A stretch of DNA of 44,571 bases, the filler included, from Catajapyx aquilonaris (lineage: Eukaryota), in NCBI GenBank assembly GCA_000934665.2. It is 2 parts of 2 records of this genome, joined end to end, with 100 filler letters (N's around TTAATTAATTAA, not from the genome) between each part and the next. Parts side by side here need not be neighbours in the genome. Positions count along the whole stretch, not along the records: positions 21,855 to 44,571 come from JYFJ02005990.1; 1 more part is not named here. One strand, 5' to 3'. This document shows, piece by piece, positions 1 through 44,571 of the stretch; position 1 is the first letter of the stretch; each line of letters opens with the position of its first letter. A program made the translations under genes and the position numbers. Under the pieces are notes generated by a model. The model searched no databases. It saw only the letters and a program-made list of their open reading frames with translations, and was not told where the DNA came from.

Positions 1-33
1 ATCAACAGTCTGACGGTGTTGTTGTTGACCGAC

Positions 34-99
34 AATCACTTACCACAGCTATTTAATCAGTTTTAGGTATGGCCGACCACACAAGTCTAAGGCAGGAAT
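34..99 (+). repeat. Dispersed repeat; second copy at 6296-6361
   Basis: AATCACTTACCACAGCTATTTAATC...GTCTAAGGCAGGAAT is nearly identical at both sites (two substitutions seen). Confidence 0.85.
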
Positions 100-219
100 G
101 ACACCTGCGAATCCGTCCGATACACCACAAAATAATAATTCAGGAACACACGGGGCAAGGTCTACGAGCCACTATGGCACTCTATTCGGGACACAAACTA
201 CAACTCATCAGTCCAGAAG

Positions 220-695
220 CAGAGCCGACCCTTGGGGGGGGGGGGGGGGGGGGGGNGGGGGGGGGGCAAAAGGGGCCGCTGCCCCAGGCCCCGCGCTGGG
301 GAAGTCCTGGAGCTTGGGAAGACAACGGGCAACTTACGGAATTGTACAAAACTGAGAAAATCCCGCATATTGTCGTTCTTTCATTGTCCTACTAAAAAAC
401 ATATAAAAAAATTTAAAAAAGGAAATCCTTCCTGCATCGTATGCCAGATTCTTGAAACGAACACATCTGGTGGAAAGGACTCCCCAACCTAAACTATGTT
501 ATCTGATGATAACATTGTACTAGCCTTCGCCTTCGATAAGTTTAGCGAGGCATTTGCTTCTCCCTCGCAGTGGGGTCTTGCGCCATCTAGTAGTGTAATT
601 TGCTGCCAACGTACATGCCAATATGTCAGACAACTCCCCGCGCCATGTAGTATTGTAATAATTGTAAGGTAGGGGCCCACCTAGGGCCGGCCTTG
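220..695. mobile_element. Possible decayed non-autonomous hAT-like element
   Basis: GC-rich ends CAGAGCCGACCCTTGG (220) and CCTAGGGCCGGCCTTG (ending 695) are imperfect inverted repeats (12/16). The left subterminal GGGGCAAAAGGGGCCGCTGCCCCAGGCCCC resembles hAT ends. No TSD seen. Confidence 0.3.
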
Positions 696-813
696 GAGGA
701 CAATAGAACAAGAACTGACACAATCCAAAACGTCAAACGACGACAGCGTCCGGGCAACCAGGGCAAAAGACAACAGCCTATCTATCACAATGTTCACACC
801 TAGTCACGTCTTG

Positions 814-1005
814 CTATGAAACACGGAGACAGCTGCATACCAACTTTACTGTCGGACGCTTTGTTTTCATGTGACGTTTGAGGTTTGTGATATAATTTTC
901 GTAGGTAGCGTCTTTCCTGAAGATGTATCTGCCGTTTGGTAACTTGGAAAAGTGATACCACAAGCAACTTCCTTTTACTTCTCTCCTTTTCTTCCACGAC
1001 GGCAT
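814..1005 (-). mobile_element. Degenerate BED zinc-finger remnant of a hAT-type transposase N-terminus
   Basis: Translation SCLWYHFSK...NYITNLKRHMKTKRP matches the BED pattern S-x-x-W-x-HF ... T-NL-x-RH-(L/M)-x-x-x-H. The CxxC and the last His are lost. Confidence 0.6.
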
Positions 1006-3964
1006 TTGCAGTTTCCAGTCTCATAAGGCGACACGGGTCCCCCAGGGGTGACCACCGCGGCCGACCGCGACCCTATATCATGCAAGATTGAGTAGCGTTG
1101 CATAAGCACTTCATACACACCTAGGAAATTTGTGTGACGATAGATTCTCGTAAGATGGCCACAATATGGGATAGTCCTGAGGTTATCTGTAAGTATTACT
1201 GGACATAATTATCCCGACCTTAAAAGAACAAAGATAGGTGTAAAATACCCATAAGGACGAATCAGAACAGTATGAAAGTAGTTGCGTTGCAACGAGGGCT
1301 TTTATATGATGTTACGGTGAGAAGTGGACGTTATTATCTCGCATGACTGTACGATGCACCAACATTTCAGATTATATTTACTGTATTAGAATAAACATTA
1401 CATCACAGAAATTTCCAATCCTTTCTACTAGAGCATCTCATGTCACAGTGTGGTATAACTTACTTGTACGTGCAAGACTGTCAAAAGCAGTGCCCACAAC
1501 GCAACGCTTTCAACTATATGTTGTGGTGCTGTTATAAGTAGATGATTTTTTTACGAGCGCAACCGAGTGCGCACCCATACTCGTGCAGCAACGTTGTCAC
1601 AGGTACTCCTCAAGAGCCACATTCACGCGGGTAGCATCTAAGGTTCGTTCCAGAGCATTGGCAACGTCGCATAAGTCGGCCATATTGTTACCCCCTCAAT
1701 CGTAGTGTTCGAAACAATTTGGGCTAACTGTGTTATGCGATATACATTTGTCCGATTTCGTCGGACGTTATTAATGTGGACCCTGACCACATCACTTTAG
1801 TTGTACCAAAAATGTTGTCCTTTCGCAGGTCATAATATTTTTTGGATTGTCTTCGTAATTAACTTTATTTTCGGAATGTCGCTGAATTCTTTAGATATTT
1901 TTTAAACTTCCGAAATGATTGGCACTGGCGCGCTAGTTCGGACATTCTCTTTCTTCCATGTTTGAAGCCGTGTGAAGGATGACGATGAACGCAGATGAAG
2001 TAAATGGTGTATCAGAAGTCGGTACCTATTTTTATTTCCGAATAACTTTCCAACGAGTATACACCTACGTAAGTGAAACATTATTCAAAATGTGCGGGAG
2101 TTCATGAGAATTTATCTGGGTGACACCTCAGTGACACCTTGCTACTGTGTCGAGCACAGCTTGACACTCTTTCCGCGGTGACGCTGATAACGGGGTCACG
2201 ATTTATGGCATCATACGCACTCACAACCTAATTTGTTATCGGAGTAAGAATTTTCGGATCGCATGTCTCATGTAAAGCCGATGAAATCTTGTAGTCGTCG
2301 TAGGCTATTATTTTTACACTTTTACTTGTAACTTCCAGTTCATATGATACTGGAAATGCTCTAGAACTAGATTATAATTATGACGACTGACACTCCCGCA
2401 TTATTAAATCAGAAATCCACATAAATGCTCGGGAAGGAATAGCCGATGGATATATCGATGAATCAGTTGGGACTCGCCCCGTCTGGTCTTAGCATTGACC
2501 TTTTTGTCTCACAAAATAATGTTGTCTCTTTTTGATGTTTATCTTCATCATTATAATGTCAGCAGTAAATAATACAGATGAGCAACATGTCGTCGAGTTT
2601 CAAAGATTCTTCCAGTAGCATTACATCTTCCATGATCATGATTCAGATGGACGTGCGATAATATACAAATCTCTTACCGATTGAGTTTTATATATATTTT
2701 CGTCATTTACTGTTTGATGTTTGTTGGTATCGATTCATCGCATCGGCGCTATTGCTGCCACCAGGTACAGGAGGTTAATGCTAATCAGTACTAGAGCAAA
2801 ATATTGAGCACTTTGGAAGTGTGGATGCTGGTTCTTCCCTTATGTGGTTCAGTTGTCATGTCCAATCCCTGTCAGATCCTGCCTTGCCAAATTTGGTTAC
2901 CTAAACTAAACTAAACCAAATTTGGTAAAATTGGGCACTCATAAGTGTGTCACGGATCTGCTGGTAGCATCATGTGGCCAAATGTGAGTTCTCCTATTGA
3001 ACTTTAGCATTGCACGGCACATTCCTCCTGATTCACCTTTCTACTTGACAGCATGACAGTGGCCACATCCCACCAGCATGGAGCCTAAAATTGTTGGCTT
3101 TCATTAATTTCTGGCACAACTAGAGGCTAAAAGTGGACCAATATTGGCCGGTGACAGTACCTTCTTGTGCACTGTGTTGCAACAGTTTCTTTGACATCCC
3201 TTTCCACCTTATACTAGTGTTATAGCCTATATAGCTTATGTTGTTTATTTTTCATTTTCCCACGATTAATAATTGTTCAGCAACCTGTCAGTTACTATAG
3301 GCCTCGTTAACGCAGATTTGGATTTTTTTTTAAATTAAATTGGTCTTGTCGCTCACAGGAACTTTTGTGAAACCTCCAGCGTTTACTTTCACCAGATGAA
3401 ATATTACGAATATATTTATGCATTCAGAGCTGTGAATGCAGTCTACTGAACTACCATATGCGTCAGTGTTCGGTAGCTGGATCGCTCTTTATCAGGTCTG
3501 GCTGTCATTATCGCAATACATCCTGAGATGAGTACGTGAAGGAAGTTATTAATAAGTAGCTACCAACCAAGATAGACGTCATTATACATGTTATTTCTGT
3601 GTTTTGTGCCAGTATTTACAGGATGAAATTTTCATATCTTCCATTCAGAGTAACATATTGGTATTACCCAATATCAGACGCGTCTTACGGAAAATATTGT
3701 TCAAGAATGTCACTATTTTGGGCGCGATTTTGTTACAAGCCCATGCGCCTATCATCTGGAGCACGAGCTTTGTCATTGAGTATTGTATTACACAGTAGTA
3801 TCTCATCTGGCAGGATGTCCTAAGCCAACAGTGGTATAATATGCTCGAAGTATTCCGACTGAAATGACTGAGTATTGGGTGGTGGTAGGAGAGTAATTAA
3901 ATCTACCTTTAATACGTGAAGGGACACACTATTGTTACGATTGTTGCAGAAAACGGGATATTTG

Positions 3965-4367
3965 TGCCAATTGTGTGATGTAACCCAAGAGACATTTGCA
4001 TAATTATAATTAATAATTAGTGCGTACGAAATTGCACTTTCTTGAACTCCGGTCGGTGAATATTGTACGTACTTTGCTTATGAGCTAAGGATGAAGTTTG
4101 GCAAGTCGCAAGGGATTTTTCAGTATAATCTGATGGAAGTAACGGAACATAGGTCGCATGGTCGCTTCTACAGCATCTGTGTCATGTTTCATGAGGTTTG
4201 CGACTCTCATCTGGGACGTACAAGAGGCATCAGGCGGTGTAAATGTCCTGAATCCCTGAATCTTACAATATGAACTGGGGCCACAAACTTTGTTGGATTC
4301 CCACCCTTATTACCACCGTGTTTATATGGATAATGGAAACAACATTTGTGTGTCATAATGAAAGAGT
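3965..4367 (+). repeat. Dispersed repeat of about 400 bp; second copy at about 20543-20940
   Basis: Collinear shared blocks such as GGTGAATATTGTA, AAGGATGAAGT, TATAATCTGATGGAA, CAAGAGGCATCAGGC, CTGAATCTTACAATATGAACTGGGG and AATGAAAGAGT. Confidence 0.85.
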
Positions 4368-5193
4368 TGCAGGAGCACATCTCTCTTTATTCATCTTTTC
4401 ACTTGCGAACATGACAGTGGCCACATCCCACTAGCAGGGAGCATAATGTATAGGCCCAGTTGAGTGGATTTAATTTTTGAGTGTTTCTTTTTATTTACAC
4501 AAAAATGCTTGAAATTGTGAACTCAAATTGTTACAAGGCAGTCTTTCGACAAAATAATATGGTAGTGTGTATGCTATCTTCTAGCGTACGATATAAGTGG
4601 CTTCAAATGATTTACATAATATGCTCCGTATTGTCAGTATTGATTCCATTATGATAGTTGTACTTATTGCAATGACCTGTGACAAAATATGGTGTCGTAA
4701 GGTGATGCTGGTTTTCCTATTGTACTTTCCATTGTGGAATATATTTTTAAGTTACTGATGTACGGCGGTATTACTGTCGCATAAGTAGCTGTAAACAAGA
4801 ATTATTCCACGATGGAATATATTTATATCTTCCGTTTCTTATTATCTCAGTTTATCAAACATAATAATTATCCTCTAGTGTGCAAATGCACCAACATTTT
4901 AATAACTGAACTTGACATACGAATAACAAATGCAGATTTCGCCCGTGATGATGGTCTCTCTTGCCCCTCTATTTTTCTATTTGTGTATAACTCCATTTGT
5001 CCCATGCATGGATCTTTTCGTAACCAGATGACCTCATGTGCACTATCTATATTGATCTACATAGTGAAGTAGTCAGGCGGAAGTCATTCTCTTCTGTGCC
5101 CTCGTCATCGCCCAGGATGATAAAGGTGTATTAGCCCCTTGTATTTATTGTTAATATTCAAGCAATTTGGTGAGGACGTGCACACATGGTTCC

Positions 5194-6301
5194 TTCAGGC
5201 ACTCTCCTCCTGATGTTTCTAGCTCTTGTATTGCGATAATCACGTTCATTGCATAAAATACTGGCTCCATACTAATGATAATTAATTTTGGTGAATGGTA
5301 CATGCATGACGTGAATTTCATTGTAGTGTTGTCCTGATTGCTGGATAAGCGTCATTTCAATAGGGTCTGGTCATTTTGGGATTAGTCAGTCACATGTTAG
5401 TGCCAGTTGAAAGTCTTCCGATCCATACTTATCCATATACTTATTCAGACTTTAAACCACATCTCTGTAAGGCGATGTATGGTGTTGATTACCTCTGACT
5501 TCGTACAGTACGTCTGCCACAAGCACCTAGTGAATCCAGAAGAATAGCCACTCTCCTCCAGAGCTCTTCCGTCGTCAGAGTGAGGGAGAAGCCTCACTAT
5601 ATCGAAGTGGATAGAAATATTTATTTCATTAAATTATATGCAGTTGTTGCGTCGATTTCAAACTTACACCTTTACTCTGATATTCAGTGTCGCTTTTTTA
5701 TTGCATTACCATAGTTATCAACTTATGCAATTGTCTCCATTGGTCCTTGCATTGGTGATTATATAATTATATAATTTCAATAAAAATAACTGAATGATTA
5801 TTACCGGATTTATTTCGGTTTAAAGAGGCCTGAAAGAGTCGCTGCCCATTGGCCCAAGTAATATTTTCCTGGGCAGTCTTAGTTGATCTGCATTCGGTCT
5901 ATTTTCAGGGTGTCTTGTGTTCGCTCATTGAATAAATGTTTCAATTCACATGTAGTACACTCGTGGGGCAGCCCACCATCATTGGTATACTTCAATGTAA
6001 ACCCAGTAATTTTTGCGAAAACTACTGTTTCAGGCACTCACCTCCTGATGTTTCTAACTCTTGTATTGTGACAGTCAGTTCTTTGCATGCTTTATCAATC
6101 TTCAACATGGTCGGCCTGCAGCAACGGCCACTTGGCCGACCAACATTGATGTCTTCACATTTCATTCCACATTTATACACTCATACAAGAAAAACGATTG
6201 GTTAATACACGTGACTTTATTGAGATTTCGTCATTTTGGGATTAGTTGAAAGTCTTCCGATTCGTCATTATATACCTACTCTTATTCTGAATTTAAATCA
6301 C
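5194..6301 (+). repeat. Degenerate local duplication (about 5194-5460 versus 6029-6301)
   Basis: Shared TTCAGGCACTC-CCTCCTGATGTTTCTA-CTCTTGTATTG, GTCATTTTGGGATTAG and AGTTGAAAGTCTTCCGAT blocks in the same order. Confidence 0.7.
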
Positions 6302-6695
6302 TTACCACAGCTATTTAATCCGTTTTAGGTATGGCCGACCACACGAGTCTAAGGCAGGAATATGACATGCTGGTACCTTTGTTGGTGGTGTGCATTTGTT
6401 TAACCACCGAAGGACATACTGTAAATGATGACCCATTTTTGTGAATTGTCAACCAATCGTTATCTGGTCGATGTGATGTCTGGCATCAGTAGTGTCACTG
6501 TCGCTGGGCAAGGAGAATTTGAGGATGATTCTGAGGCTGTATGATCCTCTTAGACTTATTGTTAGAGAGTAACTACTGGGTTTGTGAAGGTTGTCAGATG
6601 TAGTAGCAATGTTGACTGCAAGAACACTGACATTGTCGTTGCATCTATTCATGAATCACTTGTGCCTAAGTAGGCTAAGTGCACTTGTCCCTGCA

Positions 6696-8135
6696 CCAGC
6701 CTCTGCAATAGCCAGGTGCCTTTTTATATCAATGAAGCGAGGTTATTACCATGCAAATGATAACGTTCGATTTTTCGCCAGTCCTAAGCTGAAGATAATT
6801 GACACTTTTTTTCCTAAGCACACACTGGAAATAGTGTAATCATACAATAAGGTTGGCGTAGATAATAATTTGATGCTTCGATTGGGTCGCTATTAGCCAT
6901 AGAAGATGATCATTCATTTGTGCCGATGCCTATGACTCCTCTGTGAGCTGACATTTTCAGGAGTTTTTGACAGTTTTTGTACCTTGCCATGTTGCCATCA
7001 CTTTGGTTTCCATGGCCAGAGGAAGGCCTCCGTCCTTCTGGTAAGCTAAAAAAATCCATTAAAAACTTTTTCTAGGGTGGGATAGTTTTATCCAAAAAAT
7101 GGTTGGCCCTCTCCAACAGCTGCAGAGTACTTATCAATTTGGTCTTCCCTTCAGCCACAGTTTGAAGGCAGTTCTCAAGGACGTGAAATTCCGCAATTGA
7201 AGATTATATTGTTATGTGTCATTAGAATTCCATCGACATTAGCTGATAGCATTTTTGTTTAATTTTAACACATTACTTGAAGCATTGAAACACTATTAAT
7301 ATTATCAAGTAGAACGAAGGTTACTGAATATTTCATGATTCTTAGATACAGTGCACTGTCTTGAGTGTATTTCAGATCCATCTGGCTGTTAAGAGTGCCA
7401 CCTTCTGCAAGGAATTATGGTTCCAAAGTGTGCTTAATGGTGTTAATTTACCAGTTCAATTTGTATGTCTGTGACTTATGTAGGTTGTGTAGGCCAAATG
7501 AATCCAACTCTCAGTGATGCTCGGTGGGGCACATTGGAACATGTCATAATATAAGGTTAAAGTAGTGGCGTCGCATCCAAGGTGGTGAGGACTTCTGGCT
7601 TCCGTTGTACACTTTGACTGGCTTCCGGTGGCTTCCCGATGGCTTACTTATGTCTTGCTGGCTTCCGTTGTACTAAAATTGACGAGTAGTCACCCCCTTG
7701 GTCGCATCGTTCACACCTAAGGGCAACCTCATTGTAATTATGAAAAATGTCAGAAACGTTGGAATACTTTTTACACAGTCATGCGCAGCCTTCTTCCACC
7801 TTCTCATCAGGTGCATGGTTCCCCTTGTAAGAAATGAGAAAGGTATAAATAGTTTTGTGCTTTGCTGATATGTAGGCTACGTCATTGTAACTTTAGTATC
7901 TTGACCTATTCTATTGGTACACTGGCCCTTTCTTTGGCTTAGTATGGCTTTCAGTTGGGAAAATAGTGTTCACAAAGAGGCAAGTTGGCCATGCAGGACC
8001 TCCAAATATCCCACTGTTCTTTGTCATCATGAAAGTACATGTTCCTTATGTGATCTTGTAGCCTCAAACCCACCTGATACTAATAGGGGGGAGCAGAACC
8101 AGTTCTGGCGCTCATCCACCTAACTCACAATCCTG
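6696..8135 (+). repeat. Patchy duplication with 16615-17235
   Basis: 6696-6830 matches 16615-16740 almost exactly. 6943-6998 matches 16890-16957, and 7930-8135 matches 17057-17235. The blocks are collinear and the second copy has internal deletions. Confidence 0.8.
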
Positions 8136-8182
8136 ATAAATGTGCCCTACTCCGCATGTGTCAGTGTCGGTGTCGGTGTCGG

Positions 8183-8304
8183 TGTCGTGGTGGTGGAGTT
8201 GTGTTTCTCCCGTGACCCCAAGAGCTATGCCGGCGGTAGCTTCGTCTACTGGTAGGGCCACCCAAGCCGGACAGGTCTTTGGGGTAGGAGACAGACTAAG
8301 AGAG
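8183..8304 (+). mobile_element. RTE-clade (BovB/Sauria-SINE-like) 5' conserved structured segment
   Basis: Contains TGTCGTGGTG...GAGCTATGCCG...TAGGGCCACCCAAGCCGGACAGGTC...AGACTAAGAG, which I recognise as the conserved 5' motif of RTE LINEs and derived SINEs. Nested stems are visible. Confidence 0.65.
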
Positions 8305-10078
8305 ATGACAGTCTTTCCTCTCTTCTTTTTCCTCTTCGTTTCTCTCTCCATCTGTCCCACCTGTGCATCTTCTATAGCCAGATAGCCACAGTTGCTTTGG
8401 CTTCTTCTCAATAAACCAAACCAGCAATGTGTCATGACTGTTAATTTGAATAACCCTTGCCTGAAATGAAACACAATGTATTTATTTTCAGCCAGAGCTA
8501 GGCAAGCCAGTCAGTGGGTTTTAGTCTCCGAGAAGTCCTACATCTTCAACCTCTGCCGACTGACACTACACCCACTACACTGGACCAGTTCCAACTCTTC
8601 TAGCTAAACATGCAGTCTTCTGACTGACTCGGCACGAGTCACCTTGAATTACCTCGGCAGACCTCGGTTTGTGTACAGTATCGTGAGCTACGCGTGTTCC
8701 CAAACGACCATCACTAAGGTGTCATACCTAACAACGGGAGCACGGGTACCCGACGATACCATTTGAAGTTCGTGGGTTGATGACCCTTGATGTGAATATT
8801 GTGTTCTTCGCTGGACAGGTCTAGAGGTCCACAGATGTCATTGGTAGTGTTGAAGTACCAAGGAGTCCTCTTGTGGAACTCTTTCCGCTCTTCAACCATA
8901 TGTTGTGGAACTTTCCTAGACCAGTCCACTGTGACAGGGGCTGGCTCATGGAACTCCATTTGTTCAACCATGTTGTCGCAGGAAAAGAACTCCCCCATAT
9001 TTCCAAAGAATCTCTTCTTCTGAGCCCCTGACATCTTTGGCGGTGTTAACTGCTCGCAATAATAAGAATTCTGCGAAGACTGAGGCTTCTTTTTGGGAAA
9101 CGTTGATGAGGACAGGTGGCGTATAGGATCATCAATTATTGCGTCATTGCAGTAACCACGTTCAGTGCTGTTTTCCTTTGGTAGTCCTGACTCTTTCGGC
9201 CCTGCAGGAACTGAGAATGAAACGTTAATGTTGTGGCAATTAGGTCGGCATTATGTGTGGATTTCAGATTGAATGTACCGGTATTGCAAGTCCATCAAAT
9301 GTCCAATGAAAATTGTTTGGTAACAAGCATGGTGGCTGTTTGGAGGACTACGTATTGTAAAGTTGCAGCTAGTTTCTTCGCTCGTGTTGATGATACCCCG
9401 GTTTTAACCTTATGCCAATTTTGCTTATAGTCTCACCGTCCCGTGTGTTCCACTTTCTTCTTGATATTGGTCTTCGGCGACAATGGGAAAGAGCCAAATG
9501 TTAAAAAAAAATCTCTTTGACACTGCCCAATATAGTCTTAGCCAATTTCATCCCACGCCCTACAGTTTGATATGGTGCGCATGCACCGAAATTCCGTCTC
9601 GTATATAGCCATTGATAAAATTGCCAGCATGTTGGAGACATTGTCATATCCTACCACGATTACTTTTGAATCTCGGGCTCATTCATGTGTCAGTGATCTG
9701 GGTTATTCTTTTCGGATATATGGCGTCCCGAGGTCTAGTTAAATTCCTCTTGAGCACTGGTAGGAATGATCTAGAGCTCGTCTTGCCATCTCATTCCTTT
9801 CGTATATTTTGGGGCGGTTTAATCACAGGCCGATCCTCTCTTGATATTATGTTGCTGGGGTCCTGTGGACATCAGCATGTGCTTTTCTTGGTAACAATAC
9901 ACATTGGCATCTCATACAATATACAAATGCTGGAAGCTTAGTGGTTTAATTACTCCTCCTAGGCTTATTATTTTGTACCACGGGAGCGTATGTCAGGTAG
10001 TCCTTACTTTTTCCAAAAGAGGAACTGGACTTCTCGCTGACACAACCTACGTAAACGTGTGATTCATCTGACATGTGG

Positions 10079-10143
10079 GCATATTCTGACTTTGCACTTC
10101 CCAAGTGGGGTAATATTCTGCAATTGAATGATGGAGCGTTGAG
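10079..10143 (+). repeat. Short dispersed repeat; second copy at 15328-15386
   Basis: GCATATT-TGACT-TGCACTTCCCAAGTGG...CTGCAATTGA...GAGCGTTGAG is present at both sites. Confidence 0.7.
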
Positions 10144-10437
10144 TTATCATAACTGATCTCATTAGCTAATGCTAAAGTCGGCCAAAGTTACTTTTCCTAC
10201 TAGGGTCTCTCATAGCTGCTCTAACTACTTCAAGTACTCCTCCGGCATAGTGTGCCGTTGGTGAATGGAGTACCAGGTATCTGGTGTTGGGGCTATGTGT
10301 CGTCTTTTTGTTGTCTATGCATACGTATGTCTGGGAGCATGTTCTTAGTGAATGAGATAGGAGTTCTCACTGTCTAATCAGTCACGGTCTAATGGTGTGG
10401 TTCGTACAGCTTCCACCATTCGGAATATCTTCCATCA

Positions 10438-10707
10438 TCAAGTGTCGTCAGTGATGTCCTCCAGGGCGATGGAGATGGCCTGGAGCTCAGCGGTATAAAC
10501 AGTAGATGCAGCGGGGAGGGACTCACAGTCAGACTGAGCCTTTCCGCAGCATACGAACGAGCGCCCAACGTGTTCCGCCGACTTGGAGCCGTCGTTGTAC
10601 CCGTATCTGTCAAATGCACTCCCACGCCTTTCTTCATGGATTGATATTATGTGAATTATGCTTCCTGAATATTTTTGCATGTTCCGGATGTAATCGTGCT
10701 GCCTCAT
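10438..10707 (-). mobile_element. Non-LTR retrotransposon RNase H domain remnant
   Basis: YNDGSKSAEHVGRSFVC...LPAASTVYTAELQAISIALE matches the Y-T-DGSK...VG...LP...SVYTAEL-x-AI-x-x-AL motif of LINE-borne RNase HI (I-clade-like). It is truncated. Confidence 0.8.
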
Positions 10708-13480
10708 ACCTACCTGATCATATAAGGGCTAAGAGGCAATATGTTACCTTTCACAGATACTTCAGAATACTGTCATGTGTTATTCTCACCATGACACTGA
10801 CTTGCATCTTGAGCAGCCAGAGAGGTCGTAATAAGGTTGATTCCTTTCCGCCCCTCCTGGTTGCTGTTTTCTTCAGAACTGTTGTTTCCTCGTGCCCAGA
10901 ACGATTCATTTGTATGTATCTGTAAGCACAATAATTACGAAGACACTATGGTAGTCGACTGATATTTTCATGTCATGCTTTTATTTGTCCCGTAGCTAGA
11001 AACGCCCTTGGAAATGTCTGAAAGTGAGCCCTCCTATACCGTGGTCATCTCGTGGTTCTCCTGATTTTTTTTTTCTTCTCCTCGGGCTTTTTTCGGGAGA
11101 GAATTAAGTAGGCTACTATTGTTACAACATGAAATCACTTTCTGTGACCTGTAATAACTTCTTGGGGTGTCTCCATGAAGAGAGGTTGGGCCTACCTTGC
11201 ATCCATGTGCTGGCATATTTTTTTTTGTTTGAAGGTGTAGGCCTGGTTAGTGTATTGGGCAGTAAATAGAGGGTTGATTTTTTTCATAAAAAGAAAGGTG
11301 AGCCAAAAAGTTTTATATGAATATTCGTGTTAACCTTTGTATGAAAATGGACGTTGAAACTTTGATTTAGATTACAAGGGAATTGCTGTGATAATAATTC
11401 CTGGTTTTATGAGTATCAAGATAATGCACTTGCGGTGCCCATTTGTGCAGTAGGTAGTAAACTGGGGATCTAAAAGAGTTCAACTCTGACATCATTAAAG
11501 GGTGTTAAACAAGGTCACAACATGTTGGTTGTAACATGATTACGTTCACAGCTAAATTTCAAATCATATATTTTAGACTTCAGTATTCGTCATTTTGTCG
11601 CAAGGACATTGAGTTCTGAACACTTGACTAGTTGGTTTAATTACAGTAGTGTGTCGTTTTAAGTCCGAAGCGGAGAGCGTGACAGGTGGTGTCATTAATC
11701 AATATGTATTCAGTTAGATAACATTATTCGCTTAATATCAGAGTTATTTGTGCCTCTCTTTACATGATGACATTTGGATATCGTTCAATGAGAGAGAATT
11801 TTTATATTACCCAATTTCAACAATATCTTCCATAACGTCTCTGAATTATCCTACGATTCTTTTTTTTGCCCTTGAGACCAGTGGAAATGTGGTTTCATTC
11901 TGAGTCGGAACTTGATAGACTGTGCTCAATTCCATTCCATTTCATATTCATATTCGACATTACTAGATATACGGTAAGCTTATTTGAAATGTTATATTTC
12001 ACATGTCGTTTTTATTAATCCTTCTGCTATGGCGCATTTGTTTAGAATCTGGTCACGGTCAGTAGCAGGATGCAAATGAAATACTCTAAACGTATTGGGT
12101 AGCCTTCACATGGTTCGTACGGATTTTAGTTCCTGGTCAGCGACATTAACTTTGACATGTTGCACAGTCATTTGGTACGACCTTGTGGAACTTCCAGTGA
12201 CAGTTGAAGTGAATCTTTGAGATACATTTCAATCAAAATGTGTGGGACGGCTAACAGTGTTCTGCTTTTCTATATTCCAATAATATTGTCTCACAACTAT
12301 CAAAAAACTCGTCGTGGTCAACCCATTATCGTGATCATGAGTATATCGAAAATGTTGCTCAACACTGATGTTTTAGCATTTCGTAATGCTAATATGCGAA
12401 TGTTGTTGTGGGGATCCAACAAACATTATTATTGCTCCATGTTGAACAATTGTTCTTTTTAGAAGTGTAACAATAAAGGCTTTAAGCCAAACACAGGCTC
12501 TCAATGATACGCTGGTTGTCAGTGCAGTAAACGAAGCCTGATGTTGAGGGCTGAGGTTGGAATCCCCTAGTGTCGAGGCTGGCCTTAATATAGAACATGT
12601 GTCGGCCGAGTTCTAAATATTGGTCATCTTTTATACCTTCAGTCGACGATGGGAAAGTTGTTTGATTTGTCGGTTTCTTTTTGATTACAGCATACTCACC
12701 ACGGAGGGTGTCATCGTTCAATGGCTGACACCAGGAACATCTGCATAAGGACCAAAAAGGCCCCTTGAGCCCTGCACAAGTACAGGAAAGTACAGATTAA
12801 GTTAGTGTATATATTTCTGTCTTCCAATTAATAATTTAGCGTGTTCTCACTCAAACAGGCAAATGATATTGGTTTATGATCTAGAAAATATTTGTGATTG
12901 GTTGATGCCTGTAAGGAGCTATAACAGCCATGCATTAAAGTGTCTATAGTTGGCAGCGGTAGACTCAGTCCCGTATACCACACCGGGAGAGATTCAGGGA
13001 CTAAGTCACGATAAAAGGTATAGCGAGTTGAGTGGGCTAACGCCAGACGACTATCGCTTAACACGTGATCTCCATATGTCTGGAGAACTGGGCCGAGTGA
13101 GACTTAGCAGTAGTTCTTCGTTGCCACAGGTGTCACTGTACTTTCGTCGCGATTAACTCGGAAATCCTAGTGCTCTTCAGTTGCTGCGAGGATTACTTGT
13201 ACATCTGATGCAGCCTATAGTGCAATGGTGTCACTTTCATTGCGTCGCCCGTAACGTCCTTCTATCCAGGATGTTATGCAGAAAAATGAAAATTTATTAA
13301 GTCCAGCGTACATACTGTATCTCTTAGGAACATTCCTGTGGCCATAATTCGCCAATTTCAATAAAACAATATTGATGCATTTTTAAAATGATTTTTGTAC
13401 ATTTCTCTGTTGGTAATCATTTATTCGCTGACATTCCCTAGGTGTGTGTAAGAAAATAATGAACAGAAACGTTGTCATCT

Positions 13481-13560
13481 GTCTAGATCAGTGGTTCTCA
13501 AACATTTTGTCCCGTGGGGCCCCTTTTTATATATAAAAAAAATTTGACAGCGGAGCCTTT
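13481..13560 (+). mobile_element. Orphan terminus of a hAT Charlie/Buster-type DNA transposon
   Basis: CAGTGGTTCTCAAAC terminus at 13489-13503 is directly preceded by GTCTAGAT, which fits the NTCTAGAN target-site consensus. I did not find the partner TIR. Confidence 0.55.
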
Positions 13561-16500
13561 GACAATTTTAGGTTCATTAGGTACCGTATAAGTTGTGTTT
13601 TAGGTAAGTAGGTAAGGGCCTACATTTTTTAAACACAATATAGTACCTATTAAGGTGGATGGGTTACATGAATCTGTTGTCCAATAACACTTTTCCCTGC
13701 CACGTCCGTCTTCCCCGCATTCCTGGTACTTCGACAACATCGTCCTCCTCCTCGCTTGAATGCAACTGTACAGGGCGTACCCCCGGCTTATGGAGAAAAA
13801 AAAGGACTCTATGAACGGGTCATCCTACTACAGTCTAGTCTTACATTCATGAATGTTATATCCTCAAATTCTGTCCACTTGCTATAATAATGATTGTATG
13901 CTACAATCTCACATTAAACATGTAATGAGGCTACAATACAATACAATCTCCTCGGCTGATGATTTATCTTGATCTCAAGGGAGTATGATTGGTGCTCCCA
14001 CCTTCAGAATAATGTGTGGAGGTTGAGGAGTTCCACAGGTTAATTGACCACATCACTGTTGATAGATCTGGATAAACATTTGATCTGTTTATTCCAAAGT
14101 AGGACTTTCATTCGTAACATGGATATCTAGCAAAATAGAGCCGGTTGGGGGCTCTGATAGCTCCGCATTTTATATTATGCATCTGCCATTAAGCGTGATA
14201 TTGGATGTGGCGTCCTATGCATTGTATTACACTTGTTGTAAAGTTACACTTAACCGAAGTGTCCCTTTTTCTCTGCGCGTGAAAATAAAGGCTCTTGGAA
14301 ACTTCTGTAGTCCATAATGAATATATTTTCTTTGCGCATGATCTGCAAGGACGGATTTATGATGATATTTACTTGTATAACAATTGAAACGTTGCATTGC
14401 ACTTCACACCCGATTTAGACCACCCGCTTGTATGATGCATTGTGATTTTGTTAACTTGCTAGTAGCACAGACCTTGAATGGCATCAGTACGACTTTGATG
14501 AAAGTTTACCTCAAATTGCCTTGTATGTCACTGAGTAATGTTGGGATTGTCGCACCTTGTACTACAAACTAGTTGGCAAGCCTGGAACTTAATGTGACCT
14601 GGCATTAGAGTAGTAGGTTGATGCGTTTGTAGTGCATTTCTATCATCCATGTTCGTTCATAATGCGACTTACCGGCCGCCGGATAAGTGGACTGGGTACT
14701 TACGCAGAATAGACACAGTATTTCTTCCGATATAAATTTTTTCTCCAATAAATTAATTTTACTAGGTGAGGAGTGACACGCAGCCAGGCCAGGTGTAAAG
14801 TGCATTGTACACTGACCAATGGTGGAAAAGTGGTTCTTGGTACAGTTAATACAAGTATTGAAGATATATTTTTTCTGTTGCCTGGCAGAGTCGCTCCCGA
14901 ATTAAAACAGCCACCTTCTCTAGTCAACACTCGACTCTTAGAGCGAAGAATTCCTTTAGCAACTTTCTGACACCAACAATGCAACTGCAATGCATCAACA
15001 TTTTCCAGAGTGTATAATGTATATGGAAGAGGCCAACGTAAAATATCAAATCACTTGCAGGTCCGATCGATTTGATTATTATTATTATTACTATTGTCGA
15101 TGAGTTCTCCAGTCAGTCTATTGGTTCATGGTGTCTCCGGGATGTGAACGTCTTGGGCTACGTCGCATATATCCGGGGGAATGTATGGATCTCGTTTTCT
15201 TGTATGACACACTGCCTTGTCAGGACCGTTTGGACATTTGAATCCGACCCTCTTTATGGGTGTCAAGAGTGAGGAGCAGGAGAATTATTGCAAGTTCTGA
15301 GGTCCTTGTTACACACTGACCACATTCGCATATTTTGACTGTGCACTTCCCAAGTGGAGAAAAATATCCTGCAATTGAGCGTTGAGCCACATAGTAGCAC
15401 AAGATATTGCTGTTCACGTTTTGGAATGACTGGAGATGTTGCGACTGTTAAATGGTCGAGGTTTATGAATTTGTAGCAATTCTGCTTTGAGACATCATCA
15501 TACTGCGGTATCTCGTCTCTCCCCTCCTATATTTATGTGACATGACTATGATAATCTTTTAAGGTAATGCAGAGACCTCAATGTCATGCATAAGGCAACT
15601 TCTTACAAAAAGGGGCGAATAAAAAGAGTTGAACCTATGTTACTATGCAATTCTACACCCTCAACTTTTTCTCTTAAACACGTATAAGGAGGAGGAAAGA
15701 TAATAAGGCTGCAGATATACGGCTTCCCTGCTAATTCTTGCTTGTCACCACGGAGTATACGATATTGTCTGTACTACAGACCTTATTGTAACACTGTCAT
15801 GCTCTAGTGACGATTGTCGTCTGGTTCCACTCATCTCTCTGTTGTGGAATGTTATTTGATACAGACGTAGAGATCTGATTCTCGCTTGGTAACATAGTGA
15901 ATGTACATAATTCAAATTGATGCTGAAAGTCCTAAACCGCCTAGATGAAGCCTAACTTTTCATTATAATAATACTCTTTATCACCTTCACATCAGTGGCT
16001 GTTTGTGAAAAGAAGCAAAAACATTTAAACTTTGATAGGTGGTCGTACCTATGTCCTCACGTGCGTCTCACCTTGCTCGGCCTCCCAGTCTTCGGTTGCT
16101 TTTCCCTGCATGGTTCGTTGATGGGTCGGGTTTTTGTCCTGAAACATCCTTTCCCGCCTGGTGACCCCACAATGATTGAGAGAATGGGTGACACCATTGA
16201 TCTTCGCTAGACGCAATGGGCCTAGGAACCAGTAGGAAGAGTTGACCTTCCTCAATGATAATATTTAAAACTGTTCTGATTTTTGCTACTATACGGAGCA
16301 CCCGCAGTTATCTCAATATGTGCCCTTATCCTGAAGATTATTCGTGCCGTGCAAAGGACAGTCACCGTTCGAGACACCGGACTAAAGATGGCTGCCTCCA
16401 CATTAGAGTTAAAGACGACACCACCTGTCGACATAGCGTGAACCTCTAGTCTAGTGCCACTTCCAGCCGCCAGTGGCGTCAGGCGCTGCTACCCTCTCTA

Positions 16501-19500
16501 CCCTAGAAGAGTCTTCTTCGGCTTGCTAAGGAGGACGCTCTGCCCACGGGCCAATCCACTCCAGGGGCCGCCCCTGGTCCAGCCCCTAGTGCTGGGGACG
16601 AGGGAGAGACATGCCCAGCCTCTGCAATAGCCAGGTGCCTTTTTATATCAATGAAGCCAGCATGCAAATGATAGCGTTCGATTTTTGGCCAGTCCTAAGC
16701 TGAAGATAATTGACACTTTTTTTCCTAAGCACACACTGGAATCTGGAAATATATTGGGTAATCATGTTGCTATTTTGATGCTACTTTTTTTTGGATCGCT
16801 ATAGGATGTCTACAGCTGGATGTTTGGCATGCAGCTGTTGCAGGACCACCTTTTTTTGCGATTTGGACAGTTTGTCTAAAAGTCTGGGTGTGAGTTGACA
16901 TTTTGAGGAGCTATTTTATCAGGTGGGCGTGACCTTCTGTACCTTGCCATGCTGCCAGGGACAGATAACATATATTATTTTATATTTTGATCAGTCCAAC
17001 TGAGACATGGTCGCAGATGTCACAAGATAATGCTAAACTTCATTTTTCTTTTGGGGTTCTTTGGCTTAGTGTGGCTTTCAAGTGGAATGATTCAAGTCGT
17101 ACTAAAGGACCTTCACATATTACACTCTTTTTTGTCATAAAATTTGTACAAGTTCCTTATGTGAACTTGTAGCCTCAAACCTACCTTATACTAATAGGGA
17201 AAAACAGAACCAGTCCATCTACAACTCACAATTTTGACATGTGCCCTTCTCAGCATGTGTCCTTACTTTTACTTTGACTATTAACGAGGTGTCGCATGTT
17301 GCTAATGAAGCACAGTCCCTCATTCAGTCCAGAAACCTGAACTGCCCTTCTCTCCTGCAGAAAAAGGAGGTATGTATTGTGTCTGCAGAGACTTCTGGTG
17401 GTCGAATGAATAATCATACACCTGGCTAGGGAACAAACTTGCCTGTTCTTTCAGAGGAATGATGTTGGGGAATTCAGGTAAAATGAGGATAAATACAGAC
17501 GCTCGATGTTCCTGTGGCATATGTTCAAGTCCGGCTGCCACATGTGCATTGTAACAAATATTAAAGGTGAATTAAAATGAGCACAGAAATAACTTATCGT
17601 CATATTATTACATTCTTGTTACCACAACAGCAGCTTGTGCTGTTGTTCAACTCTGGTGACTGAAGGGGAATGGCAGGTCTCTGAAGTGAATTACACCTTG
17701 GTTGGGTTCTTGTAGCAATTGATCGGATTTGCTGCTTTTGAGGGATATAATATCCACACAAACAAACAAATAGTGACGTAAAAAGGGAGTCACAAGTGTA
17801 ACGTCTTCTGGGTCTTGTACTTTGTTTGCGATACTGGGAATCTTATTGTCCTTCTATTATACGCTTATGCGCTTTCAATCCGCTTATTAAGATTTGATAA
17901 TTATAGATTATTATACTATCCTGTGTACTGAACAGGAGAGCAATGGCCCTGGACAGTCAAAAGTGGACCAGGTCTGTGAAGCTGATGAAATGGTTGCTCT
18001 CAGATACTTTTGTAATAGTAATAATTCTTGCATGTGTTCCAATTTAATGATATTGCAAAAACAATGTTGACACATTTTTTTTCATATATCATATGTGACA
18101 GTAAATAAAATATTGTCATCAAGTGCCTTACATTTTTGGATACTGATGAGTATCGCAAATTAAAAGGTCCAATACCTGTTTGGACCATCGCATCATATCG
18201 GTCAGAGAAGACACCTACTCCTCAACTTTCCTGTTTTAATGAGCCAGTGCAGCAGAGAATTTCTGCACAATTTTCCTTCTGGGAATCCTCACTCTTTCAG
18301 GTCTTGGGAGAGCTGAATCTGTGCCTTACTTCGTTAGGACGACCTCCTGTGATGTTCTGTTCTCCTTTGCAATATCATGTTGGCGGGTGTAAAGGCCAAA
18401 GGCTGCGGGTCGTAAGATTCTGTTTTAAAGGTGTACTCGTTCAGTTGTGGTCCGTATAGTAGTATCGATCAATAATGAGTATTACTTACACCACGTTTTA
18501 GAAATGTAGCACCACAATAATAAATTCTTACATTGTAGAACCCACCATGGCATGGGGACTTCAGTTAATATTGGCGACAGCTCTTTCATTATTTTTTGGC
18601 AGGGTAAGGTCTTTTTGAGGTAGTATTTCTTTCCTTTTCCCTTCTTTCTCATAGTGTCAGTCTTCATATGTCCCACGTGTGAGACAGTGTTAGCATCGCA
18701 CGTGTCCCAAAGGAGACACACATGTTCTCTTGAAATAACTGCTTTTTAATCACAGTCTCACATATACAAGCTGCCGGCCTCCGGCTCCTTGATTTTCTGC
18801 AGCTGCTTCGCTTGACGCCTGAAACCGGTGGAACCGCAAGAGCCTGAAATATTATTTGCAGAGTCTGTCACATGTTCGTTGCTATCAGCCTCTAGACACA
18901 GTTTTTAATACTACTTTTGAGCGTGAATGGCCCCAATCTTGCCATGCCCTTATTTACATGCTAGTATGACCAATTTAATCACACATGATGTAATAATATA
19001 TCATATGATTCTGAAAAGCTCCTATCAATTTCTTTACATCTGGAAGTCTTAATTTGAACACTACTTGTGTAGCTCTTGCACAACAATTCCCACCAATAGT
19101 AATACTGTGAATATTGTGACAATGAATAAATATATCAACGGCGGTTGCAGCCATGAATGTCATTGGCTCAAGGACCCCGGCCAATCCAGAGACGACAGAC
19201 TCCTCGGGTGGAGGGGACACCCGACCCTGGGGGTGTGGGAGTATGCAACAGTCTAATGTGCCGAGGTGGCCCTGCGGCCATCTAGGCAACCCACACCCAC
19301 TCAAGATATCCAAGACATGATACAATATTAACGCACAATAGCAGTTGAATCCATAATAACAGTTGTAATTCTGCTTTAGCTTGTGATGTCTTCTGAACAA
19401 CCCTCGTCTTCATATATAATATCGTAATATCTTGATATTTTAAGAGCTCCCTTCCAGGAAAGAGGGAAAACCTCTCCTGGCCACTATAGGTGTACTATCA

Positions 19501-21564
19501 AAGAATGACGTCTGGCAGTTTACTAATTCTAGCTGGGTTAGGCGGTTACCGTAATTGTGAAAGGAATCCATGCCAATCGTCTCTACCTTGTTTAGAGCAG
19601 CGTCGCCCTCTTTATCCACTGTACAGCTCGGGTATCCAGTGAAATTAGTTCTGAGCCCCTTACCCTGAAAGGATTTTTTTTGCTCTGAAGTAAACTCTAC
19701 TTAAGGGCAGCAGACACTTCTCCAGGAAGGGTCTTTGGAAAGAAGAGTCCTGCGCATTATGTCGAGTTCCCTGACTCTTTTCGCCGTGTGCACATTGAAA
19801 TTCTGTCAGCAAGGGATTGACCTCAAGACCCAACAAACGTATCCCTAGTAACCTGAAAGCGACCACAAGGTATGCTGTAAGGACACCAGCAAGTACAGTC
19901 GAGTTCGTGTGTGAGGTACAGCTACTGCTGTATTGACAGCGTATACCATATGTATGATAATGTCCCCCTCAAGACCCATAATGGTCTCACGCGGTACTTT
20001 TTAAATAAATGTCTGATAACAGGGGGAAAAGGGAGACTCTTTTAATAATTAGCTGTTGATTGAGCAAAGAGAAATTAATGGATCCCTTGACCTTCAAGGC
20101 GGTAGTCAGGTTATCTTGGTTTCAAAGCTCTTTTGCGATGAACTATTGCCCGCCGGACGGAATCGAGGTTTCCATCTGGTTTTCATTGGTATTCCAGACA
20201 GACACGTGGAAATGCAGTAGTGCGCTGTGCTTCAGCTTCACAGTAAGACTCTTCAATATGTTCGTGCTGACATGTTGAGCAAAAATACTCTTACCCTCTG
20301 GTGTTAAGGATATCAGCAGTTCGTATATTGTGTTTCATATGAATATTTTTTTAATTCCAAAATTTGAATGCTCCGAAGTTTTTTCTGGTAATTTAGGGGC
20401 TATTTAATATCTGTACATCAATTAATGTTACACACGTGAATATCCTACCCATCTCATTGTTCGTCGTCGGCTCCTTTTTAGGAAGGTTGATGGTGAATCT
20501 TGACGCGGTTGTGAATATGCTGAGCATAGTGATCAACAGGAATGCCAATATTGTGCATGAAACCCGAGATACATTTGCATATAATATTAATTAGTCCTTA
20601 CTATGGAGCACTTTCCTGACCTTTTCCTCCGCCTGGTGAATATTGTATGTACTTTGCTTACGGGTTAAGGATGAAGTCGGGCCAGTCGGAAGGGATTTTC
20701 CAGTGCAGTATTATAATCTGATGGAATTAACAGCACATAGGTCGCTTCTACTGCATCAGTGTGCATGTTTCATGAGGTTTGCGCCTCTCATCTGGAACGT
20801 ACAAGAGGCATCAGGCAATGTAAGTGTCCTGAATCTTACAATATGAACTGGGGCTACAAATTTGCTGAATTCCCACCCTTATTATCAACGTGTTTATGTG
20901 GCTAATGGAAACAACATTTTTGCGTCAAAATGAAAGAGTGAAAGAGTGATTACTCAAAATCCATGGCATGTGATGTGAAGAGAGTAAATCATCCCCTTGT
21001 GCAACGTTATAAAAGAGACATGTATAGCGTGGGAATAATCGTGGCCGTTAAAAGGTGACCTTGTCGCCATATGTACATTCATTGTCGACCTTGTATGAAA
21101 TAATAGATTTTTATCACGTCAGTTGATGCGGATCACAATCATGGGAATTTCCACCCAATCTACTGCTCACGTTTCTAATGTTAAACATACTTTTATCCTT
21201 TGTATGAAACTTACCTTATTTATTTGCGCTTCTCCAGTGACCCAAACAGATATACTGTATGATCAATTTCATAATGCCTCACTGGAAAGACTTTGGAGGA
21301 GGCAGAAGTTCAGGATTATTTCCCAAGTTGGAATAGTTATGTCGGTTCTGCCCTTCGACCGGACACATTCATGAATCTCTGTAACTATTTACTATTTTGG
21401 ACGCCACGATAAGTTTCTAAGATCGTCCTGAAATTCATGGCATACTACAACAATTAACTACAGTATTTTGAACTCCGCGATAAGATAAGGAAATCGTAGT
21501 AGTCATGCTCCATATTCCTTCCAGTGGCTCTAGCAGGGGTGCAAGGCCATATTGGCCGGGTCTT

Positions 21565-21754
21565 CCCCACTCAACTATTATTTAAAGTCATGCATAGTTA
21601 GTAGTCCTTGAGGCTTTCGTATCGGAAGAGGCTCCTTTTGGCAGTCGAATGGTTCTTCCGAATTGTTCGGCCAAGGGCGTTGAAGCCAGTCATCCTGCCT
21701 GGTCTCCCGCGTGCCCCTCCTGGTTGCGACGTCGGGCACAGCTGATGCAGCGTA
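21565..21754 (-). mobile_element. Possible 3' end of a Ty3/Gypsy pol, truncated by the gap
   Basis: The minus strand reads QFGRTIRLPK and, shortly after, LKDY*, resembling the R-x-GR-x-x-x-x-P-x-x-L-x-DY integrase tail. A purine-rich GAGTGGGGAAG follows. Confidence 0.35.
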
Positions 21755-21854
21755 NNNNNNNNNNNNNNNNNNNNNNNNNNNNNNNNNNNNNNNNNNNNTT
21801 AATTAATTAANNNNNNNNNNNNNNNNNNNNNNNNNNNNNNNNNNNNNNNNNNNN
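21755..21854. other. Artificial assembly gap/linker
   Basis: Exactly 44 N + TTAATTAATTAA (stop codons in all six frames) + 44 N = 100 bp, a typical synthetic contig spacer. Confidence 0.95.
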
Positions 21855-21985
21855 ACCAATTAATCTGGCCATCATGGTGCAGAAGCAAGATATCATTACG
21901 TCATGAAATGATTTATTAAACAGAAATGTTGAAAATCAATTATAATGGTGGCATAATTTACTAACTAAACTCCTCTTTGTTTCAG

Positions 21986-22564
21986 TGTTTTACCAAGTGC
22001 GTGTTAGAAGATATGGGAACTGTAAGTAGCCTACACTAGCTCATCAATATACTGATGTTACAATTGACATAATACTTCTTGTAAAATGTATTGTATACTT
22101 GTCTATTTGTAAAATGTATTGTATACTTGTCTACTTGTAAAATGTATTGTCTACTTGTAAAATGTATGTCTACTTGTCTACTTGTAAAATGTATTGTCTA
22201 CTTGTCTACTTGTAAAATGTATTGTCTACTTGTCTACTTGTAAAGGTATGTGTTTGTCTACATAGATGGACCAGTTTGGACGACTCCTTCCCATGAAAGT
22301 GGCAAACTTGATTGCACCAGGTGAAGACGAAAGGTCATACCGAGCAGTACTTGGAAGCGCCTTCAGCTCATGTCTTGACCAAGGTGATTAATATTAATAT
22401 TATTAATAATAAAAGTATCAATATTACAAGTATATTGTTCTTGCACTTTTGAAGTGGAAGAGGAAATGTCTGAATCTGCTTCGATGGAGGAAGATTCCTG
22501 CGAGCTGGTGAACAGAGTGGTGGACTGCGCAGGACCCGCAGTGGCGCAACAATGTTCCTACTAA
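21986..22564 (+). CDS. OBP-like gene A, 5'-partial (signal-peptide and C1 exons not found, probably lost at the assembly gap)
   Basis: Exons 21986-22021 (CFTKCVLEDMGT), 22266-22383 (MDQFGRLLPMKVANLIAPGEDERSYRAVLGSAFSSCLDQ) and 22455-22564 (VEEEMSESASMEEDSCELVNRVVDCAGPAVAQQCSY*). GT-AG introns keep the frame. Shows C-X3-C and C-X8-C-X8-C. AATAAA at 22624. Confidence 0.8.
22073..22250 (+). repeat. Intronic minisatellite in gene A
   Basis: About 6 imperfect copies of CTTGTAAAATGTATTGT(C/A)TACTTGTCTA. Confidence 0.9.
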
Positions 22565-23003
22565 AACAATGCTTGTTTGCATTAAAATGTGTCTAGTATA
22601 TATTGCTAAAACCTACAGATCTGAATAAACTAAAAATTTGACTAATATTGACCTTCATTTTTGGAAAATCAAAAAACTCGCCGCATGAAATAGTACCACT
22701 GTTGTCCGCATGGCCCTAAAAGTGGCAGTAGTGTTCAGAGAGGGAGGATGCGCCATCTATGTGAGACGTGCGGTACTACATGGACAGTGTTGCCAAGTTT
22801 TGCCCATAATAAAATATTGCACTCTATATGCTGATGTCACATTATTAGTAACAACTGCTTACCTCATCCGAATTATCTGGTTCTATTTTGCGTGCAAAGA
22901 TGATTGAACGTGTATTTATACCGTTTCCGGCATGAGTGCAGCGGATATGTTTGGCGAGGGTTATTGCAACTCTGGGTTGAGTGCACATGGGTTGTCTGCA
23001 AAA

Positions 23004-23987
23004 ATGGTGGTTTCTACAATTACTCTGTTTGTGTTGCTGTTAATAGCTGCGACACAAGCTGCCAATGACGTAGGTTACCAGTACCAACTATTATTAATGT
23101 GAAATGATGTTGACATAATATCATAACAGACACTAAAACTTATTGCTATGTTTTATTGCAGGATATTGAGGACTATTGCAGATTTTTGAACTACCAATCG
23201 CAATCAGTCGAAAAAGCCAAGAGTGACTGCGCTTTTTCCAACAATGACGTACATGTTTTTCCAGTGATCTTAGCAATTAATTTACACAACTCACTAATCA
23301 AGGCCTTACTTTCAGTGTAACCTGAGATGCATTTTTCTTAACCTGAAAGTGGTAAGTACAACATTTGCTAAATTGAGTTATCTCAACATTTTAAAAAGAC
23401 ATTGCTAACTATTGTCCTGCGAATATTTTGGCATAAAATGATATTATGTGGACAGCTGGATGCAGAAGGATGGCCTGTCCCGATAAGAGTCGCTGCAGAG
23501 TATGCCCCTGGCGAATCCAACTGGATGCTTCGAGAAGCCCTCCTAAAATACTACGAAATGTGTTTAAATCAAGGTACAATATCTGACTAATCTAATCAAC
23601 ATTTTGCACCCCATTAACTTCACAACAAAATTAATTCCATGGAGCAGTCCCGATCACGAGAGGTCGAGACACAAACGATTGCACTAAGCTGTGGCCAGTG
23701 ACTCAATGCGTGGACCAAGCATTGTTGTATGTAAGTACTATAGCAGCAGCCATATAAGCCAAACCAGGACAAACACGCAAACAAACAAACATTGTCTTTT
23801 ATATGTAAGTTATATAGAAACCTAATAAAACCGGGGTGACTTCAAATACATATAGTTAATTTGTGAAGCATACGAACTAACTTGTAAGACATTTATTAAT
23901 TTCATTTACACAAATGATGTGTTATTAAGTAAATAACGCTCTAATGACATTTTAAATTTTCAGGAATGTAATGGCTACAATAAGTGA
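23004..23987 (+). CDS. OBP-like gene B, secreted 8-Cys protein, 137 aa, 6 exons
   Basis: Exons 23004-23069, 23162-23248, 23316-23351, 23456-23573, 23648-23730, 23964-23987, all GT-AG. Protein: MVVSTITLFVLLLIAATQAANDDIEDYCRFLNYQSQSVEKAKSDCAFSNNDCNLRCIFLNLKVLDAEGWPVPIRVAAEYAPGESNWMLREALLKYYEMCLNQVPITRGRDTNDCTKLWPVTQCVDQALLYECNGYNK. Hydrophobic signal peptide; AATAAA at 24016. Confidence 0.88.
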
Positions 23988-24244
23988 AGCTGTCATTGAA
24001 GAATTGTGATAGACAAATAAATGTCAAAAGTGACGGAAATCCGTGTACATTTTTGTGGATGACCCCACCTTCTCTCTCTATATAGTGTTGATATTATAGT
24101 TTTGTTCTGTGAGCGATAGTTCTTGTCTGATCAAACCGGAAGCAGGCTTGGAGCATCCCCTGATTGGATGGAGACTTTAAATCCGATGTGCACATCCGCA
24201 AAGGCATCCTTTCCAGTGGAAATCCTATTGAAAGTCAGACAATT

Positions 24245-25044
24245 ATGATGCGCTGCCTGCTATTCTTCGCTCTGTTGGCCGCCTGCGCCTTCTCGGCTGC
24301 TGAGGTCAAAGTTCATATATGCTGCACCCGCTGAATATTTGCCACTATAATGTTGTCTCTCATGTACAGGCTGGAACTTGCGCTTACGCACAATACGTCC
24401 CAGAAAATGCCCAGAACGCACAACACGAGTGCCTGAGCAACAGCCCAGAGGTTAGTCTTTCACTTATTATTATTATCATAATTATAATAATTATAATAAT
24501 AACAATTATTATTATTGAATATTAATTGTTAAAATATAACAATTATTTTATCGTTTTCAGTGCTATGACAGATGCCTTCTGGAGAAGCTGAAGTCTGTAA
24601 GTGTGTCTGCTCTACGGCGTCTAAATATTGTAATATCCTGCTGACACTTCAATATTGTTAATTATGAATTTACTGCTAATTGTAGCTGGATAACGAAGGC
24701 TGGCCCCGCCCACGCAAGTTCGCAGACCACTTCATCCCAGAGGCTGCCAACCCCCGATTGCACGAGCTCCTTCGCAGAAGCTTCAGACACTGCCTGCCCA
24801 ACGGTGAGTCCTGATTTGGCCATATTTGGTCTATAATTTGTTTAATTTTTTTCTCCTCTTCTAATTAATTGTAGTCGATCTTCGATCCAACATGGAGAGC
24901 GATTGCGTCACCGTTCAGTCCATCTCTTCCTGCGCATGGCGTGCTTTCTTTAAGGTTTGAAATATTTCAATGTACCATACTGTACACGTCCGAAATTCAG
25001 TTTGTTTACTACATTCTCCCACCTTTTTTTTTCAGGAATGCTAA
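24245..25044 (+). CDS. OBP-like gene C, secreted 8-Cys protein, 127 aa, 6 exons
   Basis: Exons 24245-24304, 24370-24450, 24561-24596, 24686-24803, 24875-24954, 25036-25044. Protein: MMRCLLFFALLAACAFSAAEAGTCAYAQYVPENAQNAQHECLSNSPECYDRCLLEKLKSLDNEGWPRPRKFADHFIPEAANPRLHELLRRSFRHCLPNVDLRSNMESDCVTVQSISSCAWRAFFKEC. AATAAA at 25058. Confidence 0.9.
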
Positions 25045-25694
25045 ATACTTCCATGAGAATAAAGGCGTCCGTGTGTAATACCTGATTTGCATTGAAATAA
25101 ATATCACATTTAGCACAATTAGACATTGGTACTTTTCATTGCGTGCGACTGGTGCATGTTGTTTCAGGAATTATTACTGAAGGATCAGGAGACGTCTGGA
25201 ATAATATAAAAATTGACTCATCACAATTATCGAAATGTAATTTGTATGTAAGTTATAATAAAATCTCACTGTTACAAACGCATACGGCCATCGACTGTAA
25301 CATACCATAAATAAAGCTTAAACTCGCATATTACAGATTTTATTGGCTCCCAAATGGTGCAGTTACTGCAGTCATTATTTGTCCGAAAATTTTCACACAG
25401 TACCACCGAAGCTTCAGCTAGTTATCTCTGTACAGTGTGTAGCCTACTGTACATAATTTATCCAAAAATTAATATAGTTTTTTCGTTTCACTATAGTGAG
25501 CAGTAGAGCCTATAGTTCAGACTCTTTATTTGAAGATTTGTTACGAAAAATGTTTAAAACAATAAATTGCTGGCCATCATTATTTGCAATTTCGGACTTT
25601 AGATAAGAGTTGTTGTACCGGATGCGAACTTTTATAGGCTGGATGGGTTAGTCGCACTTTATCGAAATGTCGTGGGCGAGAAAACTGTATCTCT

Positions 25695-25771
25695 AAACCG
25701 GAAGCAGCAGTCCCACCCACCAACCCGATTGGATTAATTAATTAACTGTCACTTAGGTCATCAGATATAAA
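25695..25771 (+). promoter_or_regulatory. Gene D proximal promoter: ETS-like CCGGAAG, inverted CCAAT, TATA
   Basis: AAACCGGAAGCAG...GATTGGAT...TATAAA. The first two blocks recur upstream of gene C (24133-24169). Confidence 0.55.
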
Positions 25772-25843
25772 GCATTATGTTGCTTCCTGACACTCCCGGA
25801 TTCACCATCGAGTGTCTCACACAATAATTATTATTGTCGAGAG

Positions 25844-26056
25844 ATGCGTTTGCTGCTACTGTTTGTACTGGCCGTTGTCGGCTTCAGCCTTCCAACAGCT
25901 CAGGTAAAATTGTACAGAATATTATTATCACATACTTTATCTCACACGTTGATTTATGCCAGGCCAAAATATGCAATTACATCGATTACGTCAACCAAAG
26001 GACCAAGGACACAAACGCATTCTGTATGTCCCAGAATTCCCATCAGGTACTACTAT

Positions 26057-26153
<97 letters not shown>

Positions 26154-27039
26154 CTTTTCGACAGTGTGTGCCAAAGTGCGTCCTGAAAGATTTGGGAACG
26201 GTGAGATATTTTAAATGCCAGGTTGATTATTATCATTTACGTAATGGAAAGTTAATTTTGATGATTTAAATTTTTTTAGTTGGATCAACATGACTGGCCT
26301 AAGGCAAGAAAAGTTGCGGACAATTTTTTCCCTGAAGCGGTCCATCCCAGATTCCACGAGAACCTTCGTCGATCTTTCAAACACTGCACACCTTCTGGTC
26401 AGCTGTTCATTCAAATTATCCAATTTTTAATTAGAGCGACTAATTTCACATTAAGCTGCTGATTACTCAGGGAGAGTCAATGGGATTTAAAATATTCGGT
26501 CTAATTGGCTGTGAATTAAAATTAATTTTTAGATTATGCTAATGGCCCATTGACTAATGAAATTAGCCTGACAAATAAGCAGCTTAGTGTCCTTAAATAC
26601 ATTACCGCCATTTAAGTTTAAACACACTCTATCGGCTGTATGGGTAGCTATAAAATTTTACTCAACTTGAAACATTTTGCAGAACATGTCCGGTCCAACA
26701 TGGTGGCCGACTGTGAAACTATCCAAACAATCTACAACTGTGCATGGGAAGAATTCGTCAAGGTAAGAAAAGTCTATCGTGGAGTTGCCTACTGTATACA
26801 TTCCGAGCTACATTCATACAAACCTTTATTTAATAATGCTCTACTTTCAAAAAATTGACATAGAGACGAGTATGATTATCGCATATTTACACATGTTAAG
26901 CATATTTTATACTAGTAAAATATGCGATAGACATACTCGTCTCTGTGTCAGCGTATAGGGTATAGATAATTATTAAATTAAATTGTAGTTTAAAATGACA
27001 TTGTGTCTAATACGAATGATTATTTTCCAGGCATGCTAA
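25844..27039 (+). CDS. OBP-like gene D, secreted 8-Cys protein, 128 aa, 6 exons; closest paralog of C
   Basis: Exons 25844-25903, 25963-26046, 26165-26200, 26280-26397, 26683-26762, 27031-27039. Protein: MRLLLLFVLAVVGFSLPTAQAKICNYIDYVNQRTKDTNAFCMSQNSHQCVPKCVLKDLGTLDQHDWPKARKVADNFFPEAVHPRFHENLRRSFKHCTPSEHVRSNMVADCETIQTIYNCAWEEFVKAC. TATAAA at 25766. Confidence 0.9.
26048..26153 (+). repeat. Compound microsatellite (TAC)n(TAA)n in gene D intron 2
   Basis: Directly visible; it fills most of the 118-nt intron 26047-26164. Confidence 0.97.
26856..26950. repeat. Inverted repeat/hairpin in gene D intron 5
   Basis: The left arm TGACATAGAGACGAGTATGATTATCGCATATTTAC pairs with the right arm GTAAAATATGCGATAGACATACTCGTCTCTGTGTCA (about 35-bp stem, about 24-nt loop). 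Confidence 0.9.
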
Positions 27040-27753
27040 ACGATCGGACGTGGAAGAGAGCACAATTTTTTTAAATAATAAAAAAACAGCTTCTCAATAT
27101 CAACATTCTGGAATTGGAGTCAGAAAAATTTCATCCAACGTTTCAAATAGGAAATAATAATAGTAATTAAATCTCTCCAGAAATGGCTATGTAATGTCCC
27201 GTCGCAATAAAAGCAGACAAAGTTATGCAACCTCACCACATAATCATACATTCGCAAATTATGCTTGACAATGCGTGGGATGATGCTGACTAACACATTC
27301 TATGAATATGATAAAAATGCGTGTCAGCATCCGGTTTACGCATTCCCGCAGTCTAATTTACAGGAAATCATCTCAAGCACCTGCGACGTAAGTACCTTAG
27401 TGTTTCACTATATGAGATTGTATGTTTATGCTCGATATTTATAAAAATAATGCGCACTCAACTTCTTGTAAACACATACGATATATGATCTCGGTGCAAT
27501 TAAGGTTTGGCCCGGTGCCACGCACTGCACTTGGGTCATGTAATAATTCTCGGTACTAAATGGCGTAGAAATGCGGAACCGTAATCTGCAGTGACGCCGG
27601 AGTTACATACTGTATATGGAGAGGGCCATAAATCGCATCAAGTTGCGTCGTCAGAATATATATATACGCACCGACGCTCTTTAAATACACTACGTACTCT
27701 ACTCACTCGCTTACTTCACTTTACACCAGTGTTACGAGCAGGTCAGCATCATC

Positions 27754-29428
27754 ATGTACTTCTTCCTCTTGGCTCTTCTGCTCGGATTGTCCTGCTGCCA
27801 ACATGGAACTGCCCAAGGATATGTGAGTTGTCTGGAACAATATTGTTGGGGAGGGTCATTGTTGAGCTGACTTATAATAAGATATTAATATTTTTTAGAG
27901 CAATGGAAACGGGGACTGCCAGCATCTGAACAAGTTGCCTCATTACGTGCAGATGACGCAGTGGGATTGCCTGGCTCAAGACCCTGAAGTAAGTGCATTG
28001 ATTTTTGGTCAAGTACGTAGCACTTAGATTAAGTGAAGTATAGCAGTACGGAGGGCTACAAGTTAAGTGTTTGTAGTAGTTATAGCGATTAATTTCAGCT
28101 GCTATCAAAAATATTATGTGCTAATTTTGAGCCGTAATTGGCTACTTCAAAAGAAAATAATTGTTAGGGTGAACTATTCGTTTTTACAAATTTTTAAATA
28201 TCAGTAGTTAATATTGAAAACATTCACTACAATTATTAAGCATATTAATCATATCGGATTAAAATTTAATTCTCCAAGAATATACAGCAGCAATATTATT
28301 TCATAATTCTCGAAATAAAATTAAATTAAAGGGCGATTCTTGCAAACTGATTTATCTAATAATCTATAGAGCTATTTAGAGCTAATGGCTATTTTTAAAG
28401 CCTTTGATTAAAACAAAGTATCAAAATATATAATATTATCCAAAACATTCGCTACACAATGTAATCATAATCTTATCGGATTAAAATTGAATTCTCGATG
28501 AATATGTACTTATACAAAGTATACAGTAATGATTTTTTTTACTAAAAATGTTTCAATTAAAGGGCGATTCTTGCAAACTGATGCGGTCCTTTCACTAATT
28601 AATCTACAGCTATTTAGAGCTAATTGTCATTTTAAAGCTTCTGATTCAGATGACGTTGCTGCTTGTGAATTATTTCAACTTCTGAATAATTACGATGTGA
28701 GGTTAACCTTCAGTGTGCCATAATATTGTTTGGGAAGTCTACTGAATCATCCTTATGGACGAAACAACATACTGTGCACATGAATAACAAACCATTCACA
28801 TGCTTGTGACGTAACTCTTCGTTACGAAACTGTTCAGATCCTAATTAAATCTGACAAGTCAGAAAATAAACTGTCACCTTTTGTACCCCCAACAATTCTC
28901 GACAAGTAAAATGCCAGACAATTACTTTACATGCTTTCTGTTGTACTTCCAGTGTCATGACAAGTGTGTGTTCAAGAGACTTGGCGTGGTGAGTTATATT
29001 TTTAGATCAGCAAGTGCATCATAAATGCTAATAATTTTCGCCACATTTTGCACTAGATGGATGAAACCGAATGGCCCAAACCATGGGAAATTGCGAAGGA
29101 ATTTGCAGGAGGAAATGTCAACATGCGTCTGTTCAACTCGGCTTGGAGGGCTTTTGCTCACTGCAGTCCTTCCGGTAAATTCATTCAGAAATTTAATTTA
29201 AAAAAATTATGATTAAAAAAAACGAGCTAATTGAATTTTTCTGCAGATGATGCTCGAAGAGGCAGAAGGAGCACATGTCAAGATATTCTGACTTTGGTTC
29301 TGTGCGCTTGGCAGCAAATGTACCAGGTATGACCCTTTCTTTATTAACTGCGTATACTTTGGGCAATGCAATCAACATGTACTAATTACTCGCCTTAATT
29401 TTTGCAGGATTGCGGAGCAGCAAAATAG
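27754..29428 (+). CDS. OBP-like gene E, secreted 8-Cys protein, 137 aa, 6 exons
   Basis: Exons 27754-27822, 27899-27988, 28953-28988, 29057-29174, 29247-29326, 29408-29428. Protein: MYFFLLALLLGLSCCQHGTAQGYSNGNGDCQHLNKLPHYVQMTQWDCLAQDPECHDKCVFKRLGVMDETEWPKPWEIAKEFAGGNVNMRLFNSAWRAFAHCSPSDDARRGRRSTCQDILTLVLCAWQQMYQDCGAAK. Confidence 0.88.
28218..28647 (+). repeat. Tandem duplication of about 200 bp in gene E intron 2
   Basis: ATCGGATTAAAATT, AATTAAAGGGCGATTCTTGCAAACTGAT and AGCTATTTAGAGCTAAT each occur twice in order (about 28218-28410 and 28443-28647). Confidence 0.8.
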
Positions 29429-30770
29429 GCATGTTGGAGGGCAACACAAGACTTAAGACTGCATTTACTGAGCTGTTTACTATAATCGCAACATAATGGC
29501 AATAATTTTAATACTCATTTTTAATATACATGCGATTCTGCCAAGCAATGATTTATGCTTGATAATGTTTAAAAAATGTGCTTATTACGTGGGTATTCCC
29601 CAGGGCAATATGCTGACATAACAGTGCAAGTAACACTATTAAAGTTGTTCACTCCCAGGGGAAGTCGGCGCATGTACATAAATTGTCCACTTCAAGGCTG
29701 CCAAGTACTCGTATAATAATAATTATAAATAACCTCGCACTGTAAGTTTCACCAATAAAAATTCATTGCATGTCATTAGACCGCATATTGAGTTTTTGTT
29801 TGAGAATGAAAACGATTTTGTTTCAGGAGTTCAATTTGGATGTGTTTGGGAAATTCGACTTGCCTTTCTGATTGTTGCATGATGTTGTCTACATGAAAAA
29901 TTAATGTTGTGACACTTCCACGGGAAGAAACTTTCCGAATTTTCCCAGAAATTTATTTTCCAAGACTTAAAACAGGTTTAAAGGACTGTAGAGGAGAATA
30001 ATTATCAATTTACATTTAATTATTATTCGCATGCTGTACAGTGTACTGCAGCTGCAGTTTACTCATGGAAGTAAAAAAGAGTATGAAATTAGCCATTCAA
30101 ATTCATTTTTTTTGATCTCAAAGATTTCTGTCACATGGTGTCGTAAGAGTGTGACGTGTCACTGTGTATAAAACAAGTCCAAGATCACAGGAATGTCGCG
30201 CGTGCAAATAAAATGTGTCCTCAGCCATATCCGTTTCAAATTTGTGTGTTTAAAATCAATTCGCGTCGCGTCGTCTGTCGCCTGATCTCTTTTTTTTCGC
30301 GAAATGACGAGAGTTTTTTTTTTTTAAAAAAAGAGAGACGTTGCGAAATGATTGGGTTACGCCCTTGGCCCATTGAATTAAGTAGCGACCTTGGCATTGC
30401 GTAATTTTTGAAGATGAACCAGCACACTCCCCCAGCCATAAATTTAGACAGCAATAAACCCATTCCTTCATCTTCATCTTTTTTTTTAAAAGTCACTTCC
30501 GCGCCAGAAGGATATGGGACCCAAGAATGGCGTGTTTGTTCCCGGTGTGTGTATATGCCAGCTTCTTCATCTCATGACACATACACGTACACATTGCGCT
30601 TGTTACCCCCTAAACGAGACGCTCATTAACTTTTTATGGGGGTTGAAATTGCGACGTTACTGCTTCTTACTGGCTCAGGACAGGAAATCAACATAATTAC
30701 GTGACACATCAACAATGTCCAGAAATTGATTATATAATCTTAATGGCATAAAAATATTTTTACAAAGTCA

Positions 30771-31228
30771 TGCTTGAAGTTCAAAAAAACATGACACAAA
30801 TTTTTGCAAGTCTAACCCAACCTAACCTACATCACAGGCGATTAAACTATTTATTCTGCAATTAGTGTATATACCTTTCATATTTTCTCATTCGTAATCT
30901 AATGTAGCGTACTATTGTCTGTCAGAAAATATTTAAAATTCAATCCTAATATTCTTCCCATAACAACGGCCAAAAATGATATTACCAATTATTTACAAAA
31001 TGCTGCAAATATTTGTTACAAATAATTACTGCTTGAAGTTCAAAAAAAACATGACATTTTGCAAGTCTATAATCTAATAAGATTTCCATCACAGTTGATT
31101 ACTCTCTAATTCTTCTGCAATTAGTGTCTACCTTTCATATTTCTAATTCGTAGTCTAATGTACTATTGTCTGTCCGAAAAATTTTAAAATTAAATCCTAA
31201 AGTTCTTCCCCATAAAACGGTCAAAAAA
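30771..31228 (+). repeat. Direct duplication of about 200 bp upstream of gene F
   Basis: 30771-30976 and 31030-31228 share TGCTTGAAGTTCAAAAAAACATGACA, CTGCAATTAGTGT, TACTATTGTCTGTC and AATCCTAA-TTCTTCCC. Confidence 0.85.
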
Positions 31229-31407
31229 ACAATGAATGAAATTTCCAGGAAAAGAATATGCAAAAAAATGGCGAGAAATTAACCCCCGTGTAGTTTTTTG
31301 CACTGACACGAATGTGGCGAGTGTCTCTTCCCACAACCTTGAGAGAATTGTATGCACAAAAAAAAGGTGTAAATTTTAATCCAAGAGACGATGCGGAACA
31401 GCATCCG

Positions 31408-31414
31408 TATAAAA
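31408..31414 (+). promoter_or_regulatory. TATA box of gene F
   Basis: TATAAAA lies 59 nt upstream of the ATG at 31467. Confidence 0.6.
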
Positions 31415-31466
31415 GCAAGGAACGAGGTGGAAAAGGAAGAAAAGGTGTGAAAGGACAGCTCCAAAG

Positions 31467-32488
31467 ATGATCAAGGCCTTCCTCATCGCTCTTTGCTTCC
31501 TGCAAGTCGTCCTGGTAAATCAAATTTAATTGTCTTACATTGGTTTTTTTGTACAAACAAATAGGGTAAAAACATTCTTCTCTCAAAACTGGGTACTCAT
31601 TGTACTGTACATATAATAATTATTTTTAACTGTGATTTTTTCCCCTTTCAAATAAGGCTGATGATGATCACAAGTGCTGGGATGAATCTAAAGTTCCGGA
31701 TGATTGGAAGGCAATAGATCAGAAATGCGGAACTGATAACGATAACGCCGACGAAGTTACTGCGGTAAATTATTTTTAAATAGGTTATTAAATTCGCACA
31801 ATAATTTGAATATTTTTTGCCGACTCAACGCAACGGGCTAAACCGCACATAATAAATAATAAAAATCTCACTTTCTTCTTCAGTATGTCAACCCCTTCAC
31901 AAATTGCCTCATGATGTGTGTTAAAATATTTTACTGAAACTGGCAGTTAAATTATTATTATGCAGTTTATAATATCATGTTAAAATACACAGCGGGACAG
32001 GGTTAAAAGGGGTGATAATAATAATGATAATAACAAACATTTCGGTTTTCAGTGCCAGTTCAAGTGCTACCTGGAGAATCATAAGCTGGTAAGTTACTAA
32101 CAGTCAAACTCGAGTTTGACTGCAATTTTAATAATAATTAATATTTGAAACACTTTCAGGTGGATGATTCAGGTCATCCCTTACTGGAAAGATTCATTGA
32201 AACGATGAAATTGGCTGCATATGATCAGTACAGGGATCAATTAAACGCAGCAACTAAGACTTGCTTGGACCAAGAAGGTCAGTAAAATTAACCAGGATGG
32301 TCACTAACGGCGATTAAAACATGCTCGGTTTAATTGCAGGAGAGAATGTGGATCCTGAAGGTGATGATTGTGCTGGTTACCAGGCTCTTCTGGACTGCCT
32401 GAGAACCAAGTTTCATGAGGTAAGAAGTTCATGTAATATTTGAGAAGTACATTATGTAATTTCATGTTTTTTTTTGCAGTTTTGCTAA
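31467..32488 (+). CDS. OBP-like gene F, acidic secreted 8-Cys protein, 132 aa, 6 exons
   Basis: Exons 31467-31514, 31657-31764, 32053-32088, 32160-32277, 32340-32419, 32480-32488. Protein: MIKAFLIALCFLQVVLADDDHKCWDESKVPDDWKAIDQKCGTDNDNADEVTACQFKCYLENHKLVDDSGHPLLERFIETMKLAAYDQYRDQLNAATKTCLDQEGENVDPEGDDCAGYQALLDCLRTKFHEFC. TATAAAA at 31408. Confidence 0.9.
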
Positions 32489-33148
32489 CTTGTCTTTTTT
32501 TTCGGCAACGGACAAGTAGAAGATCGGATGCCAGTAATGAAACATACCCTGTAATACTGTATCATCGCAAATAAATAATTTGCAAGTTATTCCTTATAAG
32601 TATTATTATAATGTGACTCTAACAATGTTTTTTTCCGTCTAATTTATGTAGTCTGCAGTTTTCAAACCTAATGGTTACTTTAACCATATAAAATTGCTAT
32701 TTTTCGTTAAATGGCTTCTAATTGTGGGTCCAAAAATAGTGAAAAAATTCAGACTTGTTACATACTTGTACATTGAAGGCATCTTCGGCTGCCACCCACA
32801 AATTTTTTATTACAATAAAATTTTTAAACAAGAAACAAACTATATGCTGGACGTATTAATACTTTCATTTTTGGAGTACATTTTTTATACTTTTTATGAG
32901 CATATTTCGACATTTTGGGCGTGAGTAGCAGCCACATTCATCTATACGTAATAAAAGTGATTTCATATTTTTAAATTACTTTAAAGGAGCTAACTGCGCA
33001 TAATTTGTGCAAGTATTTGTGTTGCAGCACCCTGCATATGTACCCTAAATCAGTTTACAGCCTGTTTCCGTGACGAACAACTGGCTACGGTAATTATTCA
33101 GCCGTGAAATCGGACTGAAGGACCTTCCTGTCCTGTAAAATTGAGTCT

Positions 33149-33156
33149 TATATAAA
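33149..33156 (+). promoter_or_regulatory. TATA box of gene G
   Basis: TATATAAA lies 39 nt upstream of the ATG at 33188. Confidence 0.55.
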
Positions 33157-33187
33157 GAGAGTTTTACAGGTTTTGTTGTCTGCAATC

Positions 33188-33868
33188 ATGGCTATGCGTC
33201 TCATCGGATTGTTGTTTGCTGTGGTCGCAGGCGTGCCTTTGGAAGGTCCAGGCGGCTGTCCGGATTCGATGCCTTGGATCCCTGACATTGCGCATCCGGA
33301 CTGTCCAGTCTCGGAAGAGGTAACTTGCAAACATTATTAAACCGGACATATTAACGAACATCCAAAATATTTCTAGTGCCAGCAACGTTGCCTATTGGAA
33401 CGAAAAGGACTGGCAAGTACCTCACACCAGACCATGTACAGTGTAATGTAATGAATATTGCTCTGTACCTTATCGTACCAGCTGTACTATGATGGGTTCG
33501 TGGACATCGGACGAATCTACGAGCTGATCCACGACGTCCATGTGCCCTTCAGGCTTCAGGAAATGGTCGAGTCTATGGCAGACACCTGCTTCCACATGCA
33601 CGGTAAGACTGGAAAAAAAGAGTGATTGGAAAATGAGGCCTGTCAGGTTTGACTACTGTACAAATGATATTAATGTTCGTTGAAAGGTGAGGAGGCAGGT
33701 GAATGGGGTTATATGGAAGAGCGCCAGATGAACAGGTGTGAACCTTACGAGAGATTCGCCGATTGTCTACGTACCAACAGCAAATTGGTAAGTCAACACG
33801 TCACGCTTTTTTGCATCTTCTGTAGTGTTCACATTATTATTTTTTCTCTCCAGGTGTGTCCAAAGTGA
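33188..33868 (+). CDS. OBP-like gene G, secreted 8-Cys protein, about 134 aa, 5 exons, one GC-AG intron
   Basis: Exons 33188-33319, 33377-33412 (donor CTG|GCAAGT), 33482-33602, 33687-33787 (an alternative in-frame acceptor lies 12 nt downstream), 33854-33868. Protein: MAMRLIGLLFAVVAGVPLEGPGGCPDSMPWIPDIAHPDCPVSEECQQRCLLERKGLLYYDGFVDIGRIYELIHDVHVPFRLQEMVESMADTCFHMHGEEAGEWGYMEERQMNRCEPYERFADCLRTNSKLVCPK. TATATAAA at 33149. Confidence 0.83.
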
Positions 33869-34583
33869 GCATCATTTCATCGCCAGCCATGAATATAGTC
33901 AATGTCTGCAATAAATTTCGTTACAAGTTGTGCCCAGTCATTTTTGTGAATTATCCAGCCCCATGTGTGATGTGTAATCTACACATGTACAGTTGTACAC
34001 GCTCTGAATATTCTCCAAATGGAAATTAGTATTTTTAGGCGAATTAGGATAGACAAATAAAGCTGGTAATTATTTCAAGTAAATCGATTGCCTTTCCGTT
34101 TACTGACTTATTCCGAACATAAAGTTCATGTCTCCTACAGTATACATTACACCGAAAGTGAAACGAAAGCCACCTGGGGTCAGTACATTACTTTCACACG
34201 ACATTGTTAACAATAACGCGGAAACCTGATGTGTTATAATTCCTTCTATTTTTTTTGTGACGGGTCAAACCAACACGTAATTTTAATGCGTCCATCACGC
34301 AAGAGAGCGCAACATCACACGGCCATGCTCTTCCTGTGCGCTTTATTCAGCGGTCTTCTTGATGGACATTGTCGCCTGCCTATTGTTGCCAAGTGTCACG
34401 AGTTTAGCGGCCAACTGCCAGCTTCCGCCTTCCGTATTTGCCACATAACACCGGAGATGCACGTATCCTGATTGCAATATTTTTTTTTTAAAAAAAATAA
34501 TGAGAGCCAATAAACACCTCCTATATTAAGCCGCGCTCGATGCCAATAATTCTCACAAACTTTTAAAAAATCCGAGCTTGAAG

Positions 34584-35287
34584 ATGAAGCTTGTCGTTTG
34601 TATGTGTTTGCTGATATTAGGTGCAGATGCCGACACCTTCGAAAATGTAAGTTAAATTATGCAAATTATAATTATTTTGAAGTTTAAATCCGTTCACTCT
34701 ACTGCAATCCTGACTTCAAGCTGTTGTTAATTAATTAATTGATGTGTTGCAGTTTGAAGGATCTGGTACTTCACCCGGCCGTAATTGCGATCGAGAGTCG
34801 ATTCCTGAGGTAAGTACTGTACACAAAAGTACTTTAGCTCTGTACGTAAAATAGATAAGAAGCACTCATTTATCTTGGGTGATTTCAGTGCGCATTCCGA
34901 TGCAGCTTGATGGATACGAAACTGGTAAAAAGTTCAAGGTGAGATCAAATTGAGCCCGTGACATTTTTGTTTGTCAATCTTTCAGCTGAACTCAGAAGGG
35001 AAAGTAGACCAGACTCAAGTGGACACACAAATTCGACAGATGATGGAGGATAACAAGGCTTCTCACAAGAGAGATCTCCAGGCACTCAAAGCCTTGAAGC
35101 AATGCTCGCAAATGAAAGGTCAGAAATTATTGCTTTATAATAGTTAAAAAGTATTTTCTGCGTGTCAAAGTTCAAGCTACTGAACTATTGTGCTTTTTAA
35201 TTCACAGAAACAGTAGTAGACCCAACCCTGTCTGATTGTCAAGGATACACTCCTCTCTACAACTGTTTCATTCAACGCATGAACTAA
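34584..35287 (+). CDS. OBP-like gene H, secreted 6-Cys protein, 122 aa, 5 exons
   Basis: Exons 34584-34646, 34753-34809, 34889-34924, 34986-35118, 35208-35287. Protein: MKLVVCMCLLILGADADTFENFEGSGTSPGRNCDRESIPECAFRCSLMDTKLLNSEGKVDQTQVDTQIRQMMGDNKASHKRDLQALKALKQCSQMKETVVDPTLSDCQGYTPLYNCFIQRMN. AATAAA follows near 35330. Confidence 0.87.
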
Positions 35288-35804
35288 TACGCCCTGAAAA
35301 TTTGTTAATTAGTCTAATCGCACTTTAGAAATAAAAATTGGTCAGCCATTAACCAGGTGTCACCCAACTTCCCAACAGAATACTCTGCATTTTTCAGTGA
35401 GTTTAAACAACATGTTCCGTCAAAACGAAAGTATTTTTTTGCGCAATATAGGTCATGGTGCATTTTTGTTGTATCTTCAAATTGTTATCCTTACTCCCAT
35501 TTTTGGGGTTAAGTAATTACCCTTCCAGCCTTGCCAAAAATGCGGCTAATTATATAAAGTTACCGAAGAAGCATCACACCTTAATTGTCATGAAATAATA
35601 AGTCACGCAAATTTTGCCCCCAATATAAAATTTAGAGGCTGCAACATCCGGAGGTGTGTTTGCAGGGGGTGGCCATTGCCCAAAAAAAACCACCCACTTC
35701 CATATCACGCCCTACATATTATACACACACAAATACTGAGTGTCTGTATATATATTGGGATGCGACTCATCCTCATTGCCTCAGTAATTGTTGAAGTACA
35801 GACC

Positions 35805-37079
35805 ATGATGCTGGTGCTCGGGATTCTGTTGTGTTCAGTCTGTGTCTCTGCTGGACCAGGACAACAATGCATGGATAACATGAGGAGCAGGAGTGAGGTA
35901 TATGTTGCATTACACTCATTACCTTTTTTATCAATTAAATGAAGTAAGGTCGCTTTATCATTCAGATCATTGTTCAAAAAAAAAGTCTACTCACCCTAAA
36001 GGTAATGAGCTTAAATATTAGCGAAGAACAGTGCCAGTTTTACATCAAATTAACGGCTCAATAACCAACTTTGAAAATCCCGAGTATTACCCATCGAGTG
36101 TTCATGTCAAAGTTGCATGACCCCTGTTCGCTCATTGCGCAATGACAAAGCTGTTGAGTAACTCTAGCTGCTTCCTCCCACTATTCATGACCCATTGTCG
36201 CACTTATGGTGTAATCGTTCCGGTTTTGTGTCGTACTTGATACAATTAGGGCAGATCGAGTACAATCCTCGAATTGAGATAACAGTATTTTTTTGTCAAT
36301 AATTTTCTGGCTTTATTTCCAGTGCCTCTCTCGATGTTTGCTGGACAAATTGGGACTGGTGAGTACTACTTACTCTCGGAGTAACCTTTTTATCGCAAAG
36401 AGAAAAAAATTAATTGCACTTTCGCGTCGGTTCAATGTTATTGCTTCTGATTATTAACAGCGATGTTTTTTTTCAAGCTGGATGAAAAAGGCCGACTTGT
36501 GCAATCGATTCTGAGGCAGGAGTTTCCTAATTATTGGGAACCGCCAACTACAACCGGGGCACCTTCTGACACCGTGTCGCTGTCAGAGGTCGTGACCTGC
36601 CTCAAAGAAGAAGGTGACCAAAGGGAAAGTGATACTGAGCCCACATTAAATCAAAATGAATATTTTGCTACATTTTATGAAGCATGTTCGTTCTGACGGT
36701 TTTGCAAGCAGCAGAAATATTAAATCCTGATATTATTGTAATATTAAGATAATTATGCCTACCACTTTGATCTGTAATCAAGTGATTCGCATGTGCGTCT
36801 TTGGGTTGGCAATGTTAATGTTGCTTCCTGCCTTTCAAAATTTTACTATAGCTTCAACTGTCTGTTACAGCCAAAGTGGTTCAGACGGAGAAGCTGACGT
36901 GCAAGGACTACGACAACCTGATGTACTGCACCATACTGCATCCCAAGGAACAATATTACGACGAATACGACACAATCGAAAGCGGCGATCCACAACCTGG
37001 TGTCCATCTCGCAGGAAGTGTATCAGCTCAAAACAACAAACATATTTTTCTTCCGCCTCTGATACTACGACGGCATTAG
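35805..37079 (+). CDS. OBP-like gene I, secreted 6-Cys protein with a 49-aa C-terminal tail, about 157 aa (169 aa if candidate exon 35966-36001 is used)
   Basis: Exons 35805-35897 (MMLVLGILLCSVCVSAGPGQQCMDNMRSRSE), 36323-36358 (CLSRCLLDKLGL), 36478-36613 (LDEKGRLVQSILRQEFPNYWEPPTTTGAPSDTVSLSEVVTCLKEE) and 36871-37079 (AKVVQTEKLTCKDYDNLMYCTILHPKEQYYDEYDTIESGDPQPGVHLAGSVSAQNNKHIFLPPLILRRH*). TATA-like run near 35748; AATAAA immediately after the stop. Confidence 0.8.
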
Positions 37080-37494
37080 ATGACAAATAAACTTACCTCT
37101 TAACAGGAATATTTATGTGAATGGTGCACTATTCTGTATAAACCGACAATCAGAAACTATCAGTTTGAAATAAATTAAGGTTGGCTCCCTGGACCTGGGC
37201 ATTCCTACACATAAAGAATTGAAGTTCTCACAGTAGTTACGTCAAAGGAAACTATCATTTTAATAGCCAGTTTTTTGACCTAGCCCGACTGAATAAAGGA
37301 TTGAATGGACAACAATGGTGCGAGGAAGTCACTGCACAGTTTCCCATAGGAGGAGAACAGATGAAGCATGATCTCGTGTGACTTGGGTGCATTTAGATGA
37401 GAAATTTTACGAGTTGTCATTAACTAGATACAAAAGAGGGTTTATGATGGCCACAGGAAATGCGCAATTTTTTATATAAAAAAACGCAGGTTAC

Positions 37495-37526
37495 TATAAA
37501 GATCAGTGTCGCACACTATGTCATTG
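37495..37526 (+). promoter_or_regulatory. TATA box plus initiator-like element of gene J (equivalents at 39595 for K and 41647 for L)
   Basis: CTATAAAGAT is conserved in all three paralogs. TCA(T/C)TGTCAC follows 26 nt after the TATA in J and K and 35 nt after it in L, then GAGCAACATG at the start codon. Confidence 0.7.
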
Positions 37527-37551
37527 TCACGGCTGACGACATCAGAGCAAC

Positions 37552-38004
37552 ATGAAGGGTTTGCTCTTGATGTCTCTGGTTCTGATCGCCATTCAGTCTG
37601 TGGTCCATGCGCAGGGCGAGGAGGGTAAGGTCGGTATTGCCTAATCAAAATACTCCCAAAATATGAGAATAATATTTTTTCCTCTTATTAATTTTCTCAC
37701 AAGTGTTTGCTATTACTTGTAGTGTCCAGAGCAAAGAGTGATATCTTCCGTGCTTGCGAGTTGCATGAACAGAAAACCCCGAACTAAGCGAGGATTACCA
37801 CCCGAAATGGCCGCGAAATTTACTCCTGTAAGTTGGAAATCTCTAAAGCCCATGCCTTTATAATCAGATTAATATTATATATATAATAATTAATAATATA
37901 TATCATTATAAATTCCAGTGCTCCCTCAAGTGCCTAATGAAAAGGTTGAACCTGGTAAGGCCTACTGGATGTGAACATTTTGCACCACTTCTAATAACAA
38001 TAGC

Positions 38005-38090
<86 letters not shown>

Positions 38091-38374
38091 GTCATTAAGC
38101 TTGACGGCAATGGTCGCATGCTGAAGGAGAAAGCATTGGCACTGATGGACGACTGCAGCAAACAGTACAAAATGTTCGAGGATGTACTGAAGCAGGCTAT
38201 GGCGTGTGCCGATGCACATGGTAACAATTAACAGGACAATATATTGTACCTTCAGTTACGAGTACTAACATTGCGTTCGTTTCATTTTCAGCCGAGGAGG
38301 TAGACGGGAATGAAAAGGACCCCTGCCCTTCCTTCCGGGGCTACAGAAGCTGCGTATTTGATGTGCCCAACTGA
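37552..38374 (+). CDS. OBP-like gene J, secreted 8-Cys protein with an internal RTKR site, 140 aa, 5 exons
   Basis: Exons 37552-37629, 37723-37827, 37919-37954, 38100-38220, 38292-38374. Protein: MKGLLLMSLVLIAIQSVVHAQGEEGKCPEQRVISSVLASCMNRKPRTKRGLPPEMAAKFTPCSLKCLMKRLNLLDGNGRMLKEKALALMDDCSKQYKMFEDVLKQAMACADAHAEEVDGNEKDPCPSFRGYRSCVFDVPN. TATAAA at 37495. Confidence 0.9.
38005..38090 (+). repeat. (TTA)n microsatellite, gene J intron 3
   Basis: Directly visible. Confidence 0.97.
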
Positions 38375-39020
38375 ACTTTGTGTAACAAGAAGAAGGATAA
38401 AAGCGGATAAAATAATTATGTAAACCTAATTATAAAGTACAGCGGGACCCACCAATATTACGCCAACTGCAATCATTACAGCCTCCTGTAACCAGCATAT
38501 ACTGAGAGCTAATAAACTATTTTTATCAGCATGCGAATGGATTTCACTAGCCAAGCAAATCATGAAGCTACAGCTCACTGTTTTATCCATAGAGTGCAAT
38601 TTTATCAAAGCGGTTTTATCACAGTTTCAACAATAGCAGTAGTGATGATTTACGATGGTCAGTAAAGAAAAAGACAAACAGACTAATGAATAAATAACTA
38701 AATAACTACATTAGACAGAAAGGAAGGAAGAAATCAAATGATTTGGATTCTGGAGGAAACAATTATTCTGAATTATCCTAAAAATTGCACAATTAAAATG
38801 GAGAATTTATCCCTTCAATATGGTCGCTGATGGGAATTACAAAAATATATTCTAAACCTACATGACTGCCATGAAATTCTTATTGTTCAATAAAATAAAT
38901 AATTATTGCACTATAAAGGCGTGGCCTGCACAAAAATGATGTGGTCAAGTGAGTCACATTGGCAAAATATTGTCACGTAATTGACCACATAATCAGGGAA
39001 CAATCAGGGAACAATGCTGT

Positions 39021-39264
39021 ATTGAGATAACAGCTAGTTCTAAGCAATTTTCTGCTTTATTTCCCGTGCCTCTCTCGATGCTTGCTGGATAAATTGGAAC
39101 CTGGTGAGTACTATACTCTGGGAGTAACCTGCAAATTTTTATCGCAAAGAGAAAAATTAATATTGCACTTTTGCGTCGGTTCAATATTGGCTAAATTATT
39201 GCTTCGGATTAACTGTGACGTTGGCTTTTTTAAAGCTGCATGAAAAAGGTCCGACTTGTGCAAT
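39021..39264 (+). pseudogene. Pseudogenic fragment of a gene-I duplicate
   Basis: Homologous to about 36272-36505. The micro-exon copy 39067-39103 (CLSRCLLDKLE...) has its acceptor changed from AG to CG and a 1-nt insertion (37 nt). The next intron is retained. The next exon is cut after about 29 nt (39236-39264) and fused to sequence homologous to the gene-J upstream region (37170 onward). Confidence 0.85.
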
Positions 39265-39651
39265 AAATTAAGGTTGGCTCCCTGGACCTGCTGGATATTC
39301 CTATAGATACACATAGAAATGCAGTTCTCACACTAGTTACGTCAAAGGAAACCATCATTTTAATGGCCAGTTTTTTTGACCTAGCCCGACTGAATAAAGG
39401 ATTGAATGGACAACAATGGTGCGAGGAAGTCACTGCACAGTTTCCCAGAGAACAGGTGCAACATGATCTCGTGTGACTTGGATGCATTTAGGTGTCGAAA
39501 TTTTACGAGTTGTGATTAACAAGATGCAAAAGAGGGTTTGTGATGGCCACAGGAAGTGCGCAATGGTCGCATTTAAAAAAGAAGCCCAGGTTACTATAAA
39601 GATCAGTGTCGCACACAATGTCATTGTCACAGCTGACGACATCAGAGCAAC

Positions 39652-40065
39652 ATGAAGTGTTTGCTCATAATGTCTCTGGTTCTGATCACCATTCAGTCTG
39701 TTGTCCATGCACAGGATGAGGAGGGTAAGGTCGGTATTGCCTAATCAAAATACTCCCAAAATATCAGTATAATATTTTCCTCTTTCGTAGTGTCCAGAGC
39801 AAAAAGTGTTAACGAACGTGTTTGCGGGATGCATGAGCAGAAAACCCCGAACTAAGCGAGAAATACCTCCCGACGTAACCGAGAAATTTACTCCTGTAAG
39901 TTGGAAATCTCTAAGCCCATGCCTTTATAATCAGATTAATAATATATTATTAATATAATATATATAATTATTCCAGTGCGTCCTCAAGTGCTCAATGAAA
40001 AGGTTGAAACTGGTAAGGCTTGTTGGATGTAACATTCTGAACCATTTCTAATATAACATTGAGTC

Positions 40066-40140
<75 letters not shown>

Positions 40141-40437
40141 GCTTGACGACAATGGTCGCATGCTGAAGGAGAGAGCATTGGCAATATTGAACGACTGCAG
40201 TAAACAGTACAAAATGTTCGAGGAAGTACTGAAACTGGTCATCGTGTGCATCGAAAGACATGGTAACAATATTAATTGGACAATAAATAATTATTTTACC
40301 TTCAGTTACTAGTGCTATTAAACATTGCGTTCGTTTCATTTTCAGCCGAGGAGTTAGACGGGAATGAAAAGGACCCCTGCCCTTCCTTCAGGGGCTTCAG
40401 AGACTGCGTAGTTGATGTGGCCAACGAAGCCCTTTAA
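39652..40437 (+). CDS. OBP-like gene K, recent paralog of J, internal RTKR site, 143 aa, 5 exons
   Basis: Exons 39652-39729, 39791-39895, 39977-40012, 40142-40262, 40346-40437. Protein: MKCLLIMSLVLITIQSVVHAQDEEGKCPEQKVLTNVFAGCMSRKPRTKREIPPDVTEKFTPCVLKCSMKRLKLLDDNGRMLKERALAILNDCSKQYKMFEEVLKLVIVCIERHAEELDGNEKDPCPSFRGFRDCVVDVANEAL. TATAAA at 39595. Confidence 0.9.
40066..40139 (+). repeat. (TTA)n microsatellite, gene K intron 3
   Basis: Directly visible; it abuts the acceptor AG. Confidence 0.97.
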
Positions 40438-41710
40438 CAAGAAGCTGATATAATTATTATGTAAACCTGATTATAAAATACAGCGGGACCCACCAATATT
40501 ACGCCAACTGCAATAATTACCAGCACACTGTGATAGCCAATAAAGTCGTTTATCAAACAATATAATATGATTTCACTCACAAGCAAATGTGGGTTCATCA
40601 TGAAGCTACAAAGGATGGCTCACTGCTTTATCAAAGTTTCAACAATAGCGTATAGTGGGTTAAGATGGTCAGTAAACAAACAAACAGACAGACAGACGAA
40701 TGATTAAATAACTAAATAAAGAAATAAAAAGAAAGAAGTTCAATGCTTTTGATTATGGAGGAAACAAGATTATTTTAAATTATCCTAAAAATGCACAATT
40801 TACTTACTGGTGGTGTGTTATACGATGGTTAGTAAACAAATAAACAAACAAACAAATTCAATGTTTTGGATTATGGAGGAAAAAATTATTATAAATTATC
40901 CTAAAAATTTGACAATTATTAAAATAAAGAATTTAGCCCTTCAATATTGCTCATTGGAATGACTTAAAATTTATTCTGAACCAATAAATGATGCAATGAA
41001 ATTATTATTGTTCAATAAAATAAAAATTGCACTAAAGGCGTGGCCTGCACAAAAATGATGTGGTCAGTCACATTGGCAAATATTGTCACGTTATTGGCCA
41101 CATAATAATCAGGGAATATCGGCAACAATGCTGTATATTGGTTGCTAGATAATTTTTTATGAGCGCAACCGAATGCGCACTTGCGTTTGTACAAAAATCA
41201 TCTTTAGGAGGCATATTTTCGTACATCGCTCAGCACCAATCTGTGTAAATTGACACATTCCTAAACCTAATTATCATTATGTAATTATTTTAGGTTTGCT
41301 CACTGATATGTACAAAATATCTGTACGTATAGCCACTAATACGATGCGAAGTTCTCACAGTAGTTGCACAACAGGAAACTATAATTTTAAACGCGTTTTT
41401 TGACATATAGCGACCGGTCTGGATGGCTAACGCCCGACTGAATAAGGATTCCACAGGAATAACGACACTGGACAACAATGGTGTCGAGGAAGGTCCGACT
41501 GCAACAGATTCGCATCGAATAGATCCTCATCGCGTGCGACTTTTTCGTTACCATTAGGCGTCGAAATCCCCTCTGGGTTACGAGATGGCGTCTAATTCGA
41601 TGACCACAGGAAGTCCGCAATCGTCACGCTTGTCCTTCCCTCCGACTATAAAGATGCAGGGAGTGACCACACAACCGGTTATCACTGTCACCAGACGACA
41701 TCTGAGCAAC

Positions 41711-42064
41711 ATGAAGGTCTTGCTCCTAACAGCTCTGGTTCTGATCGCCATCCAGTCTGTAGTAGTAGTCCATGCACAGGATGATAATAAGGTCTGTAAT
41801 GCCTATTCTTGTTCCGGACAGTACTGTGTTGTAACACATTGTTTTAGTGCCCAGATAAACAGGTGGTTATGAGCGTGGTGGGGGGTTGCTTCGCCACAGG
41901 CGGCCGAAGGAAGCGAAACATGCCTCCAGAGATGGCAGAGAGGATCACTCCTGTAAGTGTTAGCCTTTAATTTAATTTATATTTCATTAAAATAATGCAT
42001 GTCCTCGTAATAATTTCAGTGTGTCGTCAAGTGCATCATGCAGGGTCTGAATCTGGTAATTATT

Positions 42065-42142
<78 letters not shown>

Positions 42143-42432
42143 GTTCGACTCCANCTCCAGTAACAAAATGCCGAAGGAAAGAGGATTGGCCATATTGGAC
42201 GACTGCATGACACAATACCCAATGTTCGCCCCTATCCTGGAGAAGGCCAAGGAGTGCGTCGCAACTCATGGTAACAATATATTAACTGGACAATAGAACC
42301 TTCAGATGCGACTTGTAATATTGCGTGAATTATTTTTTTTCAGCCGATAGTTTAGATGGAAAAGATAAGGAGCCCTGCCCAACCTTCAGTCCCTTCAGAG
42401 AGTGTTTAATCAAGGCAGTCATGGGAGGTTAA
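41711..42432 (+). CDS. OBP-like gene L, paralog of J/K, internal RRKR site, about 143-145 aa, 5 exons
   Basis: Exons 41711-41791, 41848-41952, 42020-42055, 42144-42270, 42344-42432. Protein: MKVLLLTALVLIAIQSVVVVHAQDDNKCPDKQVVMSVVGGCFATGGRRKRNMPPEMAERITPCVVKCIMQGLNLFDS(XS)SNKMPKERGLAILDDCMTQYPMFAPILEKAKECVATHADSLDGKDKEPCPTFSPFRECLIKAVMGG. The CTCCA-N-CTCCA at 42149-42159 looks like an assembly-join duplication (in frame, +6 nt versus J/K). TATAAA at 41647. Confidence 0.88.
42066..42142 (+). repeat. (TTA)n microsatellite, gene L intron 3
   Basis: Directly visible; the last unit forms the TAG acceptor. Confidence 0.97.
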
Positions 42433-42717
42433 CAATCTGTTAAAATATATAACGTCAACCTAATTATAACACAACATGCGGTACCCACCAATATTATATG
42501 CCACAGGACTTACTTCCACTTGTAACCAGCAAATTGAGAGCCAATAAAGTTCTTCATCAAACATTACAATGGATTTCACCTACCACTGAAACAATGTGGC
42601 TACAAAGCAACAAAACTAACCCAATAAAAATCTACAGTCCAACAATGGAGTTCACGTTCTAGCATTACTAGGAGGGAGAAGTGACAATATATTGCTCACT
42701 TCCATTTTATTAATAAC

Positions 42718-43028
42718 TAGAGTCCGGATTTTTAGGCGCAAAAAACCCCTGAAATATGCACGAAAAAAACGGTCAGGAATAGGCCCAAAAGTGTCGAAAT
42801 TGCTTCAAACACTTTAAAAAAACTATCCCAAAAGAGGCCAAATAGGCATGAATCATAGGAGCAAAAAGGCAGAATAGGCAAAATAGTTCCCAAAACCACA
42901 AAATATGCAATTTTATGCACTATGAAACATCTTGCACCTATGAAACGGATGATAGATCTCTTCACAAAACCATCCCAACTATACTAAGGAACTAAATATG
43001 CAATGTATGTCTTAAAATCCGGACATTA
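42718..43028. mobile_element. MITE (311 bp)
   Basis: TIRs TAGAGTCCGGATTTT and AAAATCCGGACATTA. Flanking 8-mers TTAATAAC (42710-42717) and TTAATAAA (43029-43036) match 7/8 as a TSD. Internal AAATATGCA and AATAGGC repeats. Confidence 0.75.
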
Positions 43029-43126
43029 TTAATAAACTAGCAGTATAATCCCGCTTAGCATTTAAATGCCAGGAAATTCAACATTAGCACAAACTACATT
43101 AAAATCATCAAATTATGGGTGGAATA

Positions 43127-43192
43127 TTCGTCCCACTGCTAGTTACTGGTACTGCTAAGTTAGAAGTAGGGCCCATCTAGCAGTGGGACGAA
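43127..43192. repeat. Perfect 16-bp inverted repeat
   Basis: TTCGTCCCACTGCTAG (43127-43142) and CTAGCAGTGGGACGAA (43177-43192), with a 34-nt spacer. Confidence 0.9.
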
Positions 43193-43253
43193 GACACTGC
43201 GCTATATCTTTAACAAAAGGCAAATTTACTAAAATTTCTCCGATAATTATAAA

Positions 43254-43550
43254 CTAGCTGCGGCACCCGGCGCGCGGCGTTGCCCGGGAAGAAATGAATG
43301 AAGGGAAAACACCTGCCAGTAGCCCCGTCAACTGTCTGTCTTTGTGTGTCCGGCCACCAATGCCATCTGTGGTCCTGCACCTTCAACCTCTCCCGCCTGT
43401 ATAACGGCAACCGTCATTTGACTGCCATCTGTAGTCAACCCCCAACACCTCCATCCTCTCCCGACCTGGGGGTGGAGCACAGATGGCAGGCAAATGACGG
43501 TTGGCAGGCGGACAGACAGACAGATTCACAAACGGCTTCATTTATATAGA
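43254..43550 (-). mobile_element. Non-autonomous Helitron (297 bp)
   Basis: On the minus strand it begins TCTATATAAAT, has (CTGT)n near the 5' end and a GC-rich subterminal hairpin CCCGGGCAACGCC...GCCGGG, and ends CTAG. It sits between A and T with no TSD. Confidence 0.85.
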
Positions 43551-44480
43551 TGACTTCATAAACGCCTAATTAATTAATTTGAAATATTTGATTAAACGGT
43601 TCAACAAAAATGTTACAATAATTACAATTATTTACTATTTTAATCAAGCGATGGTAGTGGTAATTTTCCATTTGCCACTTTATTTTTATAGTTCAACCTA
43701 TTGAAGTGTCTGGTATTGCACATATCCTCACATTTTTGGATATGTCCCGGCAGCCTATGGAAATTCAATGCACCGCAACAATAGGTTGTCGCAATTGGCA
43801 ACGAAGCAGTTGCGTGCGAATCATCAGGGCAATAATTTTTAAGTGAATATTATGGCAGGTTGACACACACTACTATAACTTGTGTCAAAGCAGCTCTTTC
43901 GTGAATCCGCTTTGTCACCTTTGATGGGCGCCGCCGCCTCCAACAATTGCGTTGAAAATAAGGAGATGAAAAGCCAATAGAGAAGAGGAAGGCGCAAAAT
44001 GAATTGAACGCCCAGTAGTCCTTGGGGGCGACGTGACAACTTGTCGCGTGAATCATATCGTCTCTTGTCCGGTTTAATATAAGAGCATATATCTCCAGAG
44101 GAACACTTGCTTATTTCTGCTTCTCCTGGTATTTCCCAGCAATCGTAAGAGACGTGCTAACAATGCTCAGGGCAACAATTCTCTTCTCGGTGATCCTGGT
44201 GCTCGCGTACGGGCAGGATAAGGTTAGTGCTAACCTTCTGACCTCACAATAATCTGTGTCATTATAAAAGGCACGGTTTGTTTGCTTGTCCAGGTTTTGG
44301 TATCCCTGGCAACCCGGTTTCCCTGCGGCAGCTTGTTGAAAAAATATTTTGTACTGATATTGCAAAAACAATAATTTTTTTCCAGAAAAGTATGGGGCTT
44401 AGCCAAGGAGCATAATTATACTACATAAGAGCGCAAACATTCGATTTCCGCGTTTCTCTGTTTGGGGCGTTCCCAAGGCT

Positions 44481-44556
44481 GGCGGCCATCTTGAAGTGTG
44501 GGGAACGCCAACGAGGTATAAATAGGGTGCAGGCAAAAATAGGGTCCGCCATCTTT
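44481..44556. promoter_or_regulatory. CpG-rich promoter-like region with two YY1/Pho-type GCCATCTT motifs and a TATAAATA
   Basis: CGGCCATCTT at 44483-44492, TATAAATA at 44517-44524, CCGCCATCTT at 44546-44555. Confidence 0.45.
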
Positions 44557-44571
44557 GATTCGCGCGCGTTC

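Follow-up and report, generated by a model that had tools for sequence, protein, structure and literature searches.

This locus, at positions 21986..42432 of the window (the whole stretch of DNA analyzed, 44,571 nt), raises the question of what is encoded by 12 small, intron-rich genes that lie head to tail within 20 kb, all on the + strand. The gene array is real, and its genes are probably new members of the known odorant-binding protein (OBP) family. The + strand of 21000-43500 was scanned for exons of the form AG / 36 nt / GT or GC with C-X3-C in any frame, which gave 16 matches. In twelve of them, codons 1 and 5 of frame 0 both encode Cys, and these exons start at 21986, 23316, 24561, 26165, 28953, 32053, 33377, 34889, 36323, 37919, 39977, and 42020; the other four (24594, 31884, 37490, and 39590) have C-X3-C in a different frame or position. 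As a control, the minus strand of 21000-43500 yielded nine matches, one of which has Cys at both of these codons, and the + strand of the window outside 21000-43500 yielded three. The same-strand array of 12 genes claimed in an earlier note is indeed present, 21986 being the start of the first C-X3-C exon and 42432 the end of the last stop codon.

The exons by which that note had characterized each gene, i.e., the 36-nt C-X3-C exon, a phase-1 exon of 118-136 nt, and a C-X8-C exon, were all found in 12 of 12 units. The exon following the 36-nt exon runs from phase 0 to phase 1 in every unit; it is 118 nt long in six genes, 121 nt in three, and 127, 133, and 136 nt in the rest. Its start, described as usually [LMV]D-x-x-G, was recovered as [LMVF]D in 10 of 12 units, with G at residue 5 in nine. 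C-X8-C and the stop codon share the last exon throughout (12/12). A signal-peptide exon had been proposed for the 11 complete genes, and each of these has an ATG-containing exon that encodes a hydrophobic core, the best 10-residue Kyte-Doolittle mean being 2.8-3.6; signal peptides were judged by hydrophobicity, and the simple cleavage rule used is unreliable, cutting too early. The exon set per gene needed one revision: most units have five coding exons rather than four, the signal exon and the C-X3-C exon being separated by a further exon that adds one or two cysteines. The reading frame stays open in all 12 spliced models, which are 87-169 residues long (122-169 for the complete models); mature insect OBPs are small, at about 120-140 residues.

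All gene models lie on the + strand. Gene A (21986..22564; exons 21986-22021, 22266-22383, and 22455-22564) is 5' incomplete: it is without a signal exon, and two assembly gaps of 44 N each (21755-21798 and 21811-21854) lie upstream, 132 nt from its start. The acceptor of its last exon was picked by the 71-nt intron length of other units, the alternatives being 22431 and 22461. Five coding exons each were modeled for gene B (23004..23757; 23004-23069, 23162-23248, 23316-23351, 23456-23573, and 23645-23757), gene C (24245..24960; 24245-24304, 24370-24450, 24561-24596, 24686-24803, and 24875-24960), gene D (25844..26858; 25844-25903, 25963-26046, 26165-26200, 26280-26397, and 26683-26858), gene E (27754..29332; 27754-27822, 27899-27988, 28953-28988, 29057-29174, and 29247-29332), and gene F (31467..32443; 31467-31514, 31657-31764, 32053-32088, 32160-32277, and 32340-32443). 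Gene D, which has a TATA at -78, carries AGA where C and E carry TGA, and its frame goes about 32 codons further as a C-terminal extension; as an alternative to this extension, AAG|GTAAGA could act as a donor. The long intron of gene E spans 964 nt, with local repeats inside, and a competing exon at 28610-28696 was left out of the model. Likewise, a candidate additional in-frame 36-nt exon of gene F (31884-31919) was left out; this gene has a TATA at -59.

Gene G (33188..33868) has four coding exons, 33188-33319, 33377-33412, 33482-33602, and 33687-33868, the first of which fuses the signal peptide with the upstream Cys. Its second exon has a GC donor, its last acceptor is weak (alternatives 33699 and 33720), and the protein ends in a long hydrophobic tail; this model is among the least secure. 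Gene H (34584..35287) consists of five coding exons (34584-34646, 34753-34809, 34889-34924, 34986-35118, and 35208-35287), and gene I (35805..37079) of four or five (35805-35897, optional 35966-36001, 36323-36358, 36478-36613, and 36871-37079), the latter gene having a long C-terminal tail and a TATA with Inr at -58. Genes J (37552..38374; 37552-37629, 37723-37827, 37919-37954, 38100-38220, and 38292-38374), K (39652..40437; 39652-39729, 39791-39895, 39977-40012, 40142-40262, and 40346-40437), and L (41711..42432; 41711-41791, 41848-41952, 42020-42055, 42144-42270, and 42344-42432) again have five coding exons, and exon 42144-42270 of gene L includes one N at 42154. In gene J, TATAAAG lies at -57 and TCATT follows 26 nt later; its first intron could alternatively be 37624|37730, which would improve the donor at the cost of one Cys. 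The J-K spacer holds a dead gene-I-like fragment on the + strand (39011..39264), which aligns to 36262-36505 over 267 positions with 80% identity; that part of gene I comprises its C-X3-C exon, the following intron, and the beginning of the exon after it. The C-X3-C codons are retained in this fragment, the donor is gone, and the frame reads through; downstream of it, no further gene I exons were found.

Across the models, 44 of the 45 introns are GT-AG and one is GC-AG, with a donor consensus of the G|GTAAGT type and a T-rich acceptor consensus ending in CAG. The GC content is 48.5% in exons, 29.4% in introns, and 0.368 (as a fraction) between genes. A TATA lies within -110..-40 of the ATG in seven of 11 units, compared with 6.8% of 5000 random positions, and A[AT]TAAA occurs at most 150 nt past the stop in 11 of 12 units, compared with 25.5% at random. 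Genes I, J, and K have an Inr-like TCA[GT]T downstream of the TATA at the usual spacing. This promoter type is known from arthropods and is not diagnostic; nor are short introns, which also occur in the array genes.

The 12 units are paralogs of common ancestry, with common intron positions and phases, and they are extremely divergent, as had been claimed. Protein identity is 50% for C/D, 72% for J/K, 49% for J/L, and 48% for K/L; all remaining pairs are 11-33% identical. When leave-one-out paralog profiles were built with close paralogs removed before scoring, every member scored 27-71 bits, and none of 1000 shuffles scored as high for any of the 12, in a test that is not fully independent because exon choice was partly guided by the cysteine pattern. 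The dN/dS values are 0.99 for J-K, 0.74 for K-L, 0.49 for J-L, and 0.21 for C-D. Since the J-K value is 0.99, at least one of J and K, whose DNA repeat unit measures about 2.05-2.1 kb, may be unconstrained. Birth-and-death evolution, also claimed earlier, has left its signs in the recent J/K/L duplicates and the dead fragment of gene I. The array would have grown by repeated unequal crossing-over, leaving nearest neighbors most alike (C/D and J/K/L), and old copies would have diverged to little beyond cysteines, intron positions, and phases.

These proteins resemble OBPs in several features. Like classic insect OBPs (PBP/GOBP, PF01395), they are small secreted proteins with a signal peptide, encoded in tandem clusters subject to birth and death, and they have invariant C2-X3-C3 and C5-X8-C6 (12 of 12 proteins) and a C3-C4 spacing of around 42 (range 41-47; ~42 is typical, and only H and I exceed 44). 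Five-exon genes are also described for some insect OBPs, e.g., aphid OBP2 (PMC7380018). Unlike classic insect OBPs, the array proteins have a C4-C5 spacing of 13-21 in all 12 cases rather than 7-12, usually one additional Cys 5-12 residues before C2, and in some members (A, D, F, G, and I) extra C-terminal Cys or long tails. The OBP search motif given in PMC7380018, C1-X15-39-C2-X3-C3-X21-44-C4-X7-12-C5-X8-C6, is an operational filter rather than a structural definition, and as a whole it does not describe the array: C4-C5 falls within 7-12 in none of the 12 proteins and C3-C4 within 21-44 in 10. B-G and J-L have a Cys 20-34 residues ahead of C2, and so does gene I, but only with the optional exon; in mature H, no Cys lies at the classic C1 distance. 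Most members have extra cysteines upstream of C2. If cysteines assigned by eye to the signal peptide are discounted, B, C, and E would have an odd cysteine count; under the crude cleavage rule, which cuts too early, the counts are 7, 8, and 9. The family-averaged hydrophobicity gives an alpha-helical periodicity index of 1.77 vs 1.02 +/- 0.29, a weak signal equaled or exceeded by 11 of 1000 column shuffles. An identity as chemosensory proteins (CSP/OS-D) was rejected: their four-Cys series, C1-X6-8-C2-X16-21-C3-X2-C4 in PMC7380018, is absent from the array proteins, where the conserved series is C-X3-C, X41-47, C, X13-21, C-X8-C and the sole C-X2-C lies in the doubtful hydrophobic tail of gene G.

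Database and structure searches were made at the exon level. A Pfam scan of the 12 middle exons one by one returned PBP_GOBP for none and four unrelated weak single matches. In the PDB, the middle-exon profile found two unrelated matches and no OBP, and the terminal-exon profile found nothing. The profile of the 12-residue C-X3-C exon gave five matches at E<=10 among 177,635 distinct sequences; mosquito D7 salivary proteins rank first (E=0.8) and fifth (E=6.8), neither significant alone, and the other three are NDUFA8. The D7 alignment covers 10 residues at the D7 C-x-x-K-C-V-L-E segment, and D7 proteins are members of the OBP superfamily. Two large protein collections were also searched with the exons and yielded no protein holding them and no relative, the single match among 1.84 billion representative proteins being unrelated. 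The power of such searches is low, as the middle-exon profile gives left-out true paralogs G, H, and I only about 1-2 bits. The absence from protein collections is compatible with automated annotation missing these genes, and the genome may be unannotated.

The OBP interpretation of the earlier note finds partial support: both named spacings are invariant, but no OBP was matched at the exon level in Pfam or the PDB, and C4-C5 lies outside the published motif. We consider it likely that the locus comprises 12 independently transcribed paralogs and one dead fragment, and that the genes encode secreted proteins on the PBP/GOBP (PF01395) cysteine scaffold, a reading with which the two invariant spacings, protein size, secretion signal, and tandem layout agree. 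It is rather unlikely that these are real secreted genes of a separate, undescribed cysteine-rich family sharing C-X3-C and C-X8-C with OBPs by convergence only, whose fold and function may differ (e.g., antimicrobial, adhesive, or signalling peptides). Such a family would account for the exon-level HMM and structure searches giving no OBP link, the long C4-C5 and additional cysteines, and the lack of relatives in the large collections; moreover, Vizueta et al. 2018 state that structural convergence cannot be excluded for the resemblance between OBP-like proteins and OBPs (PMC5952958). However, several independent features match those of OBPs, namely both spacings, the C3-C4 distance, size, signal peptide, helical periodicity, and tandem clustering. 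Furthermore, the top PDB match of the 12-residue exon is an OBP-related D7 protein, and searches that barely score true paralogs are weak.

We regard it as very improbable that most units are decaying pseudogenes, open by chance or youth, with at most a few functional copies. The dN/dS values of J-K and K-L, the dead fragment in the J-K spacer, the loss in D of the stop common to C and E, the GC donor, weak last acceptor, and odd hydrophobic tail of gene G, and the failure to find matching proteins in the databases searched at the exon level all point in that direction. Yet all 12 frames are open over three to five exons with canonical splice sites, despite the 11-33% identity of old copies, and C2, C3, C4, C5, and C6 are kept in all. 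In addition, dN/dS is low for C-D and 0.49 for J-L, and both TATA and poly(A) signals occur more often than at random positions.

On the preferred OBP reading, each gene would encode a protein of about 12-18 kDa that is secreted after cleavage of its signal peptide and is predicted to form a compact, disulfide-locked helical bundle, putatively with the classic OBP pairing (C1-C3, C2-C5, C4-C6). It may carry small hydrophobic ligands in an extracellular fluid of the presumed hexapod host; the non-olfactory role and the tissues proposed in the earlier note are conjectural. Although real, the array is probably nothing unusual, because clusters of this kind are common among OBP genes; should the host be an insect and the proteins OBPs, it would add another example to the family's typical birth-and-death clusters. 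It would then serve mainly as a curated collection of 12 gene models whose micro-exons, down to 36 nt, could be fragmented by a gene caller. Its significance would be greater if the extra Cys before C2 and the long C4-C5 loop mark a structural subclass, if the near-neutral J/K pair is a duplicate caught just after birth, or if the host is non-hexapod, because current surveys restrict OBPs to Hexapoda. PMC5850775 reports OBPs solely from Hexapoda, and both PMC5850775 and PMC5952958 report them as absent from crustaceans. We find two further readings quite unlikely: a non-hexapod arthropod source (e.g., a crustacean), which would make the array the first classic-pattern OBP radiation outside Hexapoda, or else an undescribed secreted family converged on the OBP cysteine code. 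Each of them, if true, would bear on when and why the carrier fold arose.

Among other systems, the long form of mosquito D7 has a 297-residue chain and is roughly twice as long as the array proteins. The OBP-like proteins of chelicerates and myriapods resemble the array in being secreted and helical (array helicity being a weak periodicity), with at least six cysteines and lineage-specific tandem expansions; of the 21 in the centipede Strigamia, 19 were first detected by Vizueta et al. 2018 (PMC5952958). The OBP-like sequence supplement of that study contains none of five short peptide motifs taken from genes C, D, I, and J. By eye, the Strigamia sequences inspected look unlike the array proteins. 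In Varroa, OBPs are described as unlike insect OBPs in cysteine positions and pairing (C1-C6, C2-C3, C4-C5; PMC8222343). The array keeps the insect-type C-X3-C and C-X8-C. The five motifs were also absent from the 12 of 20 Cloeon dipterum supplementary files searched, a set that likely leaves out the file with the OBP sequences. The array is also like the mayfly and cockroach expansions of divergent OBP genes, which number in the hundreds there, many with non-antennal expression; for Cloeon dipterum, 191 OBPs are reported, 25 of them gill-specific (PMC7250882).

The DNA is eukaryotic, with a GC content of ~37–45% in the window. An earlier note had proposed a cryptic tandem array of 12 divergent genes at 21986–42432, and this gene array is confirmed by the micro-exon scan, by the middle and terminal exons, and by spliced models that are open throughout. 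The scan retrieved 36-nt stretches between AG and GT/GC encoding C-X3-C. On the + strand of 21000–43500, it gave 16 matches; in 12 of them, the first and fifth codons of frame 0 encode cysteine. These micro-exons, one for each of genes A–L in array order, start at 21986, 23316, 24561, 26165, 28953, 32053, 33377, 34889, 36323, 37919, 39977, and 42020. All are preceded by a pyrimidine-rich acceptor, and their donors are of the GTAAG/GTGAG type except in gene G, where the donor is GC. As controls, the minus strand of the same interval gave nine matches, a single one with cysteines at codons 1 and 5, and the remainder of the window gave three.

The middle exon begins 61–244 nt past the micro-exon, starts in phase 0 and ends in phase 1, and measures 118 nt in six genes, 121 nt in three, and 127, 133, and 136 nt in one each. 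The base carried from it into the terminal exon is G every time, and the terminal exon contains C-X8-C and the stop codon. Upstream, 11 units possess an ATG exon that encodes a hydrophobic core, and most have an additional exon holding one or two cysteines. The first recognisable exon of gene A is located 132 nt downstream of the N runs in the filler between the two records (21755–21798 and 21811–21854, exactly 44 N each, with 12 non-N bases between them). Because these runs lie just upstream, the missing signal exon of this gene may be due to assembly loss rather than biology. Single Ns are present at 256 and 42154. Two rival exons were not adopted, namely 28610–28696, which sits inside a local repeat, and 31884–31919.

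All 12 models could be spliced into open reading frames, using 45 introns (44 GT-AG and one GC-AG) with the donor consensus G|GTAAGT and a T-rich acceptor with CAG. Intron lengths range from 56 to 964 nt, 37 of the 45 falling within 56–129 nt. Exons have a GC content of 0.485, compared with 0.294 for introns and 0.368 for intergenic DNA; exon picking made no use of this property. Of the 11 units with an ATG exon, 7 have a TATA box 40–110 nt upstream of the start codon, compared with 6.8% of 5000 random positions. In genes J, K, and L, it has the conserved form CTATAAAGAT, followed 26 nt further on by a TCATT initiator-like motif in J and K, with none at that spacing in L. Likewise, A[AT]TAAA is found within 150 nt after the stop codon in 11 of the 12 units, versus 25.5% at random. 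Collectively, the open models, splice sites, GC contrast, and TATA and poly(A)-type signals indicate 12 separate transcription units rather than a chance pattern. Gene D shows a local peculiarity at 26765–26858: AGA occupies the position of the TGA stop of C and E, which adds ~32 codons; alternatively, AAG|GTAAGA at the same spot forms a new donor.

The encoded proteins share 50% identity for C/D, 72% for J/K, and 48–49% for J/L and K/L, and the remaining pairs share 11–33%. By itself, the middle-exon profile is blind to kinship, as left-out G, H, and I score only ~1–2 bits. With full-length leave-one-out profiles from which close relatives were removed, every member scored 27–71 bits, a level reached by 0 of 1000 shuffles per member, in a test whose exons had been chosen partly by their cysteines. 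Genes J, K, and L arose by recent duplication, with a DNA repeat period of 2.05–2.1 kb. The J–K spacer additionally harbors a dead fragment of 254 nt (39011–39264) with 80% identity to the micro-exon of gene I and its surroundings. The dN/dS values are 0.99 for J–K, 0.74 for K–L, 0.49 for J–L, and 0.21 for C–D; thus, old copies are constrained, and the youngest pair shows no measurable constraint. In that pair (J, 37552–38374; K, 39652–40437), dS is 0.15, and all eight cysteines are retained in both proteins. The J–K ratio could reflect relaxed constraint or diversifying selection right after duplication. Genes J and K share a 79-nt block (37271–37349 and 39372–39450), ~200–280 nt ahead of the start codon, with 99% identity, compared with ~84–93% for their coding exons, and a weaker version is present upstream of L. 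Candidate explanations for this block are a conserved regulatory element, a 5′ exon, and gene conversion.

The best reading of the array is that it encodes odorant-binding proteins (OBPs; PBP_GOBP, PF01395), an assignment that is probably correct in view of the cysteine pattern, size, and gene layout. Numbering the cysteines as in classic OBPs, C2-X3-C3 and C5-X8-C6 are found in 12 of 12 proteins, the C3–C4 spacing is 41–47 (42 in eight of them), and the C4–C5 spacing is 13–21. A cysteine lies 20–34 residues upstream of C2 in B–G and J–L, and in I only with the optional exon 35966–36001; most proteins have an additional cysteine 5–12 residues before C2. The micro-exon reads C-x-x-[KR]-C-[VLI]-[LFM]-x-x-L-G-x, and the middle exon continues with L-D-x-x-G, a junction that we take to resemble the PBP_GOBP consensus core and that serves as a lead only. 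When the 12-residue micro-exon profile was compared with 177,635 distinct PDB sequences, five non-significant matches were obtained at E ≤ 10: two were mosquito D7 salivary proteins (the top match, E = 0.8, and a second at E = 6.8), and the remaining three were NDUFA8. The D7 proteins are presumably members of the OBP superfamily, and these matches are suggestive of an OBP but fall short of significance. The family-averaged hydrophobicity has a helical periodicity of 1.77 versus 1.02 ± 0.29, a value matched by 11 of 1000 shuffles; this lends weak support to an all-α protein. The OBP search motif published in PMC7380018 is C1-X15–39-C2-X3-C3-X21–44-C4-X7–12-C5-X8-C6. The window proteins fit both invariant spacings of this motif and mostly C1–C2 and C3–C4, whereas C4–C5 is out of range in all 12.

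The cysteine pattern of chemosensory proteins (CSPs) was tested against the window proteins and did not match, and CHH-type and saposin-type patterns were tentatively rejected on their usual spacings. In exon-level searches, which have little power, Pfam assigned none of the 12 middle exons to OBPs, the middle-exon profile gave two PDB matches, both unrelated and neither an OBP, and the terminal-exon profile gave no PDB match. In a word-indexed collection of longer proteins, none of the 7998 candidates scored against the profile of the 12 middle exons reached E ≤ 1; members score 41–62 bits against this profile, so exact copies among these candidates should have surfaced. The middle exon of gene J alone retrieved six candidates from this collection, none at E ≤ 1, and a protein-atlas look-up with that of gene K gave no usable match. 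An exhaustive profile search of 1.84 billion representative proteins returned one match (E = 6e-5), a 510-residue repeat protein (Pfam LonB LID) aligned at profile positions 1–15 only, which was rejected as unrelated.

In an insect host, the array is an ordinary, though well-preserved, birth-and-death cluster that adds new members to the family. It would be considerably more interesting in a non-hexapod host or with a fold other than that of an OBP. A non-hexapod origin and a convergent novel family are, even taken together, unlikely. In the literature, OBPs are reported from Hexapoda alone and as lacking in Daphnia and other crustaceans (PMC5850775), and OBP-like proteins number 1–4 copies in chelicerates and 21 in the centipede Strigamia, 19 of them first detected by that study (PMC5952958). 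Two further papers describe Varroa OBPs with different cysteine positions and pairing (PMC8222343) and 191 OBP genes in a mayfly, 25 of them gill-specific (PMC7250882). The window genes retain insect-type cysteine spacings. Five short window peptide motifs had no occurrence in the chelicerate/centipede OBP-like sequence supplement (one file) or in 12 of the 20 supplementary files of the mayfly genome paper, and six exon-derived 5-mers occurred three times in total in the former, which is not informative.

The upstream 21 kb (1–21000) and the 2 kb downstream of the array yielded neither a recognisable gene nor an RNA family nor a homolog, with nothing above the Pfam cut-off for the 12 + 81 flank ORFs and no Rfam match. 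A minus-strand ORF of 178 codons at 8717–9250 is long for chance, and neither a family nor a homolog was found for it. Several simple repeats lie within the array. Perfect (ATT)n microsatellites of 25–29 copies occupy the same intron, between the micro-exon and middle exon, in J (38005–38090), K (40066–40139), and L (42066–42142). A (TAC)20(TAA)16 run is located in the gene D intron right before the micro-exon (26048–26153), and a 28-nt minisatellite of ~6 copies (22078–22244) takes up most of the unusually long 244-nt intron of gene A. Finally, a local direct repeat of ~225–236 nt with 78% identity upstream of gene F (30752–31227) and two short repeat pairs in the long (964-nt) gene E intron (28217–28646) may be insertion remnants.

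Follow-up and report, generated by a model that had tools for sequence, protein, structure and literature searches.

Seven intact genes (B to H) in the 44,571-nucleotide stretch of Catajapyx aquilonaris DNA analysed here (the window) probably belong to a tandem array that encodes no fewer than 12 small secreted OBP-type proteins. In the explanation that we favor on balance, these proteins would be compact, open-pocket carriers that lack helix 2 and are held by four bridges, Cb–C3, C2–C5, C4–C6 and Ca–C7, where Cb is the nearest cysteine upstream of C2 and Ca the distal one. Their membership among the OBPs is suggested by the cysteine frame, along with signal peptide, protein size and the arrangement in tandem. 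OBPs are the standard model of odorant solubilization in arthropods, and their classes (classic, Minus-C, Plus-C, atypical and chelicerate) are set by cysteine patterns. This scheme would be broadened by a class whose C1–C2 turn is 5–7 residues long and whose N- and C-termini are tied by a fourth bridge; such a class would also offer a natural minimal scaffold with its pocket exposed.

Gene models of the array

The models of B to H were rebuilt from the raw sequence by splice sites, and the cysteine spacings were read from the spliced products; the models, the spacings, the terminal micro-exon and the fact that Ca and C7 are missing together are direct observations. The genes are as follows, the linker being the Cb–C2 interval.

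Gene A, 3' part only: 21986..22564 (+); exons 21986-22021, 22266-22383, 22455-22564; C5, C6 and C7 in one exon, C6-X8-C7
Gene B: 23004..23987 (+); six exons, 23004-23069, 23162-23248, 23316-23351, 23456-23573, 23648-23730, 23964-23987; introns all GT-AG; 137 aa, 8 Cys in the mature chain; linker 6 residues
Gene C: 24245..25044 (+); six exons, 24245-24304, 24370-24450, 24561-24596, 24686-24803, 24875-24954, 25036-25044; 127 aa, 8 Cys in the mature chain
Gene D: 25844..27039 (+); six exons, 25844-25903, 25963-26046, 26165-26200, 26280-26397, 26683-26762, 27031-27039; 128 aa, 8 Cys; linker 7 residues
Gene E: 27754..29428 (+); six exons, 27754-27822, 27899-27988, 28953-28988, 29057-29174, 29247-29326, 29408-29428; 137 aa, 8 Cys in the mature chain
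Gene F: 31467..32488 (+); six exons, 31467-31514, 31657-31764, 32053-32088, 32160-32277, 32340-32419, 32480-32488; linker 12 residues, the longest; 132 aa, mature chain with 8 Cys
Gene G: 33188..33868 (+); five exons, 33188-33319 (exons 1 and 2 in one), 33377-33412, 33482-33602, 33687-33787, 33854-33868; the intron following the 36-nt exon is GC-AG; linker 5 residues, the shortest; 134 aa, 8 Cys
Gene H: 34584..35287 (+); five exons, 34584-34646, 34753-34809, 34889-34924, 34986-35118, 35208-35287, exon 5 with its own stop and no donor; 122 aa, 6 Cys in the mature chain, without Ca and C7
Gene I (comparator): 35805..37079 (+); exons 35805-35897, 36323-36358, 36478-36613, 36871-37079
Genes J and L (comparators, second subfamily) with fragment K: 37552..40437 (+)
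Gene J exons: 37552-37629, 37723-37827, 37919-37954, 38100-38220, 38292-38374 (+)
Fragment K: 39011-39264 (+); truncated copy of gene I
Gene L exons: 39652-39729, 39791-39895, 39977-40012, 40142-40262, 40346-40437 (+)

The 5' exons of gene A are lost at two N runs (21755-21798 and 21811-21854). Apart from the one GC-AG intron in G, the introns of B to H are GT-AG throughout. The interval singled out in the earlier note opens exactly at the start of exon 2 of B (23162) and closes exactly at the end of exon 3 of H (34924). All seven products are 122–137 aa long and begin with a hydrophobic, signal-peptide-like leader of 15–21 residues; with cleavage sites set by eye, the mature chains come to 106–119 residues. 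In gene I a single cysteine lies 9 residues upstream of C2, C7 is absent and the C-terminal tail is long. The J/L subfamily has the arrangement C-X12-C-X21-C2, with one additional cysteine in exon 4 and no C7.

Cysteine spacings and the terminal micro-exon

Spacings are listed in the order Ca–Cb, Cb–C2, C2–C3, C3–C4, C4–C5, C5–C6, C6–C7.

Gene B: 16, 6, 3, 42, 14, 8, 8
Gene C: 16, 6, 3, 42, 13, 8, 8
Gene D: 16, 7, 3, 42, 13, 8, 8
Gene E: 16, 6, 3, 42, 13, 8, 8
Gene F: 16, 12, 3, 41, 14, 8, 8
Gene G: 14, 5, 3, 42, 21, 8, 8
Gene H: no Ca, 7, 3, 46, 14, 8, no C7

The short Cb–C2 intervals described in the earlier note (6, 6, 7, 6, 12, 5 and 7 in B to H) were reproduced by these independent splice models in seven of seven genes, as were the C-X14/16-C pattern, the C4–C5 range of 13–21 and, in the spliced model of H, the lone cysteine between the signal peptide and C2. 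Because the Cb column is retained in paralogues that share just 15–50% identity, its position is not a matter of chance.

The previous models of B to G lacked a terminal micro-exon of 9–24 nt that supplies an eighth cysteine, C7, exactly 8 residues past C6, and its inclusion changes the disulfide logic. In all six genes an exon encoding x-C follows a conserved phase-0 donor; in gene C it is 9 nt long, encodes x-C-stop and is preceded by a tract with 18 pyrimidines in 19 positions. The micro-exon pattern occurs 12 times on the plus strand and 8 times on the minus strand across the whole window, and the chance of finding it six times out of six at the observed distances is about 1e-10. Gene A encodes C6-X8-C7 without the intron and so backs C7 independently of the micro-exon. 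A C-terminal read-through ORF in D was considered as the source of the eighth cysteine and rejected, since the conserved donor and micro-exon account for all six genes. ORF-based annotation pipelines would skip the 9-nt exon and its cysteine.

Among the eight complete short-linker genes, Ca and C7 are both present in six and both absent in two (H and I), and none has just one of them. The shared loss in H and I may be one event rather than two; in the tree used for counting losses of Ca and C7, H and I were grouped as a clade in 12% of bootstrap trees.

Disulfide pairing, helix 2 and alternative readings

We infer from the sequences how the disulfides pair, that a helix is lost, what shape the pocket takes and that the proteins act as carriers. 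As the two genes without the distal cysteine are also the only ones of the eight without C7, Ca most likely pairs with C7, leaving Cb as the true C1, the identity that the earlier note had argued for from H. The C-terminal two thirds would then retain the classic frame C2-X3-C3-X41-46-C4-X13-21-C5-X8-C6, and the N-terminal part would be reduced, with a polar turn of 5–7 residues (12 in F) linking Cb to helix 3. Cb, as the counterpart of classic C1, would bond C3, the C2–C5 and C4–C6 bridges would form as usual, and a fourth would join the distal N-terminal Ca to the micro-exon-encoded C7, 8 residues past C6. A short helix 1 (in G, H and I perhaps merely a tethered coil) would lead directly into helix 3, and helix 2, the pocket-closing element of classic OBPs, would be missing. 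Such a protein would be a compact carrier with at most five helices, whose N-terminal strand is fastened to the C-terminus in the manner of mite VdesOBP1 and whose ligand cavity is probably open, or shut by other elements.

The 24–36 mature residues that precede C2 leave space for one helix at most; textbook classic OBPs have about 15–20 more residues there. A Chou-Fasman-type propensity scan, which over-predicts helix and serves as a crude guide only, finds polar linkers of N-cap type flanked by helix-prone stretches. The same crude scan finds a Pro- or Gly-rich, non-helix-like stretch before Cb in G and H, so "five helices" may overcount for some members.

The pairing could also be read the other way, with Ca as the true C1 bonded to C3, the Ca–Cb segment as the helix-2 region and Cb–C7 as an additional bridge; helix 1 would then be missing, because just 2–9 residues precede Ca. 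On this count Ca–C2 is 20–29 in B to G (H has no Ca), within the published C1–C2 range of X20-68 (PMC2808328), and a motif-based classifier would label these six as classic OBPs with two additional cysteines. We nevertheless consider it unlikely: H and I keep Cb and drop Ca and C7, so that Cb and C3, formerly not partners, would have to re-pair, and in VdesOBP1 it is the far N-terminal cysteine that bonds the C-terminal one. Even so there would be space for one helix only before helix 3, and the proteins would remain shortened. With Cb as C1, motif-based annotation pipelines would mistake Ca for C1. Far less probable is a gene-model artefact, in which a missed exon or another donor lengthens C1–C2 in the real mRNA. 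The extra exon ahead of the 36-nt exon that the earlier note had raised is excluded by intron length in five of the seven genes: the introns at that position in B, C, D, G and H (67, 110, 118, 57 and 79 nt) could not take in an exon flanked on either side by an intron of 57 nt, the smallest intron length in the array. Those of E and F (964 and 288 nt) could accommodate one, and an alternative in-frame donor at 23264 in B, 15 nt downstream, would add 5 residues to the linker; against this, exon phases and junction positions are identical across the seven diverged paralogues.

An unrelated secreted cysteine-rich family with OBP-like spacing reached by convergence would fit the exon-level family and structure searches, which returned no match. 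At E values up to 10, none of 17 single-exon peptides matched PF01395 in Pfam (a weak test on fragments, with four sub-threshold chance matches). An exon-4 profile (8 rows) found no match at E <= 0.001 with HMMER among 1.84 billion representative proteins; in a sequence search of the PDB an exon-4 profile found no OBP, with two chance matches (E of 0.54 and 3). No relative at E <= 0.1 emerged from 7999 candidates scored against an exon-4 alignment (11 rows), a database search for relatives of exon 4 of gene C and of longer lengths gave no candidate, and the ESM Atlas, a language-model atlas, matched nothing usable to exon 4 of gene C. Of 107 ORFs in the flanks, all 60 aa or longer, Pfam gave a single sub-threshold chance match, and a search with the 178-aa ORF at 8717-9250 (-) returned nothing. 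The exon-level searches are weak tests, however, because OBPs are merely 10–15% identical between orders (PMC8222343). Four successive spacings (X3, X41-46, X13-21, X8) fit the published OBP frame in all seven genes, and the signal peptide, the mature size and the tandem array are also OBP-like; convergence therefore appears improbable.

Comparison with known OBPs

The classic insect motif, C1-X20-68-C2-X3-C3-X21-46-C4-X7-28-C5-X8-C6, was compiled across six orders (PMC2808328 Table 2). The array matches classic insect OBPs (PBP_GOBP, PF01395) in signal peptide, size and tandem arrangement, in C2-X3-C3 and C5-X8-C6 (seven of seven genes each), and in C3–C4 (41–46) and C4–C5 (13–21), both inside the published ranges. 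The earlier note had taken 8–12 as the classic C4–C5 range, which is too narrow: the published span is X8-14 for a number of orders and X8-28 for Diptera (PMC2808328 Table 2), and six of the seven genes fit even the narrower hemipteran X8-14 (PMC4605488), with G outside. The sole spacing beyond the published ranges is Cb–C2, at 5–12 and in no gene 20 or more; B to G also carry two additional conserved cysteines, Ca and C7.

Against the Plus-C motif as quoted in PMC4605488 (citing Zhou et al. 2008), C1-X8-41-C2-X3-C3-X39-47-C4-X17-29-C4a-X9-C5-X8-C6-P-X9-11-C6a, the likenesses are the eight conserved cysteines, one of them past C6, and a C1–C2 range that in this quoted form reaches down to 8. 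Unlike Plus-C, none of the seven genes has C4a between C4 and C5 or a proline after C6 (the residues there are V, A, A, A, L, L and F), the C-terminal additional cysteine lies at X8 rather than X10-12, and the other additional cysteine is N-terminal.

A further comparison is with chelicerate OBPs. VdesOBP1 of Varroa destructor (PDB 7NYJ/7NZA) has five helices, no helix 2 and a bridge that ties its N-terminus to its C-terminus; its cysteines 21, 41, 68, 111, 132 and 141 are paired 21–141, 41–68 and 111–132, the latter two superposing on classic C1–C3 and C4–C6 (PMC8222343). Likened by spacing, the six shared cysteines (Ca, Cb, C3, C4, C6 and C7) match once C2 and C5 are removed: 19, 26, 42, 20 and 8 in VdesOBP1 versus Ca–Cb 16, Cb–C3 10, C3–C4 42, C4–C6 22–23 and C6–C7 8 in the array. 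Common to the array and the chelicerate proteins (VdesOBP1; TurtOBPs, PMC8269058) are (i) an N-terminal cysteine 14–19 residues ahead of the helix-1 cysteine, (ii) 42 residues from the helix-3 cysteine to C4, (iii) a C-terminal cysteine exactly 8 past the last helix cysteine and, by inference, (iv) the bridge between the termini and the absence of helix 2. The five-helix variant proposed in the earlier note thus holds in part. The proximal cysteine is most likely the true C1, and a linker of 5–7 polar residues is too short for helix 2; the eighth cysteine had been overlooked, and the concept is not undescribed, as an OBP of five helices with no helix 2 and a wide-open cavity has been published (PMC8222343).

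Tentatively, the co-occurrence of the three insect bridges and the chelicerate bridge between the termini might represent or preserve the architecture of a common precursor, from which insect OBPs would have arisen by loss of Ca–C7 and chelicerate OBPs by loss of C2–C5. The authors of the mite OBP study report that sequence databases yielded them no ancestor of this kind (PMC8269058 discussion). Should the resemblance to VdesOBP1 be due to common descent, it would connect the insect fold with the chelicerate one, a relationship that is open in the field. VdesOBP1 has six cysteines, without C-X3-C or the C2–C5 bridge, whereas B to G have eight including C-X3-C; in VdesOBP1 a loop leads from helix 1 into the following helix, and the two cysteines are separated by 26 residues, against 9–16 in the array. 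The array looks like an addition to the helix-2-less OBP already described in VdesOBP1, namely a more compact, eight-cysteine variant that unites the insect and chelicerate disulfide sets.

Gene models across the array

A tandem array of small multi-exon genes (A-M) with products resembling odorant-binding proteins (OBPs) starts at about 21.9 kb of the window and extends on the + strand to 42.1 kb or further. Genes were located via a 36-nt exon encoding C-X3-C, i.e., cysteines C2 and C3 of the classic OBP frame, plus seven residues, with a polypyrimidine-AG acceptor before it and a GT donor after it. The strict pattern has 13 matches in the window, 11 of which are family members; the 36-nt exon of G, whose flanking donor is GC, was found separately. 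Models of B-H were assembled manually, guided by splice signals in three-frame views, and their joins were checked by script. B-F have six exons each, G has five (exons 1 and 2 are fused) and H has five, without the terminal micro-exon. The 33 introns of the spliced models B-H are GT-AG in all but one case, a GC-AG intron in G:

33413-33481, + strand, GC-AG intron of G after the 36-nt exon, donor GCAAGT

In the ten complete models B-L, which have 41 introns between them, every other donor is GT. Each product of B-H has an open frame of 122-137 aa with a hydrophobic leader at its start, and the cysteine columns are conserved even though the paralogues are only 15-50% identical. Several array introns carry long trinucleotide microsatellites of the ATT/TAT/AAT type (24455-24525, 26047-26150, 38000-38095 and 40050-40140), whose translation gives long open frames of poly-I, poly-Y, poly-L and poly-N that are spurious.

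Downstream of H, gene I (35805-37079) has an N-terminus more reduced than that of any other gene in the array, with about 15 mature residues before C2, and an acidic, Tyr-rich tail of roughly 50 residues past C6. A block duplication relates 36262-38450 to 39011-40491: L repeats J, together with the spacer that precedes J, at 83-89% DNA identity, and K is a truncated copy of 250 nt of gene I, covering exon 3 and the first part of exon 4, at 80% identity. A second subfamily comprises three genes:

37552-38374, + strand, gene J
39652-40437, + strand, gene L
about 41700-42300, + strand, gene M

In these the eight cysteines are arranged differently (C-X12-C-X21-C2, one more cysteine in exon 4 and no C7, the additional C-terminal cysteine after C6), and the interval ahead of C2 is proline-rich and classic in length.

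Terminal micro-exons and the C7 cysteine

In each of B-G, the open frame of exon 5 ends at, or one codon past, a GT whose phase-0 position is conserved, and a strong acceptor 60-268 nt further downstream is followed by a 9-24-nt exon that encodes x-Cys and reaches a stop within five codons:

23964-23987, + strand, micro-exon of B
25036-25044, + strand, micro-exon of C
27031-27039, + strand, micro-exon of D
29408-29428, + strand, micro-exon of E
32480-32488, + strand, micro-exon of F
33854-33868, + strand, micro-exon of G

All six encode x-Cys with 0-5 further residues and a stop. Over the whole window the micro-exon pattern has 12 matches on the + strand and 8 on the - strand, and the chance that each of the six genes would have a match as near as those seen is about 1e-10. 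The cysteine so encoded, C7, always lies 8 residues past C6 in B-G. The same C6-X8-C7 stands within a single exon, with no intron, in gene A, which independently confirms the micro-exon reading. Thus, the mature proteins of B-G have eight cysteines, not the seven of earlier gene models, in which the micro-exon was missed. These exons are invisible to ORF scans. Just upstream of the 36-nt exon of A are two 44-base N runs (21755-21798 and 21811-21854), so its first exons, and hence its status upstream of C2, are unreadable.

Proposed cysteine pairing and the space for helix 2

Between C2 and the nearest upstream cysteine (Cb), the spliced models of B, C, D, E, F, G and H have 6, 6, 7, 6, 12, 5 and 7 residues, reproducing exactly, in independent models, the seven spacings of an earlier note that had proposed an unusually short C1-C2 interval. 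A further cysteine (Ca) precedes Cb by 16 residues in B-F and by 14 in G. The C4-C5 spacing is 13-21 residues in B-H, the same values as had been claimed. According to Table 2 of a survey of 570 insect OBPs from six orders, C1-C2 is X20-68 and C4-C5 is X7-28 (PMC2808328); among the motifs given in PMC4605488, C1-C2 is as low as X8 only in Plus-C. Measured against these published ranges, Cb-C2 in the array is far outside the classic interval but C4-C5 is not, and of the two spacings held to be unusual only the former remains so.

An extra exon hidden between exon 2 and the 36-nt exon had been named beforehand as the observation that could overturn this picture. The intervening intron measures 67 nt in B, 110 nt in C, 118 nt in D, 57 nt in G and 79 nt in H, and no intron of the array is shorter than 57 nt, which leaves no room for an extra exon plus two introns in five of the seven genes. 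The same intron is longer in E, at 964 nt, and in F, at 288 nt, where an extra exon could fit by length. Ser, Asn, Asp, Pro and Glu are frequent in the Cb-C2 linkers, which are short and polar, and with cleavage sites set by eye only 24-36 mature residues precede C2 in B-H and 15 in I. On the predicted proteins, the room before helix 3 is sufficient for one helix at most, whichever cysteine is C1. In a crude propensity scan with a Chou-Fasman table, which predicts too much helix, B-F show a helix-prone stretch that ends at Cb; G and H, rich in Pro or Gly, show none, which suggests that some members may have only a tethered coil before C2.

Gene H has one cysteine between its leader and C2, as claimed earlier; its exon 5 closes with its own stop, and it has neither C7 nor Ca. 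Gene I has a single cysteine before C2, 9 residues away, and none past C6. Among the eight complete short-linker genes, Ca and C7 are both present in six, both absent in two (H and I) and never found one without the other. This joint presence or absence points to a Ca-C7 pair, which would leave Cb to bond C3 as C1 does. H and I, which have long branches, form one clade in 12% of bootstrap trees, and they may have lost the pair either once or twice. About 240 nt past the stop codon of H there is an acceptor with a short, micro-exon-like x-Cys frame (35529-35549). Exon 5 of H now has its own stop and no donor, so this frame may be what remains of an exon 6 that was lost. The best reading, and on balance a probable one, is that the proximal cysteine is C1 and helix 2 has been lost, both together.

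Comparison with known OBP classes

The interpretation given in the earlier note, which the analysis supports in part, included a possibly undescribed five-helix form, and this element is weakened by the mite protein VdesOBP1. A five-helix OBP without helix 2 and with a wide-open cavity is in print for Varroa (PMC8222343), so the concept is not new, and modelling reported in PMC8269058 extends the form to spider-mite OBPs. OBPs were long reported from Hexapoda only, according to PMC4145409 and PMC5850775. Sequence, profile and language-model atlas searches with exon-4 queries found no database relatives of the array proteins. In the texts found by full-text search of open PMC papers and bioRxiv, "eight conserved cysteines" was applied only to Plus-C OBPs; the same literature described neither a C1-X5-7-C2 class nor an insect-type OBP whose N-terminus and C-terminus are bridged, which is weak evidence of absence because the search covered open literature only.

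As described in PMC8222343, VdesOBP1 has cysteines 21, 41, 68, 111, 132 and 141, and its bridges were assigned by mass spectrometry and crystallography: 41-68 and 111-132 take the places of classic C1-C3 and C4-C6, and 21-141 links the last helix with the extended N-terminus. The spacings between successive cysteines of VdesOBP1 are 19, 26, 42, 20 and 8; the corresponding values in B-E are 16 (Ca-Cb), 10 (Cb-C3), 42 (C3-C4), 22-23 (C4-C6) and 8 (C6-C7). On these published values, the array pattern is that of the mite protein with the C2-C5 pair of insects added, and by analogy VdesOBP1 lends independent support to Ca-C7 pairing with Cb as C1.

Relative to the Varroa and spider-mite OBPs as published, the array proteins keep C-X3-C and C5 and have eight cysteines, and the helix-to-helix connection between cysteines is 9-16 residues rather than the 26 of the mite OBP. 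They differ from the Plus-C OBPs so described in having no C4a and no Pro after C6 and in placing C7 at X8; the C1-C2 distance and the extra cysteine pair set them apart from classic OBPs. The most interesting reading is that the eight-cysteine form of the array may unite the insect and chelicerate disulfide patterns.

Follow-up and report, generated by a model that had tools for sequence, protein, structure and literature searches.

The window under study, a stretch of 44,571 nucleotides of Catajapyx aquilonaris DNA (filler included) along which all positions are counted, harbors an array of 12 genes, all on one strand, for secreted OBP-like proteins with six or eight cysteines. Its final three members, J, K and L, share a furin-type R-X-[K/R]-R pattern, and the relevant features are these:

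21986..37080, plus strand: paralogs A to I (nine), the comparison set for spacer length and cysteine co-occurrence
21986, 23316, 24561, 26165, 28953, 32053, 33377, 34889 and 36323, plus strand: C-x3-C micro-exons of A to I
37493-37503 (J), 39593-39603 (K) and 41645-41655 (L), plus strand: TATA-containing 11-mer common to all three genes
37552..38374, plus strand: gene J, exons 37552-37629, 37723-37827, 37919-37954, 38100-38220 and 38292-38374
37780-37791, plus strand: RTKR codons of J, from sequence reading and alignment; predicted cut after 37791
39652..40437, plus strand: gene K, exons 39652-39729, 39791-39895, 39977-40012, 40142-40262 and 40346-40437
39848-39859, plus strand: RTKR codons of K, from sequence reading and alignment
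41711..42432, plus strand: gene L, exons 41711-41791, 41848-41952, 42020-42055, 42144-42270 and 42344-42432
41905-41916, plus strand: RRKR codons of L, from sequence reading and alignment

The micro-exon scan left out positions 6680, 8165 and 12806 (plus strand) and 43831 and 41432 (minus strand) because these were low-complexity or isolated matches without adjoining family exons. With exons joined by coordinates, J, K and L are each intact, having five exons, an open frame and AG/GT borders, and exon 2 comprises 35 codons in each gene. The J precursor is 140 aa long, with eight cysteines downstream of the signal segment; those of K and L have 143 and 145 aa, the latter with a single N at 42154 within exon 4. 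In all three the N-terminus is hydrophobic and ends in VHA, after which the signal cut was placed by eye. Precursors of 140-145 aa with a signal-like N-terminus, again as judged by eye, are small secreted proteins in the sense applied to insect OBPs. The TATA-containing 11-mer lies 59 nt upstream of the J ATG (59-66 nt across the three genes) and has three matches within the window, a number reached in none of 100 shuffles. The K unit is ∼80% identical to the J unit across 1.67 kb. J, K and L are best explained as recent tandem duplicates within an OBP-like family of secreted, helical proteins with eight cysteines.

Cysteine spacing is the basis on which J, K and L may be assigned to the OBPs, and "OBP-fold" is used here as a candidate label. 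The classic OBP signature reads C1-x25-30-C2-x3-C3-x36-42-C4-x8-14-C5-x8-C6. The core spacing found is C1-x21-C2-x3-C3-x42/44-C4-x15-C5-x8-C6 (x42 in J and K, x44 in L), with two extra cysteines in each protein. Measured against the classic formula, the C2-C3 and C5-C6 intervals fit in all three proteins and C3-C4 in J and K, whereas L exceeds the C3-C4 range by two residues. C1-C2 falls four residues below its range, and C4-C5 is longer than its range by one. The six-cysteine pattern is also what OBP assignment chiefly goes by, according to the account consulted in PMC4145409. A hormone precursor of the insulin-like or CHH-like type was considered and rejected; the cysteine spacing, the 12-gene array and the shared C-x3-C micro-exon fit an OBP-like family.

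Searches at the level of exons returned no relatives outside the array. None of five single exons matched a Pfam family at an E-value of 10 or less. Against PDB sequences, the exon-4 profile gave two unrelated matches at E ∼1 and the exon-5 profile none. An insect OBP is compact, with six helices and three interlocked disulfides. The AlphaFold model of the exon-4 fragment is a helical hairpin (pLDDT 92.6), for which Foldseek listed eight matches at E 3.7-9.4, no OBP among them. Protein homologue searches produced six candidates for J exon 4 and 4369 for a 10-paralog exon-4 alignment, none of either at E up to 10, and no candidate for J exon 2 extended by six codons into the intron. An HMMER profile of J/K/L exon 4 had no match among 1.84 billion representatives; in metagenomes the exon-4 alignment had 193 pattern matches and the exon-2 alignment 95, of which none was confirmed, and a protein atlas search with exon 4 gave no usable match.

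The initial annotation had located a furin-type site at codons 20-23 of exon 2, and its reading is borne out, coordinates included: these codons encode RTKR in J and K and RRKR in L, in one shared alignment column, preceded by the divergent residues MNRKP (J), MSRKP (K) and FATGG (L) and followed by GLPPE, EIPPD and NMPPE, respectively. The motif is, as it had proposed, the canonical R-X-[K/R]-R furin pattern in proteins with a signal-like N-terminus. It lies between precursor cysteines two and three, 6-9 residues past the second, and the N-terminal piece, cut after the motif, would in J have the claimed 29 aa and two cysteines, given the signal cut after VHA placed by eye. Paralog g27 has an RGRR, located in another loop. 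From P6 to P2' the sites read KPRTKR/GL (J), KPRTKR/EI (K) and GGRRKR/NM (L); cysteine is absent from this stretch, with G, E or N at P1' and L, I or M at P2'. J and K have additional basic residues in the K at P6 and the R at P7. By rule, the P6-P2' core is basic, P2-P6 is devoid of Cys and P1' is small or flexible, consistent with the site model of PMC3281273, in which positive charge is favored from P6 to P2', Cys at P2-P6 counts against a site, P1'-P3' are rated for volume and flexibility, and the flanks are polar and flexible. The same source cautions that the four-residue pattern by itself is no guarantee of cleavage. The motif is bracketed by Pro or Gly-Gly on its upstream side and by Pro-Pro on its downstream side. 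Residues invariant among J, K and L make up 12 of the 35 in exon 2, namely R, K and R of the motif together with two Cys, four Pro, two Val and one Thr.

The inter-cysteine spacer that bears the motif is the one most variable in length across the array. Its 21 aa in all three of J, K and L, as compared to 5-12 aa in all eight others with a readable exon 2, point to an indel-tolerant loop. In each of the three proteins the motif 7-mer is also the most hydrophilic 7-mer. The initial annotation had put the site in a loop. AlphaFold modeled the exon-2 fragment with low confidence (pLDDT 60.8) as helix 2-15, coil 16-26 and helix 27-33, which puts the motif (20-23) in coil, but residues P7-P14 run into the end of the first helix of this model, with a cysteine at P10. 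The cysteine and the putatively helical flank could limit access to the site.

Given these features, cleavage of J, K and L by a furin-type convertase into a disulfide-tethered two-chain form is a plausible reading of the sequence, the likeliest of those considered, to which we assign somewhat less than an even chance. The carrier of the site would be the long, very basic, Pro/Gly-bracketed spacer between the equivalent of OBP C1 and the C2-x3-C3 pair, and the convertase would cut this loop after RTKR or RRKR late in the secretory pathway. The first helix, a peptide of ∼29 aa or of 27 aa once a carboxypeptidase has trimmed the basic tail, would stay stapled by its two cysteines to a body of 91-96 aa. 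The product envisaged is a two-chain protein that retains its fold and gains a free N-terminus where the second helix starts. The tether is suggested by cysteine co-occurrence among the 12 paralogs. The first Cys occurs together with a C-terminal Cys in the six genes readable there (B, g24, g25, g27, g31, g33) and with an extra mid-chain Cys in J, K and L, never without one of these two partners, and the two six-cysteine genes have the first Cys missing and the second kept. Both N-terminal cysteines should therefore bond to the body, which favors a cut peptide that would remain attached. The sequence directly shows the motif and where it lies, the gene models, the difference in spacer length and the hydrophilic character of the motif; that the site is accessible and cut, how the cysteines pair and whether the cut alters function are what we infer here.

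Alternatives to the two-chain form differ in whether the site is functional, whether it is cut and what becomes of the N-terminal piece. R-X-[K/R]-R arises somewhere in 3-9% of composition-preserving shuffles of each mature protein, and the RGRR of g27 is a further occurrence; both are consistent with a basic run that arose by chance, has no function and passed to three recent duplicates, of which at least one is possibly unexpressed or decaying. So are a dN/dS of 0.99-1.11 (∼1) between J and K, whose exons mismatch at 60 of 423 aligned bases and introns at 39 of 342, and the zero relatives in exon-level searches. The three sites are moreover a single inherited one, seen in about two independent lineages. 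Identity of the J and K motifs was rejected as a sign of selection, since their 21 bases agree at synonymous sites too and a run this long is not unusual at 17% divergence; it says little about selection because there is no synonymous change over the motif, and judging from the sequences it may merely reflect youth. The case is different with L, where the motif persists although all five preceding residues are replaced. Lower dN/dS ratios (0.49 for J-L, 0.74 for K-L) likewise speak against a site without function, as does the intact state of the frames, all 12 splice borders, all eight cysteines and the TATA elements in J, K and L. In the aligned mature proteins 45 of 119 columns are invariant, and the three motif positions would all be so with P ∼0.05 (post hoc), making invariance of the motif a modest sign of selection, suggestive and not strong. 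On balance we consider a functionless site unlikely.

The loop might also stay uncut, as a basic surface patch that binds something anionic (glycosaminoglycan, membrane, cuticle or chorion matrix) or is simply tolerated, with the local structure, or a glycan on the P3 Thr of J and K, preventing the cut. R-K-P-R-T-K-R (J, K) or R-R-K-R (L) would fit the general rule for clustered-basic binding motifs, basic residues are widely kept beyond the motif (at 11 of J's 20 basic positions, K and L have basic residues as well), and the hydrophobic P7-P14 flank, predicted to be helical, with its Cys would suit a blocked site. An exposed R-X-K-R of a secreted protein is, however, normally cut during passage through the trans-Golgi, the bracketing Pro and Gly residues and a predicted coil point to a flexible, accessible loop, and binding would not require the P4, P2 and P1 register that L retains while P3 changes; an uncut patch is a possibility we lean against. 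Were the site cut, the N-terminal piece could also leave as a propeptide or free small peptide, provided that its two cysteines are bonded together or that an alternative junction removes the first one. J and K do have a second in-frame exon 1/2 junction that loses the first Cys (donor after 37624/39724, acceptor before 37730/39798), and the donor-matrix scores of the two junctions, 4.03 and 4.64 bits, are too close to choose between them. Among the eight cysteines other pairings are conceivable, and in the MAFFT alignment the second Cys of J, K and L is out of line with that of the remaining paralogs. Release nevertheless appears quite improbable: the two cysteines, separated by 13 residues, sit at either end of a single predicted helix, too distant to pair if the helix is real, the alternative junction would leave an odd number of cysteines (seven), L permits only the junction that retains the first Cys, and all three genes have the codons for this Cys and the next Pro.

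To our knowledge, OBPs and their relatives have been regarded as single-chain carriers whose maturation ends with signal peptide removal. The initial annotation had held convertase processing not to be a described OBP property, and indeed no description of a convertase-processed OBP was found in the literature searched on OBPs and furin/convertase processing; the furin passages of PMC4919086, PMC3886914 and PMC11286187 deal with pipelines or proteases, and processed OBPs do not feature in them. If the two-chain form is real, J, K and L would be the first convertase-processed members of the OBP superfamily, with a 2S albumin- or insulin-like architecture on an OBP scaffold and a regulatory step, pro-form versus cut form, gained by the cut inside the fold. 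Binding-assay expression would be affected, bacteria yielding the uncut form, and annotators would have to be cautious with mature OBP masses in proteomes, which may belong to two peptides. That there exists an arthropod OBP-like subfamily matured by furin, its state set by proteolysis and not by ligand or pH, is conceivable, if rather doubtful. If the site is uncut, it would be an ordinary basic loop of a fast-evolving gene family.

Among known systems, classic and Plus-C insect OBPs (PBP_GOBP, PF01395) resemble J, K and L in being small, secreted, helical (here in fragments) and provided with a signal-like N-terminus, in the C-x3-C and C-x8-C hallmarks and in the fast-diverging tandem array. 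In contrast to classic OBPs, the C1-C2 interval is shorter in J, K and L and down to 5-12 aa in the other paralogs, and the extra Cys pair occupies positions different from those generally given for Plus-C OBPs. Chelicerate and myriapod OBP-like proteins are, in the sections of PMC5381604 consulted, argued from cysteine alignment and modelling to be distant relatives of insect OBPs, Minus-C-like with two Cys missing and low in copy number, a description that sets them apart from the six to eight cysteines and 12-gene array found here. With furin/proprotein-convertase substrates, J, K and L have in common the R-X-[K/R]-R motif, P2-P6 without Cys, a small or polar P1' and the secretory route, but their site probably lies within a compact, disulfide-rich domain and not at a pro-domain boundary, and a helix is predicted on its upstream side. 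Plant 2S albumins (napins) and insulin/relaxin-type hormones are two-chain, disulfide-linked helical proteins cut from a single precursor. The proposed form of J, K and L resembles the 2S albumins in the loop cut, the small two-Cys chain paired with a larger six-Cys chain and the inter-chain disulfides; there is no homology, and processing enzymes and compartments differ. Insulin, equally without homology, loses a connecting peptide by cleavage at two sites, whereas J, K and L would be opened at one.

A furin-type R-X-K-R motif occupies codons 20-23 of exon 2, 35 codons long in each case, in J, K and L, the last three of 12 small OBP-like genes arrayed on the plus strand (~21.9 kb to 42.4 kb) of DNA that is eukaryotic and arthropod-like in type, with short introns. 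The initial annotation, which proposed furin-cut two-chain pro-OBPs, had placed the motif exactly, and the divergence it described just upstream (MNRKP in J, MSRKP in K, FATGG in L) is likewise borne out; the residues downstream are GLPPE, EIPPD and NMPPE, respectively.

Features of the array and of genes J, K and L
37552-38374, plus strand, gene J (array model)
39652-40437, plus strand, gene K (array model)
41711-42432, plus strand, gene L (array model)
37780-37791, plus strand, RTKR of J, exon 2 codons 20-23
39848-39859, plus strand, RTKR of K, exon 2 codons 20-23
41905-41916, plus strand, RRKR of L, exon 2 codons 20-23
34584-35287 and 35805 to about 37080, plus strand, 6-Cys genes (array models)
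21986, 23316, 24561, 26165, 28953, 32053, 33377, 34889, 36323, 37919, 39977, 42020, plus strand, C-x3-C micro-exons of genes A to L (scan)
38005-38090, 40066-40139, 42066-42142, pure (ATT)n microsatellites, each 74-86 nt long, in intron 3 (J, K and L, respectively)
37624/37629 with 37723/37730 (J) and 39724/39729 with 39791/39798 (K), exon 1/2 junction options

The micro-exon scan sought 36 nt encoding C-x3-C and bounded by AG and GT/GC; its rows at 6680, 8165 and 12806 (plus strand) and at 43831 and 41432 (minus strand) were set aside as isolated or low-complexity. Eleven gene models are complete and one is truncated at the N gap, with open frames and AG/GT borders throughout the 12 and a single GC donor. 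That GC-AG intron lies at 33413, after the micro-exon of gene 33188-33868, in which exons 1 and 2 are fused. N runs at 21756-21855 flank a short TTAATTAATTA island, where gene A is devoid of 5' exons, and exon 4 of L carries a single N at 42154. In tblastn with J as query, matches at E < 1e-3 are confined to J, K and L, which therefore constitute a subfamily of their own. Common to the three is an 11-base TATA element, 59-66 nt upstream of the ATG; it occurs 3 times, a count attained in none of 100 shuffles. Despite the strong divergence of L elsewhere, the (ATT)n tract of intron 3 keeps its place in all three genes; comparable trinucleotide tracts occur in introns of other array members, e.g., around 26060-26150. 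Across 1.67 kb the J and K units share 80% identity, and between the two genes lies a degenerate, incomplete copy of gene I (39011-39264 vs 36262-36505, 79% identical), comprising the micro-exon and the beginning of the next exon with its acceptor destroyed, from which it follows that the J-to-K duplication unit started within gene I.

J and K allow an alternative in-frame exon 1/2 junction whose use would lose the first Cys. A scoring matrix built from 39 further donors of the array (training range 4.10-12.09 bits) gives the two options 4.03 and 4.64 bits, at the weak end of that range. The originally annotated junction was kept because it is the only one possible in L and because the Cys-Pro codons are retained in J, K and L.

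By its core residues the site is a good convertase-type motif, with Arg at P4, Lys at P2 and Arg at P1, residues P2-P6 free of Cys, Gly, Glu or Asn at P1' and Leu, Ile or Met at P2'; J and K have additional basic residues, Lys at P6 and Arg at P7. Labelling the eight Cys of J, K and L a to h, the spacing reads a-12-b-21-c-3-d-25(27)-e-16-f-15-g-8-h, and in the other paralogs c-3-d is followed by a gap of 41-47 residues and then by C-13/21-C-8-C. The b-c spacer holding the motif is 21 residues in J, K and L and 6, 6, 7, 6, 12, 5, 7 and 9 in the eight other genes with readable exon 2; the motif thus falls in the family's most length-variable segment, as surface loops typically do. The motif 7-mer is the most hydrophilic in each protein, and Pro or Gly residues flank the motif, K-P or G-G before it and P-P after it. 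AlphaFold applied to the exon-2 fragment out of context (three-sequence alignment) placed helices at 2-15 and 27-33, joined by coil at 16-26, at a mean pLDDT of only 60.8. The P7-P14 flank coincides with the end of the first predicted helix, and Cys b, presumably bonded, is at P10; both would count against easy access. A convertase-type motif is found in a second paralog (gene 27754-29428; RGRR within R-R-G-R-R, 29258-29269, plus strand), there in a different loop, two residues upstream of the C5-equivalent Cys; its two closest paralogs lack a basic run at this position.

If J, K and L proteins enter the secretory pathway and meet furin-type convertases, cutting of the loop after the motif would yield a two-chain form held by disulfides. 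The N-terminal piece of J through the motif measures 29 aa with two Cys, as originally annotated (signal cut after VHA, by eye). These two Cys, a and b, are separated by 13 residues and stand at opposite ends of one predicted helix, probably too far apart for a direct bond. The 6-Cys genes (g34, g35) have b without a; six complete 8-Cys genes whose two ends can both be read (B, g24, g25, g27, g31, g33) have a together with a ninth-position Cys eight residues past C6, encoded in most cases by a tiny terminal exon of 9-24 nt, and truncated gene A likewise has this C-terminal Cys. J, K and L have a and a mid-chain Cys e, without the C-terminal Cys. Across the paralogs, a therefore occurs only with a partner in the body of the protein, and b occurs without a. 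We infer pairing b-d, which we take to be the C1-C3 bond of OBPs, and a-e, by which the first helix would be stapled at both ends and the N-terminal peptide could plausibly stay tethered after the cut. Since MAFFT does not align b of J, K and L with b of the other genes, Cys pairing in these three may instead be rearranged. Passages of PMC3281273 describe cleaved sites as defined by core features plus flexible polar flanks, the four-residue pattern by itself being insufficient. We give predicted cleavage of the loop an even chance; a tethered two-chain protein as its outcome is somewhat less likely than not, and release of the N-terminal peptide is improbable. Gating of the binding pocket or a toxin form, as raised in the initial annotation, would be speculative. 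The two-chain proposal stands in part, namely in its good site and loop-like context, with tethering plausible and with cleavage, fold and function as predictions.

Shuffling of mature J, K and L gave R-X-[K/R]-R anywhere in 3-9% of trials, and the three sites go back to a single ancestral one. J and K differ at 18 of 105 bases of exon 2 and by 38 replacement vs 7 silent codon differences overall (dN/dS 0.99; mature part 1.11), and yet all Cys, the splice sites and several blocks are preserved, which looks like diversifying selection mixed with purifying selection, or like selection relaxed very recently. The 21 bases encoding R-K-P-R-T-K-R are identical between J and K, an identity of little weight because it extends to silent sites. 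The informative comparison is L (dS 0.5-0.8, dN/dS 0.49-0.74 vs J/K), which retains P4, P2 and P1 while P3 has turned basic and all five preceding residues are replaced. With 45 of 119 aligned mature positions invariant across the three proteins, invariance at all of three named positions has a post hoc probability of 0.05; motif conservation beyond chance is suggestive, not strong.

The 'OBP-fold' label would rest on Cys layout, small secreted helical nature and tandem-array genomics. The c-3-d ... C-x8-C arrangement presumably corresponds to the classic OBP formula C2-x3-C3 ... C4 ... C5-x8-C6; the spacer from first core Cys to C2 in the eight complete genes outside J, K and L (5-12 residues) is far below classic OBP spacing. 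Five exons submitted singly gave no Pfam match, and PDB sequence profiles gave two unrelated matches at E about 1 for exon 4 and none for exon 5. The exon-4 fragment was modelled out of context as a confident helical hairpin (pLDDT 92.6), for which Foldseek returned eight weak, unrelated matches and the protein atlas no usable one. Large protein libraries and metagenomes, searched with single exons of 35-45 aa and hence little power, yielded no relatives; on this weak evidence, the J, K and L proteins may stand alone. Passages from the literature on OBPs and convertase processing contained no description of a convertase-processed OBP, those with 'furin' in OBP-related work being software pipelines or protease lists. 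Cleavage, if real, would represent a variation on a known type of protein; otherwise the motif is an ordinary basic loop. The nearest functional analogues of the two-chain form would be the 2S albumins and the insulin-type hormones.
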